Source of the DNA: Amoebophrya sp. A120 | Taxonomy: Eukaryota; Protista; Dinoflagellata | Length of the DNA: 64,000 bases | Direction of reading: 5' to 3' | NCBI GenBank assembly: GCA_905178155.1 | Contig: CAJINV010000014.1 | Location: 1,443,984-1,507,983, forward strand | Shown: piece by piece, positions 1 through 64,000 of the stretch | Position numbering within the stretch: the stretch's first letter is position 1 | How the letters are laid out: each line of letters starts with the position of its first letter | The notes under the pieces: model-generated | Told to the model about the DNA's origin: nothing | Database searches by the model: none | What the model saw: the letters and a program-made list of their open reading frames with translations, nothing else | Program-made: the position numbers and the translations under genes

Positions 1-252
1 CGCCGGTTTGCCGGGGCCGCCAGGTTGCTCGCAGTCCGCAGCCGAGTGTGGCGATTTGGGCACACGAGACGCCAACACAGACGCGGCGCGGTTGTGCACA
101 CAAACAGCAGCGGAGTCCATGCGCGCGCCGCGTTTTCGGTTGCATTGCAACACACTTTGGCACGAGCTAAACCGAAGGTTTCCCGGGAAACCTTAAACGA
201 CCCTGCCCGAGCGGAGTCCATTGATTTCTAGGTCTCACAGCGTCGCTTTCTC

Positions 253-640
253 TTCTGGAGAGAGGCTTCAGCTCCCGGAGTGAAAATTTTCCGAAAGTGA
301 AAATTCACTGAATTTTCACTCGATTTCTCGTTCCGGAACGAGAAACCGAGTGAAAATTCAGTGAGTTTTCACTTTTTGAAAAAAATCACTTTTGGAGCAT
401 GCATGTTTCTGGAGAGAGACTTGAGCTCCCAGAGTGAAAATTTTCGAAAAGTGAAAATTCAGTGAATTTTCACTTTTTGAAAATTTTCACTTCGGAGGCG
501 AAGTTTTCCCGGAGTGCGAATTCGGGAAGCGGGATTTTTCAAAAAGTGAAAACGCACTGAATTTTCACTCGATTTCTCGTTCCGGAATTTTCACTCACTG
601 AATTTGACTGAATTTTCACTCACTGAATATTCACTCCTGG
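253..640. repeat. Palindromic/tandem repeat block built from GTGAAAATTCA(C/G)TGAATTTTCAC units
   Basis: 41-bp inverted arms 294-334/335-375 (2 mismatches, no spacer); segment 253-320 recurs at about 407-474; many TGAATTTTCACTC copies up to about 640. Confidence 0.8.
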
Positions 641-2348
641 AAAAATGTTACTCCGGAATTTCAAAAAGTTAATTACTAGGCTTCTGGTTCTTCCGGAACG
701 AGGCCTCGCTGAATTACCACCCCAGAGAAAAGCCAGCTCATCCCGGAATCACTCTGGATGTGGGATTTACGTAGAGAGGCAATTCAGTGAGTTATGACTA
801 CATGAACAAAAAAAAACGCAAACGCTGACCTTTTGCAGTACACATGGCAGAAATAGGGCGAGGGCTACCGATTCAAATTGCAGGTCGTTCCGTAAACGTG
901 TTGCTCTGTCGCCAGTAGCGTTTGCTGCATGGCGCGAAAATTTTTGTTGCGAGCCTTCTAATTGCAGCGCGCTACTGCCCGCGCCACATCGCCGAGAGGA
1001 ACGCCCTGCCACATTGCCTGCAAGGTGCCTGTGGTGTCGTTCGTAAGCCACGCCTGATTTTTGTGGTTCGCAACGTCGCCCGATGTTTTGGCTTCAGTAT
1101 GTTCAAAACGCTCGAAATTGTAGCATTTGGGCCCTCGTTCCCCAACGAGGGGAGTTTCCGACGCGAAAGGGGGGGTCTTTGCAAGTCATGCATGATGTTC
1201 TTGAAAAGATAAAGTCGGGACTCAGCATCATTTTACTTATCATTGTGGCAGTACAACTAGAACTTCTTCTTTCATCTTGCAAGTATGAACAATGGGAGGT
1301 AGTGCTACCAGCTGATGCGATTACGCAGTAAAACTAAAGTGCACAACAGCCAAAACCTAGTTTGAACACAATGCATAGAAGTGGTATCAAATGAATCTGG
1401 AATTTTCGCAAGCCGAAGCCGATTGTTCGATATAGATAAATAGTTTTGCCATTTTTTTTGCATTGTGAGTTCTCCCACACTCCCACACTTTCCACACTCC
1501 CCCCTCGCTTTAGCCGAATCGGATTCTTCACACTACGCAGCAATTATTTTTCGCAGCAGGTAAGAATAAATGTCACACGTTTACGTTTGCAGAAAAGAAA
1601 TTCATTTTCTTAGCCTGTACAACATGTCAAACACAGCAATTTCTTGAGGTTGCAGTATTAACGTGCTCTCTCTTGTTTCTCCGTTTAAGCAAATCTACTT
1701 CTACATGTATCCAACTATTTTCTTTTTTCATCTACCTCACCTCCCAAGAATTCCCACTCCAGAAGTAGTGCCGATTAAGCACATATGTTTCAGATCGAAC
1801 CATAACGGCATGTTTTGAAAGAGGCAGAGCATGATTATAGGCTCGCACTGTACATTTAGTCATCAAATGCAAATCGATGGAATCAGTTGTACGCTCTCGC
1901 CAAGTACTTCAATGAATCTCGTGAAGCGCGGCCACGGCCTTCACAGTCTGAGGGGCTGAAGAGTAAGTCCCGTACTCGCTCAGATGACACATTTCGGAAT
2001 TGACCTTGTTGCACGGAACTCGTCCCTGAGAGAACTGAAGAAGAGTGTCGAGGAGAGTTGTCTGGTTTACATACTAGTTTCTTTCTTCTTCGCTGGGAAG
2101 AAAAAGAACATCAAGGTTGAGGCGACAGGAGTCGTCGTGTGGTAGTAGCAATGTTTCAATCTTGATTTGCTTTTCTACAATCAACATACGAAAAAACAAT
2201 TTGTTTCGGCAGGACCTCCGAATGAAAGAAAAATGCGCGCTTGAATCATGTTGGTCCATGAGGACAAGAAGAGTGAACTTCTGATGCATTTTTATAGAGG
2301 CACGTAGGATCACGATCGTATAATTGAGAAGTAGAAAAACCCGTGAAA

Positions 2349-3978
2349 ATGATGGCCAATCAGGGGTTTGACCCGGCGAAGCAGGGTCAGCCCGTGATGA
2401 TGCAGCCCATGCAGCCTGGGCAACAGATCCCCATGGAACAAATGCAAATGGGGCAGCAGCAGCCCATGATGATGCAGCCCATGGGTACTAGTAGAGTTGT
2501 TTTTCCCTGTAATTTTTCTTCATCATCATGTTTCTATATTTTTTGCTGCTGTTCATTCTTTCGCAGCGGCTCTGGTCGCCTGTCCCGACTAGGCCAACAA
2601 CTTTTTGCTCTTTTCTACACGACCAGGTCAACCGGGAATGATGGTGGGTCCCCCCGTGATGGCCTCCGGCACTCCGATGGGCGCGCCCATGATGCAGGGT
2701 GGCATGATGATGGCTCCGATGGGTCCCGCACAGCTGGAGTGGGAGCGCCCCCGGGTCTGCGCGGAATGTACCTGCGAGTGCTGTTTGGCCGGATGCTGCC
2801 CTTGTATCTCGGTGAGTCAGACGATGACTTTGGCAAAGATGGGCGGGGCGCACGCCCTTATCGTCGGGATTTGCGTGTTCCTTCAGTACTTCTTCGACGG
2901 GTTTAGGAACTATGTACTGTTTTGCTGCATTTTTTTGATGAGACTGGATGTTCTTACTCTTAGCCTGCTGATCCTGATTTTTTGAATGATACTCCGCTTC
3001 AGTGTGATCATAGTTTGATAATCTACTGCCACTGCTTCATCCAACATCTTCCACGAAAACTTCTCCACCGGGGATCTTCCCTGAAGATTCGTGACGATTT
3101 CAAAAACACCAACACTAGCCTTCCGAGACAGACATGTGGAGACTGATCAAGCTTATCGCATGGCTGCTCAACATGGCGGCGGGGATTTGCGAATCTCTGG
3201 CCCTGATCAACTGGAAGCAGCTATCCCAAGTAATTTTTACGCACACGTGCTGCACAATATCCTGGCTTTGCAGGACAAAAGTGTTCTTCAATCCTGCTGC
3301 TCAGCATGACCAGTGATATACCCTAAGCTAGCGAAATTTGTGATGCATTCATTTGCCCGTGTGGGTGTGCGGGAAATTTGTATTGCATAGCAGGCAACCG
3401 GGCGCCACGTCAACGTTCGGGACCCAATATGAACTGCAAAAGTATCGTACTCGTATAAATGCAAGTCTTGCATTACAAATCTTTATCTTAAGGGAAATCC
3501 GCATTACAAACTTCCTTTCTCATGCTGAGGAAATTTGTAATGCATTTATACGAGTACGATACTTTTGCACAGGATACCTAAGTGGGAATTGCGGCGAGGA
3601 TTTCTGCTGTTTCTGTTGCTGCCCGTGCTACGCAATCCCCGCAGTACACCGAACGGTGGAGGACTGGATGCGGATGTATCCACAGTAAACTACTTCTTCC
3701 CGTGATTATGGACCACGACATCCAAAACACTGATACAAATTGCAATGGTCACCAGCGTGCAAATCAAAAGTCTATCTCTTTCTCTACCTTTTAGCATTAC
3801 AACTTCGATAAACAGCGGTTGCTACAGTAGTTTGTCATGCAGATCTTGTACGTCGTGCTCGTGGACGGTAGTAAAATTTGTACTCCATAAGATGGGCGGT
3901 CCCAACATGCAGCAGGGCGGGACTGGCGCACGGATGGCGGTGTCACCAGGGGGCATGATGCAGATGCAACAGCAATAG
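2349..3978 (+). CDS. PLAC8-like cysteine-rich membrane protein, paralog 1 (245 aa, 6 exons)
   Basis: Exons 2349-2484, 2627-2913, 3119-3221, 3395-3427, 3582-3676, 3895-3978 (738 nt, in frame). Two GT-AG introns plus three TIR elements. CCLAGCCPC and EDFCCFCCCPC motifs are PLAC8-like; Q/P/M-rich ends; collinear with paralog at 6552. Confidence 0.8.
3222..3389. mobile_element. TIR introner, family F
   Basis: TATCCCAAGTAATTT...GGGAAATTTGTATTGCATA; flanks GCAGC/GCAGG; absent from paralog 2. Confidence 0.85.
3428..3576. mobile_element. TIR introner, family B
   Basis: TATGAACTGCAAAAGTATCGTACTCGTATAAATGCA...TGCATTTATACGAGTACGATACTTTTGCACAGGATA; flanks CCCAA/CCTAA; absent from paralog 2. Confidence 0.9.
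3677..3889. mobile_element. TIR introner, family F (degenerate)
   Basis: TATCCACAGTAAA...AAATTTGTACTCCATA; flanks GGATG/AGATG; removal gives WMRMGG matching paralog WHRMGG. Confidence 0.8.
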
Positions 3979-4914
3979 CAACAGAAGGAGGATTCGAATC
4001 CCTTCGGTGTCGCGTTTTAGATTGCGAGGAATTTCCAAACGGTGAGTTAGAGGAGGTTGAACGAACGGAAAATCTAAATCGATGCTGAAGGATGTAGTTG
4101 GCTAGGGAAGACGGAGTCGAAGATCGAAAGCTGTTGGGGCCGCAGGTCGATGAAAGCGGAGAGAGAAAGTTTATTTTTTGGTTGTCGGAGTGGGAGTCCA
4201 AATCCGAATCCGATAGACAAAATTCAAACAATTTCATCTTCATCTTCTGTCAGGGCCACGTTCTTTTGCTCTCGGTTCTGTCAAGAAGCGTTCCTTCCAA
4301 CTGAAAAAAATAGCCTCTTCATGCATCGCATTGATATTCTTATTCTTATTCTAGTCCCTCGTCCTCGACGAGAGTTGTACAGGAGTTAAAGCGAATTCAT
4401 AACTTTGAAGAGGAGAATCTGCAGAAGCTTCGTATACCTCTGCGCTTGTGGTTGTGATCTTCGTATCGCACCACATTATGCCCTCGTGCATTGTATGATA
4501 TTCCTATGCGTGCCACATCGCTTGCGGTGTTGTATTGATTTAGATTAACATTTACCCAGAAAATGAAGCCTCTCGTGCTAACATTATGCTGCGCACTATT
4601 GCCAAAATGGATGAGTTGTTTCGCGATTCACTTCTATTTCATCCGTCCGTGTGTACAAAAGAAGAATATTTCCACGAACCGGGCCCGTAAGAATCAAAAA
4701 CCTATAGGTTGCACAAGCAGACAACACCCGCCCCCGCCGTGGTGTGTTAATGTTCTGGTTGATGTCTTCGTTTTGGTTGGGTTCTAGCGCTTTGTCTTTT
4801 TTGTGAGTCGTTTCTTTTCCTCCACCGCTTACGCCCCGCTCAAGGAAGAGCAAGAGGAGCAGACGCGTAATTATTTTCTTGCTTGTGTCTGAGATGAACT
4901 AGCGACGAGAGCAG

Positions 4915-5616
4915 GTATCCGTATGAGGGCGCAGCGTTGTTGGGCTGCATCTTCTGCAGCTGGGGCGAAGGCCTGCCTCAGCCCGCGAGCCCTGCCTGGC
5001 TTCTGCCAGCCGGACCGGCCGCCGGCCGACAGCCAGGCAGGCGCCCCCGCGCGGGCCGTGTTGGCCTTGCTTGGATGCAAGTGCCGGCGAAGGCGCTGCA
5101 GCGGCTTATTAGCAAAGCCGAACCGCATGTCCTAACCAGCGCACAACACCCTCCGAGGGGCGCCCCCCGTTTTTCCGAACCGTGGCGCCATCGTGTCACG
5201 CGTGTGACGCGAGCGGCATGCGCTTCAGTTTTGCAGCGTGGTGGCGTAGGGCGCGCGCCCCGGGGGTTCGCCGGGTCTGTGGTTTTCTTTGGGTCTATTG
5301 CCCGCGCCCAATCTTCGCGCCGGCCGGCGGTCCGCCCATGTACGTAGGTTGTCCAGGACGGCGCAGATAATTCCCGTGGCCCGTCATTCCGTTGTTATGG
5401 CGTGCGCATCGTGTCGCGCATCAGTGATGCGCGACGTATGGAAGCGACCAAGACGATGACTCCGATGCGCGGCGATATATGCAAAGTCGGGACATTTCTG
5501 AGCAGATCCCTGGAGCATTCCTGAGGCATTTCCAGACCCCCTCTGATCACGGGCGGTCCGTGAGTAAGTATCCGTATGAGGGCGCAGCGTTGTTGGGCTG
5601 CATCTTCTGCAGCTGG
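4915..5616. mobile_element. GC-rich 604-bp insert (4964-5567) flanked by a perfect 49-bp direct repeat
   Basis: GTATCCGTATGAGGGCGCAGCGTTGTTGGGCTGCATCTTCTGCAGCTGG at 4915-4963 and 5568-5616. Confidence 0.6.
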
Positions 5617-6424
5617 TGCGATTCCAAAATCGACCGAGATAGCCCCTTAACGTTTTTGATCAACAAGACAGGGAAAATGGCCGCGCCTTGACCCCGGTTG
5701 TTGACGTGAGTGCTCGGAAAGGCCCGGCCGTGTCGCCGAGGCCTCTCGGAGAAGGCATCCCGAGCCGGATCGCGGTTGCCTGGCTTCTTTGGTTGCGTGG
5801 GTGTGGGGTGGCATCGGGCACGCAGCTGGCTGCCCGGCGCGGCTGTGCCGCCCCTCGATGCGAAAGCGGAAGCGTAGTGGGCGCAGTTGGGCGGCCCGCA
5901 TTCGCCGACCGCGCCAAGTTTCGGAAGGGGGCACGGGGGCGGGGGGAAGGGTTTTTGCCTTGGGAGGATTCCCAACGTGGCCCGCGTCGCAGCCGCAACG
6001 AGCTGCAGAAAAAGCGCAAGCGGGGCAAAGGAAGCCAAAGCACAGCTGTGCCTGCGCCCAAAGGTAGCTGCGCTGCGCATGCCCCAGCCCAAGGCCCCGA
6101 AGGTGGGAGATGGGTCCTGCGCCGCTATGAGGCTTCATGACTTGCACGGCCGGCGTGGTACACGAAGCGCTCAAAGTGCTTGAGGTGGAAGCGGTTCGAC
6201 GCTTGTCGCGCGCAACTAGAGGCGTAGTATGCCCCTTGGGTGTCATCAACAGTGCCAGGCCCTGCGAGCCCCAGCAACAAGAGGCGACCGCGCCAACTCC
6301 CTTCGCCTTATTATCGGGAGAGGCGCGAGACCCAAAATTTTTTTTTCGTTTTGTTGAAAAGAAGGTCTTGTTGACAGATTTCGCTACCGTATGTTGGGCT
6401 GCATCTTCTGCAGCTGGTGCGATT
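5591..6424. mobile_element. GC-rich 768-bp insert (5624-6391) flanked by a 33-bp direct repeat
   Basis: TGTTGGGCTGCATCTTCTGCAGCTGGTGCGATT at 5591-5623 and 6392-6424; subterminal inverted TCAACAAGAC/GTCTTGTTGA. Confidence 0.6.
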
Positions 6425-6551
6425 TAAGGGTGGCTACTTCCTCTCCCGTTCGTGCCGCTGTCGTTTTCCAGTAGCCACGGTGGAATAATCTTAATCAGGG
6501 CGAGGCATTGATTTGGCGTTGACAAAGCGCCAGCACCTTCTCACAACACAG

Positions 6552-7803
6552 ATGGAGTACAAAACCCCTCAAAACGAGTACTCAGCACGGCCAGGCGAGT
6601 ACGGCAATGACCCTGCAGCTGGTGGCTCCACCTCCCCGCCCGGCGGGCAGCCACAGCCAGTCTTCATGCAGCCGCTCCAGCCCGGGCAGCACATACAAAT
6701 GCAGCCGATGGGCCAGCAGCCGATGTACATGCAACCCATGGGCGGACCAGGTGAGAAGTGCCTTGTTGGAAAAAAGCTCGACGTTCAATTTCATCATTGA
6801 CACGTTGCGGCATTGACTTGTAAAAGTAAAAAGACAACACAAGGTCAAGGTGAAACTACAATCGCGATGTATGAAGGATGATACTCTCATCTCACACTCA
6901 CTTCTGAGTTCCACTGGATCTGACACAACTTCTACAGGTGGTCCCCCAATGGTCGGCGCTCCGGTTATGGCTCAGGGCACGCCGATGGGCCACCCCCACA
7001 GCTTCGGCGGCGGACCGATAATCATGGCCCCCATGCACCAGGCCATGCTGGAGTGGCAGAGGCCACAGGTATGCTCCGAATGTACCGCGGAGTGCTGCCT
7101 CGCGGGTTGCTGCCCCTGCATATCCGTGAGCAGCACCATGACACTAGCAAAGATGACCGGCCCCTGGGCGTTTATAGTGGGAATCTTGGTGTTTCTCCAG
7201 TACGTGTCGGACGGGATAAGAAATTCGGTAATCGTCCATACCTGCTGCTTTTTCGTACTGCGTTGTTTGTCTTGCGTCATACTCATCGCAAATTTGGCAC
7301 ACTGTCGTAGCTCGGGTTGTTGGTGCATCAGTTTATGACACCGGCATGATGTTCAACATAAGTAAAACTAAAATTTAAATTGAAAAAAATCCAAAAATCA
7401 GCGTCTCGAAGACGACCCCTGGCCGGCCATCCGGGGTTTAGCCGGCCTGTTCAATCTCGTTTTCAGCATTTCGGAGGCCATGACGCTGGTAAAGTGGAAG
7501 GAAGCCACGGGGCGGCACATTCGCGTCCGCGACCCGGATGGTAACTGCGGCGAGGATTTCTGTCTCTTCTGGTGCTGCGTCTGCTACACCATTCCCGCCG
7601 TGCATCGAACAGTGGAAGACTGGCACCGGATGGGCGGAGGTTCCGGGGGTGGGCAGCTGTCGCCCAATTACCACATGCCACCAACATCTTTTCAGCACGC
7701 GGGGTTAGTGGCCGGGGGACCGACCCCCGTGGTGATGGGGCCGCCAATACAAGTGCAGCAGCAGCCGCAGCAGCAAAGACCAGCCTATCAGGAGGTTAGT
7801 TGA
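6552..7803 (+). CDS. PLAC8-like cysteine-rich membrane protein, paralog 2 (296 aa, 3 exons)
   Basis: Exons 6552-6750, 6938-7227, 7402-7803; both introns GT-AG at positions equivalent to paralog 1; no TIR elements. Confidence 0.85.
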
Positions 7804-8723
7804 GCTTGAGGCGGGTGTAGGAGGTATGTTAAAGGCGCGGCATGATTGAAATAGAAATACTTGTAATCGTAATGACAAAGTCCAGTGATGAAGTTAGTTG
7901 TATCGGACGGTCTGGTTTCATCAACAGTTTCATGGCAAGGATGACTTTTTGAAATACTTGCAAGACCTGTGTACAATTCCGACGTCTGTGAAGAATAAAA
8001 AGACGCTACGCGGTGCCTCACTATGTGCTTGGTTCTTATCAAAAATCTAACGAGCCTACTCATATACACATGCAAAAGCGTGGCGCTTCTGCAGCGCGGC
8101 TGGTTCAGTTCGTTGCAAGTCAAACTCGATCATGTTGATTGGTACAGATGAAGAAGTGTTCTCAGAGGATAACGGATTGAGTCGTCAGAACGTGAAGGAA
8201 GAAAATCGGTCCTTATATTCGTGATGCGAAACCACAGAATAATGTGGTAAGAAAAGGAACTAAGTATGCGTCTTTCTCTGCAAGCTAGCAGTAGCACCGA
8301 CTTGAAGTGCCGCAGGTTTGAACTTCATTCGTACAATGATGACAATCGTACAAAACAAATACGTCCACAAAAATCGTACACACAACGTCCATTCCCGGCT
8401 TCGTAGTAGGTCCCTTGTGCCTGTTCCGATATTAGCGGATATTACGCAGCAGGGACGTGCAATTCCAATTCGTATATCACTCGTGTCGTTTGGAAAGCCA
8501 ATGGAGCTCCTATCTTCTTTCGTCAATCAAAAATCCACCCAGCATCTCACGCTTGAACATTCAGAAATACATCCTCTGTTCACACCCGCAGAGAAATTTA
8601 CAGTTTCAAGAATTCATTGGAAAATAATTAACCACAGTTGTGCAACTTTTTTTTTCGAACCAATACCACATGCGACGGTTGCACATACGGTCGTATTAAT
8701 ATAGAGGAGCATCTTGCACAAAG

Positions 8724-11700
8724 ATGTCAGGACGTCGAGCGTCAGGCCGACGTAAGTTGCCGTGCGTGCTGATGTCCTCGTCCTCGAAGATGTTGCTGCG
8801 CTCCTTTGCTATTGCTTCCGGCGGGGCAAAAATCTTCACGTCGTTGAACCTCCTCGCGACTGCAGCAGAGCAACAAGACCGGAAGTTGAAACAACATCAA
8901 GCGCCACCTACTGCTTCAAGAACAGCACCAACAACTTCCGCCAAGAGCGTTGATGTCGTCGACCAGACCTCCGGGTCGTTATTTTCGCTTCTCTTCGGCA
9001 CAGCAGACCATGTTGCAGACTACGAAGATAGTTTGCTGCAAATGGAGCTGCAGAAGGACCAGACAAAGAAGAATGCGGCCGCAAGAACAACTCCGGAACA
9101 AGGGGATGAAGATCAACATCAAGATGAACGAAAGCAAAAGCTCCGTAAGCTGCAGACCATCACGCGCGCCGGCCCCGGCGCTCTGCCCGTGGAGAAGATC
9201 GAGGCCACGTACATGCAAAACCTGCTCCAGTGCCACGAGTATTCGCCAGTGTGTCCGGCGAGCTACGAGCCGTCCTGTTACATGTTCGCGTGGAACAGTA
9301 CGCAACAAATTTCCGCCGGCGTCCGGGCGGCGATCACGAAAGAAGACATCAACGAAATGCTGAAGGTCGGGGGCACGAATCTCAATTGCCGCAGGAACAT
9401 CGGGGTTCTTCCCGTAGCGCCAGGTTTGAAGGAGATGCGCAGACAACTGTACGCTTGGGCGTTGAACGGGACCTACAAGTGCCACGCGCAGTACTTGAAG
9501 TCCAACTTGAACGAGGACAATACCCCGATAAGCACGTCGGGGGGCATGTTCGAGTCGATCCGCGCGATCGGGAACGTCCCGCCGTTCACGGAGATCCCGC
9601 TGTACACAAACACCTCGGCTCATGATTTGAACGATCCAACACTGACCACCTGGAACGCGGCGGGCAGTTCGGAGCTCGACGAGGTTTCGAAGTGGTACGT
9701 GGGCGGATGTGGGACGTTGGGCAGCTGTGTCGGGGTGTACAAGAAGGTGATGCTGGTGTACGACCACACCGAGTATTTCGGGTTAAAAGACTCTTCCTGC
9801 TGGACTCGCGAACAAGCCATCCCGGTCGTCGCGGACCACAACACCCCGCACGACCTGCTGCTGAAGTGCGCCACTTCCTTGTACCACTTGCTCGCTCCGC
9901 GGTCCCTGGGTGCTTACGTGAAGTACCCGTTTGAACTACGCGACGCGGTTCTGAACGCCCAGGTCTTGTTCACCTGCGGCAACACGTATCACGACCCTGT
10001 GAACGATATTACCCGGTCGTTTCCGTCCTTGTGCCCGGAGGGGGGCGCCTGTACCGTGATGGGCGGGTCCGCCACGCACCAAACCCCGGCGGCCTTTGTC
10101 CACGTGAACGGGATTTGCGGGCACCAGCCACACGCGACGAATCTCCCGCAACTGCTGCAGTACGAGCACGGGGGGATCAGCTACGGTGCGAGTTTGGCGT
10201 CAGAAATCTGGATTCGAACGATTTTGGACATTGCCATCTCCCACATCGACCCAGAAGGGTATTACGCCGTGCAAAGGGCGGAGGCCATCGCCAGTGGGAA
10301 CAGGGTATATTAACTTGGATTCATGTAGTCGGAACACGAGGAAAAGAAGTAGAAGCTCAAGCTTGCTTATTCCCTGTATGCAAACTATTGCTCACAATGA
10401 CAATCAAAACATATGAACGCCGGCCTTATCTTGTGTATTCGTATTGTTGACGATGCCTGTGTTTATTTCAGATCCGGCGGAACAAAATCAGTAATCTTAT
10501 TTAATCTTTTCAAACAATTCTATCTCAGGTCTACCGGCGCGAATCTTGGATGGACTGTCACACGGCCGCTTCTTACTACTTCGCGACGGGTGTCTCTCTT
10601 GTTCTCTGGAACGTGCGGACCTCCGATGCGCACAACAGTAAATCCCGCATGGACTTACGAACCCAGGACCCGAATCTGTGGTGCCTCGCACTGCGGTATT
10701 TCGATATCAACTGCAAAAGTGTCTGGGTCTGGAAGAATCCGAACTTGTGATGCTGCATTTGGATTCCGAAAAAACCTGTATTGCATAAGCAGCAAAGGGA
10801 GTGCAATTTTGGCTACGCGGAGAGGGCATTTGTCATGCGGAATAGGCATCGCGAAGCCCTCAAAAAGTCTGTGATGCTAGGGCATGCATCACAGACATCA
10901 TGGGCCATGCAAAACGTGCATGACAAATCTCAGAACCTTCCAGACCCAGACATTTTTGCTTTTCATATTCGAGTTTGACAACCAGTGGACGTCTTGCCCG
11001 AGCGGCCACGCGAGTGAGTTGCTGAAGACGATCCAATATGCAATGCAAAAGCATCGTAGTAGTATAAATTGCATTACAAATTAGCCCAGCATTACAAATT
11101 GAATTTGTAATGCTGATCTGCGTTGAGAGAGAGATTTGTAATGCATAAATGCAATTACTACGAGTATGTACGATACTTTTGCAGAGCATATCCAAACGGA
11201 GGTCTCTTCGAACGCGGTGAAGGCCGTGGACTGCCATACCGTCCTGAATGTGCTGGGCGTGCGGCAATTCGGCCCGCCGGGGGACCACGGGATCGCGATG
11301 GGGGGGTCGCAGAACTTAACCCACTTGAACCCTTTGTATGTCATGAACATCACGGAAAACAACGGCACCGCAGCCCCCTGCAACCCGGAGTCCACGACGG
11401 AGAACCAGCGTTTATCAAATGCAAAAATGTCTGGGTCTGGAAGAATGCATGTTTATCATGCTTGTCTGGCATGACTCTTAAATCTGTCATGCACGTTACC
11501 CAAGAGCCCCACTTTTCTGTGATGCAGAAACGCAGTTTGTCATGCAGAAGAGGCAACACGTAGAAGCTCAGGAACATGTCATGCTGGGCCAGCAATTGTG
11601 GCCTCATCATGAGACCCCACCCTGCATCACAAGTTTCCAGACCCAGACATTTTTACATTTGATAGCGTTCCGGGACCAACAACGTGAACATCGAGTTCAC

Positions 11701-14700
11701 GATATCCTGAGTAAAAACGTACCCACCCCATAGTTGTAATGCAAATCTGCATGCTGAAAATGTTTCTCATGCGGAGCCCCATGAGAGGCATTGTATAGTC
11801 GTGCTTTGCAATTTGTCATGCTCCAATCAGCATGGTATGCTAGATCTGTGATGCTCCTGAGCTAGCTCAAACAGCACTACAATACGAGTCCAAATTTGTC
11901 ATGCAAAACAGCCAAAACTTGTGGATTTGTCTAGCCGATTCCCCATCTTGACTATGGTGTGGGTACGTTTTTACTCAGGATACACGAAACCGGTGATGCC
12001 GACCCGGCTGCCCAAACAGTCCCCGCACGGGCACTGCTACTTGTACCAGACCCGGGGGTACAGTGGCACCTTCCCGGACAAAAAATACGAGATCTGCAAG
12101 CCGGAAGACAAGCACGACGCGCGGTTCGCGATCCACGACCAGTACGGGGACGCGAACTACTATGTGAAGGGTGTCCAGTATCTGATCGGCACCGAGGGTC
12201 CGACGGCGCAGGCGAAATCAGCTTTATTAGCCGCGGAGGGCAACGTCGGGTTTTACCACCGGGTGGTGTTTGATCGCAACGCGACGGTGTACCCGGAACT
12301 GTACTTCGTCGGCTGTAGTGGTCCGAAATTACGATCTCTGTGCGGGTATTATTTGTTTTCCGGGGAATTCACCCAAGGAGCGACCATGTTCACCATGAGC
12401 AGCACTGTCCCTGGGGATCAGAAAGCAGTCGTGTACCGGCAAATTCGCGGCTCTACCTTCATCGATTCGCTTTTCGGCGAGCGTTGGACCATCGGGCCGG
12501 ACCCGAATACCGGGCTGCAAGCGAACTTCCTGGTCGATCAGAACCTCGCGAACTACGCGAACAATCTGAAGGCGTTCTACGGCGAGCAGACGACGTTTGT
12601 GAAAGTGCACAGACACACGTACGACTTGTACAATCCGACCACCGGGACGAAATTGACCGAGCAGGGGGTCTTCCTGGAAGTGGACCTTTTGATGACCGGA
12701 TCGAATTCGCATTTCGTCTACCCCGACCAGCAGATGGGGCCGTTTTCCTACAACCACGAAGTGCACGAAACGAGGAAGCAGAAGCTGGCGGACGTGTTTG
12801 GTGTGCCCGTGGCGCAAGTGTCTCCGCTGGACGGGTACAAGGGGAGGCTCGGCGCGGGAGATGGGAATAGTGCGAATGGTGGGGGAAAAACACCGGTGTC
12901 CTACTACATGACAAGTGTTGGCCTCCCGGATTCCTACCACGGCATGGTGAAGGAGCCGATGGACGAACTGACGTGCAATCAGGAGATGCGGACGAACGTT
13001 TTGTGCCCGATGCTCTGCACCATGACCAACACGTCCATCGTGAACAACCCGAACAACTGCACCTCGGTTTGCGAAAAGGAGTGCACGGGCGTCTACCCGG
13101 GGTTTGACATGAAAAGAGGTCTAAATTCCGCCGCAAGCATGACGGCGATGTTGGCGCATTTGGGGAAAATCAACTACAAGGCAAACCAGGACATTGTCAG
13201 AAACTTGCTGGGGGAAGAGGCGTACACGACGAGTGTTATCAACCACGGTAGCTTCGACTCTCCGTACTTGAAGCGGTACAGCGAGGAGCATTTTGGGTTG
13301 TTCAAGAAGATCTTCTATCCTCTGCAAAAGTATCGTACTCGTATTGCAAGTCTTGCATTACAAATCTTTTTTTTAAAGGTAAATCCGCATTACAAATTTT
13401 ATTTCTCATGCTGAGGAAATTTGTAATGCATTTATACGAGTACGATACTTTTGCAATGCATATCTTCGCGAATGAGAAAGAGGCGAGCGATCTTCTGCAT
13501 CCTTACGTGGCCAAGATGGACAAGATCGAGGACGATTTTTTGTCGGAAAAGGACCAGGAATTTTTGGAAGAGAAGTACGGAACAAAGAAAGATCATGATG
13601 CGAACAAGATGAACAAAAACTCTATCGACAAGAACATGCTAAAAGCGGTGAAGGCCAGTCGACAGTCTTACATGTTCATGAAGAGGATGAAGCAGAGGCT
13701 GTTCAATCCGGAATTTACGGAGTTGATCGAGACAAAAACCATCTGGACGAAGCCGCTGGACGAGATCGACGCGATGGATTATCCGGACGCAGGAGATGCA
13801 AATAGCCAACAGTTTTACTACGAAGAGCCATCAAGTTCATCTGTGGTTCCTCTGTCCAAAGTTTTCGGAACCAAAGTCACCTACCACGTGGACGAGAAAA
13901 ATTTAGATGACAGCGAGCAGCTCGTTCCCGCGGAAAAGAGGTCTCTCCGGAATAAATCGGTGGAACTGAAATCTAGCACGAAAACCCGGAAGCTGATGAC
14001 CAATAGCAAACGACGCCAGTTGTCGCATTTACCACTACCCTCCGCGAACAAACTCCGGTCCTACGACTGGAACGTCGACGCCTTGCACTTGATCGAGGAG
14101 CTGACCTTAACCGAGTTGACCGGCTGGACGCAGCCCGAGCACAATGCGAACACCTCGACGTTGATTTACGAGGTGAACAAAAACCGGTGGCGCTTGTCCG
14201 TCGGCGAAGCGGAATCGCTTTTCGAAGGGCAGTTAACCGCCGGGAAATTCACGTTTGAGTGCACGACTGGTTCCATGACGGATCCGTGTTTGAGTGCGAA
14301 TTTAGACCACTGGGTTGCGTGCGACGCCAGTTACATGTGCAACATGGAGCCGGAGCCGAAGTGGAAGTTACCAGCAGCGTCCGAGCAGGACATGTTCGCA
14401 AAGCAACTGGCGTATGACATGCAGCATGAGGACAACAACGCTTGCCACTTGCAAGAACCGAACAACAAGTGCACGACGTTTTACAAGCCGGAGTACCACT
14501 TCATCGAGAAAGCGCTAGTCCCCCCAAACGCATCTCCCAGTGCGAAAGAGGCCGCGAAGTGCAACAAAGACACGAACGACCAGAAGAGAAGAGACTCGCA
14601 GCTGTACCCCATCGTGACGAAGAACGAAAACGCGTGGATGTTCCAAATCGAGGACTGTGGCTTCCCGGGGGTTGACGGCTTGTACATCTACGACCCGGGG

Positions 14701-17700
14701 AAGGTTTTCTACATCGTGAAATTAGTCAACGAAACGGCCGTAAAGACTTGGGACACCCCCGCAAACGTGGATCAGACGGAATCGAGTTTACATTACTTTT
14801 CGAGGACAAACATTCGCGCGCACGAAGCCGGTAGTCACTCTGGGTATCATAGTGGGATCATCCCCAACAGCAACGAAAGAGATTCGGTGAACGGCATGAC
14901 CAGGATCTACGAGCACATCAACGGTACGGCGATGATCTACTACGATGCGGTGAAGCACCAGTGGTTGATTCTCGGGAACATGACGGGGCAAATTCAACCG
15001 TGGTCCCGGAAATTCGGGTCTTTTGAGTCGTCCAAAATTTCGACTCCCCCGTTTGACTTGCACCGGAACCGGCACGACCCCCCAACGACGCAGATCTCAT
15101 CTTCGGGAACTATTGTGACGAATCAGGACCTGAAGACGATCGGGTCCCTCGGGACCTGGACGTTCCGGCCCTCCAGCAAAACGGGCGCGGCGGGGGGGGA
15201 AGTGCTCCCCTATCACACGGACAGCGCGACGAAGAACTACGGGTTTACGCCGATGACGCACGAGCGGTTTGTGTTGAACGATTTGATCCCCGGGTACCAA
15301 TACATGGGAGAATTTCTCCAAGGTCACCCCGGCCTCCCGATTCTCTTTTCCTGCAGCTCCAAAGTGGGGTACGCGGCTTTGTGCAACAGCAACTGGCGCG
15401 CGGAGCACCGGCAAACGGACGGACTGCCGCCGCCGAAGGTGAAGATGTTCCTCGGGCCGCCCACGGTGGAGGGCGTGGACTACTGGCACCCGGCGACGCA
15501 GAGTGACACGACCTTTCCGAACATTTTCACGATTGAATTACCCGACCACGAAAAAATCTGCAAGGAGGTGGTGGACGAGATCAACAGGGAGATTGGATTA
15601 CCCAATTCCCACGCTTCCCGGGAGGATTTCAAGCACGTGGCCTTCATGTCCTGCATGTTCAACTACTTACCGGGGAAGTACGTGCGGACCGGATACCCAG
15701 AACGGGACCAGATTTTCGGGCAGGAGGACGGAACCACCCCAACGTGGCAGTTGGTCCATCCGGGTTTGAAGGTGAACGGCTTGGAACCGTGGTTGTTGCA
15801 AGTCGACCCGACTTTGGTCACGGCCGACACGGCGTATGTTCTCCGGCCGCCGAAGATGTGCAACGCGACGCACCCGAACGGGTTGACGAACAACCACGTT
15901 TGTTCGAACTGCGAAAACCAGGACGCGTTCTTTTGCCAAACGGACCACGTGAGAACGCTGTGCACCAACAGCAGCAATTGGCACGTCGCGACGGCCGCCG
16001 GTCAGCCGGGGGCGCAGCTGCCGTACGGGATGGAAGACACGAGTTCGATGACGATGGCTCAGATGTTTGCCGCGAAGCACCCTCTGATGTCACCAATGGG
16101 TGTTCCGAAATCCAAGCCGATTCTGAAAGAGGACCCGGACCCGGCGTATTACGTTTATTCCGGGATTTGGGTGGAATTCTACGGGGTGTACGTCGCGATG
16201 AACCCGGTCTCGTCCTTCGGGATGGTGGACGTGCTCATGCGGGGGAACAAGGCGATGACGGACCGGACGTGGTACAAAAATGTCCCAGCAAGCGCGATCA
16301 ACGCGGACGGGTACACGATTAACTGGAACCAGTACTGGACGAGCATCTACGGGTCCACCGCCGACAGTATGCCGGAACCCCCCGCGCCCACTTTGAGCCT
16401 GGTCGAGCAGTTCGGGGGGAATGTGTTTGTGAAGGCGACCACGGACGTGAACCCGCAGCCGACGATCATGGTGTACAACCAAGCAAACCAGTTATGGGAA
16501 TTGCGGTATTTGTTTTCCGAGACGGACTGCTTTCACCCCGTGTCTGGTGTTCTGATCGGGAGGTCGGAGGCGGTTTCCAGTGATTACCAGCTGTGTTTGA
16601 CGAACAAACACCCGAGTAAAAAATTATGCCGCTGCGTGTCCCGCATGACCAAAGCGAGCGACCCGGTGTACATCTGTTACTCCCCGCAGAAAGAGGTCGC
16701 GCCCTGCGGGTCCGGCTGGCAGGTCCCGGCACCGTGCGACACGAACGCGTTCCGGACGACGTTTGGCCATTCTTGCGAATACGCAAAACAGTCACCCCCT
16801 CGACTCGCGAAAGTGCAGGGGCCGCAGGTGACTCGCGGGACGTTCGTCGAAGCGGCCGGGGCCACGACGACCCCGCCGCCGACGACCACTGGGCTACCGC
16901 CGACCACAACCGAGAATCCGAAAGTGGTTACGACTTACACGAACAACGTTGCGGTGTCCATGCAGTTCGACTACTTGCAGAACGCGGAGGCACCCGCGGC
17001 CACGGCGCTGCGCATCATGAACGACAACGCCATGAAATCGGCTTTGGAGAAGGGGTTCGCGGCGTCTATCGGGATGAACGAGACCAGGGTGACGATCACC
17101 TCGGTTTCTGTGCCCGGGACAGCAACGGACACGACAAGTTCAGACACGAGCACTTCCGATGCTGGCACGACCGGTAGTACAACATCGAGCACGAGCAACT
17201 CCACCAGACGTGAGCTTTTCACGGTCGACATGACGATTAAATCCAGGAAGGCAGTGGAAGCGATCATTGCAAAGGAGAAAGAGCAGGCCCGTGCCGCAGC
17301 GGCGGCAAAGACACCAGCATCAAGGCACCTCCAAGCCTCAACCAAATTCGAACTGCAAATCGACTACCGGATTCTGATCACATCCACAGACCGCACAACC
17401 ACAATTGGAAAAGCGAATTGCTTGCAGTTAACGACTGAGCAGTGCAACGATTTGCTCAAAGAAGCCGTCGCCGCGGTCGACACGAACACGCTCACCACCC
17501 AGTTGATCATGGCGATCAATCTCTCCGGTTCGCAGCTAGCGAAGGACTTGTTGGTCCGGGATGTGTATCAAATGTAAAAATGTCTGGGTCTGGAAGATTG
17601 CCAGGTTTGTCATGCACATTTTGCATGACTCCTCAAGTCTGCGATGCATGCCCTAGCATCACAGATTTTTAGAGGGCTTCCTGAAGCCTATTCCGCATGA

Positions 17701-18895
17701 CAAATGCTCTTTCCGTGCTGCAAAATTTGGACTCTCTTTGCTGCTCATGCAATACAGATTTTTTTAGAATCCAAAATGAGCATGACAAGTTGGACCCTTC
17801 CAGACCCAGACATTTTTACAGTTGATAATGTGTTGTCCAAACCGACCATGACCACCTCCATGGACAGCTTCATGACACTATCAAAAGGAAAAATCCCCCC
17901 TCCCCATATCGAAAAGGCACGCCTCAGAGAATTTGCGATGCTGATTTGTGACCACAAATAGCGTCTGTCTTGCAAGAAAGCAACGGCATAGGCTTGGCTC
18001 CGTTATGCAGTCGGTTTGTAATGCTGTCGGGCGTACAGCATAGACGTTCCCCATGCTAAGTGCCTAGGCCAAAGCCTCTCTATATTGGCACGATATGGGC
18101 TTGGAGTCCTCTACTGCAAGACAAATCTGATTTGTGTACGCAAATCCAGCATCAGAAGTCTCGTTCTGCTATGGGGAGGGGGATTTTTCCTTTTGATAGA
18201 CGCAAACGGTCGACGAGATCTTCGCGGCCAAAGTCCCGGTCCGGCCGGTTTCCAAGATGCAGATCGCGTGGCGAGTGACCATCGTCATGCGGTTTCTGGA
18301 CTGCATGAGCGAACTGGAGCTGAACGCGAGTCCGCAGCTGACGCAAGCGTTGAAGTTCTCGTTTCAGACCTCCTTGGACCGGATCGCCAACGCCAATCAG
18401 TACCAGGAGGTGCAGACCCAGGTGCACTGTTTGCTCTGCTCGACCATCGGGTGCGGGTTTTTGACAAGAGAGCTGGAGGAAGGGAAGGACAGCGCGAATG
18501 ACAAAGCGGCTCTACCTTTACCGTCGCAGTCCAGCATGACAAAATCCAGAAGTCTCCAGGAGTCGCAGCAATCCCGGCACATCCACGTGGACGTGTTGCT
18601 CGTGTACCGGTCGGCCACCTCGGCTTTCGCCGCCTCTGCGGCGTTGGAGTCGACTCTGACGGAATTCGCGCAGTACCTGCACGAGGATTTGGCAGTGCAG
18701 CTTCCCGCGGGGATCTACACCGTGGAAAATGTGGAATCCGTCGGGCCGCCGCAACTCGGGGGCGGGGTGGTCGGCGAGTGGACGGTGAACTCCGCTCCGT
18801 CCGGAAAATTTGCTGGCGTGTCGGGCTCCTTCGGGTCCTTTGCTCTCGTCGGCATGATGGTGTTGTGGGTGGCGGTGCGCGAAATGCTGTTGTGA
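8724..18895 (+). CDS. Very large putative secreted/surface-anchored protein (2744 aa, 9 exons)
   Basis: Exons 8724-10304, 10529-10704, 10973-11036, 11196-11412, 11670-11702, 11988-13315, 13468-17565, 17833-17878, 18204-18895 (8235 nt, in frame). One GT-AG intron plus seven TIR elements. Cys-rich body, Thr/Ser-rich stalk, hydrophobic C-terminal tail; no family recognised. Confidence 0.8.
10705..10967. mobile_element. TIR introner, family A
   Basis: TATCAACTGCAAAAGTGTCTGGGTCTGGAAG...CTTCCAGACCCAGACATTTTTGCTTTTCATA; TSD TTCGA; restores YFEFDNQW. Confidence 0.92.
11037..11190. mobile_element. TIR introner, family B
   Basis: TATGCAATGCAAAAGCATCGTA...TACGATACTTTTGCAGAGCATA; TSD TCCAA. Confidence 0.9.
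11413..11664. mobile_element. TIR introner, family A
   Basis: 30-bp TIR TATCAAATG(C/T)AAAAATGTCTGGGTCTGGAA; TSD GCGTT; reverse-complement relative of 38464 and 56279. Confidence 0.92.
11703..11982. mobile_element. TIR introner, family J
   Basis: TATCCTGAGTAAAAACGTACCCAC...GTGGGTACGTTTTTACTCAGGATA; TSD CACGA. Confidence 0.92.
13316..13462. mobile_element. TIR introner, family B
   Basis: TATCCTCTGCAAAAGTATCGTACTCGTA...TACGAGTACGATACTTTTGCAATGCATA; TSD TCTTC; joins the 497-aa and 1389-aa ORFs; interior very similar to 3428. Confidence 0.92.
17566..17827. mobile_element. TIR introner, family A
   Basis: Family A TIRs; TSD ATGTG; reverse-complement relative of 10705-10967. Confidence 0.92.
17879..18198. 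mobile_element. TIR introner, family C
   Basis: TATCAAAAGGAAAAATCCCCCTCCCCAT...ATGGGGAGGGGGATTTTTCCTTTTGATA; flanks GACAC/GACGC. Confidence 0.9.
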
Positions 18896-20566
18896 GTGGA
18901 GGAAAAGCGTGGGTGAATCGACGACGAGAGGAAATACGCTTGTTGTTCAACACCAGATGAACTTTTTTTGCATGATCACTTTTTTCACAAGGTTTATGGC
19001 AATTCTTTGTATGATTTTTGAAATTCATCTTCACTATACACAAATTTAAACCAGTTTGGCAGTGTTTCTGAATGTTTTGTACAGTAAGTTTGGCCTGAAA
19101 ATGGCTGTTGTGCATGGGATTTCATTGCACGATGATTCTTGTTTTTTTGGCCGTAAGTAACTAAGAAATACACGAAGCAAAATCATAGTCCGAACCATGT
19201 ATTCACGGAATAAAGCAACCATAGACAGCATACAAAAGCAGTATCTTCAGTACTACAACACTCTTCTTGATTAAACTCTGAAAGCAAGCCGGTAAGCAGC
19301 GAAGCAGGCTGAGAAAGCAGGAGCTAGCAACACTCTTCTTGATTAAACTTATGAAAGCAAAAAGACACAACCAGAACATCTTTATTTTTTGGCATTTTTT
19401 TCAGAGAACAACTTTGCATGACCAAAAAAGCCCACGAATAATTTTTTGAACTGACAACTTTCACTGGACTTTTTCAGATTAACATTCGATGAACATCAAA
19501 ACTTTTTCAGATTAACATTTTTCATCTTTACCTTCGGTTTTCATTTTAGCATATTACATTAGCATCACATAAGCCTACCCGTGAAGATTTACGTAGCTTT
19601 CCCCAATCCACGACCCCGTCCCCTGATTATCCATCACCTTCAACCACGTCTCTAACCTTGAGAAGCGCAAAGCCAGCGTATCCCGTGACTCGTCAACCCT
19701 AAGATGCGAATCTACTTGAGGATGGCTTTGCGAACACATAAAAATCCCGAAAACAAATTCTCAGACCAAAATTGTATCGTATCCCTGTACAGTTTCTGAA
19801 AAAAAAAGACTGCGTCTCGTCCGGGCAGCCAGTGCTGTGCTGGGTGGTGGTTGGGCCTTACTTGCGGTTATGCCGAGGACATTTATGTCCTCGCGCGTGT
19901 TTCAAGATAAGTCCGTTAATTTTGCTTTTCTTTTTGTCTCGTCTTGGACCGGGAAAGAGCAAGCGTTTAGTTTTTTAGTTCCTGCTTGCACGAGCGAGGC
20001 AGCCTACGGAAGATTCTTGATCGTCCTTTGTGTAACTTCTACAACCAGAAAAATTAATTGTCGTCCGTGGGCGCAAGAAATCAGTCGGTCGTAAATGGTA
20101 CCCTCGTGGTTGAGATCATACATCGTTTTCGAAGGAATTATGTGAAATTTAAGGGTCATATTTGTCTAGCCTGGGTCGTCTAAGTCTTTAAATTCAATGT
20201 CGTTTATTTGTCGTGATTCACTGTGTTGGTCTTGGTGGGCCGGTCGTAGTTTCCTCACAGTTCATCTTTGCCTGTTGCCACAGCAGGCCGCAAAGTAGTG
20301 CACGTAGACAGAGCCGGTGGAGGAACGACTAGAACTAGATCCAGGTGGTTAACATGCGCATGTCAATGAAAAAGTAAAAGATCGACTTGGAGCAGGAGAC
20401 GTCGTGTACAATATCATGGTTTTCTCGTAGCTTCTCGTAGTGCAGCCGCCGAGTAGTTCTGTGTTTTTGTTGAAGATGAAGTAAGAAGCAAAAGAGCGCA
20501 AGCTCTTTTTGCATAAAGAAGATCAAAATCACTATCACCCCCGCCCGACTGTAAGAACATCAAACC

Positions 20567-23500
20567 ATGAATGACTACACACGGTACCGGGCTGCGGTTA
20601 CGCACCCGAACAAGACGCTGGACAAGATGATCCGCCACGAGGAGATGCAGCGCATGAAGACCCGCGTGCGGAACGCAAGCCCGGAAAAGGCGGTGACACT
20701 AGACCTCGGCCGCATCCACGTGAAGAAAATCGAGGCGTACGAGAAGTATCTCCGGCATGAGAGGCTGCAACGGCAGCAGTTCCACGAGCACCAGCAGTCC
20801 CTGCAGTCCATGAAAAGCCGGATACAAAAATCCAGTGCGGCGGTTGTCATACCCGCGCGGGCGATGTTGCTGCAACAAGGGACTAGTACGGGTTCGAAGA
20901 GTCGGAGTTCCTCGGCTCCTGGGACTGGTAACAAGAAACACAAACAAGGGAAGAAAGACCACAATAGTTTGAAAATCACAGGGGAGAAGAACAGATTAGC
21001 TTTAATCCTCGGGAATATCGTCCAAAACCTAGACAACTTATCGAAAAACGACGCGTACCAGGAGGATGAGCAAATTCGGGCGAGGATAAACGCCATCCGG
21101 GAAAAATTTACCGCGATCAAAACGCACATGCGGTACACGCAGGTGCACCAGGTCAGTAGTGAAAACGTGATCAATGACTTAAAAGTCCGCGCGGCGGTCG
21201 CAGCCGGGATCAGACGAGCGGAAAGCATTGTCGCGAAGCAGATGACGAATGCGAGTACTATGCGGGTTGCTGGCAGTGGTGAAGTAGATTTTGAACCAGC
21301 GCAGCAGGAGGCATCTCTGCAAGGAGCACCTGCATCTTCTGGTGTGCAGCAGTCTCAGTCACAACACCCACCGGGAACGCCACCGTTCCCGGCCACTCCG
21401 CCTGGAAGAGGAGCAGAAACAGCTGCTGTTTCAACATCCGGTGGCGCTGGTGGTACTCAAAGTGGAGGAGAAAATACAGCCGTCGCCGCTCAACAGGAGA
21501 ATTTGAACGCAACTAATGTGACAAATGCACCAGCAACTTTCGCGGATCAACCACCGGTCGGGCCGACATTTGCGGCGCATCAAGCTGTAGTTCCAGCAGG
21601 AGGGAGTGATCAAAAACAAGTTCTAGTTGTGCTCACCCAGCCCGAAAAGTCATCCTCTTCCTCTAGCGGGAACAAGAAAGGAAAAGCGTCAGCTTCTTCT
21701 TCAAGTATCAACCCGAAGATGGGTAGCTCAGCAGGAGCAAAAGGAACGTCATCGGGTAGTAGTTCCAAAGACAAAAAAGACGGGAAGAATAACCCTGCTT
21801 CTTCGAAGGAGAAACCTTCCGCCAAGGAAGTCTGTGTCCTCCGGCACCAAGCCGCTGTGATTCAACAACAAGCGTCGGTCATCCAGCAGCAGGCACAGCT
21901 GATTGCGCAGGCCGTGAAGAATGACCAACTGCACGAAACGGGCGGCATGATGGCGGCGGCTCTGGACGTCGCGACAAACCAGGCGCAAAGGGGGCGGATC
22001 ATGAACAATCAAGCCGCCGCAACCATGGCGGGGAAGGACTTCGGGACAGCTGCAAATAAAGCCGGAGGAGATCATCATAAGGCTGCTGGTGGGAAGAAGA
22101 AGCAAGACAAAAAAGACGGAAAGACCGGTCCGCTGGGGAAGAAGAACAAATACGAGCGTGCTGGATCATATCCACTGGAAATTTCCTGTACACAGACAGC
22201 ATACAGATGGTGTTTCTACTACATCTACTGTATGGCGAAACTTTCATCTCTCAAACCTGTTACTGTTTAGCATGACAAGTCGGACGCTTTGAATATGGGG
22301 AAAGTAAAACTTCTATGCAATGATGCATTTCGCACATCATGTACGGGAAATTTATTGCATTGCATAGAGCAAAGTCAAAATTGGCACGCGTGCCGGAGGA
22401 AGCATCTTTCTCCCTCGCAAGTCGCGCCGGGACGGAATCTGTGTTGCATGGGGAGGAAGAGGCGGAAAGAGAACCGGTGGAAGCGGAGACCAGGCCAGTC
22501 AGTGCGTCCGAAGTGGTGGAACAGGAACCAAGGTAATTCTTATGGGTAATTTCAATTTGTGATGCTGGGCATGATGCATAATGCGAAGCTCAGTCGTGCA
22601 AGAAGAAGAACCGCATGAATTCATTTCAAACGAGACTTCTTTTATCGAACTTGAACCTGTAGAAAAACTTCTATCACGACATCAGAACCCCACCCATCCC
22701 GGACAACTTCAATCTGGAAGCCTCCCCCGGCGGGTTGGAAATGACGCACGTCGGCGGCAGAGCCGGCCCGATGGCAAAAGATTTAGTCCAGAACTTAGTC
22801 GACGGCGCCATTCGAAACGATGCCGACACTCCGGAGGACGATAGGTACGGGGGAAGGGAGGTAATCGATTCTGGCGATCAGCTGGACTCGGACAGGATGC
22901 AGAAGAGCAGCCCGAGAGTATTTTAAAACTACAACTAAGTAGTTTATTTCGCTTTTTGCTCGATTTTTGAGATTTTCTATTTTGTTTTTGCATCCCTAAA
23001 TCGAAGAAAACTAAAGATCAATCTATCACCATTCGATCAGGTCGAAAACCAGAACACGCGGCACGCCCGACGGCTCGCGTCATCGCTATGGCGTTCTCAA
23101 ACGTTACATTCTCAACTGATACATGGGTTTATGCAAGAACAGCAACAGTGAAAGCGGCAATATTGCAGCTTTCGCATCACAAATTTGCCACAAATTTTCA
23201 TTTTGTTTAGCCCTTCGAAAATTTGTCATGCAAAGCACCTTGATCAAGTGGAGACCGATGGCAATTTTGCATGAAAAATCCGTGTAACAGTTGAGAATGT
23301 AACAGCTGAGAGCGCCATAATCGCAAGACACGTTTCAGCAAGTGGACCGACCTCCAATAGACCCGAGCCAGCAACACCAGTACTACGATCACCAAACCGG
23401 AGCTGTGGCCCAAGTAGAAGGACCACATCAAGCAGCAACTACACCGGACAACCTCACTTCCGCGCAATTAGAAAGTCTCGATGATGAAAACCAGCGGAAC

Positions 23501-26500
23501 AGCGGGAGACGGGAGCAGCTGGTGAGTACTAGCACGAAGAAACCTGGCAAAAACAATGACCAACAAGACGATGAGGATGACAATGCCCAGATGGAAGACG
23601 AAGAAGACAAGGTAATCGAGCAATTTCTCGTGACGCAGGGCATCCCCGCGGGGTTCGACTACCGAGCCAGTCGGATTGAGGACAGGTTTTTGCGGAAGCA
23701 GGAGCTAGAATACGACTCGCCGAAACGGCGGAGAAATGACAAAGCGACGAAGCTGCTTTTGACGGATTTCCGGGAAGACTTGGACCAGATCCTACACAGG
23801 CTCACCCGAGCCCGTGCGGCGCAGGCAGTGGCGGATTTTGTGGAGAAAGCGCACTCGGCAGAAGACGATCGCGAGTTCGGGGACATTTTCGACAGGGAGA
23901 AGGACGGAATAAAACAGACGGAGCAAGACATGGATAAGTTGTTGATTCATCAGGTTTATCAAGTGCAAAAATGTCTGGGTATGGAAGAATACAAACTTGT
24001 GATGCGCATTTCAGAACACAGAAAAATCTCTCATGCATAGGCAGCAAAAGATGCCCGCTTTCTGTCACCAAAGTCAAGGATTTGTCATGCGGATTCGGCA
24101 TTGCGAACGCTTCGCGAAACCTGTGTTGCTAGAGCTTCCATGCCAGCCCTTCTGTGTCATGCAAAAACAGCGTTACTCTTCCAGACCCAGACACATTTGC
24201 ATTTCATAAGGTTTTGAGACTCACCGAGTCTCTCGGCGAGGTAGAGAAAGAGTTTTTGCAACACACGGGAGACAGCCCGGACGGGTCGCCTGTAGGAGGA
24301 GACGGTGCTGGAACTACAACTATGTCGAGGAACAAGCAATACCAACAGGTGAAAGTCCCTTCTTTGTCATTTCCCCCTGCTGCTGCAGAGGAAGAACTGC
24401 CCCCGGAGTTCGCTTTCAACCCCTTCGTGCGGATTACCGTGAACAATGAGTATGCATTGCAAAAGTATCGTACTAGCTATAAATTGCAATACAAATTGGC
24501 TCAGCATTACAAACTGAATTTGTAATGCGCATCTGCCTTTAGAAAAAGAGTTGTGATGCATATAAGCATAGAGCAATTAGTACGAGTGCGATACTTTTGC
24601 ACAGGATACCGAGCACGATTTGACGAATCCGGGCGATTTGGAGAATTTTATCGTGGACATAGTGTGCTCCGACAGCAGTAGAACAAATCCAGACGGTTAT
24701 GCTCCTGATGCCGCGAAAAATAACAGCGTCAGCGAGGAGGTTTTGAATGAGGACGTCTGCATCCGGCGGCAGTTCCTCGAGCAAAACCCCGAAACGGGCG
24801 AGCAGACGGAGTCAGCCCCTGCGATCGTGTATAACCTGCTCAGGTGTTACAATCTCAAACGATGCAATTGAATCTGGAATTTGTGTTGCATGATGAGCAT
24901 GACAGACTCGCACAGCGTTCCACCTTTTGCAATACAAATTTCGCCAGATTCTAGTGCGGATTGGGCCTCCAGAACTTGTCATGCGCAATCCTGTGGGAGT
25001 AGGCTAGGTCATGCACTCTTGCATCACAGATTACCATATTCTATGTTAACGTTTGAGATTGTAACAGCTGAGCGCGCTATATCGTGTTTCACGGAAATCT
25101 GAAGGCCTGGTTCAAAACGGCGATCGGGAAAACGTTCGGAAACGACAGCTCGGTGGAGCAAATCGAGTTGGAGCATTTGGTGCGGTTGATTTTCCGAAAC
25201 TTCTTCTCCCCGGTCGTGTATCAAGCCGTGTGGTTCAGTAGGTTTTCCGAGCAGGGAGACGCAAACGGGGCGACTTTCGGGGGCACGACCGGTAGTCCGT
25301 CCCCGTCGGGAAGAAAAAGAGCAGCGAGTAGTGGTTCCGGCGCAATAAATGCTGTAGAACAACATCAAAACTCTGTCGGCTATAGGATGAGAATCCCGCT
25401 GTTCATTGACTCGACGAAAGAGGTTCGGGTCAGCACTCTGGACGAAGCAGGTGCTGACCAGCAAGACGGAATAAACAACGGGGAACCAGCTGGTGCAGCC
25501 CCAGGAGTACAACAACCTTCGGACAGCAGCCGCTCAGGCCAGAGCAAGACAAACAGCACGCCGAGATCCGGCCGATCTAACAGTCGATCGCCGAAGAAGA
25601 AGCGGAAGAGATCGAACGCAGGGGGGAGTAGAGGACGGAAGATCGGTATGCAAGAAAAAAACTGTGTTAGTGGAGGTGTGTCTTCGAGTGGCAGCATGAC
25701 AAACTCTCTGCATAACAGAGAAAGTTTGTCATGCACAGCAAGCTAGCACGTGAAAACTAAAAATGCATGAGCAGAGGTGGACTTCATGAGTGCTTGGCGC
25801 GACAAGTGTAACTGTTTTGCATTTTCCGCATCACAGACTTACACGGTTTTTTTCTTGCATGATCGGGTTTGATGAGGTAACCCAGGAAGAGATCATCGAG
25901 CAACTGGTGGAAATTAGCATTTCACCCAACGTCGAACAACAAGCTGGGGATATTAAGCAAGCCGTGCAAACTTGGAAAAAGCAGCACTTTTTCACCGACC
26001 GGTGTCTGGTTGTGAAACAAAACGAGGCCAGTTGGGTGATCATTACTCAACACGACACCCTCAACATTGCTCGGAACCTTTTATTGCTGCCGGAATCACC
26101 GCCGGACTCTGTTCTCGTCTTCAGTCATCGGGGACAGCAGGACTTGTCGTTCTTAAGCGGGACAGATGAGACACAACAACAAGCAGCACCCGGTGGAGCG
26201 CTTCTAGAGCAGAAAGTATGCGGAGTAAAAACATCCCCACCCCAGAGTCAAGATGCGGACTTTGCAACACAAACCCAGAAGTTTTGGGAGTCGCGCATGA
26301 CAAATTGTAGTCAGTAGTGTAGTGCAGGGTGGCAAGGAGAGCCGCAATACAGATCCAGCTGCTCATCCTGTTTACAGCAATTACAAATGCCAAAACACGA
26401 TTGGAAATGCCCCCCATAGAGATGCGCATTACAAATGTTCCCGTCGTCGCACATTTGCATGACAACTCTGGGGTGGGTACTTTTTTGGTGAGGATAGAAA

Positions 26501-26710
26501 GCGGTCCAAGCGCTCGAGCAACAGGAATTGTTCCGCTTCACTGCGCCGCCCCGGGGGAGCAACGAGAAGACGGTCTTGACGCAGATTGAGACGAAACTGA
26601 ACAAGATTCTGGTGCAAGTTGGGGGGTTTGCGGGGACGAATTTAGCCGCGTCGAGTAGCGAGTGGGAACCGCCGGATGGGGGCTTCGACGCCGGGTTGGG
26701 GATGGAGTGA
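20567..26710 (+). CDS. Large low-complexity/coiled-coil hypothetical protein (about 1395 aa, 10 exons)
   Basis: Exons 20567-22168, 22372-22532, 22686-22860, 23041-23086, 23325-23956, 24214-24450, 24614-24829, 25087-25646, 25867-26216, 26502-26710 (4188 nt, in frame); two GT-AG introns plus seven TIR elements. Confidence 0.75.
22169..22366. mobile_element. TIR introner, family F
   Basis: TATCCACTGGAAATTTCCTGTACA...TGTACGGGAAATTTATTGCATTGCATA; flanks GATCA/GAGCA. Confidence 0.8.
23087..23319. mobile_element. TIR introner, family D
   Basis: TATGGCGTTCTCAAACGTTACATTCTCAACTG...CAGTTGAGAATGTAACAGCTGAGAGCGCCATA; TSD ATCGC. Confidence 0.92.
23957..24208. mobile_element. TIR introner, family A
   Basis: Family A TIRs; TSD AGGTT, which also permits a GT-AG register; reverse-complement relative of 57570. 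Confidence 0.92.
24451..24608. mobile_element. TIR introner, family B
   Basis: TATGCATTGCAAAAGTATCGTACTAG...CGAGTGCGATACTTTTGCACAGGATA; flanks ATGAG/CCGAG. Confidence 0.88.
24830..25081. mobile_element. TIR introner, family D
   Basis: TATAACCTGCTCAGGTGTTACAATCTCAAACG...CGTTTGAGATTGTAACAGCTGAGCGCGCTATA; TSD TCGTG. Confidence 0.88.
25647..25861. mobile_element. TIR introner, family K
   Basis: TATGCAAGAAAAAAACTGTGT...ACACGGTTTTTTTCTTGCATG; TSD ATCGG. Confidence 0.88.
26217..26496. mobile_element. TIR introner, family J
   Basis: TATGCGGAGTAAAAACATCCCCACCCCAGAGT...ACTCTGGGGTGGGTACTTTTTTGGTGAGGATA; TSD GAAAG; same 280-bp length as 11703. Confidence 0.85.
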
Positions 26711-29083
26711 GGAGGAAGATGGATGAAGATTAATTTGGTTTTCTTGCTTCAAGGATTCAAGAAGGGAAAAAAACCAAAGTGGGGCGCATTTTTACTAGAA
26801 CAGCATCCAAAGTGGGGCGCACTTTTATTAGAACAGCAGGACCGCCTATCACGCAATTCGGTTTTACACTACTTATTCTGCTGCACCACAGGCAGCTTAG
26901 AAATTCAAACAATAGCCTAATTTATTACAACTCATCTACTTTGTGACGAAGTTTTGTGATATGATGTATTTCCACAACATTCATGACTACGCACAGGTGC
27001 AGTAGCATTCACTTTCAATTCGCACTCTCTGACACCAATGGAACAGGAACACACAAGATGACAGATGGTAATGAACTACAGGATGAGCTTTCGCTTTCGC
27101 GCAGAACTACCTGTACCCACAACTACCAGTACTAGACATGGATTGACTCAAACATGGCTTTGTTTTGCCTGCTACACAGCATGAGCATAAGTTCCTACAA
27201 CTCCGGCTTCGAAACGAAAAGCGGAGCAGCCGTGTTCATTACAGCAAGTGATTATAGACATCTTTAAATTAGTTGCGTCGCAAGGCAAGGGCGTATTTTT
27301 TTTGTGATTCAACAAAAGAACAGAAAAGCTCAATGCCGATGTCCTTGTCCTAGTCCTCTTGTCTTGAGAAATCATCGATCTGAAGATAAGTTTTATTAAG
27401 TTTAAAAAAACACAAAGAAATGCTATTTGTCGGTCTTTGTCGAGCGAATATATCTGCGAAATTGCAGTATCGGTTATAGCTATTTTTTCTGATACAACGT
27501 GGGACGGCGTTTTCTTCTTTTTTTTTTTTGCCAAAGAATCGATTTTCTTGATGGCCTCCTACAACAACAATCGGCGATTGGCAAGTAGACCTCGATGAAG
27601 ATGCCAACTTATGACGACGTCGACGAGAGAACATGAAGAATACAACTTCATGGTGTGTTCGAAGAGGAAGACGAAGAGAAGGAAAAACAAAAACTTATTT
27701 TTTTGTAGAAGCAAGCGGACCATCACCATCACCATGAATGCAATCGATTCGGTGTACGTTCATCTCGATTATCATTTTCGTCCTCGGAATAAACTGGCAC
27801 AAACAAGAACACAAGATTTTCTTTTGCATTTTCGTACACTGGTAAGACGACTCGCGGCTCTCAGTCTCCTCAACAGCGGTCGATGTTTGTAATTTGTTCG
27901 TCGATTGAAACAGCTCGCGACTAGCTGTAGAAAGTGTGAAGTACTAGTACACCATTTTCGGCGTCCAACAACACGACATTTGCAACACGTTCTATTCCCT
28001 AAAACAATATGAACGACGCGCCGCATTTCTAATTCGTCCGTAGGTATTGCGAGCAGAGAGAAGCTGAAGCTCCGATAATTTTTAGACCAGCAGCAAAGGT
28101 GATGAAACGCGTAAACGTAGTAGGACTCGTACAAGCTGCAAGAAGTAGAAGTGCAAAACGGACAAGGCAAGAAAGCTGATTCATCTTGTTTGAAAACTAC
28201 TTTCTTCATCAATTTCATTTGCACGACCAAAAAACCCCCCCACAGGACATGAAAGGTGAAAAGAAGTGCGTGCAACCCACAAGTTGTCCACAAGTTCGAG
28301 TATAGTTTTATTCAAGTAAGTAAAAAAATTAAAATAACTGTTAGTTGTACGCAAGACAGTTCGTCTAGAAACCTGTTTATCAGCAGTATCGTTCAGTAGT
28401 TTTGGCTTGGATTACAGCAGATTTATCGAGGATTTATTTCGGAATACAACTCTACTTTTTTTGGCTAAAGAAACCTGTTTTGACAAGAGTACTTATTCTA
28501 CTTGTATCAAGCTGCCTGTACAGATTCGCAGCTTCTGCAACAAAGTAGAACTTCTGAGTTTTTTTATCAAGAAATCAAGAATCTGAAATATCTGTTTTTT
28601 CCAACTCACCGAGACGAAAAGAACAACTAGTACATACTCTGGTAAGGCAGCTCTAGAGAACGTTTTGACATTAACATCTTCATCTACCACAACATTTTTA
28701 GTACTAACCTCAACCTCTATACAACCCTAACCCACAGCCGGTTTAATATTTTCGATTTGCACAGGTCTGCTTTCTGGAAAAGCAGCTACAGATCGTGTAA
28801 TAGACTGGCTATTGTGCAGCCTCGGATAAGTAAATCTACAAAAAGTTTACACTACCCAGCACCCACTTTTTTTGCTGTAAGAAAAACACATCTTCATATC
28901 ACGAAATAAAACCCTGTAGTTGTTTTGGCCAGGTGGAAGAGTTACGGGGGAAATAAGTAAATACCGGATCATTTGAGGGCAACAAGAGGTGCTGTCGCAG
29001 CTTGTATAAGCTGAGACCACATCAAGTCTGCCATATTTGTACAACTTCATCTCTAATTTGTTTTTTTTTTACCCAAAAGAAAA

Positions 29084-32000
29084 ATGAAAACGCAAAGCAT
29101 GGATGACTCTGTGATGGCTTCGACGGCGGCTCCGCTGTCCGGCGAAAGCTTTCACGACGATGTGGCGTTCGACTTCGAGGCAGCTATCAACCCGGACGTG
29201 ACCAGTGTAAAGAAAAATAAGGTCACGGACCTCAGCTCCCCCCTGTCAAGCGACCATGAGAGCCAATACACCACGGGAAAGCCGGTATAGAACTTCTTTC
29301 AGTTTCTTGCATTATTGTAGTTGTATTTTCAATTGGCTTTGGCTACTACTTCTGTAGTGTAGTCAAAGTAGATGCAGCTTGAAATTGATTTTTTCGCTCT
29401 TCCATTTATTTCCAATCAATTTTGGATCGTCAAAGTTCGGAAAAAACACTAACCAGGCAACGAAGATTATCGAGATTCATCTCCCCCCGCCGCCGTCCCA
29501 GGAGATCACACGGGAAAAGTCGTTCACCCCGAGATACGGCACCAACGTGGTGTTCGACGATTTGAAGCCGATCGAAAAGACCCTGTCACCAACGACGTTG
29601 CTCTTCACCAGTGTCAGGCCGGGAGCGGGCATCGAGTGCTGGAAGATCTGTACTTTCGTTTTTCGATTGGTTTTTTTGTTGATGTTCTTTTCGATGGTTT
29701 CCATCATGTTCATGATGATCCAAGTAGTTGTTCTACAGCCGAGGAAAGGGCATCGCCATGTGATGCTTCGAATCTGTCTCTGTCATGCACACAGGCGTGG
29801 CTTGACCTTGAGCCGCTTTTCCCTTTGATGACATTTTTCTTCTGGTGCATAAAAAAAAAAATATCTATCATGCAAATAAAATCGTAATCACAACCAAAAC
29901 CAAACTTTTCAGGCAACAAAATCATGTCTTTGTTGTCTAAGCGGCAGACGAGCGGATATGAAATGGACATGAAGATTCGGGGAACCACGATGTGCGTTAG
30001 CCAGCTCTCGCCGCCGTGCGCTATTACCTTGACTCCGTTCCAGGACCTGCAGACCAACCGTTTCGCGGTGGAATTTCGACGTATAGGATTTAGGCGAGTT
30101 TTGCTTATATTTATTTTACGGTAGCAAAAATAAGAAGAACAGCAACATTACAGCACCTGTTGACCAAACAGCTGCCCACATACAGCAGTACTAGAATGTG
30201 AAATAATTTTATGATTTGTCGTAGCTTTTGTTCAAGGAATCGCTCCCCAATACAAAAAATAGAAATACGAAGCCGAAGACGAAAATATTAAAATCATGAA
30301 ATAAATACTACCAGGCGAGTCTGGCGGCGTTTCCACTTACTCCGACCTGTTTCACTCTGTGAAGCAGGAGCTGGTTACTGACCCGAACGTGCAGTTGGTG
30401 GAAAACGACGCCGATGAGGTGTCCACGGAGTCGAGTTTGGACCTGAACCTGGACTGGATGCCGGACTTCACGAACAAATCCGCCATCGACAGTGACGGGT
30501 TGGATTACGTCGCGCTGGACGCCGATTACGTCGAGAATAAGTGCAGCAGCCCCGAGCAGCTGTACAGCATGACGCAGTGCGGCTACTCGCAGGAGGCGGC
30601 GGAATTGTTGAAGAGCGTGCCGATTGAGTCCATGAACACCAAGGAGTTCTGGATGACGGTCAAGCTCCTGCTCGGCGCGGATCAGTCCGCGATCGCGGTC
30701 AACGGGACTCTCAACTACTGCATCCAGAAGACGGATATGCAATTTGCAAAAGTGATAATGTTGTCGCACTCGTAGTAGCATTAGCATGTTTATTCTGCAG
30801 TCATGCATGACAATATTACCACTCCGTAGAAAAATCAGCATTACAAATTCTGTTTTTCATTCTAAAAAAATTGTATTGCAATTTCTACTATATGCGACGC
30901 TTTTGTAAAAATGCATAACCAAGAAGAACCCGGTGTTCGGCGTGCAGCTGGTCGAGGTGGGTCTTGGCCGCATGGCGGCCGACCTGTGCGCCCTGGAGAG
31001 TTGCCAGAGCATGTCGATTATGCACTGCAAATGTGTCTGGGTCTCCTGGAAACTTGTGATGCATGTCACCGAATAATAACCACACTGTAATGCACCGCCA
31101 AGCATGACAGATTTTTTCGTGGCTTTGTGTTGCGTATACCGCATGAGAAACATCGTTTTTGCATGATAAACTGCGTTTCGTTTTCCGCATGGCCAACTGC
31201 GTTTCTGCATGACAAACTGCGTTTTTGCATGACAATCGTGCTCTTCAATGTTCCTTCTGCGAGCAAGATCTAATCCCTTTTTTGGTGTTTACGGTTTTTT
31301 CACGCGACGGATCTAAATAGAGTTACAACCGAAAAAGAAATGATCTCTATGCATGACGACGGGGGCCTCCAGTAGTGGATCACTAGCAATTTATACTTCC
31401 ATCGGGGAGATAACCTCGAAAACAAATCTTCATTGTTTTTTTTTCATTTTTGTTCACCCTCTTCTAGCGCTAAGAAGCCTCCGTCGATCCTCTTTCCCGA
31501 AAAAGGTCCAGTTTTTACCCCGTTACTACTCGCCGTGGAGTAGTTTTTTTTTTTTGCGCTTTTGGATCATTAACTTAGTAGGCCCCTAAAGTGGGAAAAG
31601 ACAACAAAAGCAAAGCTTCGGCCCCAAGGCGCGCAGATTGTCCGTCCCCCCCCTTACAAACTTGGACCCCAGGTTCTCCTTGCGCCGCACCCACGACAGA
31701 GCAGACCGGAAAGAGGATCCGCGCCGAAGACTTTGCATGAAAACAGAAGAAAAAGGGACGAAGAAATCAAGTCCGCAAAACATATGCACGACATGTGAGG
31801 CCACCAGTGCGAAACCTCCCGCGGAGTTTTTGCCTAACTTAGCCTGCGATCATGGTCGTGAATAGACCCGAAAAATTTTTCATATCCGGCAACAGTTCGC
31901 CGAACAGTCCCAGCACCCCCCAGAGTAGCCCCCCCAACTACTCGCCCGAGCCAATGATCCCACTCGTGCTTTGCACCAACATAGGATGGGCTCATCTTCT

Positions 32001-33768
32001 CGCTTCCGGGGGGTGCAAATTGGTATCTAACCGACATTGTGCCAAGAGGAGGGCCTCCCCGGGACCGCCTGGCGAAAGCCTGCCACGGGTTTCACTGTCC
32101 ACGGGTGGCGTTGCGGGTAATCCTGGCGAAAGCCAAAAACCGGCAGAAAATGGGGCCACGGAAGAGTTCTTGCTGGACATTACCAACATTTGCCCATGCA
32201 GAGCCGTCCTCTTGCCGGACACAACCAACATCTGTCCGAAACAGCCTAGGGCCAAGACGACACCGTGAGGACGACCACAGGGGGTTCGTCTCAATGATGA
32301 TGATGATGATGATGATGATGATAGACAAGAGGAGGTCTTCGTGGCCACGCAATACAGAGTTCAGAGTCATGCCAAACTAGCATGATAAATCTCGCAATCT
32401 TCCAGACCCAGACATTTTTGCATTTGATAGCTTTTGCGCGCAAGGCGATGGCGTTGCTCAACGTGCTGGCGCACTCCTTGTGGCAGCTCCCGAAGGAGGA
32501 ATACGTATTCATTGATAAACAGTTGCGTTTTTGTGTTGATAATTTACTCACGGAACGCCGGGCCATTTCAGCTCGTCTGAGATCCCAAAAAGATCCTATC
32601 AAGATCCTGGCCGCTGGGCTACTTCCGCGCCCCGAAATTACGAATCAGGCCCAATGTTTTGGCCTTCGCTTTGCCTCCTTTATATAGCAAATTCGCGCGG
32701 CCTTTTCTGGGCGTGTCGCATAGCTGCCGAGCCTATCCCGAGAGCGGCCCTGTTTGGGAAGCGCGATTTTTTTTTCCTGTTGCGGGGGTATGTCGGTACT
32801 TTACGGCCACGCAAAACTTGGCGCGGGCCAGCCGTTAGGGAACGCGCCGCCCGCCGCGGCCAGCGTGTCGCTTTGCCTCTCCTATCTGGTGTGCTTCTGT
32901 AGTTTTTTCGTGGTAGTCGTGGACATTGGGAAGGGGGTGGCGCAGAGGTATTTCGACTGCAGGCATTCTACCTGCCCAGCATCCGGGAGCCCGCAGAGGG
33001 GCGATGGCCTTTGGCACGATGCGGGGGGTGCCAAGTGTTTTGCTTCTTGGGGTCGCGGGGATCGGCAGGCCAATCCTGCAGAGAGCGTGTCAAGCAAGGG
33101 TGGGAGTTGTCTCCCCGCGGCATAATTTTCGTATTCAGGAGCATTTTCCAGTGGAATTCGGCCGGGCATGGGGCCACTTTCCGGAGTTCATGGCCGCCGC
33201 CTCCATTTTCAAAAGTTCCGATCAAATGCCGAACAAGGTCCTCTCAGATGCCTCTTTTTTTGCGCCGCCAAATCCATAGATTCTAGTCGGGGGAGAGGCC
33301 AGGAGAAGCGGCAAAAAAAGTGTCCTCTGGACAGGATCTTGATCGGAACTCTATCGGATCTTGAGCGGAACTTTTTAGGAACTTTTTTCTCGCCTCTGAA
33401 CGGGGAATTATTCACACTGTGGCAGCTCCCGAAGGAGGAATACGTATTCATTGATAAACAGTTGCGTTTTTCTTGTGTTGATAAAGGAAGCTGCATATTA
33501 GATAGAAGAATATACGGCTGTATTGTTATGCAAGAACACAGATTTTATTCGTGCGTCGTGATGAATTACTTGCGATGTAGTTGCAAAAAGAACCCAAAAA
33601 TTCGAATCACTTTGAAAAATACAGACCGAGCCCCTGGTGGAGGCGGTGAAGGATTTTATCGCTGTTTTGGAGGAAGACCGTTCCATGGAAAAGGAGGTTT
33701 CCGAGGGAGTGCAGAAGGCTCAGGGTGTGGTGCAGGAGTTTCTGGAGGCGACCGCGAACCAGGCGTAG
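29084..33768 (+). CDS. Single-pass membrane hypothetical protein (about 445 aa, 7 exons)
   Basis: Exons 29084-29284, 29457-29723, 29942-30080, 30315-30735, 30923-31018, 32435-32504, 33625-33768 (1338 nt, in frame); TM segment FVFRLVFLLMFFSMVSIMFMMI. The join across 31019-32434 is less certain. Confidence 0.6.
30736..30917. mobile_element. TIR introner, family B (degenerate)
   Basis: TATGCAATTTGCAAAAG...CTTTTGTAAAAATGCATA; flanks ACGGA/ACCAA; frame restored. Confidence 0.75.
31019..32429. mobile_element. Family A TIR introner expanded by a nested 1.09-kb insert (31236-32323)
   Basis: The two halves align consecutively with the reverse complement of 39504-39756; outer flanks are diverged (TCGAT/GCTTT) but the frame is restored; insert flanked by GACAA and ends in (ATG)9. 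Confidence 0.7.
32479..33484. mobile_element. 875-bp insert (32543-33417) flanked by a direct repeat of about 64 bp
   Basis: TGTGGCAGCTCCCGAAGGAGGAATACGTATTCATTGATAAACAGTTGCGTTTTT..GTGTTGATAA at 32479-32542 and 33418-33484. Confidence 0.7.
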
Positions 33769-36700
33769 AATAGTATTAAACACCTGGAAAAATAAGAACA
33801 ACATGCACCGGTCGGAAAAGTAATGAAAATCTCCATCCTTCCAACAAGAACAAAACAAGCTCTTGGCACTGAAAAAGAACACGACCCAGCAGCAGCTACC
33901 TAATCCTCCGTCAGCAAGAGTTATGATCCACCTATCAGAACAACAACACAAGTATACAGCAATTATAAGATCTCGGCCCGCACGTAGTAAGTTTATTCGG
34001 GGGCTTTCTTTATCACGGTCGAAAGGCGACAATCAACACTCGCAGTAGGCTTTGTCTTAGGGAAAGATTTCTGAAAAAAAGTGTGGACGAGGCTCGAAGT
34101 GATTCTATGAAAACCTAGAATCTTCCTTAGTTTTACAAATTTTGCTATCGCGCGACGTCTTTCGTCAACTAAAATCCTGGTCGTAGCAGGGTTGTTGGCC
34201 ACCGTATAAAGAAGTTAGACTAAGATCGCGTAGGGCAGAATTCAGAAGGTGCAAGCGGTTTAGTCGGTGGGCACTCGTACTCGTCGAGCAGAAAATTGCA
34301 CTAGTACTTCGCTTTTCCGAAAAATAGCAAAAATAAAAAATATGGATGAAGTCAAACAACATTTTTCACATTACTCTATCAATCTATTCTAACTCTTAAA
34401 AGCTTTATGTTTATATATGATGCGAAAAACCAAATATCAATAAAAAAGCAATTTGATCAACTTTCACGGTTGTTGGTAAGAATAAAATCCTAGAGCAAAA
34501 ATTCTGTATGTGGGCTTGTTGCTGCAAATCAGTAGCGTTATTCTCTTCCTACTTGTAGTAACAAACCCGGATTTTTTCTTTTTTTTCAAGAACTAGATTT
34601 TTCCACGACCGGAAGAAGAAATTTACATAAATCTCCTATCTCAGCTGTAGAGTTGTTCTATCACAGTCTGAGAACAAAGGAGATCAATATCCTGCAGCTC
34701 GCGCGTTGGCGTGTATCGTTTTGATCGACGTACTATCGGGGGAAATAAAATTTTAGTACTCGTTTATTGTCTTCATTATGTTGGGGAGTAGTTTTAGTTT
34801 AAGACTTTGGAAAACCACACGCAAGCCTTAAATGAACAAGGTCGCGGACGGTAAAAATAACAGAAGGTCTCGCACAGCACAAGAACACAACAAGTAAGAA
34901 CTCTCCTCAATTTATAAAGATGATACAGAGCAGCGAGTCTACTGACTACGCAAGAGAATCATATTTGTACAAGATCGGAGAAGAGTTAGCGGGCCACCAT
35001 AGATACATAGGACTTGTAGCGAGGTAGCCGCCGCCCAACTACTTCTAGACGCCACGTCTGCTTTGATGAAAGGCAGGCCGATTTTGACAAATTGTCATTG
35101 TCTTGCTACGGGACATCGAGAACGGCCGCGACATTTGTAGTCTTTGAAAAAGTTTTTCTATAAGGGCCCAAGCCACAAGTTGCTTGCCCAGCTTGTCTTT
35201 TTCTTGAAGTAGCGCTAACCACGTGAGGAGAAAGCAAAAACTTTCAAGAGGATTCCACGTGACCACTCACAACAAACAAACAAACAAGAATGAAAATCCA
35301 ATGCATAGGCCACTTGAAAATTCTTTATGGAAAAGCGAAGAGCTGCAATTGATGCAAGAACTTCTTTATCAAAGCGTTGTACTTTGTACATTTATTGATA
35401 AAGAGATTTCGTCCTATAGATTTTTACTCTACTCCATCTATAGTGCCGAGGTTAATAGGTAAACATCAAGCAACAAGCATCGCCACCAAAATTTTGTGCA
35501 GTTCACTGCAATTTTTACATTGCTATTGTAATATTTCATAAATTTTCAACATCGTCAAGCGCATCTGCGGACAGAGCTACGAGTTTTTTTTATCTGTGGC
35601 TGCTGTAACATTGGAAGCAGGCTAGTAATTGTGTCGTTGTGTAAAAACGGTTCCTGGCGAATTGAGTTTTTACTCTATCCACTGCGCAGGCAACACTTCT
35701 TGTTATCAGCTGACAGAAAAGCTTGTAGATGTCGCGTTTGAGGAGCATTGGACAGACTGTTTCTTGACTTGTAAAAATATTTTTAGTATTGTACTGCGTT
35801 ATTGACTTGGATACCAAGGTTTTGTCAAAAATTTCGATGCTGCTTATTCAGTTGCGAAAACTGGGTCGGGAAAAATTGAAATGCTGTATCATCAGCTACA
35901 CCTCGATACAACTTGCGCCCAAAAATAATCGAAATTTAGGCAATTCCTTGTGAAAAGCTACAGGCAAAACAAAAAATCCTCCACCCTGCGAGATTAGCAT
36001 GTGACAAGGGTACTATTCATCTCTGAAAGCCAAGATCAGCGATTCTAGTGAAGAAGCTTTGAGGACAAATGGATCGAAAAAACATCGAGACTGATGTGTA
36101 AGTACAACAATTCACCAGCAATAAAGTGCATTTCTTCACAACAAATCCATGGAGTAGGAGACCACAGACTCTTGTTTTACTAGTCGGCAGCAGGTCGTGA
36201 AGCTTTTTTACCAGCGCCGGGGGTCATAGTAGTTATTGGATAATTTTAGAAAGTTGACAAAAATGTTGACCGCATCCAGAAAATTTCTTCGTCTAAGACC
36301 AGCTCTGAGATGAAGTGGTTTCTTGGTGGAAGTCGAAATTATATCTAGTAAAACTGTAGATCGACTACACGCAAAAAAAAAATCTTCACTCCGATGACTT
36401 CTTACGATCATATTTTTCATTCAAAATCCGCTCCTTTAACTTGATGCTAGTCTCGAGGATCGTCGTTTGTGATGGTTCTTGGGTACTATGTTCTATCTAG
36501 AGCGGCGTAGTTACAGAACGGAGCAGTAGCGTCAAAACTTTAGTTTTTTGGTCACTAGTTTGCTGCTCTCGGGGACGAGGAGGAAAAAGCTAATCTGGAC
36601 GATGAACAAAAAAAATCATCGTCGAAGACGAAGAAGCATAAGATGACAACAACTACGGGTTTGAAGATATTTCATAAGCAGAAATCGAAGGGACGATTTT

Positions 36701-37953
36701 CAAGAGGAGACAACAGGGTAGTTTTACTTCTACATGGCGAGGGCAAAGACCACAACTCTACACCAATAGCCTAGTTGAGAACCTCCGGCGCAAAACATGT
36801 AGAATTACCAGACACAACCCAATAGCTAGGTAGATCTTTTGCAACATCTATGCACGAGGTTTATGTTGTAGTAGGGCTAGCAGATGAACTAGAAGAAACC
36901 CAAATATGAAAAAAACACCCTGAAGATAATATGCTGCAACACTGCCTGAAGATTTTTTACGGAGACAGAACAACACTCTTGCTCTTCCTAGTACCAGGAT
37001 GCACATAAGTACTATCGAGATAAGTCTCTAAAACGAAATCGGTCTCGACATGAGAAGAAGTTGATCTTCGCAACTTCATCCATAGACCACGGTTTTCAAC
37101 ATGAATATTAGAATTTTGTGGTGTAGGAATAGCTAATAAATAGACAGATAGAACATCATATTTTCAATATTGTGCAGTTACTACTATCCGTCGATAATTC
37201 GTTTTGAGTTGCGACAATTTGAAAGACTTCATTTCACAGTTTTATCTGGATTTTTAGCTACACACACAAAAATTGATACTTTTACAATATCAACAAAACC
37301 GGTCGTATGAATAGGGGAACAACAACAAATGTTAAACACATGATATTTTGGGTCATCGATATGAATTCTTTGTAAATAAAGGAAAACTTGTGAAGAGTGA
37401 AGAGAAAAAAAAAGGCTGCGCTTTCGCTGCAGTCGGACATTCATCGTCGTGGCCACCGCATCTGTCGGTGTGGTGGTCGTGCTGATGGAGTTTTAGCCCG
37501 AGATGCCAATGCCAAGGGTCGTGCTGTCTTCGGCATTTTGATTGTGTGTTCTGCTGATGTCGTCCAGTTGGCTCGTGGTTATCATGTCGTAGGAAATGTA
37601 TAAAAAAAGTCGCTTTTCCATCTAGCTACTCTGTCGGCGGGACCGGACGTCGAAGCGCACTTCTTTCGTGGAGTGAAGTTTGAGCCGATTTTAAGTAAAG
37701 AGGGATCTTCAGCATCAGAGACGAAGAGCGAGTAAACAACCAAGAAGCCCTGCTTTATGTCGGCAAGAACACGAACAAAGTTTAAGCATGAAGACCCATA
37801 AGTTAAACAAATTGGAGTTGGATTCCATTCGCTCTCTTCGGCCTGTCGTCGTCTAGAGGGTAAGTACCTGGATATGTAGTACTGGAAGTGACGACACAAA
37901 ACAAGATCATCAACGACGAACATCGAATAGAAGACCAAGAAGCTGCAACCAAC

Positions 37954-40915
37954 ATGGGTCGTATCGAGCCTTTAAAAGCTTGGGACGAAGAGCGTGTCGG
38001 CAGTCAGATCGACCTCTCCGCCGACAGAAAAACCGCAACGAGATATGGAAGTGTCAGGTTTGAAATCGACAAACACAAAGTTGAAATGATTTGCCATGCA
38101 TAAAATGCAAGGCATGATGAACATGAAGTGCCTGTCTTGCCGGGATGGCAAGTGGGGCCGATTGTGAGCCTGTTTAGGGTTTGATATAGAGCTGCTAAAC
38201 TAGCATGACAAAAGCAGTCCTCTGCGCCCAAACAGCATGACAAATTGGATTCCGACGCTCGGAAAATTTGTCATGCCCCGCTTCACAAGTGGGCTTCCTA
38301 CTGATATCGGTCTTATGCATGACAAACTTAATTATTTCAACTTTGAGTTTGACGATTTCGATCCTCACACATCCATACGAGACAAGCGGAAACGAACCCG
38401 AGAGGGTACGGCTGTTTGTTGTATGGGAAGCAGCAGCTGGGAAATTACGCGGAAGGAAGGTACTATCAAAAGTAAAAATGTCTGGGTCTGGGAACTTGTG
38501 ATGCTGGGTCGCGTCTCATGATGAGGCTACAAATGGTGGCTCAGCATTACAAGTTTCTGAGCTCCTAGGTGTTGCCTATTCTGCATGACAAACTGCGCTT
38601 CTGCATCACAGAAAAGCGGAGCTCTTGGGTAACGTGCATGACAGATTTAAGAGTCATGCCAGACAAGCATGACAAACATGAACTCTTCCAGACCCAGACA
38701 CTTTTACAGTTGATAGGTACAACTACATCACGATTTATAAGTCGTAATTCGCGAGCAGCCCGAGCGCGACCTCGACGTGTAGTTATTTTTGCAGATACTA
38801 CGCAAGAACTCCACTGTGAAAAGACGTCGAGGTGGAACCTCTTCGAGTGCATTTATAATTTGAATTGCGAAACAAGTAAATTTACACGTGTGAAGAGGTG
38901 TGCATTGAAAAAAATCTTCCACCACATCATGTTCTTGGACCAATTAAAAGACCATATATTATAATTTGTTGCTTTACGGACCTATGCCTATGCTCCTGAT
39001 CACAGGTTTGCAGAAGTGATAATCCACCAGCAGGGCACGCGGGCAACAGAATCTGAATACCACGCCGGCGGTGTGTGCTATCAAAAGGAAAAATCCCACC
39101 TGCCCATACTCGAAAGGTATATTTTTGAAATATTTGTGATGCTGATTTGTGGTGACAAATCGTGTCTGTCTTGCAAGAAGGGAAGAACTCCGCCGGCTCC
39201 GCCGCATTATGCAGGCGGTTTGTCATGCTGTTGGGCCTACAGCGCGGACGTTTTTCATGCGAAGCGCCTAGGCCAAAACCTCTCTGCCCACGCTTGATAT
39301 GGGCCTGCAGTGCTCTCCAGCAAGACAGGCCGGATTTGTGTACACAGATCCAGCGCCAGAGATTTCGCCTTGATATGGCGAGGGGGGATTTTTCCTTCCG
39401 ATATGTGCATCGGGATAACCAAGTGCAAGCCGGCGGACTACAAACCCGAAGAGGTCGGGCGGTCGATTTTTCACGTGCCGGACTCTTGGGTGGTAGACAC
39501 GTATATGCATTGCAAATATCTGGGTCTGGAAGAATGCAAGTTTGTCATGCTTGTTTGGCATGACTCGAGAATCTGTGTTGCATAGGCACGAAAAAGCCCT
39601 CTTACCTGTCATGCAAAAACGCAGTTTGCCATGCGGAATGCGTAAGATATGGCAGCCAAAAAATTTGTCATGCGTAGCTGCGTATTCATTGCAGTGCGTC
39701 TATCATTCACTTTCAGCATTACAAGTTTCCAGACCCAGACACTTTTGCAGTTGATAACGTACGGCGACCTGTACCGCGTACCCCCGAGAAACGAGTGGCC
39801 CCCCGACACGCTGAATGTCGCGGAAAAGCAGCCGATATGCATTGCAAAAGTATCGTACTCGTAGTAATCCTAATCGCAATTGTGCATGGCACATCTCTTT
39901 CTCAAGGTAAATCAGCATGAGAAATTCCATTTGTAATGCTGAGCGAATTTGTAATGCGATTACTACTAGTACGATGCTTTTGCATTTCATAGCCGAAGAG
40001 CGCCAGCGTGGAGAAATACGATACCTACGCCCTAGTGAAGGACGGAGACACGTACTCTACTTTTGATACGGATGTTGAAGAACTACCGGAATAGTTTCAA
40101 TCTGCAGGACTCCGCAAGGAGTGAACGTGTCATGCTGAAGAAGATGTTGCACTTAGATCGATATTTCTACTTCTGATGAAGATTTATTTTGCAGATTGAT
40201 GATGTCGTCGATGTCAGCCTGCCCACGCGAGGACTTCTACACATTCCACAAAATAATAAACAAGGCTCGGACTCCTCCTCCGACCTGACAAGACATTAAA
40301 ACTCTACTGGAACGGCAAGCACATGGCCGACCTGCCAATAGAAGGGTTTGAGGTCATATCGTACGAAAAAAGTGTTTCACTGTAAGGATCTTGCAAGTTT
40401 TGCATCACAAGTTTGTTCTACATCACAGAGAAAATCTAGCGTCTTGCATGTTTAGCAAGACAAACACTTCTAAGATACAGCTTCTGCATTACAAGTTTAC
40501 AGTGAAACAGTTTTTTCTTGCGATAGGTCACGCAAGAGGTTCGACTGATCGTGGAACTTCTATGGCGTTCTCAAACGTTACATTCTCAACTGTTACATGA
40601 ATTCGCGTTGCAAGAATCGCAAAAGTGAAAGGAGGGACCTTGTGCGTCTTTCATGACATTTTTGGCACAGATTCACTTTTGGCACAGATTCTCAGCCTGT
40701 TTGGCCCTCTGAGAATTTGTCATGCGAAGCAGCTTGATGGCGTCGATGGTCAAGGCAATTTTGCATGGCAAATCATGTAACAGCTGAGAGCGTAACAGTT
40801 GAGAGCGCCATAACTTCTCGGCCGAGCAGAGGGCGCGACGGTGAACACAGAAGCAAAAGCGCCGGAAATACCACTACCACCCGAATCCAGTACGGAAGAC
40901 GAGGGCGGGAAGTGA
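37954..40915 (+). CDS. NHR (neuralized)/SPRY-like domain protein (227 aa, 9 exons)
   Basis: Exons 37954-38043, 38383-38459, 39006-39078, 39409-39503, 39762-39835, 39997-40051, 40265-40352, 40527-40560, 40818-40915 (684 nt). Spliced product IDLSADRKTATR..GGVCIGIT..DGDTLGLLL..LKLYWNGK..LIVELLGR follows the NHR/SPRY pattern. Confidence 0.8.
38044..38377. mobile_element. TIR introner, family E
   Basis: TATGGAAGTGTCAGGTTTGAAATCG...CGATTTCGATCCTCACACATCCATA; TSD CGAGA. Confidence 0.9.
38464..38715. mobile_element. Family A TIR element inserted at the donor of canonical intron 38460-39005
   Basis: Family A TIRs; TSD GGTAC straddles the exon/GT boundary. Confidence 0.9.
39079..39403. mobile_element. 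TIR introner, family C
   Basis: TATCAAAAGGAAAAATCCC...GGGATTTTTCCTTCCGATA; TSD TGTGC; restores GGVCIGIT. Confidence 0.92.
39504..39756. mobile_element. TIR introner, family A
   Basis: TATGCATTGCAAATATCTGGGTCTGGAA...TTCCAGACCCAGACACTTTTGCAGTTGATA; TSD ACGTA. Confidence 0.9.
39836..39991. mobile_element. TIR introner, family B
   Basis: TATGCATTGCAAAAGTATCGTACT...AGTACGATGCTTTTGCATTTCATA; TSD GCCGA. Confidence 0.9.
40561..40812. mobile_element. TIR introner, family D
   Basis: TATGGCGTTCTCAA...TTGAGAGCGCCATA; TSD ACTTC; restores LIVELLGR. Confidence 0.92.
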
Positions 40916-41682
40916 AAGAATGGCTCGAAGAACTAGATGCTTTTCGTGGACGAGTGCGGTCTCTCATCTTCAGAGGAATTTAGATTTACTACTTAGACCA
41001 ACTTTCACGTCTTCCTGCCCTTGCCCAGGTCTTGTTCTCGATTTTTTTCGCGTCGCTTTTGGCGGCACAGAAACTGGAACTTTTATTCGAGAACACAGAA
41101 AGCCAGTACTTCTTCGCACCAGCAAGAGTGCCACAAGCAACGCTTCGAGGACATCAAGGCTCAGAAGTCTGCCTGGGTTTAAAATGTCCGACTCGCTCTT
41201 ACACAGGCGAGTGCACGTAACTACAGATATTTTGCAGCGTCTTGCAGAAGTTCACCGATTTTTTGTGCCCGCAAGATGATGAATTTCTGTTCCGTGTCCC
41301 CACGGATCGAGGATTACTAAGGGCTGAGTTCATCATTTCGCGGAGAGGGAGGGACGCAACGTCGCAACTTCGACCACGGCATCTGAGACCCTCGCGCTCG
41401 TCGCCTCGTCGTTTGTATAGAAGGTTAAGACAGTTTACAGTTCTCTAGAAGTAGAAAGTAGTATAGTATGGCGTTGAGTAGACGGATTCCCCGCGTGTTC
41501 TGCTATTTCAGCGATTTAACAAACTTTCCAACAACCGTGAAACTTTGACACACTTTAGGAACGGATAGTTCGAAAGAAAGGCATTGATTTACAATTTACT
41601 AAACTTCTTTTCAACATCACCTGAGCGTCTCACGACCAAGTTCTTTTGCCTTTGCGTCCCGCAAGACAGATCAGACATCAAC

Positions 41683-44600
41683 ATGCCCACTCGCGACGAG
41701 GAGATTCATTTACACCGAGAAATTCGGCAGACCGTAGCGAACTTCCAGCACCAATTCGTCGGCACCGGCCCAGCTAGTAGCAGCTCTAGCTCGATGTTTA
41801 ACATAATTTCCGGTGGCGGTGGGTCTAATTCTATTTCCGCGGCCCAGACAGGAGGTCAGGGACTTCCTGTTGACTCGCAGCAGCAGCAGCAGCAGAACTA
41901 CTACAGTTCCACGGGTAGGGTGCGAACCAGTCCGAAGAAAAATAGCAGCTCAACATCCTCGTCCTCATCTTCGTACAAGAATGCTGCAATGTTGCAGCAC
42001 CTCCTCTCGGTGGAACAGAACGAAGAAATGAAAAGGGACCAGGAAGAGGCAATTTTGTCCGAGCGGCTGCAGGACCGGCAGAAACAGAACTACTTCGAAT
42101 ACGGGGTGAAGTCCGTGCTGGAGCGGTATATGGAGCTCGGGCAGAAGAGCATGAACCTGAACAACAGCCTAGAAAATAACAATGCGGACGCCGCCGGCGG
42201 CGCGCTCCCGAGCATCAACCACGCCGAATTACTGCAGTCGTTGCAGGAAGAGGAACAGGAGCTGCGGCGGGAGATTGCGGCCGGCGAGATGGAGATGGAA
42301 GAAAGGCAGTTGAAAGACAGAATGAAATATGCAATACAAATTTCCCGTACATGTACAAGATGCATCACAAATTTCACCAATTTGGAGCGTAACGCTTGTC
42401 ATGCTAAACTAGGATCGAAGCCCAATTTTGTCATGCAGAGACTGCATTCGTACGTGAACGTGTGCGGGAAATTTACTGTGGATATGAAACTGATCGAGAT
42501 GTTCGCGGAACAAAATCGGCAGGCTGTGGAGTACGAAAAAATGAAACGCGAATGCGAGGAGATGTATCCTGTGCAAAAGTATCGTACTCGTATAGCAATA
42601 AAGCATTACTACACCTCAAGGTAAATCAGCATTACAAATTTTATTTCTCATGCTGAGGAAATTTGTAAAAGCATTTATACGAGTGCGATACTTTTGCACT
42701 GCATAAGATGGCAAAAGGTACGATAATGTCGTGATCTGTGGGGCTCCAACTTGCTGAGATCTACTTCTAGTTCTACTAAATTCAAATTCAACCACCAGGT
42801 GCACCCCGTAAAGATGTCTGTCATGCGTATAATTACAAGGCTAAGCAAGGATTGTGGAGTTGCAGGAGCAGAAGCAGTTCATCTTTTATTCACGACCACT
42901 TCCTATTTCCTGCATCTTTGCATAACAAAGCCAGAGCTCCAGACTCTTCACTATCACTTCGTATGCGCAAAAACTTGTCGAGAAGCTTTTTTCAACTCGA
43001 CTTCTTCAGATCTGTCCCTCACTCTGACCTCCGAGCAAGACGTTGTGGATAACCACCACCAGCTGCAACAGGATGAGAATTACGACTTGGCGTACCGCTA
43101 TGGATTTGTCAGGATCGAAATCGACAAAGTTGAAATGATTTGTCATGCATAAAATGGATGCCAGTTGTGACCCAGTTTCCAAGTGGCGCATGACAAATTT
43201 GGGTAGAGCCGAGACCCAGTTTGTAATGCTGTTTGGGTAAGGAAGACGCCTTTTGTCATGCTACTTTAGCAGCTCTATTTCTACCCCTCAACAGGCTCAC
43301 AATCTGCCTCCCTTGCCTACTCTGCAAGACAGGCACTTTGTGGGTTGCATTTTATGCATCACAAACTATTTCAACTTTGACGATTTCAATCCTGACGCTT
43401 CCATAACCGCGAGCAGCTTCAGCGGCAAATCGCCGAGGACGAGAAACTGCTGCAATCCCTGCAATATCAAATGCAAAAATGTCTGGGTCTGGAAACTTGT
43501 CCTTGTGATGCTGGTTGAGAAAGACGCGGACGCCTCAATTGACTGGCAAGCATGACAAGTTTTGGAGGAGGTGCTATAGTCTTGGCTTTTCTGCATGACA
43601 AAGTGAGCTTCTGCATGACAGAAAAGTACGGCTTTTGGGTAATGTGCATGACAGACTTGCGAGTGATGTCAGACAAGCATGACAAACTTCCATTCTTCCA
43701 GACCCAGACATATTTGCATTTGATATGCAAGAGGAGGCACTGCACCTGAGCACGGAGGAATCCCAACTGGAGCAGTCGATGTATGGGATTCTCAAACGTT
43801 ACATTCTCAATCTCAAGTGTTATGCGATAATTTGTCATGCAAAGTTACCATATGATTATGTATGAATGTATGCCGCCACACGATCTATCGAGGTGCTTCG
43901 CATGACAAACTCTCGAAGCGGCGCTAAACAGCATGGAAATCTGTGCCAAATTTGTGATGCGAGAGTCGCAAGGCCGCCCCTTTCACTTCTGCCATTCTTG
44001 CATGATCATAAATTCATGACGCTGTAGTTGAGAATGTAACAGTTGAGAACGCCATGCGATGTTTTCGGCGGAGCAGAAGAAAGAGGAAATGCAGGGCCTG
44101 CTGTTGAAGCGCAAAGCGCTGCTAGAAGAAAAGGAGGAACTGGAGCAGATCAGGGAAGGGTATGCAGTTATTCTCATTTTTTTTTGCTAAAGTTGAACAT
44201 GTTCGTTGAGCTTGAGATGAACTTTTGTAATGCTGAATCTTGCATTCCGGGTGATTTTTGTCACGCATAAGATCAACAAGTTCAAGATGCTAGTACATCG
44301 TAATCATCTGCAGGTATCAAAGCGACCTGCGCCACCTGCAAATCGATGTCCCGGTGCTAGACCATTATCCAGTGCAAATTGATATGTCTGGTTCTGGTTC
44401 TGGGTTGTAGTACTCACTTCTGTTACTGGTTCTCGCATCGCAACGAAGCCACTTGTACGACATGACAGCATCAGAAGTTATTTTGTCAGCCGTTTGCGGA
44501 TTTGTTATTCGTATTTGCAGCACTACAAAACATTCCAATTGGCCAATCGTATTCAGCATGCATAATACAGATGATCTTGTTGTCCTTGAAGTCCTACAAC

Positions 44601-44975
44601 ATCACAAACCCAGACCCAGGCACATTTGCAATGCATAACCACACTGGCATGACGATTTCCCTGAGCGGGGTCACCCTGCACGTCCCCTGGCGCATCGCTG
44701 GAGTAGATGCAACCGACCATGGAGAACAACAGGAAGGATTACAAGGAGAACAGCAATTTCATCCAGGAGGTGGCGGCGGCAACTGGGTGACCGAGGAGGG
44801 CTATGTGAAGAAAACCGCACGACGGCCGGGCGACCGAGAGTTCGAGATTACGCAGGCGAAGGTGCTGAACCACCCCGAGATTCAAATCCGGGATCTGATC
44901 GAGGGGGAGGACTTGGCGGGCTTGTGCGAAAAAGTCCGTTACCGGTTTTTTTTACAGAAAGAAACAAAGATTTGA
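41683..44975 (+). CDS. Coiled-coil hypothetical protein with globular C-terminus (467 aa, 9 exons)
   Basis: Exons 41683-42327, 42490-42564, 42711-42717, 43010-43098, 43411-43464, 43731-43781, 44062-44159, 44314-44365, 44643-44975 (1404 nt, in frame); continuous E/Q/L/K-rich helical sequence after splicing. Confidence 0.75.
42328..42484. mobile_element. TIR introner, family F
   Basis: TATGCAATACAAATTTCCCG...CGGGAAATTTACTGTGGATA; TSD TGAAA. Confidence 0.88.
42565..42705. mobile_element. TIR introner, family B
   Basis: TATCCTGTGCAAAAGTATCG...CGATACTTTTGCACTGCATA; TSD AGATG. Confidence 0.9.
43099..43405. mobile_element. TIR introner, family E
   Basis: TATGGATTTGTCAGGATCGAAATCGACAAAGTTGAAAT...ATTTCAACTTTGACGATTTCAATCCTGACGCTTCCATA; TSD ACCGC. 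Confidence 0.92.
43465..43725. mobile_element. TIR introner, family A
   Basis: Family A TIRs; TSD TGCAA. Confidence 0.92.
43782..44056. mobile_element. TIR introner, family D
   Basis: TATGGGATTCTCAAACGTTACATTCTCAA...TTGAGAATGTAACAGTTGAGAACGCCATG; TSD CGATG. Confidence 0.9.
44366..44637. mobile_element. TIR introner, family A-like (degenerate)
   Basis: TATCCAGTGCAAAT..GTCTGGTTCTGG...CCAGACCCAGGCACATTTGCAATGCATA; flanks ACCAT/ACCAC. Confidence 0.82.
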
Positions 44976-45752
44976 GACGCGGCAGGCTTCTGTTTCTGAA
45001 GCAGCAGAGCGCTGATGCTGAATATAGCGAAGATCAAGATCTATGTTTAATCCGACTTCTGGTTCTGCTGGTCTAGAATTACAGTACTTAAAACAACAAC
45101 TTGTAGGGTAATCCTAATCCGCAGCTCTTGCTCTACTTTAGTTTTGAGTAAAAAAGACCAACAGGATGAGTAAGTCACTTTTCCGCCTACCTATTCACCC
45201 GTGAAGTTTTCCTGAGTTGTTGTACTGGTAGTAGAGACGCGCCTTGTAGTAATACGCAAGGGCCCGTCATCTCGTTTGTCTTTGTCTTTGTTGTACTTGT
45301 CATTGTGTTTCTCTTCTTTCTGCAAGAACCGAAAAGAGCACAAAACGAGGGAAGTCGAGCGCTTGATTTTCTTTTGATGTCTCCGACGAGGAGCGGAGCG
45401 GGAGGAAGCGAGCAGGCAACGGCGAAATAGCAAGAACACAGTCGTGGGTTCTTGCTTGTATGATCCATCTCGTCCACCGACCTCGCACTCTACTGGTTTT
45501 ACTATGATGTCAGTTCAAGACTTCCCCTTCCTTTATTTTCTGTGGCGTCGTGTTCGCGCCAAGAAGGACACACAGAACGTTCCGTGAATGGACCGCACCA
45601 AAAACACAAAGAGTGAATCAGAAGATGAAGCTTGGTGACATGCGACAACTTGTTCGCGACAACCTGCGCCCCGCGGACAGCGACGTCGCTCCATAGTTTT
45701 GTTTGTCCCGCCAACGGTCGCCATCTCCTAGTCCTACTCCAGGCTGAGCAAA

Positions 45753-48700
45753 ATGGTTTCGACGTCCAAACGACAGACAAACTGCTCGAAAAGTAGCTTT
45801 ACCTCATCTACTTGCCGCAGCTTTATTGCTTTCGTTTGTCTCATTTCCCGAAAGGTACTACTACGCGGCGGTCTAATATTACCTCCACTGCCCCCCCTCC
45901 TCCTGCTGGAGAAGTTGAAATGCTTCGCGGCCGGAGAAGCAGCCGCAGCACCAACTTCAACTTCTGTGGGGCTTCTGGATAAGGGTAAACAAGAAGAAGA
46001 ACAACTACAGGAAGACGACGGGCCCCGAGGTGGTCGTGGCGGACGAGCAAAAACAAAAAGCACAACTACTCGCTTTTCCACGGCGCCCCCCCCCCCTCCG
46101 AGGAAAAATGACCGACAGGGAGACGATGATGTTGACGGCGAATTGAGAAATACAAATTCACGAGACAGCGACGAGAACGGTTCTGCCCTTCAAGAAGAAT
46201 CAGCAGTGGAGTTCTTGCAAAGCAGCGATACTCGTTCATCCGTTGGAGGTCCTCCACCTACTTTCGCTGCGTCCAGTTCTACCCCACAAAGCTTCGTGCG
46301 TGTGGTTACGGTTGACCACAAAGGGGCCAGCAGTAGTACCGAACAACGCCAACATCAACAAGAAGAAGCTTCTTGGGTGGAGGTAGAAAATGAAGACGAA
46401 CACAAGCAAATTAATATAACGGAGGGAAGATATCAGGAGCGGGAGCCGGATGCTTTACTTGAGACACCCAATAAGCGGAGCAAAGCTCCATCGACGTGCA
46501 GCGACGAGATCTGCGATGCTGTGACTCGGGCGAATCCACTGGCGGAGCGGCTGCGGCGCGCCAACGCACAGCTTCTTGCTCGGCCGCATACATACGCAAA
46601 TGGTGAAAATGGCCCGTCGGCATCGTCGAAAAACATCACCAGTCTGCAGCTGCTAAATTGGCGCCTCGATTGCCCCTGCGAGCTCGAAGGGCGGGACGAG
46701 GAAAATCAAAATGACGCGACAGCCTCTGCCTGGCCGTCCTCGCAGGTGTCGGGCGACGCAGCGGACATCGTTGCCGCTACAGACGGAACAACGTCGACTG
46801 GGAGTACTAGTGGACGCAGTGCGATGAATGGTCAAAATTTGACGCGCGAAGAGGACCGCCATGAAGATGAGCAGGGAACCTCCTCCCGATCGGAAGCGTT
46901 TTGCCGGCCTGAATTCCACGAGACGTTCAAGACAGCCAGCGTCTTCTCCACGACCCGAGTGGGTGGCTCTCGACAGGATGACGATGGCGATGACGGAGGT
47001 CCTCGCGCCAGCTATGAGAGTGCACAAGAACGACAGCTTCCCTTCCGCAGCATGTGTAAAAATTATAAAATTTCAAATCCGTTGATATGGCCGTACTAAC
47101 CACGGATTTCGCAAGTAGTCCAAAAAAATTCAGGGTCCTCGGGCGTGTCCATCGCGCTGGTCTTTTTGGTTATGTTGAATTTGGCATGCAAAGTTGAGGC
47201 ATGGAGTATCTAAGTTAATTTAACTAGTTAAGAAGGCGGTCCGCTCCTGGGGCCAACAGCTTCCGGAGCCACGGATTCGGGTCCCGAATCCGTGGACCAG
47301 GACATTGGGGATACTGGATCCGGACCGCCTTCTTAACTAGCTAGCTTAAAGAGATGACAATACAAAGAAATACAAGGAGGCCCCTATGCATGAGTTGTGC
47401 CTCCTCCTCCGATGCCATCATGCGCGGACCCTGAAATTTTTTGGACTACTTCGAAAATCCGTAGTTAGTACGGCCATAATTGATTGTTTATTGTTAGGTG
47501 GAAGAGGAATTGTCTGCCTCTGCGTGATGTGAGTGTGAGTCTTAAATTGTACAGAACAATTTCAGACTCACACTCACTTCACGCGGAGTGCCGCGCTCTT
47601 CAGCGATTGCAGTACTACTGCAATCGGTGATGTGCAGACGATTTTTTTCACGGAGCCCAAATTTCATCTGCCGTTGCTTGTGTTGCTCCTGATCATGGCC
47701 TTCAAATGAGGGGAAGGGTTGGTTATGCACTCTCATAACGGCGCAGGCTCTGCGTCACTCGCAGTTCTTCGCGGCGACCAGCCTGACCTGCGACCGAGGT
47801 GCCTCTCCGCGGGCCTCTACGATCGGGATCGGGATGCTCTGATTAACAGAATCGGAAAGGGTATGGCAGTGTCGGGTTCGAAATCGACAAGGTTGAAAGA
47901 GTTTGCGGCGTATAGTAATATTGTATCGACACGACGACCAGTAGTCGAAGAACCCGCAAGCGCTAGCTGCTGGCGCGTGACAAATGAAAACTTTGCCAGT
48001 AGCGAAGTTCAAAAATAGGAATGTTGCTGTTTGCTTTCTGTTTTGGCAAAAAAGGGTCTTTTTGTCGTGCTCTTGTAGCAGCTCTATCTGCAACATCATC
48101 GCACAACCTCAAACAGACTCATCGGAGAATCTCCCTGACTTGCCTGCTCGTGCTCTTCAAGAAAGGCACTCTGACTCTGTCTGTGTGCCCCGCATAATTT
48201 TGTGCATTGCAAATTGTTATTGTTTACTGTGTCGCCCATTTCAAACCAGACACTTCCATACAGGGAGAGCAGTTTTTTGTCGCCGTGGACGAGCAGGAGG
48301 CGCAGGTAGTGGCAAGAAAGTACTTGCGAGCGATCAAGCGCGCACCATTTGCCAAAAGGGTGGTCGCAAAAGCTCCTGCTTCGTGGTCCTCCTTCAATGG
48401 CCTGATCTGGGAACGTCCACGACATAAATACAAGTACGATCCGCCGTATGAGGAGGAGAGGTATTACATGATGGAGAACTCCTCGCTGCAGTCTTGGCTA
48501 TGCTCGGTAAAAGTATCGCGACACTTACACTTTTAGAAGTAAAGCTAAAATTTATACTGCAGTAGAGTTGTAGATGTAGTTCTTTATGTATGTTGGGCGG
48601 TGGCTTAGATGCATCTGGTTTAAAGGTGGCGTTTGCAAGTGCTGACGAGTGACCTAAAATGAAATAATCAGACTACTTGTCACGCCAGACTGACTGCACA

Positions 48701-50560
48701 AAATTGCACGACGAGTGCGATACTTTTGCGCGGCATATTGGTTCCACCACGACAACTCCACAGCTTCGCCCGACCAAATAAAAAAGCGGCATTGCGGACG
48801 ATCGTGGTCGGACGATAGCCATGACTTTGAAAAATGGCTTGGCCCTTTCGTGCGTAGAAGCACTGTCTTACTGAACGCGTACATCGGTGATCTTCTGCTG
48901 TGCCATTCGCCCCCAGTTTCCCAACGCGCACTGGAGCTAGCGAGACCTCCAAGCGCGGACCTGGGTTTTCCAACACCCTGGTCGCTCACCGGTGTGGCGA
49001 TTTAACATGTGGTCTCGGCGATTCTCTTCACGAGCGCGCAGCTGGCTGGCGTGAATTTCCTGACCCGGAAGGGGATCGAGTTAACCGGAGGGGAGCGCGC
49101 ACAGATGGCGAATCAAACGGTGGGGACCGACATCCAGTCGACCACGACGTCCCTCCGCAATGATGAAAGAACGAATGACGCTGATCTCCAGCGCAAGCTC
49201 GTTGCAGTGTCTGCCCCCGTGTCCTTTCGGATGCATGAATGCAGCGGAGACGAAAACGTGCGTCTGTGGGATTTGGCGAAAGAGTACGCCTACAAGAGCG
49301 CTATCCGAGTGCACAACAAGGACAAGAGCTCGAACGCGTTGCTGCCTCCACTAGAAGCATCGTCGGGGGTTTCGAAACTTATCATGCTGTAAAATAAAAG
49401 ATGTAGAGCGCCAAGAAAAGGGATGACGTTATGTACTCAAAAGTAGGTGGCGCAGAGAATGTCTTCCGTTTCTTCTATTCGACTTCGGTATTTGCGTCCA
49501 ACATGACCACATATGAGGTAGAAGAGTGTCGGGGGGTCGGGTTGTGCACTCTCAGACACGCGGGTCTCAAGCCCCATGCCTACGCTGGTCGATTCTGGTG
49601 GTTGACCAGGGAGGAAAGCGCCGATATCATGAGGAAAAACGTCTTCCACAGCCCATACCCAGCATGAAAATGAATATATCTGCGGCTGGAAGATCAAGAC
49701 CTAGCCTCCCACTTCCTTCTGCACGTTCGCCACGATCGCAGATCCATGTTGCAAAGAGCCGCGCGGGAGATGCACTCCGCGGTAGATTTTTTTCTGGGTA
49801 TTATGCAAATTCGCATGACAAATCGAATTCGACACTGGGGGTGGAGAATCATACGTTTTTACACAGCATAGCGGACGCCACCGAGAAGCTGCGGACCTAC
49901 ATGGGGCCGGGCACCCTACCAGTGTTGGTCTTGGGGGATGTGGTGGACGTAACGGGAAGGGCAGACTGGCAGCAAAAACAATTCCGAAAACGTTTTGCCC
50001 TCGACTCCTGGAGAGGCTGGTGGCGCCGCTTTAAAAGCCCGGACATGCATCTGATGATGCGTTGCGAAAAGTGGGCTGACCGGGTGAACATTCGCGCCAT
50101 CTTGGCAATCGAGGAAAAAGACGTGGACCAGATTCGAAACGCCGTCCGGGCTGCGGTTCGCTTGGTGGCCAACAGTAAGAAAGAGCCGATGTCCAGCAGA
50201 AGTGGCGGAACCAGCAGCGCCGCGGGTTTCCCAGCGTCCGGTGTGGGCGAGGAGTCATCGTTTTCGGCGCATCAAGAAAAAACCGCAAGGGAAGCTGTAG
50301 CAGGCAGCCAGCAGCTTTTCGACGCATCAGAGGAACAGTCGGCGGCTCAATTTTCTGTACAAGAGGACTCTGTCTCTCAGTTGCCGTTGAAGCTGGTCGT
50401 AATGACGCTCGCGGAGGCCGACAAAGATCTCAAACTATTTGAGAACCGTGACAAGACGAAGGAGTGGATTCCGGCTGATCTGCTCGCAGAGTGGTACAAT
50501 CGAAACGCCATTGATTTTGCTTCAACCCAAGGACGGACAGCCGCAACTCCGAGCAGGTGA
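45753..50560 (+). CDS. Large hypothetical protein with N-terminal hydrophobic segment (multi-exon; two junctions unresolved)
   Basis: Coding blocks 45753-47055, 47747-47861, 48266-48498, 48743-about 49369, about 49447-49624, 49876-50560; GT-AG intron 47056-47746 and three exonic TIR elements. In-frame TAA at 49003 and the junction near 49370-49450 are not resolved. Confidence 0.6.
47086..47478. mobile_element. TIR element family G (about 53-bp TIRs) inside a canonical intron, with nested inverted repeats
   Basis: TATGGCCGTACTAAC...GTTAGTACGGCCATA; flanks GTTGA/ATTGA; inner 20-bp IR 47224-47243/47321-47340. Confidence 0.88.
47862..48260. mobile_element. TIR introner, family E
   Basis: TATGGCAGTGTCGGGTTCGAAAT...ATTTCAAACCAGACACTTCCATA; flanks AAGGG/CAGGG. 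Confidence 0.85.
48499..48737. mobile_element. TIR introner, family B (degenerate)
   Basis: TATGCTCGGTAAAAGTATCGC...GCGATACTTTTGCGCGGCATA; flanks TTGGC/TTGGT. Confidence 0.82.
49625..49870. mobile_element. TIR introner, family J (degenerate)
   Basis: TATCATGAGGAAAAACGT...ACGTTTTTACACAGCATA; flanks GCCGA/GCGGA. Confidence 0.8.
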
Positions 50561-51720
50561 CGCTGCAAATCAGGGCGCGACTAAGTCGAGTTTCTAGACG
50601 CGCCAGGAGAAGGACACCAGAAAGCCACTCCTTTACTCATGTAATGGCAGAGGAACAAGCAGTAGCGGCCAGAGCCAGTTGCGGTGCCTATCCTTTGTGA
50701 TGCGTCGACGCGCTCCCTCACTGCAGAGACAATGAAACTTAAACAAGAACTGAACTACAAGACCCGCCTTGGGCCAAAAGTTCTTTTCTGCCACATTTTT
50801 GCTTTATGCTTATTGTTATTCGTCAAGCATGTCCAGCTCCAGGTGCAGGAGGCTAATCTGACGCTGCAGCGTCTGATCATCATACTAAGTAACTCCCTGA
50901 TGTCCAGCGGCGCAGTTGCGCTTCCACTCGATGAGTACAGGTCTCGAGTGAGAGAACGAGAAGATGAGGAGTACCAGACTTCGTCACACGAGCAGATTTG
51001 ATTCGTCAGATCCTTGCACGCATATATGTTTTCATATCGCATTCGCACGTCGACTCACAGTCGTAGGCGGACTACCGCCCTGATCGCGATGTCGGTCGAA
51101 CTCGATTCGATATCAATAAATAATTAGAGGCAATAAAAGATGAGAAGTGTCTGCTCCTGAGAGTGAGACGTTCACTTTTCCACGAACACAGCTGCACCCT
51201 GCGAAGTGGTCTTTCCGTGCGAAGCCGAATTCTTGATGATACAAAAAGTGATTGCTCTACATCGACTTCGACGACCTCTGGTCTACAATACTAGTGAGAA
51301 AAGAAGGCTCTAGCACTAGCACTAGCTCGTCGTGGGTGTGAACGACGGGAAGAATAAAAAGCAGGATAAAAATTGATTCTGAGAAATATGCCCTCTGACG
51401 ACCGGACGGGCTCGGAGCCCGCGCAGCCTTCAAGGCTGCTTTCACCCGGGGCTCACATGAACCGCATGCGAATGAAGGCGAACGCACCATTGCACGTATT
51501 TTGCTTTTGGGTTTCTGTATCATTGCGACGTGTTTTGAGGTGGAAGTAGAAGGGTGCATATGTATCGTATAAATGAGCATGACAGGAGATGAAGAAACCA
51601 TAGCCCTCGTCGGTTCGAAGTTTTTACAGCATGCAGTTGCAAACCTTGATCGACGTTAGGTTCAAAAAAACAAAAAACGATTAGGTTCAAGCAAACACAG
51701 AGTTCAACCGGTATTACATG

Positions 51721-52721
51721 ATGGACGAGTGGCAGTTTGACAGTTCAAAAACAGCAATGAAGTCCGACTACCAGCACGCTTGCGATTTCCTGAAGAAAAG
51801 GTGGTCACCCGTGAGGAAAAAGTATTTTTCTATGACATAACCTCCAATTTTTATTTTTGTTTCCTGGCTGTCTCTGTCGTTCATTCACATTCTACATTTA
51901 CATTTTTTTCATGTTCACCTTACTTCTCCTCGTGCGCATGGGTCCGTCGTCGCTGTCCTCAATATATATGGTATGTGATTGTCTTTGTCATTCTCATTGT
52001 CTTTGTCCTCACTTGTCGTTGTGTTGTCTGATATAGAAAAAACCAAATATGTTTGCGGCACCATCTCTGCCCAAAAATAAACCAGGAAAGCGGACGTTCC
52101 CATCCCCTTCGACATGCGAGACAGCAAAAATGTGAAGACGCTGTTCGGGCACCCGTTTGCGCACAAGTTATCCCCAGAAAAAGTGTTAACGTTTACGGTT
52201 TTCGCAGATTGCAGCCATGCATCACAAATTTAGCCTAGTGTGCATGCTATGCATGACAAATTTGGGCACGCTTTGTGATGCATTGCCGCATCACAAATTC
52301 CTTAAACGTATAACACTTTTTCCTGTGATACCAGTGTGAGTCGCTTTACATCGACAGTTACCAATCCGACGCGTGGCATAGAAGAGGTATTATTTAATAT
52401 CGGAAGATGAAAATGACGCATTCTCGTGTCGCAAATGCTTGCAAACAGGTTCAGAGGAGGACGGGGGAGTATATCCAATCATATCGTCCTCATCGTCATC
52501 CGAATTATGAATCTTACCAACCAACAAATACAAAACTAGCCAGAAGTACTTCTAAAGGCGAAATAAATTTCAAACATATACAGAAAACGCAAAACCACTA
52601 TGCATCACCATCAGGTCTCCACAAGGCTCGGAAGGAGTGTGGTATAAATGGGCTATCCACCACGGATGTGACCAAAATGGCGGAGGGAATGGACCTGATG
52701 AAGAATGTGGTGCGGAAGTAA
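51721..52721 (+). CDS. Small hypothetical protein (about 106 aa, 4 exons)
   Basis: Exons 51721-51800, 52086-52168, 52336-52386, 52615-52721 (321 nt, in frame); two GT-AG introns and one TIR element. Confidence 0.6.
52169..52330. mobile_element. TIR introner, family H
   Basis: TATCCCCAGAAAAAGTGTTA...TAACACTTTTTCCTGTGATA; flanks CAAGT/CCAGT; several GCAT(C/G)ACAAAT motifs. Confidence 0.85.
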
Positions 52722-54200
52722 AGTAGAACAGGAGTAGGAGGTGGACCACTGCTGGAAGATTATTTCCTGCTGCTCGCACGGGAGAGGGACGGCGGCGAGG
52801 AACAAGATGAAAGGACGAGTTATGACCTCCTGGTGCTCATTCCGAACCAGAAATCAAAAAAAAAAAATGCACCACCTACTAATATGCTATTTGTCTTAAA
52901 ACCTTGTCTCCACGTAAAAAAAGCAACACTACGAATATTACTTTCATGAACATCAAACCACTGCACTTATTGCAAGAAATGAAACACAGCAGCACCACAT
53001 GGTTGCTGACTAGCTATCGCAAAGCTGCTTTCCGCAGCTATTGGAAGCTATGTCAATGAATAGATTTTTATGCGATGAACAGAAACAGTTTCAAATGCCA
53101 GGAAAATGAACAACAGTTTTAAGAATTTGCGCTATTTGTAGCCCTCGTTCTACTTTTCGCGCGAAGGAATTATGATCCGGAGGGTTTAGCTTTCGGTTCT
53201 TCTTGGGTAGTACTAGTTTGGCTACCTCCCGGACGGGGCGTCAGCTCGTCCTGTTGGTTGGACTACTACAACTTTCTATGTATATGAGCTGGACGAACTA
53301 CGCTTCGTCGTTGAAGAAGTTATTGTCGAACAAACAGAAACTGTACAATAGGAATAGTAATAGAGCAGGTTACTAGCAAAGAACAAAGGGCGTCGATATA
53401 ATAACACCCGCCTGCCCCTAACTGGGTGAGAGCAGGAGCAAGGTCTCTATTGTGCCAGCGGCGAAAGTCGACGTGCTGCACCGTACGCAGCCGGTAAGAA
53501 CCCACCTGCAGGAACGTGTTCGTCTACTATGTACTGCTTCATGGAGTTGGAGCCTCCATTCGAAGCTGCAAGAGGTTACTTGTGGTCCATCATGTCTGTG
53601 AGCTGCAGCAAGAGCAACCAGAGTAGAAGTAGGCCGCGAGCAATGACGAGGAAGCGCTAGTGGTTCTACTTTCGAGTTGTTGATATAGGAGATGATGAAG
53701 ATGATGTCTACCTGTGGACGCGTCTTCACAGTGTGCTATTTCAATTTCTAGAAATTTACTACTTCCTTTTATCCTTCTTGTCGCAGCTTGCGGCACTATC
53801 GTTTTTGTGAGAACTACTGGAGGTAGTTGTAGACAACTTCGGACTCTTCACACGCATCAAGAACCGGGGTATGTTTATCGCTCTCTGTTGAGATAAAAAT
53901 AAATCATACTTTTCGTAGTTCTACTTCTTCTTGCTACAACAACGTCAAATGTCGTGGTCGTTTGTGGAGCAGCAGCAGCACCCGCTGGTGCAAAGAGAAC
54001 GAAATTGATACCGTTTATTTCTTGCGACGATGTCACCGATGCATCTTCGCACCATGAAGAGGATTTTTAGAAGATCAATGAGCAAATAAGGCTGACGAGA
54101 CAGAGAAAGTGAAAAACCAAAAGAGGGGTCAGAGCCGTAGCCGCATCTATCTACTTGTACTTTGCAGTTGTATTGTTGACGGCGCTTTATTTTCAAAAAA

Positions 54201-57200
54201 ATGGCGTCCTCCTCGACTTCTCCGCCGCCGCCTGACTCGATGAACACCGCCAAGCTCGTCGAGGACCTGGAGAAGACCATTTACGCATGGCAAAAGGATC
54301 ACAGTCGCACTACCTAGTAGAAAACAAAATTCTTGCATGATGAAAATGAATCTTCTCCACTCCCGCCAAATTAATTGAAAACTTAAAAGTGCACCAGGCA
54401 AGGAAGAAAGCCACGACTCCCTGTAGAGAACCTCTTGGCCGCCGTCCCGTCTTACCATTTTTCACTTCGCTTGTTCACGTCACCTGAAGATTCATCTTCT
54501 TGACCTCCTACTTGGGAACCAGGAGAGAAGTTTGATGACATCACGCGTGCATGCAATCAGATTCAGAATCGGAAGTAAAAGTGCAGCTAGGATACAACTT
54601 TTGCGCCGGATACCACCCTGCAGAAGTTCAAGCTTAAATACAACAGCCAACCCGAGACCGGGATTATCAGGCACCTGAAGTACTACGACTTGACAAATAC
54701 CGGAAAGCTGGATTGGAAGTCGTTTCAAAAATCGATGGAGCAATACGCGATTGGGGCTCCGTTGGACGTTTTGCAGCTATTGTTCAACCGATACGCGAAC
54801 GCCACGAAAAACCCCCTGCAGTCCAACACCGGGTCGCTTCTACTGGAAATCCGGTCCTTCGCAAAATTTATCGTAGACGGAACCGTCCGGACGTATTACG
54901 CAAGTCTGGCAGAAACCCAAGAAAGCGCTGCAAATGGTGCGGCAATAAGGGAAGAAGTAAACGTACATGATAAAAATCTTTCTTGCAAAGTAGAAGTTCG
55001 GTGGAGATGTTGTCTAAATTTTAAAAATCAAGTGTTTTTTTTAATACTGCTTTTCTTTTTCAAGTGTTTCTTTAGTTGCTCGAAATGATCATGATAATTC
55101 GTCAACAAGAACACGTCGACTCTCAAGTTATTTGACAAGTAGAAACCTTTTATTCAACACCAGCCGCGCTCCACCGCTGGTTCATCCTCTCAGCGTTCCT
55201 CCACGGCGCCCCGCCCTCCCCACTCGCCGACAGCACCCTCGACGAAGACGGTGCCTGGTTTTCTGCGCGCGTTGCGGGAAAACTTGTTCCCCCGGGGCCC
55301 CGGGAAGGTGCTGGAACTCGTGAATTTGTTCATGCAGTACGACGAAAAAAACTACCGCGTGCTCCCGATAGAACTCCTGATGAGCATCCTGGATCAAAAG
55401 CTGAACTTGGTCGACGGCGCACTATGCGTTGCAAATGTGTAGTCTGGGGGTCGTGGGTAATTCGTGATGCGAAAGTTCAAGGACAACGACGAGATCTGTA
55501 TCATGGCGTAGAAAAGATCGCTCTGGCATGCAACACTCTTCAGCAAGAACACCAACTCGCTGCGTTTCTCCAGACGACCCAGACATGTCTGCCTTTGATA
55601 CGCGGGAGATTTAGACCCGCTTGCGTACAACAAAATCGACGGCCGCACCATGGCTCTGGTGTTGCCCACCTGGGCGGATCCGTACGACAGGAACCTAATT
55701 CTCTACGACGATTTCCTCGCTGAATTGAAGATTCCGCTCAACCACGAAAGAAGACAAGCGGTGCGGGCGGCGTACAGGAAATTAGACCCGGATCAGGAGG
55801 GGTTTGTAAACTTGAGCGATTTGGAACGGGCATACAATGTTAGCAGGTAAAAAAATTCGTGGTCGTGAGGATTGTTTTTTTTGCATCCCTGTAGTACTTC
55901 TTCGTTCATTTGTCGTATGGAAAAAAAGATCGAGAAGGTCTTGACGTAATTTATTCAGTGATGTTATCACTACCTTCAGACTAATAAACTCCACTTCCTC
56001 ATGAAATTCCAATCGAATCTGATAGAAGCAGGAGCTCCTCGCAGTGAAGATAATGATTCACAGCTGCACAAGATTCACGTCGTCACTACGTACATCCAAA
56101 AATATTGAACCTATCCCCCAGGCACCCTTACGCCGTGATGGGAGCTCAAGTGCCCGACTCCCTTTATAATGAGTTTCTGGACAGCCTGATGCACTTTCTC
56201 CAGTACCGCCGTGGGGTTTTGGACATCTCCAAGACGGCGGCGGGCGAGCGGATCCCCTGGGAGGAGTTCGAGGCCTACTATCAAAAGTAAAAATGTCTGG
56301 GTCTGGAAACTTGTAATGCTGGGTGGCGTCTCATGATGAGGCTACAGATGCTGGCTCAGCATGACAAGTTTCTGAGCTCCTAGGTGTTGCCTATTCTGCA
56401 TGACAAACTGCGCTTCTGCATCACAGAAAAGCGGAGCTCTTGGGTAACGTGCATGACAGACTTAAGAGTCATGCCAGACAAGCATGACAAACGTGAATTC
56501 TTCCAGAGGACCCAGACATTTTTACAGTTGATCCCTACTACGAAATGCTGAATGGTTGCTATCCCGAAGACACCACTTTTCTGTGCATCCTCACCAGGTG
56601 CTGGGATGTCGACAAGCCCTCTGTGGGTGGTACTGGAGTAGACAGGACTTCTGCCACCTCATCTGCCACTGCAGCACTCGGAGGTGGGGGCCAAGCCGGC
56701 GGCCCACCAGGAGCTGTGCTGGACTTCAACGGGTATGGGGAACAAAGTGCGGGGCAGCAGGTGACGGGGAAGATAAACAAGCAGAGTCAGCAGCAACAGC
56801 AAATGCTCGAAGACGAATATTACAGGCGGGACGCGATGCCGGCCGCCGGGCAAAAGGGGAAGGAACGGGTGGGGTTGCACCACTGGCAAGCGAACACCTT
56901 GGCGGAAAGCCACACGTACAGGAACGTCGGAGAAGTTGCCGATTTGAAGGTACTCGAGGAGACTACAGCACTGTCGTGGCGTTTGATAGTTTTCAGTTTT
57001 TCATCTTGAATTTATAGGAGGTTTGAGATTTTCGCAATTTTTTTTCTTATGTACTTTACTATCATGTTGCCTTGGTTCATTCTTGCTCGCTCGCATTTTT
57101 TTGCATGCTCCTTCCTACAGGGCATCTTCCGTGAGGCCTGCGAGTACCTGTCGCGCAAGGGCGGCGTGCGGATGGCGATGGAAGTGGTCCGCAACTACGT

Positions 57201-60200
57201 GCTAGCCGATGACAACCTGGATGACTATCTGGACCGGGCAGAATTTCGTAAAGCTAGCAGGGACTCGGGGCTACGGTTCACGCAGGACGAGGAAAGCGAC
57301 ATTTTCGATCTGCTTGGAGAGGTTACGGTATCACGGTTAATTGGACTTTGACTATCGATGAAATTTTTCCAGGTGGCGGAGCAAACCTTTTTGAAAAACG
57401 CATGACATACATAGCACAGAAACAAAAATTACGCAGACCAAACGCCCAGTGAAAAACCCGTCTTCCGACCCGCAGCCGGAGCGGCTCCTCCCCCTGTTTT
57501 CCTTTCTCCGCGCATTTTTCGACGGCGGTTTGAATGCAGCGCGCTACGACATTGTCCACGCCGCATGGGTATCAAATGTAAAAATGTCTGGGTCTGGAAG
57601 AGTCATGCTGTTTCTGCATGACACAGCAGGTGGGTTTTTTAAGTCGTTTTTTAAGATGGGTTTTTTTTGCAGAAATCACTTTTTTAAGATGGGTTTTTTC
57701 GTATTTAGGACTGTGCCATAGTAGATGACTTTACCGCTTTTTTACTTTTCTTTTATCCCTCAGCGCTGGTGGGTCTGCCGGCAAAATTATCCCTACTCAG
57801 ATAGCTACAAAGCTCATCCCGCAGCCGTCCCAGGAGCTCTTGTGGCTGTCTCTCGGTAGAGATCGCTTTGCCCGTGCTTATTCCACTCAGAGTTTGCTGG
57901 GTAGGTGGCTACCGTTTTAAGTTTATAAACGAATGGGACGCCCTGCCCTTAGCCTTCCAACATGACACAGCAGGTGCAGGTCTGGCATGCTGGAAGCTCT
58001 AGCATCACAGGTTTCGAGAAGCTTCCGCAATGCCGAACCCGCATGACAAATCCCCCACTTTGGTGACAGAAAGTGGGCAGCTTTTGCTACCCATGCATGA
58101 GAGATTTTTGTGTGTTCTGAAATGCGCATGACAAGTTGCTCTTCCAGACCCAGACATTTTTACATTTGATAATGGGCTCTGGTTGCCGGGGGAGACAGCG
58201 CCGTGATTCCGCCACAGAATTTGAGGCAACACCTATTGAGAGGAAAAATCCCCCCTCCCCATATTGAAAAGGTATGTTTCCAAAAATTTGTGTTGCGGAT
58301 TTGAGGTCACAAATCACATCTGTCTTGCAAGAAGACAAGGGCAGAAGCTTCCGCCTCATTATGGAAGCGATTTGCCACGCTGTTGAGCCTCAAGGGGAGC
58401 CGTTTGCCATGCTGAACAACTAGACCCATACGCCCCTACCTAGCCTGGGGATCTGGCCGCCATGCCTTTCTGCAATACAAAGCTGATCTGTGGCCACAGA
58501 TCAGCATCACAAATTTCCGTTTTGAATTTGATATGGGGAGGGGGGATTTTTCATTTTGATAACACCTCTCCTTTAGCACGCACCCGGAGGTGCTGCAGGC
58601 ACCGAGCGCCGAAGCAAGGGACAGGCTGACTCAGCAGCGTATACTCTTTCCTAGTTGATGATTTTATTTTAGTTTTAGAGCGAAAAATGTTTCTAGATCA
58701 TGTAAGGAAAGCAGCTTCAGGGCTGCATGCGCACGATAAGCACTTTTAGGTTTATTGGCCATTGTTTGTTCGTTTGCCTTTCGGTGCATCAAGTTGCAGC
58801 CGGTCGTACTACCGTGCGGCAGCCAGGCACGATTCTGATAGTGCTGAAATTCAAATGAATTCGAATTCCACATCAGTGACGACCGAGTTTCTGGACACTT
58901 TTTCTCTGTACGTGAACGTGACCGGAAGACTCAGCGAGGAGGGCAATCTGAACTTCGCGACGTTCCTCGGCTACTTCGAAATCTACTCCGCAATGATCAC
59001 ATCTGACGCCTACTTTGACGTCGTCATCCGCCGTATGTGGGGCCTCTCGTCTATTCCCTGAAAATTAACCATCTCCATCCAATTTGTCATGCAAAACATG
59101 TAGTAAAGTCTGTGCTTGTCATGCAAAAAGTGGATGGGGATGGTTAATTTTCAGGGAATATCGTCTGATAAGGACATCGAAGAAATCGACGGTCTGCCGC
59201 CAGTATCAAATGCAAATATTTTTACGTCTGGGTCTGGAAGATTAGATTGCAAGATTCATTTGCTACAGCGCTTGCCCGGCAACGGCATGACCATGATCGA
59301 AGACTCTGCGCTGCTCTATTGCATGCTCACGAGGAAGATGAGCTTCCTCTTCCTGCTAAGAACCTGTTATGCAAACACGCGGCTACCATGCGAAATAGGC
59401 AACAGATTGTATTTGTCGCCACACAAAAATCATAGTACTCATGACTTTCAACCTCATCTTCAACCTGTCAAAATCTTAATCTGTCCTGCTTGGCTGTGCA
59501 ACCTTGTAGTGCGGTCATTTTTATTCGCAGACTCGCGGCAGAACTTTCCAGGTGCAGACCCATATTTGCAATGTAAACCCAGTCCTGCCACAAGCCCCGA
59601 CCAGTCAGAAGGTCTCGCGGTCGTCAAAGTCCAATGTCAACGAAGACACCAGTAATTTGGATATGAAAGTGCACAACTCCATCTCCCCCTCGTCTTCTGA
59701 CTTCTGAAGGCGTACGAGTGTGAGAAGCATCAGCAACACAGTCGGCGACAGAATGAATGTGGGCCCCGCATGACAAGAAATTTTCCCCGCGGCGCGGATT
59801 GGAGTACTCTTTGAAAGCGGGCCAAAGTTTGTCTTGCAGAGAGTGCTTAATCTAAAAAAAAAAAGGCACAAACGAAACAGGATGTGGATTTGGTATTTTG
59901 CATTATACCAATGGGGGCCGCGGGAGTTGTGCGCTCTCATATTAAAGTACGCGGGTTTAGGATACGGCGCCAACCTTGCGAACGTATCGGACGGGAGGGG
60001 CTCGAATAAGGACGCAAAACAGTACCCGAATCCGACGTCCCCCATCTACGAATCCAGCCACGTGCGGGCGGCGCTCTTTCAGGAGCCTGTCAAGCTAAAC
60101 TCTGCGGACGACTACTTTCACCACCTCTGTCGCAGAATAAGAGGGATCTTGAGCAAGTACAGTATATTTAGTAAAAAGTGTTTTTATGCATTTTTTCGCA

Positions 60201-61100
60201 GAAATCCAAGTCGTGTGAAAAGGTACTGTGGTGCTGACCACATGGACATTTTTCTTTATGATCTCGGAATTTGAAGTTGATGAAGAGCTCCAAGCCCTTC
60301 GTACGGAAAAATGAAAATGAAAAAAAGCAAATTTCTTCCCAGGCGCGGTCTGAAAGGCTGGGTGGCTTTCATCCAAGGCCTGCAGGACAAGGACGACAGA
60401 GGGTTTGGCACGATTCATAGGTCACAGTGGACAAGGTTGCACAAAAGCCTCGGCTTGGGCTTGACGATTGAAGAATCCGACGTGCTGTTTCGCGCCTTGA
60501 TCAGCCCAAAGGACGGCGGTATGGACTACAGGTGGGTTGGGTTTTGGAATATTATCTTCACTTGGTTTATTTTCCTACTCCTGTTCTGGATGAAGATTAC
60601 CGTGGCGGCACATGACAGTTACCATACATACTCATCCAGGCAAAGCCAAACCCAAAGAAAGATAAATTAATAAGTACAACAACCGGCGCATTGAAAACAC
60701 TAGGTTGCTTCTGAACCAAATCCGCATGAAATCCGACAAAATCGCGGCTCCCATCCTGCAAAGCGCGAAGTCGCAGTTTGTCACGCTCCTCACCGCGGCA
60801 GGCGATAATTCAGCATCGGGGATGGAATGCATTGAGATCAACACGTTGCTGCGCTTGGGTTTCAACCCCGAGGCGTACCCGTTGACCGTTCTGAGGGGCC
60901 AGTCCCTCACCGCGTCCGTGGACGACTTCGCGTGTGCCGTCGCGTTTCTGTCCGCCTACGAAGCAAGCACGGACAGTTCGGTGTTAGGCATCGAAACGTT
61001 CCTGGACTTGGTGGACCTGGGACTCGGCTGCTATTCCACACCAGACGAAGCGAGACTATTCGCGCAGGCGCTCGGGATGGACGTGAAGCATTTGGTGTGA
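54201..61100 (+). CDS. Calcyphosin-like multi-EF-hand protein (many exons; not all junctions resolved)
   Basis: EF-hand loops DLTNTGKLDWKSF, DDNLDDYLDRAEF, DKDDRGFGTI; calcyphosin-type motifs RRQAVRAAYRKLDPDQEGFV..YNVSRHP and SAMITSDAYFDVVIRRMWGL; six TIR elements plus canonical introns; start codon tentative. Confidence 0.75.
55423..55600. mobile_element. TIR introner, family A (degenerate)
   Basis: TATGCGTTGCAAATGTGTAGTCTGGGG...CCCAGACATGTCTGCCTTTGATA; flanks CGCAC/CGCGG; frame restored. Confidence 0.75.
56279..56533. mobile_element. TIR introner, family A
   Basis: TSD CCTAC; nearly identical over its whole length to 38464-38715. Confidence 0.92.
57570..58171. mobile_element. Family A TIR introner carrying a nested 328-bp insert (57633-57960)
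   Basis: Perfect TIRs of about 33 bp; TSD ATGGG; insert flanked by 16-bp repeat CATGACACAGCAGGTG. Confidence 0.9.
58234..58561. mobile_element. TIR introner, family C
   Basis: TATTGAGAGGAAAAATCCCCC...GGGGGATTTTTCATTTTGATA; TSD ACACC; restores HLSFSTHPEV. Confidence 0.9.
59052..59160. mobile_element. TIR introner, family I (shortest, 109 bp)
   Basis: TATTCCCTGAAAATTAACCATC...GATGGTTAATTTTCAGGGAATA; TSD TCGTC. Confidence 0.92.
59204..59577. mobile_element. TIR introner, family A (degenerate right end)
   Basis: TATCAAATGCAAATAT..GTCTGGGTCTGGAA...TTCCAGGTGCAGACCCATATTTGCAATGTAAA; flanks GCCAG/CCCAG. Confidence 0.75.
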
Positions 61101-62448
61101 GGAGCAACAGCGGACGATGATGAACTACGAGAGATGTACCGTTTCTTGCAACTCGAACTTTTTTAGGACGTGAGCGTGTAGATAGTCGTAAGGAAGTAAT
61201 GCTTTCGACGATCCTCTCGTTCATAAAAAAACACAGATGAAACATTTACGCCAAGCGCAAATTTTAGAACCATGATTAACATAACAATGAGGATATTGAC
61301 CATGATACGCATGTTGGAGCGCAAAGTAGTTGTCTATAGGGCCTACAACTTAGACTTACATTTCGTCACGCCGGAAAATTCTTCCTGAAGACACAAATGC
61401 AATAGAAGAAAATCAATCACAATGAATCGCACCACTACAGCTCGATGCTGACGTGAGTTTTCAATGTACCAACTACAGTGTGTCAAAGTCCTCAAAGACA
61501 CAAATTGAATGACGATATGCATATTCCACATTACGTGGTTCTGCTTGTTATCGTTTTTATTTACCCGATGTAAATGCCCCCAAAACCAACATGACTCCAG
61601 ATTATATCAGCGCAGCGCTTTTGATGAAAACAATCACGAATCACAATGAATCGCAGGAGGTTTACAATAATGCAGCAGCTAGCACTTGCACTTGTACCAA
61701 GCTCTAGTGCCCGCGCTAGAAAGAAAGTACCGAAGGCCTCGTCTATGACGAAGGTATACATAAGGAATCTCAGCCGAGTTGTACTCGTTCAAGACGACCC
61801 TTGTGAAGAAAAATCAATGTGCTGTGTATTGTGGACTTCCCGCCCCTCGCTTGTATGATGGACCGACACGACAAAAAATAAATGAAAATGACAAATAAGA
61901 TTTATCCGTGTGGCACCCTTCGCGGAAGCTGCTGGAGTAGAAATGGCGGAAAGCATCTGCGCACCATCTGTGCACCACCTATCGCTTCTTTGCACTTCTT
62001 GTTCTTGCAGCTTACGTTGCACGGAGGATGGTGTTCCGGGATAGATCTGGAGCATTTAATTATGCTTCCACGAGGCTGCTCTGCCTGGTCGTCATTTTTT
62101 AACAGCAGCTGGATCGTCCGGAAAGTTTGTAGCTTTCCGCGAACTAGATCATCTTCATGGAACCACAACCAGCGATAATGCCGTACTTGAATTCTGAAAG
62201 TCGTGCCACTCTCCTCCTTCCCCTTTTACAATCACTACCTTGTATCTCTATTATAATAATGATTATTTAACTTGACGATGTTGACTCGGTGCCTTTTGTC
62301 CCGTGAACGGCGCGTGTTGGCCTCTACTGCGACGCGAAAACGAGTCAAATCAAAATATACCTTTCCATGAAACTTGTTTTCATTTTTATTGTTTTTTTCA
62401 TCTGTGAATGCCCTTGCTATGGAAGTATGAGCGTACGATAGCATAAAC

Positions 62449-63348
62449 ATGAGAATGACAGCAACTACTCCTGCTGCTCCAGTAGCGGCAAGAAAAACCA
62501 GCGGCGCCCCCACTCCATCTCGTCCACCTCCAGTGTCTACAACAAGGAAAACGACAGGAGTTCCTCCGACCCTGTTCACCCTCGGGCACAGTACCCGCAG
62601 CGTATCCGAGCTGGTCGAATTGTTGAAGGCGAACGACATTGGGTATCTGATTGATATCCGTGCCAGCCCGTTCTCTCGGAAAAATCCCCACTTCGACAAA
62701 ACCTCCGAACTCTTGCAACAAGAGCTAAACCGAAACCAAATCCAGTACGAGCACTGCCCGGAGCTCGGCGGCGCGCCTGCCGGGAGCGAACCAGGGCGGG
62801 GGATCTTTTGGAACCTCAGGCAGGAACGCGGACAGCGAAAGCTGCAAGAAATTGTGGATAGAGTGATCAAGAATAATTGTGTTGAAGATTATGATACAAA
62901 GGAAGGAGTCCGAGTCGCGCCGCCCGCTGGTAGTACAAGTACTAGTTCCACGACGGCTGCAGGCACAACTATAGCTCATCCGACTTCTTCCGGGAGCAAG
63001 AACACGGCCATCATGTGTGCCTGTTTTGTTTGGAACGAGTGCCACCGGCAGGTGATTTCGCAAAGACTCGCGGAGCGAAACGTAACCGTGAAGCACCTGA
63101 CGGAAGTGGGAAAGCAACCCATTCCCCACCCGACAAGGATGTTATTCGAGCGGGCGTTGGTCGAGTCGCAGGGGGGGCTGGACCCGGATGACTATCGGGA
63201 GCAAATGATTTGCTTCCCGGTGGTGGATTTTAATAGCAGTTTTGGTTCCCAGATAAATGGAATGTTGAGCGGGAACTTTCTACTCCCTCAGGAAGTAGAC
63301 GAAGAACCTGTTGGAACGAAAAAGAAAACAAGATGGAAGAAAACATGA
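62449..63348 (+). CDS. DUF488 family protein (299 aa, intronless)
   Basis: LFTLGHSTRS..LLKANDIGYLIDIRASPFSRKNPHF..YEHCPELGG and AIMCA...ECHR motifs match the DUF488 pattern. Confidence 0.85.
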   Translation: MRMTATTPAAPVAARKTSGAPTPSRPPPVSTTRKTTGVPPTLFTLGHSTRSVSELVELLKANDIGYLIDIRASPFSRKNPHFDKTSELLQQELNRNQIQYEHCPELGGAPAGSEPGRGIFWNLRQERGQRKLQEIVDRVIKNNCVEDYDTKEGVRVAPPAGSTSTSSTTAAGTTIAHPTSSGSKNTAIMCACFVWNECHRQVISQRLAERNVTVKHLTEVGKQPIPHPTRMLFERALVESQGGLDPDDYREQMICFPVVDFNSSFGSQINGMLSGNFLLPQEVDEEPVGTKKKTRWKKT

Positions 63349-64000
63349 CAGAAACTAGGAAAAATGATCAAAGACGATGATTCAAGAAAACAAAAGCGAA
63401 ATATTAATCTTGGATGTGGGAGGCTCCCCGTTCTTCGCGCTTGTTGAACAAGCCTTGTTCTAGAAAAATACTTCTGCAAGGGTCTAGACCTAGAGATCCA
63501 GATCTTGTATGTACATACTGTCTTTGTGAGTGTGACAGAAATGGATCACGCCGGTACACTTAAGGGTCAGGAGCAGGGGCCGCGAGCAGGTTTTGCATTT
63601 GTAGATCAGAACCGCATTGAATACAGAACCGCTCTTTTCAGCTGTTGACCGCCAAACTCTACTTGCAGATCTAAATCATAAACTCCATTGGTTTCTATCT
63701 TGCAGGTTGGAGCACAGCAGCACCTTGTTATCATCAAGCAATCTAAGTTTCTGCCACCGTACAACTACAAACTGTTGCCGAAAATTGATACACTACGCTA
63801 CAATCTCAATCTGCGTTTTCTTGATTTGTTTTTCTTTTAGTTGCAAATTTATCGAAAAAGAAACTCTTGTGACCTGAAAATAGTTGTAAAGGCAAACTAG
63901 GACCACGACCACGGCGAAAAGAATAAAACTAAGTACATATTAGCTGCAAGACCACATCATGGCGCCGTTCTACTTGTACTTGCTTACCGCGACATCCATG

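Follow-up and report, generated by a model that had tools for sequence, protein, structure and literature searches.

In the marine parasite Amoebophrya sp. A120, 29,850 introners belonging to 1,954 families have been described, with a mean length of approximately 240 nt (Farhat et al. 2021, PMC7789003). In the text of that report, introner ends consist of TAT, seven looser nucleotides and at least three A residues, the direct repeats measure 3–5 nt (the Fig. S19 legend gives 5 bp), and the introners are supported by RNA-seq and lack GT-AG borders. Among 40 of the 58 A120 rows listed by Gozashti et al. (2025, PMC12130899), most are classed as TIR DNA elements of unknown superfamily, many of them 100–350 bp long. 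For instance, family 38 features a 5-bp TSD, TA/TA termini and homology to an LTR integrase-like transposase.

Comparable introns occur elsewhere. The nonconventional introns of euglenids (PMC11282704) share inverted ends, duplicated targets, non-canonical borders and a likely MITE origin with the elements described here, but have a different end motif and leave as full-length circles. Introns of Fritillaria borealis (PMC13326754) are transposon-derived, lack GT-AG borders and are processed by an altered U2 spliceosome, which is a precedent for the mechanism favoured below; they keep preferred borders (AG-AC and AG-AT), whereas our elements are fixed at just the second and third positions. Amoebophrya goes unmentioned in that paper. 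Among DNA transposons, hAT5 and the CMCT clade, which includes Transib, also combine a 5-bp duplication with inverted ends, but CMCT ends are mostly CA..TG rather than TAT...ATA (PMC12730594).

We analysed a window of 64,000 nt of the A120 genome (contig CAJINV010000014.1, positions 1,443,984 to 1,507,983). Three exon queries each matched a deposited A120 protein with 100% identity (P0001, P0002 and P0005). The window elements share the host, the TAT-type inverted ends, the direct repeat and the organization in families with the published introners and, for elements with RNA-like data, also the removal from RNA at non-GT-AG borders. Judged by sequence, they are the published A120 introners, and the system was already known. 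The earlier note mentioned that introners had been reported in Amoebophrya; its reading is overstated on this point, the elements being those very introners and not just similar to them.

Some properties differ from the published accounts. A figure legend in PMC7789003 gives the splice position as variable or unknown, whereas the window suggests a single register. Automatic TSD and splice calls in 40 of the 58 A120 rows of PMC12130899 differ by family (2–6 bp), whereas one 5-bp rule suits all families seen here. Splice-site tallies from the supplement of the latter paper were not counted as support, because annotation can slide within the repeat. A single register, a strand-specific TA, orientation counts and a shared internal motif are absent from the text of PMC7789003, figures aside. 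The fixed register, invariant 5' TA, equal orientations and shared motif may be new, although the figures of that paper, or the other 18 A120 rows and files 13-14 of PMC12130899, may contain the register or the motif.

Elements, target duplications and coding context

We counted 45 elements in the window, with a median length of 252 bp (range 109–1411 bp). All 42 elements previously placed at 3222..59577 were recovered, and three had been overlooked (3677-3889, 47013-47737 and 59662-59941). The features are as follows.

3222..3389, +, element in PLAC8-like gene; repeat mismatched at base 5, where the 3' copy is retained
3428..3576, +, element; repeat mismatched at base 3, where the 5' copy is retained
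3677..3889, +, element overlooked earlier; repeat differs at base 1
6552..7803, +, element-free paralog (P0003) of PLAC8-like gene; empty-site control for 3222, 3428, 3677
10705..10967, +, element, largest family; within 2177-aa frame
11037..11190, +, element; within 2177-aa frame
11413..11664, +, element, 90% identical to 38464, opposite orientation; within 2177-aa frame
11703..11982, +, element; within 2177-aa frame
13316..13462, +, element; within 2177-aa frame
17566..17827, +, element; within 2177-aa frame
17879..18198, +, element; silent repeat mismatch at base 4
22169..22366, +, decayed element; within 1414-aa frame
23087..23319, +, element; within gene model
23957..24208, +, element, slides into GT-AG; within gene model
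24451..24608, +, element; repeat differs at bases 1-2
24830..25081, +, element; within gene model
25647..25861, +, element with ATG end; within gene model
26217..26496, +, element; within gene model
30736..30917, +, element; repeat differs at bases 3-4, deposited protein P0001 retains 5' copy of base 4
31019..32429, +, 1411-bp element, additional interior sequence; repeat intact at 2/5 bases
38044..38377, +, element; within gene model
38464..38715, +, element, slides into GT-AG; within gene model
39079..39403, +, element; within gene model
39504..39756, +, element; within gene model
39836..39991, +, element; within gene model
40357..40525, +, element, slides into GT-AG by sliding test (overlooked earlier)
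40561..40812, +, element; RNA-like contigs (records 9, 15) stop precisely at 3' end
41683..44980, +, host gene; RNA-like contigs equal fully spliced length (length comparison)
42328..42484, +, element; missing from RNA-like contigs
42565..42705, +, element; missing from RNA-like contigs
43099..43405, +, element; missing from RNA-like contigs
43465..43725, +, element; missing from RNA-like contigs
43782..44056, +, element with ATG end, opposite orientation to 40561; missing from RNA-like contigs
44366..44637, +, decayed element; missing from RNA-like contigs, with base 5 of the repeat retained from the 3' copy
47013..47737, +, element overlooked earlier, contains 47086; P0005 retains 5' copy through base 3
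47086..47478, no strand, long fold-back element nested in 47013, outside exons
47862..48260, +, element; repeat mismatched at base 1
48499..48737, +, element; repeat mismatched at base 5, X5 record 18
49625..49870, +, element; silent repeat mismatch at base 3, X5 record 19, probably paralog
52169..52330, +, element; local open frame only
55423..55600, +, decayed element; present in DNA-like run, gone from RNA-like contig by length
56279..56533, +, element with ATC end; RNA-like piece restarts at 3' end
57570..58171, +, 602-bp element; local open frame only
58234..58561, +, element; local open frame only
59052..59160, +, shortest element; local open frame only
59204..59577, +, decayed element; local open frame only
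59662..59941, +, element overlooked earlier, end type as in 47013; local open frame only

As had been claimed, all elements begin with TAT (45/45) and nearly all end with ATA (41/45, the others being two ATG, one ATC and one AAA). The list was compiled with a TAT start as a requirement; when this was dropped, every clear match still started with TAT, and five shuffled controls yielded 0–1 TAT-starting matches each. The full motif, TAT followed by seven nucleotides and AAA, is found at the 5' end of 33/45 elements, compared with 53/664 TAT sites overall (elements included). The 5-bp duplication is real, but it is perfect in 27/45 elements rather than in all; 12 have one mismatch, 5 have two and 1 has three. 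In a second assembly, 225/406 candidates have a duplication of length 5, and any other length from 2 to 9 accounts for at most 29. This assembly also contains near full-length relatives, up to 97% identical, of 30/43 window elements. The earlier estimate of about 11 families with distinct ends is a fair count of end types, and BLAST comparison of interiors revealed 7 groups of related elements. Orientations are balanced in the two largest groups (13:15 and 9:9). Being short and non-coding, with inverted ends and a duplication of fixed length, the elements have the features of MITEs, or non-autonomous TIR DNA transposons.

According to the gene models, 44/45 elements lie in a coding context, where forty had been claimed; the exception, 47086, is nested inside 47013. 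Six (52169, 57570, 58234, 59052, 59204 and 59662) have a local open frame without a whole gene model. Removal yields open whole models of 242 aa (3 elements), 2177 aa (7) and 1414 aa (7), and 95/104 flank pairs are in frame with a single 5-nt copy. The frame had been said to be restored every time; a blind codon-model test agrees at 37/43 junctions, chance being one third. The domains named previously fared less well. PLAC8 was matched only weakly (Pfam E 0.007, below cut-off), and NHR/SPRY and calcyphosin, which had no Pfam match on short exon pieces (7 among the 17 pieces searched), are putative names.

Removal from RNA and position of the cut

Two RNA-like contigs extend over six elements and two GT-AG introns; their observed lengths, 1699 and 1885 nt, are exactly those predicted for complete removal. 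The RNA evidence consists of the lengths of contigs and the ends of their pieces in two runs, both from one study and labelled RNA by a guess, and the reads cover window positions 38000-57999. Two further elements match by length in an RNA-like contig after a neighbouring acceptor is chosen post hoc. For contig 14, the first model predicted 1376 nt versus 1406 nt observed, and matches once the GT-AG acceptor is moved 30 nt upstream, which is weaker evidence. X5 records 18 and 19 have many differences and probably derive from paralog P0006, and the hints they give on the register are secondary. Run X9 is uninformative on window genes, since its 97 matching reads out of 3.3 million are partial fits, mostly one element end with foreign flanks. 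No RNA data set is recorded as containing the stretch that was looked up.

In the DNA-like run X1, which may be the window's own source, one 4040-nt contig crosses element 55423 without a gap, and the ends of several elements are likewise crossed by contigs. Its depth is even (41-45) on unique sequence. Contig pieces were used because X1 repeat contigs swamped the joint table. X1 contigs drop rare forms, so a minority excised DNA form would escape detection. These data support the proposal that the elements are removed from RNA together with 5 nt, without GT-AG and by one rule for many families; retention in transcripts and removal from DNA had been named as refuting outcomes, but the RNA-like lengths fit removal and X1 keeps 55423.

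Deposited proteins limit the position of the cut within the duplication to at most base 4 (3222, 48499), at least base 3 (3428, 47013), at least base 1 (3677, 47862) and at least base 4 (30736, 31019). Ten junctions were checked, and only a cut after base 4 is compatible with all 8 informative ones, which points to a single register; the choice of base 4 depends on two deposited gene models. RNA-like pieces place the cut before base 5 at 44366 in both runs, and comparison with the element-free paralog scores best for cut 3 or 4. The second assembly offers 11 mismatch codons, too few to place it. We infer that the intron is N-TAT...ATA-NNNN, and that one target copy is restored.

In this register, none of the 45 introns has GT-AG borders, and the GT-AG or GC-AG borders of U2 introns are thus missing. 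Three elements (23957, 38464 and 40357; 3/43 tested) can be slid into GT-AG, and not two as previously thought. Neither G at +1 (27/95) nor AG at the intron end (9/95) is preferred above background. To our knowledge, no ordinary spliceosome tolerates the lack of both.

What selects the splice sites

In 251 elements of the second assembly, the 5' TA is invariant, whereas its 3' mirror varies 12 times (sign test, p 0.0005; strands inferred from flanking codons by the codon model, related copies not being independent). The third base shows an opposite, weak asymmetry (6 variants at the 5' end, 3 at the 3' end; second assembly). Normal introns of the window start with GTA in 10/12 cases. T is the second base in all nine commonest A120 splice types (Table S4 of PMC7789003), and those of strain A25 start with TT, with a TTA motif. 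The resemblance of N-TA to the GTA of normal introns speaks for a relaxed spliceosome rather than for a route guided purely by hairpins. A120 is reported to have U2, U4, U5 and U6 as well as almost all spliceosome proteins, and U1 snRNA was not found (PMC7789003).

We consider it somewhat probable that A120 introners disperse as non-autonomous DNA transposons and that an ordinary spliceosome with loosened requirements takes each element out of the RNA together with 5 bases. The left end would contribute T and A to a donor of the GTA type, the first G being no longer needed. The right end, composed of A, a T-run and ATA, would together with end pairing set the acceptor four bases beyond the element, with no AG. 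As both ends bear the same sequence, removal would occur in either orientation. The earlier proposal of one dedicated, structure-guided pathway stands as to one rule across families; a dedicated pathway guided by structure alone is so far not supported, given the 5' TA constraint and the folding data.

The strongest rival, which we regard as possible but unlikely, is that a separate spliceosome-independent system, either an endonuclease with a ligase or a euglenid-like route, acts on the paired ends, with cuts placed one base ahead of the stem and four bases beyond it. The predicted fold pairs the ends in 36/41 elements, the staggered offset is fixed and works in either orientation without AG, U1 was not found in A120 (PMC7789003), and euglenid introns built in the same way exit as full-length circles (PMC11282704). 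Selection for RNA pairing, however, was not seen: G-U is not enriched relative to A-C in the stems (window, 25 vs 23; second assembly, 60 vs 79). Ends are unpaired in 5/41 elements; a contig or a deposited model shows removal of three of these (55423, 30736 and 3677), and the constrained bases are exactly those in common with normal donors. That A120 has such a second system, which makes approximately 30,000 exonic insertions seamless and whose enzyme co-evolved with the ends, is correspondingly a tentative proposition.

Less probable still is that the chemistry is spliceosomal, but a new lineage-specific protein, bound to the internal motif or to the end sequence, takes over site choice from U1 and U2AF. 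U1 was not detected, Farhat et al. suggested such a subunit (PMC7789003), and 244/251 second-assembly elements contain an internal motif common to families. The strict motif is, however, missing from the removed elements 44366 and 55423, shows no strand bias, and its forward form is missing from 19/95. This reading overlaps with that of a relaxed spliceosome, the one difference being what picks the sites.

A hairpin flanked by a short direct repeat is the classic setting of a reverse-transcriptase jump, and all RNA evidence passes through cDNA; that true mRNA retains the elements is nevertheless very improbable, as the 2177- and 1414-aa frames exist only after removal, flank pairs agree with a single 5-nt copy, and neither a single register nor a strand-specific TA would be expected. 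Excision from an expressed genome copy, as for ciliate IESs, agrees with the DNA-transposon anatomy and the duplicated target but is equally hard to credit, since X1 is contiguous across 55423 at single-copy depth and contigs lacking elements also lack GT-AG introns.

Mobility and implications

Along with the relaxed spliceosome, we favour an integrase-like transposase encoded elsewhere, which would move all families via the shared internal motif. This motif was rejected as a branch point, as strand bias is absent (134 vs 163) and removed elements lack it. The earlier note had proposed a search for long elements with the same TIRs encoding a transposase; neither the window nor 614 kb of loci yielded one, 7 long candidates and the 1411-bp element included. 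In L018 (1104 bp) the sole open stretch is repetitive and GC-rich, L064 runs over several short elements, and L071 lacks a long frame, as the 1411-bp element lacks a convincing ORF. An integrase-like ORF is noted for family 38 in PMC12130899, but no element with such an ORF was found in the window or the loci examined. The commonest end sequence has 0 matches in viral contigs.

The fixed register and strand-specific TA allow sharp tests of how A120 introners are spliced, as they define the two intron borders, the two bases of importance and the place where a branch should be sought. If the spliceosome drops the first G and the final AG, the view of how far terminal bases are needed changes; if the spliceosome is not involved, a new nuclear splicing route would be at work. 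In addition, one register rule could let approximately 30,000 junctions be re-annotated consistently.

Elements of the window and their host genes

Requiring TAT-starting inverted ends within a perfect 5-bp repeat, a strict scan returned 27 matches, 26 of which are real. Without the TAT requirement, 70 raw pairs were found, versus 8–19 in five shuffles, which yielded only 0–1 TAT-starting pairs each. Relaxed scans and by-eye reading gave a final list of 45 elements (3222 to 59941, named by start position), three more than the 42 counted in the earlier note. All 45 start with TAT, and 41 end with ATA. The 5-bp duplication that had been described at every element is borne out, but the repeats are perfect in only 27/45; 12 elements have one mismatch, five have two and one has three. 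Sliding into a GT-AG register, thought possible for two elements only, is indeed rare, being feasible for three of the 43 tested. The most frequent inner end sequence has 19 copies, versus 0.02 expected.

When an element and 5 nt are removed, the best-scoring frames of the two flanks agree in 37/43 cases (p about 1e-12). The six misses involve Cys-rich or short exons, an adjoining GT-AG intron or, for 47086, a position within another element. Full gene models, which remain open across 3, 7 and 7 elements, encode 242, 2177 and 1414 aa, and partial models are open across 5, 2, 2 and 2 further elements. The PLAC8-like gene contains three elements, none of which is present in its neighbouring paralog. 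Of the domains expected to become recognisable after removal, PLAC8 receives weak Pfam support, while the NHR and calcyphosin exon pieces have no Pfam match. The modelled genes of the window all lie on the + strand. Other features were observed as follows.

10649–18895: 2177-aa protein with seven elements and zero GT-AG introns in the model
62431–63345: DUF488 domain (E 1.5e-14) in an intron-free frame
45300–50500: recent duplication, as indicated by sequencing depth that is about doubled in run X1 and by a paralog with 91% identity (protein P0006), whose sequence is the same at two junctions
47013–47737: element enclosing the fold-back element 47086–47478, which has long near-perfect arms and lacks the internal motif GCATnACA
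32479–33482: 65-nt direct repeat over an exon end and donor, copies 939 nt apart, enclosing a GC-rich insert that lies within a GT-AG intron and bears inverted arms of its own
4906–6424: 33–63 nt repeat in three copies, 653 and 801 nt apart, bordering GC-rich blocks between two PLAC8-like genes
253–820: AT-rich palindromic repeat array of a different kind

Removal from RNA and position of the cut

Eight sequencing runs contain the stretch searched, none of them recorded as RNA; four of the eleven listed were compared over 38000–57999. X1 is DNA-like, since its depth is an even 41–45 across unique sequence and element 55423 is spanned by a contig without gaps. In the RNA-like X4 and X5, depth is uneven and contigs skip parts. 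Lengths of 1699 and 1885 nt, predicted before the comparison by taking out two GT-AG introns and six elements with 5 nt apiece, equal the observed 1699 and 1885 nt, a test of total length and end positions in which only the outer pieces of the contigs are listed. A third contig, covering two elements, matches at 1406 nt only after a GT-AG acceptor is shifted by 30 nt. Excision at the DNA level, to be set against the X1 contig that retains 55423, is very unlikely, and so is a cDNA artefact; X4 and X5 come from a single study and, if they are RNA, were read through cDNA.

Because a perfect repeat conceals the cut position, the splice border is left unknown in the Fig. 3 legend of Farhat et al. 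(PMC7789003). In contrast, mismatches between repeat copies reveal it. Ten junctions were compared with deposited proteins, and eight were informative. The cut lies at or before base 4 of the repeat at 3222 and 48499, at or after base 3 at 3428 and 47013, at or after base 1 at 3677 and 47862, and at or after base 4 at 30736 and 31019; 49625 is silent and 47086 has no junction. The deposited models are not merely left- or right-aligned, as one protein limits the cut position from both sides. We infer a cut after base 4, the sole position compatible with all informative junctions, base 4 being specified by two gene models. RNA-like pieces at 44366 in both runs agree with this position, and the element-free paralog scores best for cut 3 or 4. 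The intron would therefore be N-TAT...ATA-NNNN, a register in which 0/45 elements have GT-AG borders. Among the normal introns modelled in the window, 10/12 start with GTA, a mis-indexed thirteenth being left out. At 40091–40264, the frame is restored only by removal of an AT...AG intron, which starts with A-TA and holds one internal motif; this intron may represent a decayed element in which the N-TA donor was retained and an AG acquired.

Terminal polarity, stems and the internal motif

A motif scan of metagenome contigs detected at least 151 stretches among ~530 estimated, all of one assembly prefix. The sample analysed, 148 loci (614 kb including overlaps) of this second assembly, has no unique sequence in common with the window. 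An exact 5-bp repeat flanks 225/406 short candidates, versus 29 or fewer for any other length; the same scan recovers 26/43 window elements. Of 264 candidates with at most one repeat mismatch, 251 have flanks long enough. Keeping one 5-nt copy leaves the frame intact in 95/104 elements with clear coding flanks, and neither G at +1 (27/95) nor AG at the end (9/95) exceeds background. Orientation is even (13:15 and 9:9 in the largest groups). Among the 251 elements, the first two bases show 0 variants at the 5' end versus 12 at the mirror bases of the 3' end, as counted from a scan treating both ends alike; the third base shows 6 variants versus 3. The corresponding window counts are 0 versus 4, from a TAT-selected list.

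Element ends are paired in the predicted fold of 36/41 window elements, two long ones being left out, yet five decayed elements without end pairing are removed or in frame. The stems show no excess of G-U pairs over A-C (25 vs 23 in the window, 60 vs 79 in the second assembly). Stem positions 4 and 7 are often unpaired (position 7 is paired in 16/43 and 46/95), which suggests that an outer TAT segment is separate from an inner segment used for binding.

The 8-base motif GCATnACA, read in either direction, occurs in 117 copies in 11.8 kb of elements versus 14 in 52.2 kb outside, and in 244/251 second-assembly elements, where the outermost copies mostly lie 38–39 or 46–48 nt from the ends. Spacing peaks at 31–33, 39 and 43–44 nt are partly due to family descent. 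Since the motif occurs without strand bias and some removed elements lack it, it is read as a putative DNA-level binding site of the mobilising enzyme.

Published introners and the splicing mechanism

Each of three exon queries matched, at 100% identity, a protein carrying the name Amoebophrya sp. A120. Excerpts of Farhat et al. 2021 (PMC7789003) report 29,850 A120 introner copies in 1,954 families, with direct repeats of 3–5 nt and inverted repeats in which an initial TAT is followed by seven looser bases and then three or more A. This motif is found at the 5' end of 33/45 window elements. Given protein identity and the match to the published description, the window elements are, by sequence, the known introner system of A120. 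Excerpts of PMC12130899 class most of 40/58 A120 family rows as TIR DNA elements, and one family has a 5-bp TSD, TA termini and integrase-like homology. The element end at 57570–57601 occurs in raw RNA run X9 with different flanks and zero exon reads, so this family may also exist in a related strain; in contrast, introner families are described as strain-specific.

Most likely, and with moderate confidence, a non-autonomous cut-and-paste element that duplicates 5 bp upon insertion would be spliced by a relaxed U2-type spliceosome, which would take N-UA as donor and locate the acceptor by its position beyond the right end of the element; a branch would be expected near the A some 16 bases inside the 3' end. 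No transposase was found in the window or in the 614 kb of second-assembly loci. Excerpts of PMC7789003 report more than 60% non-canonical introns with RNA-seq support, and U2, U4, U5 and U6 snRNAs with U1 not found; tunicate introns provide a precedent for a relaxed spliceosome. Other Amoebophrya strains use GT-AG introns, according to excerpts of PMC12005148. A separate cut-and-ligate system is a lesser, rather doubtful possibility, and a new site-selecting protein acting on the same spliceosome is more unlikely still. Neither the cut register nor the polar TA nor the shared motif was found in the literature searched, as available in excerpts; these three features make the splicing question testable.

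What the first reader, a model, noticed from the sequence alone, without database searches (positions are those of the whole stretch)
3217..3894. TSD mismatches locate the splice cut inside the 5-bp duplication (after nt 3 or 4)
Seen: the three elements in paralog 1 have imperfect TSD pairs whose mismatches change the amino acid. GGATG/AGATG: the paralog residue Arg needs position 1 from the left copy. CCCAA/CCTAA: Pro needs position 3 from the left copy. GCAGC/GCAGG: Ala needs position 5 from the right copy. Inference, assuming one register and conserved residues: the intron is 1-2 nt plus element plus 4-3 nt, so cuts are staggered at a fixed distance from the hairpin base and ignore sequence. 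Left TSD position 5 is G in only about 11 of 42 cases, so there is no selection to create GT.
Basis: partly seen in the sequence, partly recalled or inferred. Interest (0 to 1): 0.78.

Follow-up and report, generated by a model that had tools for sequence, protein, structure and literature searches.

The report
Fixed splice cut in transposon introns
These are the already published transposon-derived introns of the marine parasite Amoebophrya A120; at two fully informative sites transcript assemblies show the cut exactly one base before and four bases after the element, without normal GT-AG ends, and this position likely lets a relaxed version of the ordinary splicing machine read the element's TAT start as a donor site.

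Summary
Observation confirmed and sharpened. The window is Amoebophrya sp. A120; the elements are its published TAT…ATA introners with 5-bp duplications. The annotated protein has Ala, Pro and Arg as predicted. Transcript contigs (one sample) fix the cut exactly after TSD base 4 at two elements (54282, 55423). All 14 informative junctions allow register 4; five exclude register 3. GSK, HKC and TEK hold; WF was untested. There is no selection for GT or AG (11 and 3 of 45 here; 90 and 20 of 259 in related metagenome loci).

'Ignores sequence' and 'hairpin base' are weaker. Register 4 places TAT at +2..+4, matching the host's GTAT donors. The +2 T never changed in 259 copies while its pairing partner changed 10 times (p=0.002). 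All nine top A120 non-canonical motifs in the published table start NT. The two decisive introns have no predicted terminal pairing. Best reading: a relaxed spliceosome (0.6, inferred). The system is published, with borders called unresolved; this scan reported the same register on other DNA of this genome.

The parts
2349..3978 (+). Host gene, paralog 1 (245 aa, weak PLAC8-like match), two GT-AG introns and three introner introns
   Evidence: P0001 maps exactly; Pfam PLAC8 E=5e-5, below the curated cutoff
3217..3221 (+). Left TSD GCAGC of element 1; bases 1-4 exonic, base 5 is intron +1 under register 4
3221..3393 (+). Intron 1 under register 4 (CT..AG): 1 nt + element 3222-3389 + 4 nt; the model allows a cut after base 0-4
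   Evidence: P0001 Ala
3390..3394 (+). Right TSD GCAGG of element 1; base 5 exonic
3427..3580 (+). Intron 2 under register 4 (AT..TA): element 3428-3576, TSD CCCAA 3423-3427 / CCTAA 3577-3581; the model allows 3-5
   Evidence: P0001 Pro
3676..3893 (+). Intron 3 under register 4 (GT..AT): element 3677-3889, TSD GGATG 3672-3676 / AGATG 3890-3894; the model allows 1-5
   Evidence: P0001 Arg
6552..7803 (+). Paralog 2 (296 aa), without the three elements; serves as empty-site reference
   Evidence: P0002
17879..18198 (+). Element with GACAC/GACGC; transcript contig keeps base 4 from the left copy (cut after 4 or 5)
   Evidence: read from contig piece coordinates (piece resumes at 18203 after 50 unlisted letters)
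22169..22366 (+). Element with GATCA/GAGCA; base 3 from the left copy (GSK)
   Evidence: piece ends 22166; P0006
30736..30917 (+). Element with ACGGA/ACCAA; annotated TEK, cut after 4 or 5
   Evidence: P0004
31019..32429 (+). 1.4-kb element with barely matching flanks TCGAT/GCTTT; the annotated protein needs base 4 from the left copy
   Evidence: P0004; no RNA laid here
44366..44637 (+). Element with ACCAT/ACCAC; base 5 from the right copy in 4 of 4 runs
   Evidence: joint 44360->44638, both=4
49625..49870 (+). Element with GCCGA/GCGGA; cut after 3-5 in 3 of 4 runs
   Evidence: joint 49622->49874, both=2
52169..52330 (+). Element with CAAGT/CCAGT; cut after 2-5 (HKC) in 4 of 4 runs
   Evidence: joint 52165->52333, both=3
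54281..54616 (+). Decisive intron (TT..AC): degenerate element 54282-54612 starting TAC, TSD CCATT/CCACC, cut exactly after base 4
   Evidence: joint 54280->54617, both=0, 3 of 4 runs
55422..55604 (+). Decisive intron (CT..CG): element 55423-55600, TSD CGCAC/CGCGG, cut exactly after base 4
   Evidence: joint 55421->55605, both=0, 3 of 4 runs
56279..56533 (+). Element whose last base is changed (..ATC), still removed as its length + 5
   Evidence: joint skips 260 in 4 of 4 runs
59662..59941 (+). Element with TTGGA/TTAAA; annotated LEY, cut after 4 or 5
   Evidence: P0005

Best explanation
These TAT…ATA mini-transposons are removed from transcripts together with five extra bases, cut one base before TAT and four bases after ATA at the two sites that resolve it exactly, most likely by a relaxed U2-type spliceosome that reads N-UAU as the host donor G-UAU and does not need G at +1 or a final AG. 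Shown: removal as length + 5; the register; a hybrid TSD left in the mRNA; no GT or AG enrichment; insertion in both orientations; direction-specific invariance of the +2 T. Inferred: that the spliceosome does the chemistry; that the 3' cut is counted from the element's 3' terminal motif, with inner arm pairing only bringing the ends close; that 1 + 4 equals the 5-bp TSD, so a new insertion restores the original mRNA at any target, which would explain the spread.
For: Two single-element joints with no ambiguity, both at register 4, each in 3 of 4 runs. All 7 informative transcript junctions and 7 further model-based ones allow register 4; chance under independent random registers is 0.0013 for the 7 and 1.4e-5 for the 14. 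Host GT-AG donors: A at +3 in 19 of 22, GTAT in 10 of 22. In 259 oriented copies from related metagenome loci, the 5' terminal T changed 0 times and its 3' partner 10 times, p=0.002; of the first 20 arm positions (203 copies) none other is as lopsided, and the largest family lies 70:70 in both orientations. The four window elements with altered 3' ends and the one with an altered 5' end all keep T-A at the 5' start. Farhat 2021 Table S4: all nine predominant A120 non-canonical motifs start GT, CT, AT or TT; A25 motifs start TT and its repeats start TTA, again T at +2 and A at +3 (the reading is mine). The paper reports all but six of 89 spliceosomal proteins and U2, U4, U5, U6 in A120.
Against: No lariat, branch point or spliceosome binding was tested. 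A branch A at -7 is not supported: it changed in 4 of 259 copies, against 5 for its partner. Nothing explains how the 3' cut is chosen without AG, while 22 of 22 canonical introns end YAG. U1 snRNA was not found in A120. The GTAT donor consensus may partly come from old introners, so the match is not fully independent. The RNA evidence is contigs from one sample and study, which hide minor forms. The chance that some common register, including a whole copy, fits the 7 transcript junctions is 0.10; that register 3 or 4 fits is about 0.04. Splicing of the metagenome copies is not shown, and their strand was inferred from a codon model that put 24 of 26 window candidates on +. Position 19 also leans one way (p=0.022) among 20 positions tested.
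Confidence: 0.6

Rival explanations
1. A spliceosome-independent nuclease and ligase cuts at fixed distances from the base of the terminal hairpin, regardless of sequence (the first reader's model; like the route proposed for euglenid nonconventional introns).
For: Most elements have strong predicted arm pairing. Intron ends are diverse, with 30 different end pairs in 45 elements and none GT-AG at register 4. U1 was not found. Euglenid nonconventional introns are excised as circles (PMC11282704).
Against: Both decisive introns, and 22169, 3677 and 59204, have predicted terminal pairing near 0. Elements 3222, 3677 and 55423 fold no better than shuffles, z +0.28, +1.09 and +1.49. An element with a broken terminal pair is still removed as length + 5. 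Pairing alone predicts symmetric tolerance, but the observed changes are 0 against 10.
Confidence: 0.2
2. A dedicated protein, such as a domesticated transposase or new RNA-binding factor, binds the terminal or internal repeat motifs and either positions the spliceosome or does the excision itself.
For: A shared internal motif in either orientation occurs 93 times in 12.4 kb of elements and 4 times in the other 52 kb; 38 of 45 elements carry it. It clusters near both ends. Farhat 2021 proposes a novel protein subunit.
Against: 7 of 45 window elements and 18 of 245 pooled elements lack the motif as searched. It is equally expected as a DNA-level transposase site. No such protein was sought here. 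Partly compatible with the best explanation.
Confidence: 0.15
3. The register varies between elements or molecules, and the apparent constancy is chance, contig majority-calling or RNA editing at the junction.
For: Contigs drop rare variants. Farhat 2021 describes splice sites as variable relative to the hairpin and reports possible editing at 4% of A120 intron borders.
Against: 14 of 14 informative junctions allow register 4, and two fix it exactly. Editing would have to produce exactly the other copy's base twice. Perfect TSDs make aligner borders slide, which would account for the published variability (inference).
Confidence: 0.05

Closest known systems
Introner elements (IEs) of Amoebophrya sp. 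A120 (Farhat et al. 2021, PMC7789003; also Gozashti et al. 2025, PMC12130899)
   Same: Same organism (annotated proteins 100% identical to window exons). Inverted repeats start TAT with an A run after about ten bases; 3-5 nt direct repeats; non-GT-AG ends; removed from RNA.
   Different: The paper calls the splice sites variable relative to the hairpin and the border unknown (Fig. 3 legend; Fig. S23: 1-5 nt) and sees no clear signature. Here one register is fixed and a +2 T signal is shown. The paper's Table S4 and its remark on four nucleotides upstream hint at this register without stating it.
Non-canonical MITE-derived introns of the tunicate Fritillaria borealis (PMC13326754; PMC11282704)
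   Same: Transposon-derived introns with TIR and TSD and diverse ends, with borders placed through duplicated motifs; removed by a modified U2-type spliceosome.
   Different: Mostly AG/AC and AG/AT ends with YAY triplets; U1 is retained and U2AF duplicated. In A120 the +2 T is kept, +1 and the last four bases are free, and U1 was not found.
Introners of Micromonas, Aureococcus, Symbiodinium and Polarella (bioRxiv 10.1101/2020.10.14.339549; PMC11282704)
   Same: TIR DNA transposons that create introns with a family-specific fixed relation between TSD and splice sites, some in both orientations.
   Different: In the passages read they supply or recruit real splice dinucleotides (GT/GC/GA, AG) and so need particular target sequences; the A120 elements show no such target bias.
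Euglenid nonconventional introns and hemistasiid diplonemid non-canonical introns (PMC11282704; PMC12621601)
   Same: Paired intron ends, TSD-like repeats, no GT-AG.
   Different: Different lineage and motifs; euglenid introns leave as circles. Whether A120 introns do was not testable here.

Membership tests
Amoebophrya A120 introner elements | In the A120 genome | tested here: met
   100% identical annotated A120 proteins for three genes
Amoebophrya A120 introner elements | Terminal inverted repeats starting TAT with a downstream A run | tested here: met
   arms are degenerate in elements 3222 and 3677
Amoebophrya A120 introner elements | 3-5 nt direct repeat at the borders | tested here: met
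   5-bp TSD, perfect in 27 of 45
Amoebophrya A120 introner elements | Removed from transcripts without GT-AG | tested here: met
   six element joints, two more read from pieces; 0 of 45 are GT-AG at register 4
Amoebophrya A120 introner elements | Repeated families | tested here: met
   ten families listed, the largest with 140 members, across window and loci
U2-type spliceosomal introns | GU donor | tested here: not met
   +1 G in 11 of 45; +2 T in 45 of 45 at register 4
U2-type spliceosomal introns | AG acceptor | tested here: not met
   3 of 45 in the window, 20 of 259 in the loci, at or below chance
U2-type spliceosomal introns | Branch-point adenosine | tested here: inconclusive
   A at -7 is no better conserved than its partner, 4 against 5 changes in 259
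U2-type spliceosomal introns | Lariat intermediate and snRNP dependence | not testable with these tools
   no raw reads of this strain were found (runs X10 and X11 did not hold the window)
Euglenid-type nonconventional introns | Stable pairing of the intron ends | tested here: inconclusive
   strong in most young elements, absent by prediction in both decisive introns
Euglenid-type nonconventional introns | Release as full-length circular RNA | not testable with these tools
   only contigs of spliced RNA were available
MITEs (non-autonomous TIR DNA transposons) | TIR, constant TSD, no coding capacity, either orientation | tested here: met
   lack of coding capacity judged from length (109-602 nt, one of 1411 nt), not searched
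MITEs (non-autonomous TIR DNA transposons) | Cognate transposase | not tested
   no whole genome is held

The most novel reading that the evidence does not exclude
Amoebophrya A120 runs a U1-less spliceosome, or a second machine, whose only sequence demand is U at +2 with a UAU-like start. It places the 3' cut four bases past the element end with no AG and no fixed branch point. Transposons with TAT ends and a 5-bp duplication are then excised seamlessly at any site and in either orientation, and the same rule was reached separately in strain A25 with TTA ends.
Probability: 0.35. Interest if true: 0.8.

Novelty: new variant of a known kind. Interest (0 to 1): 0.5.

Why it matters
About 65% of RNA-supported A120 introns are non-canonical, and their splicing rule is an open question in the genome paper. 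A single register turns an apparent lack of splice signals into a testable rule (N|TAT…ATA-NNNN|). It allows the borders of some 30,000 introners to be re-annotated and says where to look for lariats and snRNA contacts. It also offers a reason why these transposons spread without harming genes.

Tried and rejected
No whole genome is held, so no genome-wide count was possible. Rfam found nothing in the window. Laying a DNA run with them filled the joint table, so joints for 3222, 3428 and 3677 were not shown. No joints were listed for 47086, 47862 or 48499; this is lack of cover, not evidence. An exact look-up of P0001 found no transcript contig. A codon-likelihood test of which TSD copy is exonic, on 33 imperfect elements in the metagenome loci, gave no signal and no stop codons. 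A branch adenosine at -7, suggested by an earlier scan note, was not supported. Window proteins P0001-P0005 had no tblastn hit in the 148 loci, so no empty sites were found. One canonical intron end was mis-set by 2 nt and corrected; the end of element 30736 was mis-set by 1 nt and corrected.

Full report
Identity. Exons of the window match annotated proteins of Amoebophrya sp. A120 at 100%; a fourth match came without a name. Farhat et al. 2021 (PMC7789003; I read passages, sections 11 and 16, and supplement passages with Table S4; figures were not available) describe A120 introner elements. They have inverted repeats starting TAT, direct repeats of 3-5 nt and non-canonical ends, and the authors call the border position unknown and variable relative to the hairpin. 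The system is therefore known; the question is the exact cut.

Observation. I catalogued 45 elements in the window. Of these, 27 have a perfect 5-bp duplication; in the first list of 43, no other length from 3 to 8 matched exactly in any element. The three named elements and their mismatches are as described. The annotated 245-aa protein has Ala, Pro and Arg at the three junctions, allowing cuts after TSD base 0-4, 3-5 and 1-5. These models were built with transcript alignments according to the paper's methods, so they are indirect cDNA evidence. I did not see direct joints for these three.

Register. I laid four contig sets from one sample on 44200-56800. They are labelled RNA by guess, but they join six GT-AG introns and one ends in poly(A). 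Two elements differ at both TSD base 4 and base 5, so each fixes the cut alone: CGCAC/CGCGG gives joint 55421 to 55605, and CCATT/CCACC gives 54280 to 54617. Both have zero ambiguity, appear in 3 of 4 runs, and fall after base 4. Three more joints allow 0-4, 3-5 and 2-5. From contig piece coordinates, 17879 allows 4-5 and 22169 allows 3-5. Annotated proteins add 30736 (TEK), 31019 and 59662 (each needs base 4 from the left copy) and 24451 (1-5). All 14 informative junctions allow register 4. Register 3 is excluded by three transcript junctions and three models, and a whole right or whole left copy is excluded by the two decisive ones. Under independent random registers, the chance that the 7 transcript junctions all fit register 4 is 0.0013, that they fit 3 or 4 is about 0.04, and that they fit any one register is 0.10; for all 14 and register 4 it is 1.4e-5. 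Three imperfect elements in the laid stretch (47086, 47862, 48499) gave no joint, and 59204 is uninformative at the protein level.

No GT or AG selection. At register 4, 11 of 45 introns start GT, 3 end AG and none has both. A pattern search found the same families in metagenome contigs (151 loci, 148 available as files, 545 kb; the 80 listed all share one assembly prefix). The detector found 290 unique candidates, of which 262 passed the stricter filter and 259 had enough flank; it gave 0-2 hits on three shuffled windows against 32 on the real one. G at +1 occurs in 90 of 259, against about 31% G in flanking exon, and AG in 20 of 259. At 3222 and 55423 the exonic copy has G at base 5 while the intronic copy has C, so an original GT start was probably lost without harm (inference).

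Sequence does matter at +2. Register 4 makes the intron start N-T-A-T. The 22 GT-AG introns mapped here start GTA in 19 cases and GTAT in 10, and all end YAG. After orienting the metagenome copies by coding potential alone, the 5' terminal T is unchanged in 259 of 259, while its 3' partner changed 10 times (p=0.002; 0 against 6 in the 135 best-oriented copies, p=0.03). Positions 2 and 3 are symmetric (1 against 2, 5 against 4), which gives no support for a branch A at -7. Families lie in both orientations (70:70 in the largest), so the asymmetry follows transcription and any signal must sit in the symmetric ends or be flexible. Published Table S4 agrees: all nine predominant A120 motifs have T second, and all nine A25 motifs start TT, where the repeats start TTA. 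The authors drew no register from this.

Hairpin. Most elements have strongly paired arms by prediction, but 54282, 55423, 22169, 3677, 48499 and 59204 show about zero probability for the symmetric terminal pairs. Elements 3222, 3677 and 55423 fold no better than shuffles; 55423 keeps an inner stem only. Element 56279, whose last base is changed, is still removed as length + 5. A ruler from a stable hairpin base is therefore doubtful, although folding predictions ignore bound proteins.

Mechanism. The simplest account is a U2-type spliceosome with relaxed end recognition that takes N-UAU as donor and counts the acceptor from the element's 3' end (0.6). The paper reports nearly all spliceosomal proteins but no U1. 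Fritillaria offers a precedent for a modified spliceosome handling MITE introns (PMC13326754; abstract and sections 21 and 30 read). Rivals are a hairpin-guided nuclease-ligase (0.2), a dedicated repeat-binding factor (0.15) and variable registers (0.05). The chemistry is untested. My confidence in register 4 as the dominant rule is about 0.93.

Novelty. Six literature searches found no statement of this register. I read passages only of PMC12130899, PMC11282704, PMC11453091, PMC12621601 and bioRxiv 10.1101/2020.10.14.339549; subscription papers, figures and most supplements were out of reach, and Farhat Figs 3 and S19-S23 may show more than their legends. The scan's own unreviewed notes report the same 1 + 4 register on other pieces of this genome; they are not independent support. 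The result is a real and useful refinement of a published system, not a new system.

Noticed in passing
window, 45 elements: A shared 9-base internal motif (TTGT[C/G/A]ATGC or its reverse complement) occurs 93 times inside elements of different families and 4 times elsewhere, clustered near both ends; possibly a transposase or splicing-factor site.
   Followed up: partly
window 31019-32429: A 1.4-kb element with almost no TSD match is removed as length + 5 in the annotated model; possibly a recombinant of two elements. No RNA was laid here.
   Followed up: partly
window 44160-44313 and 32505-33624: GT-AG introns that start GTAT; the first carries the internal introner motif and the second scores as an element end, so some canonical introns may be old introners.
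   Followed up: no
window 32480-32535 and 33420-33475: About 55 bases around an exon end and donor site are duplicated inside the following intron.
   Followed up: no
window 253-660: Cluster of direct and inverted repeats built on AGTGAAAATTCA-like units, unrelated to the introner ends.
   Followed up: no
window 4906-4970, 5559-5623, 6392-6424: Three copies of a 33-63 base repeat upstream of paralog 2; no Rfam match.
   Followed up: no
window 49098-49558: RNA contigs show two C>G differences in one run and, in three runs, a 26-base loose end resembling 49273-49298 with a few changes; a paralog, allele or editing.
   Followed up: no
window, left TSD base 4: C is rare at the last exon base in the window (3 of 45) but not in the metagenome loci (75 of 259), so this is probably chance.
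   Followed up: yes
L001-L151: A metagenome assembly carries the same introner families as A120 at roughly 65-80% identity over long matches, although the paper calls the families strain-specific (against A25).
   Followed up: partly
window 47086-47478 and 47862-48260: Two elements with imperfect TSDs in a stretch with no RNA cover; possibly outside coding exons.
   Followed up: no

Follow-up and report, generated by a model that had tools for sequence, protein, structure and literature searches.

How tens of thousands of non-canonical introns are removed in Amoebophrya has been an open question since 2021, when introner elements were described in strain A120 (Farhat et al. 2021, PMC7789003). 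Like the elements considered here, those presented in the accessible part of that report are ~240 nt long, fall into repeated families, have non-canonical ends, and combine direct repeats of 3-5 nt with inverted repeats that start with TAT and carry an A-tract after seven variable bases; its Fig. 3 legend gives the splice sites as variable and the border as unknown. The same part records 83 of 89 spliceosomal proteins, including U2AF, SF1, Prp8 and Slu7, lists U1 snRNA and snRNP27 as not detected, and gives predominant splice motifs of which all nine in A120 begin NT and all nine in strain A25 begin TT; the NT motifs may reflect aligner preference. That portion of the paper mentions no opposite-orientation copies, fixed cut register, uniform 5-bp duplication, direction-specific conservation or phased motif, and its Figures S19-S25 may bear on the duplication. 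Loss of SNRNP27K accompanies +4 U donors in yeasts (PMC10581693), and one A120 introner family has inverted ends and a Copia/Gypsy-like frame (PMC12130899).

Farther afield, the introner-like elements of Polarella glacialis and Aureococcus (Roy et al., bioRxiv 10.1101/2020.10.14.339549) are likewise DNA transposons with target duplications that give rise to introns, several classes in either orientation. Both the element class itself (2021) and both-orientation introners elsewhere (Polarella) are thus already known. The Polarella and Aureococcus elements, however, use GT/GC/GA donors and, in the patterns spelled out there, AG acceptors, which are carried by the element or recruited from the duplication, whereas here G and AG are not needed, the duplications are close to background in composition and canonical-type splice sites are neither carried nor recruited. 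The inverted-repeat, transposon-derived introns of Fritillaria borealis are removed by an adapted U2 spliceosome, with AG-AC and AG-AT ends prevailing (review PMC11282704), in contrast to the nearly free +1, -2 and -1 positions here. Euglenid nonconventional introns share pairing inverted ends, junction repeats and an unknown machinery, but have a pyrimidine/purine junction and a circular excised RNA (PMC11282704, PMC11170887), whereas junction bases here are mixed.

We analysed a 64,000-nt stretch of A120 DNA (the window), one exon of which matches an A120 protein at 100% identity. Its elements are A120-type introner elements of the class described in 2021, with non-GT-AG ends backed by transcripts and membership in repeated families (Table 1). 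The terminal inverted repeat reads, in a table of positions, TAT, seven variable bases and then at least three A (for example at 10705 and 17566), and the elements end TAT...ATA, giving TA..TA termini as in IS3EU/GingerRoot, whose duplications are usually 6 bp rather than the 5 found here; Ginger2 has duplications of 4-5 bp (both PMC10045372). With at most one mismatch allowed, the 5-bp target duplication is exact in 280/331 elements and has one mismatch in 51/331; a sixth base matches at chance level (78-79/331) and a 6-base removal breaks the frame, so a duplication of the IS3EU type does not apply. Short length (mostly 100-350 bases), inverted ends, target duplication and high copy number are features of MITEs. 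No transposase was found in the window, where the longest frames in the two longest copies encode 141 and 78 aa, and Rfam returned no match.

Table 1. Coordinates of host genes and elements discussed in the text (positions within the window).
Feature	Coordinates	Strand	Description	Evidence
Host gene 1	8724..18895	+	2744-aa protein; 7 inverted-repeat introns + 1 GT-AG intron	spliced contig, frame
Canonical GT-AG intron, gene 1	10305..10528	+	sets transcribed strand	skipped in contig
Family 0, orientation A	10705..10967	+	duplication TTCGA; inferred intron 10704-10971	skipped in X1 contig
Family 2, orientation A	11037..11190	+	duplication TCCAA	skipped in X1 contig
Family 1, orientation A	11413..11664	+	duplication GCGTT	skipped in X1 contig
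Family 3, orientation A	11703..11982	+	opposite copy 26217-26496	skipped in X1 contig
Family 2, orientation B	13316..13462	-	opposite to 11037-11190	skipped in X1, X4 contigs
Family 0, orientation B	17566..17827	-	duplication ATGTG; inferred intron 17565-17831	skipped in X1, X4 contigs
Family 5 element	17879..18198	+	imperfect duplication GACAC/GACGC; cut after base 4 or 5	joint 17877 to 18203
Host gene 2	20567..26710	+	1414 aa once 7 elements + 2 GT-AG introns removed	
Element	22169..22366	+	imperfect duplication GATCA/GAGCA; cut follows any of bases 3 to 5	joint 22166 to 22370
Family 0, orientation A	23957..24208	+	duplication AGGTT, GT-AG reading also possible	X4 piece ends 23951
Family 3, orientation B	26217..26496	-		family alignment, frame
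Family 6 element	38044..38377	+	opposite copy 43099-43405	
Family 1, orientation B	38464..38715	-	95% identical to 56279-56533	frame only
Family 1, orientation A	39504..39756	+		family and frame analysis
Family 1, orientation B	43465..43725	-		family and frame analysis
Element	48499..48737	+	imperfect duplication TTGGC/TTGGT	annotated proteins rule out cut after base 5
Host EF-hand gene (PF13499)	54201..61100	+	8 non-canonical + 7 canonical introns	A120 protein P0001, A25 ortholog P0002
Element starting TAC	54282..54612	+	duplication CCATT/CCACC; cut at base 4 or later	
Element	55423..55600	+	duplication CGCAC/CGCGG	annotated protein rules out cut after base 5
Family 1, orientation B	56279..56533	-	last base decayed (ATC)	
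Family 0, orientation B	57570..58171	-	carries insertion, ~350 bases	
Element	59662..59941	+	duplication TTGGA/TTAAA; cut at base 4 or later	

A small transposon family with copies facing both ways in one gene, absent from the spliced transcript, is confirmed. An earlier, sequence-only reading had described 10705-10967 and 17566-17827 as full-length reverse-complement relatives within one gene, and the alignment bears this out: the first matches the reverse complement of the second at 84.0% over 263 bases (223/264 global columns), and once 40 bases are removed at either end, the interiors score 217 inverted and -51 direct, against -89 for the best of 100 shuffles. Because the trimmed interiors match only when inverted, the opposite orientation is genuine and no effect of inverted ends. 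Two further proposed pairings hold as well, 11413-11664 with the reverse complement of 56279-56533 (229/255; interior 255 inverted versus -90 direct) and 23957-24208 with that of 57570-58171 (87%), the latter match falling into pieces of 198 and 61 bases because 57570-58171 has an insertion of ~350 bases. The transcript of host gene 1 contains a second opposite pair, 11037-11190 and 13316-13462. Opposite copies are family relatives at 84-90%, none of them identical. Palindromic elements that merely simulate an orientation are ruled out by the interior scores, and the orientation comparisons contain no inconsistent edges.

A single 9201-nt contig from run X1 skips 10700-10967, 17561-17827, five further elements and one GT..AG intron, without a differing letter in any of the five listed pieces and with the remaining small exons agreeing by length; runs X1 and X4 are taken as RNA by inference, no run being on record as RNA. 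Joining the exons of host gene 1 yields one 2744-aa frame on the + strand, where the best - frame reaches 278 aa, and each host gene checked lies on the + strand, as the sequence-only reading had it. In a contig from run X4 one piece stops at 23951, where the duplication preceding 23957-24208 has its edge, and the letters outside the listed pieces match predicted exons (275/275). In both orientations the element plus one duplication is missing from the transcript and the reading frame is restored, and canonical and non-canonical introns coexist in the same transcripts. The intron status of 56279-56533 and 57570-58171 rests on frame restoration, on an A120 protein in the annotation and on its colinear ortholog in A25 rather than on RNA; the raw-read runs X9 and X10 touch only element ends at loci other than the host genes, and contig depth is flat. 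Excision from DNA in the manner of ciliate internal eliminated sequences, instead of RNA splicing, would accord with the inverted ends, direct repeats and helical phasing (below), all DNA-type features, but is scarcely credible: the window's words are present at 0.90 in X5 and 0.89 in X6 but at 0.77-0.78 in X1-X3, matching the exon share of 0.772, the same contig lacks the GT-AG intron, and conservation of the ends follows the direction of the transcript.

Relatives in opposite orientation within one transcript amount to a natural experiment, confining the signal to what survives inversion. Orientation is unbiased, with neither direction depleted: the largest families count 21:20 and 12:10, mostly from a second public assembly with frame-inferred introns. 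These counts cover the window and 149 loci of that assembly, fetched with one end motif and enriched for families 0 and 1. A strict strand caller left 189/298 elements of these loci and 18/33 in the window without assignment, the frame test resolves modulo 3 only (element+8 gave 106/298), and ab initio canonical-intron calls, contaminated by undetected elements, were excluded. By contrast, Polarella classes 6, 8 and 10 are orientation-biased (10.1101/2020.10.14.339549); we found no published report of even orientation in A120 introners.

Where the cuts fall can be read from imperfect duplications. Seven such junctions, five of them resting on annotation rather than reads, fit one register, N/UAY...AUA+4 nt (slash, cut), and only a cut after base 4 suits all seven: the cut lies not before base 4 at 17879 (RNA contig) and at 54282 and 59662 (P0001), not before base 3 at 22169 (contig), not before base 1 at 47862, and at base 4 or earlier at 48499 and 55423. 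Junctions 49625 and 59204 gave no register information, and 47086 matched no protein. We infer that the intron begins with the final base of the left duplication and ends with base 4 of the right one, N/UAY ... AUA-NNNN/, which leaves the coding sequence unchanged because the 1 + 4 bases removed equal the 5-base duplication. An 'unrecognisable' boundary thereby becomes N-U-A-Y, a donor short only of G that resembles the host's GUAY donors; no published report of a fixed register in A120 introners was found. The register yields exact predictions for lariat mapping, reporter mutations and strain A25, and scarless removal from any target in either orientation, with the protein unchanged, explains how transposons could flood coding exons.

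The ends differ according to the role they play in the RNA. Across 199 elements the first T stays intact when it forms the 5' end (0 changes) but shows 10 changes when it forms the 3' end (p 0.002); U at +2 is conserved solely in the RNA's 5' role, and we found no published report of such direction-specific decay of a terminal T. The third T becomes C five times at the 5' end and changes once at the 3' end (p 0.22), a substitution tolerated at the 5' end as GUAC donors allow; in the host's canonical donors, +3 is A in 9/10 and +4 a pyrimidine in 7/10. Of the 11 altered last bases, 9 are A-to-G changes that retain a U-G pair, so pairing could also explain the asymmetry. The idea of a branch A at -7 depends on one change in 199 versus five at the mirror position; it is a lead only, since by our own count just 5 of 10 host introns have A at -7.

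Conventional signals are otherwise scarce. GT/GC-AG can be read, in any register, in 11/136 elements, against 10.7 +/- 2.9 by chance, so that canonical U2 ends occur no more often than by chance, a result for which we found no published report in these introners; the idea that the duplication supplies a hidden GT-AG was rejected on the same frequency. CTRAY, a consensus that may not be the host's own, occurs near the 3' end in 5/136 sense and 10/136 antisense, and pyrimidine content in the last 25 bases is an unremarkable 0.52. In neither orientation is an AG acceptor or a CTRAY branch motif more frequent than chance, which supports the sequence-only reading. Junction bases are mixed in the 136 elements (+1 C42 A38 G36 T20; -1 G42 A37 C32 T25), which do not show the euglenid-type pyrimidine/purine consensus; A at -2 is mildly enriched (50/136, p 0.006 against a frequency of 0.26; 73/216).

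On balance we think it probable that the host's relaxed U2-type spliceosome removes the elements, small non-coding DNA transposons, reading signals in their inverted ends. The 5' arm would act as a donor that keeps +2 U, +3 A and the +4 pyrimidine but dispenses with the +1 G, U6 and Prp8 probably recognising it with no U1 snRNA involved; the 3' arm would supply a U-tract and AU at -7/-6, from which an AG-free acceptor might be measured. Inversion would merely exchange the roles of the ends, being tolerated because the same sequence stands at both. That both orientations are skipped in a single contig, and that the 5' end is like host donors, supports this reading. The shared register, the direction-specific conservation of the ends, the mild enrichment of A at -2, the equal G-U and A-C counts of the stem and the spliceosomal proteins on record count in its favour too, and Fritillaria supplies a precedent for introns of this sort being taken out by a spliceosome (review PMC11282704). 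Against it, we found no close precedent for a spliceosome with free +1, -1 and -2 and no orientation bias. Two further observations count the same way: the strong hairpin would bury the donor in both orientations, and AG acceptor and CTRAY are lacking above chance.

Pairing of the ends in RNA is predicted: either orientation folds end to end into a strong hairpin (z -8.8 and -9.0), which may help splicing but need not be the signal. Such a hairpin could instead be recognized by a non-spliceosomal protein endonuclease and RNA ligase that cut 1 base before the 5' arm and 4 after the 3' arm and join the exons, a scheme put forward for euglenid nonconventional introns. Stem positions 11-13 do pair in 128-133/136 elements, partly imposed by the detection filter, AG, a branch consensus and orientation bias are all missing, and euglenid inverted-end introns leave as circles without lariats (review PMC11282704). 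Yet positions 4-8 are often unpaired, 4 and 7 being Watson-Crick paired in only 83/136 and 54/136; the stem bears no signature of RNA pairing, G-U (193) equalling A-C (194), although this comparison is weak where end differences predate insertion; +4 T-to-C changes persist in five cases despite giving C-A mismatches; and the 5' end matches host donors in transcripts that also contain canonical introns. We judge such an enzyme unlikely, and a relaxed spliceosome is favoured over it. The earlier proposal, recognition through features that survive inversion by either structure-guided cut-and-ligate or a modified spliceosome, therefore stands in part: the signals do survive inversion, and the N-U-A-Y donor and +2 U lean towards the spliceosome, whereas structure guidance through the TIR stem is less supported, given the unpaired positions 4-8 and equal G-U and A-C.

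The motif TTGT[ACG]ATGC, counted with its complement, reaches 8.4 per kb within the elements, versus 0.11 per kb in exons, and is found in 309/331 elements, on both strands in 166. It faces inward, keeps a 10.5-bp phase relative to the ends (amplitude 0.47; 0/500 simulations) and has a spacing peak at 31-32 bp; the phasing points to DNA, and the copies on the two strands resemble DNA-binding sites. We found no published report, for these introners, of such phasing or of a stem lacking a pairing signature. Direction-blindness might arise on DNA, if a protein that binds this motif in the double-stranded element marked the ends during transcription and recruited splicing; the density, inward orientation, phasing and spacing would suit it, but transposase binding is a simpler account of the phasing, the motif is absent from 22/331, element length shows no clear 10.5-bp period and no candidate protein emerged, leaving this account improbable. 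For the spliceosomal reading, the phased motif would likely serve the transposase on DNA.

A second, direction-blind means of intron removal is a minority possibility; it would rely either on a cut-and-ligate enzyme outside the spliceosome or on a transposase-derived protein that recruits splicing from phased sites on the element's DNA. If it were true, the cut geometry (1 before, 4 after) would cancel the 5-base duplication exactly, and a whole transposon superfamily could insert at any sequence, either way, in any exon with the protein unaltered; were the machinery non-spliceosomal, nuclear mRNA splicing would gain a new chemistry, and RNA excision a scarless unit independent of sequence.

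U-n-A-Y is a branch-site consensus. The final motif in transcript orientation is GCAUNACA in 92/136 elements, a median of 42 bases from the end, and both forms contain U-n-A-Y, raising the possibility of a hidden branch-and-acceptor logic on both strands, in which a self-complementary T-N-A core would place a U-n-A-Y site ~40-50 bases upstream of the 3' end, ahead of the U-tract of the 3' arm. We give this little credence, as the layout also follows from DNA symmetry alone, some copies have no motif near the 3' end, and pairing to a standard U2 would, in our reading, probably be poor. It amounts to a variant of the relaxed-spliceosome explanation with a defined branch site.

Three pairs of elements that the sequence-only reading had described as reverse-complement relatives proved to be so when the window was compared with itself: 10705-10967 matches 17566-17827 inverted at 84% over 263 bases, 11413-11664 matches 56279-56533 at 90%, and 23957-24208 matches 57570-58171 in two pieces at 87%. 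With the inverted ends trimmed, interiors score 217 inverted versus -51 direct for 10705/17566 and 255 versus -90 for 11413/56279 (shuffles at most -86), and because they align only when inverted, element orientation is well defined. Every element starts with TAT, ends with ATA and is flanked on both sides by 5-base direct repeats; a scan finds 33 in the window and 0 in 158 kb of shuffled sequence, and a hand-made catalogue holds 41. Element 57570-58171 carries a ~350-base insertion (57617-57976), possibly a second mobile element, between 16-base direct repeats that include the elements' internal motif, with related inserts in second-assembly loci L006-L008 (80%) and L048 (71%). At 31019-32429, family 0/1-type ends lie 1.4 kb apart between non-matching flanking repeats, and the interior has no match in the second-assembly loci and no frame >141 aa; this non-autonomous copy is either rearranged or nested. 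At 47086-47588 lie a TAT...ATA element with an inner hairpin and, apart from it, a 71-base hairpin, both within a single intron according to the annotated protein P0003.

Both orientations of one family are removed as introns, as had been claimed. Comparing 8500-27000 with four sequencing runs, we found in X1, whose status as RNA is only a tool's guess, a 9201-nt contig spanning window positions 8541 to 19674 with eight joints, corresponding to one GT..AG intron and seven elements; both members of two opposite-orientation pairs, 10705/17566 and 11037/13316, are skipped. Each element skip is five bases longer than the element itself, the five listed pieces show 0 letters that differ, and the joined exons form a single 2744-aa frame on the + strand that is shortened by keeping any one intron. 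The contig also lacks the canonical intron and is confined to host gene 1, and X1 has a word share of 0.78, matching the exon share (0.772), versus ~0.9 for runs X5 and X6. Excision of the elements from DNA is a highly improbable account. An X4 contig backs removal of 22169, 23087 and 23957 in host gene 2, which reads 1414 aa. Beyond 27000 the intron evidence comes from frame and annotated proteins: at the junctions listed, the + frame opens once the element and a single repeat copy are deleted; the last large gene contains an exon that matches a protein of Amoebophrya sp. A120 without a difference, and the A25 ortholog of that protein is colinear across junctions 56279, 57570 and 58234. Reads of run X9, under the same species label, carry the element end of 17566-17599 with different flanks and interior, showing that the families also occur in a related strain.

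Depletion of one orientation, sought across families, was not seen. We fetched 149 loci of a second public assembly with an end motif (merged to 135 pieces, 419 kb), which hold the same families (best matches 73-97%; 298 elements after merging). Confident coding read-through results in 109/298 when the element and 5 further bases are removed, versus 0-2/298 for plus 0, 3, 4, 6 or 10 and 106/298 for plus 8, so these copies, judged by frame, behave as introns. With 27 window elements added (strand from RNA or frame), orientations relative to the host in the seven largest families are 21:20, 12:10, 6:10, 3:6, 4:2, 5:0 and 2:2, and pairs of at least 85% identity comprise 44 same-way and 60 opposite. 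Borrowing strand where all calls at a locus agree (50/51 loci) yields 216/331 stranded elements and counts of 27:32, 17:12, 15:9, 10:8, 6:5, 5:3 and 4:2 (largest family, 95% interval of the share 0.33-0.59), suggesting that orientation is even beyond the RNA-covered genes.

Of ordinary signals that could serve both orientations, neither the AG acceptor nor the CTRAY branch motif was found above chance. Canonical ends are absent: a GT/GC-AG reading in any of six registers exists for 11/136 elements versus 10.7 +/- 2.9 from shuffled duplications, and within 60 bases of the 3' end CTRAY is present on 5/136 sense and 10/136 antisense strands. A branch site hidden within the internal motif is unlikely, though the motif's self-complementary T-N-A core does yield a weak U-n-A-Y in both directions.

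Where repeat copies differ, the product reveals the source copy of each base and hence the register; three other such junctions carry no register information. If one register holds, a cut after base 4 would be the only one fitting all seven junctions.

Constraints on the cut within the 5-base duplication, by element
Element	Constraint	Evidence
17879	cut after base 4 or 5	RNA contig
22169	cut after base 3-5	RNA contig
54282	cut before base 4 excluded	annotated protein
59662	cut before base 4 excluded	annotated protein
47862	cut before base 1 excluded	annotated protein
48499	cut after base 5 excluded	annotated protein; paralog has same residue
55423	cut after base 5 excluded	annotated protein

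The intron would therefore read N-U-A-U...A-U-A-N-N-N-N. Since host GT-AG introns (n=10; seven from the EF-hand gene protein P0001, three from contigs) carry A at +3 (9/10) and a pyrimidine at +4 (7/10), the element start resembles a host donor minus its G. In the available part of PMC7789003, A25 repeats begin TTA and the predominant splice motifs begin NT in 9/9 for A120 and TT in 9/9 for A25, starts that agree with this register, although aligner preference could account for part of the agreement. The gene at 45753-50536 has a ~90% identical A120 paralog, P0004, extending past the end of P0003.

Element ends are equivalent on DNA, and asymmetry relative to transcription therefore reflects an RNA step. 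When a single change was tolerated in either terminal triplet, 314 elements were found (0 in 121 kb of shuffled sequence), of which 199 have an assigned strand. Among the 199, the outermost base is changed in 0 at the 5' end versus 10 at the 3' end (p 0.002); for the second base the counts are 1 and 0, and for the third 5, all T to C, versus 1 (p 0.22). Element 59204-59577 ends in AAA instead of ATA and is still removed in the annotated protein, so the 3' triplet tolerates change. Donor-like letters appear to be under stronger selection than pairing; nine of 11 changed last bases, however, retain a U-G pair, which speaks against this. Folding predicts a strong hairpin in both orientations, as hairpin-guided cutting and ligation would have it, but G-U and A-C oppositions balance over the 25 stem positions (193 and 194; a test with little power where end differences predate insertions), and position 4 pairs in only 83/136 elements and position 7 in 54/136. 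Of the two mechanisms that the sequence-only reading had offered, we consider this one doubtful, the stem lacking a pairing signature, and lean towards the other, removal by the host's relaxed spliceosome, given the conserved donor-like letters. The leading inverted end, whichever the orientation, would supply an N-U-A-Y donor and the other a U-tract with AU, from which an acceptor lacking AG would lie four bases further on; the 1 + 4 bases of this geometry would cancel the 5-base duplication. A120 keeps 83/89 spliceosomal proteins, with U1 snRNA and snRNP27 not detected (PMC7789003, in part), and in yeasts SNRNP27K loss goes with +4 U donors (PMC10581693, available sections).

The internal motif, TTGT[ACG]ATGC and its complement, occurs at 8.4 per kb in elements versus 0.11 per kb in verified exons, facing inward at 34, 43-45, 54, 66 and 77 bases from element ends. 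These distances fit best a period of 10.5 (0/500 simulations equally strong), and same-way copies peak at a spacing of 31-32 bases (3/500), with weights from 30 clusters, one of them merging 194 elements. Such a period points to recognition of double-stranded DNA, most simply transposase binding; DNA-guided recruitment of splicing seems improbable. No transposase was found in the window. IS3EU/GingerRoot elements have similar TA ends but usually a 6-base duplication (PMC10045372, as far as available) versus 5 here. The motif is absent from intergenic 26800-29000, 33800-37900 and 61100-62400, so that elements concentrate in coding exons, through either targeting or selection.

The two-way introns are genuine and fall within an already described class: window elements agree in every tested feature with A120 introner elements as described in the accessible part of PMC7789003, where, among matches listed from text and supplement, orientation or strand wording concerns only gene blocks. 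Introners of Polarella and Aureococcus occur in both orientations, but with recruited canonical-type sites and, in classes where it is stated, orientation bias (bioRxiv 10.1101/2020.10.14.339549, in part), unlike the elements studied here, which lack canonical ends and are oriented about evenly. Published methods, in the portions available, permit opposite-orientation matches (PMC9860276) or demand the same orientation (PMC12130899). In literature that included few subscription papers we found no report on the excision products of Amoebophrya introns, their orientation or their register. Splicing in either orientation without bias or canonical ends, a fixed register and direction-specific donor letters appear to be new properties, and they make the removal mechanism directly testable.

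Two paralogous cysteine-rich genes, putatively PLAC8-like, lie at 2340-3980 and 6550-7800; by eye, element 3428-3576 of the first has no counterpart at the corresponding point of the second, which looks like an empty site. Clustered direct and inverted repeats with nested hairpins at 253-641 are unrelated to introner ends, and non-coding short direct repeats (94-100%) occur at 4906-4968, 5559-5621 and 6392-6424, and at 32479-32542 and 33418-33484.
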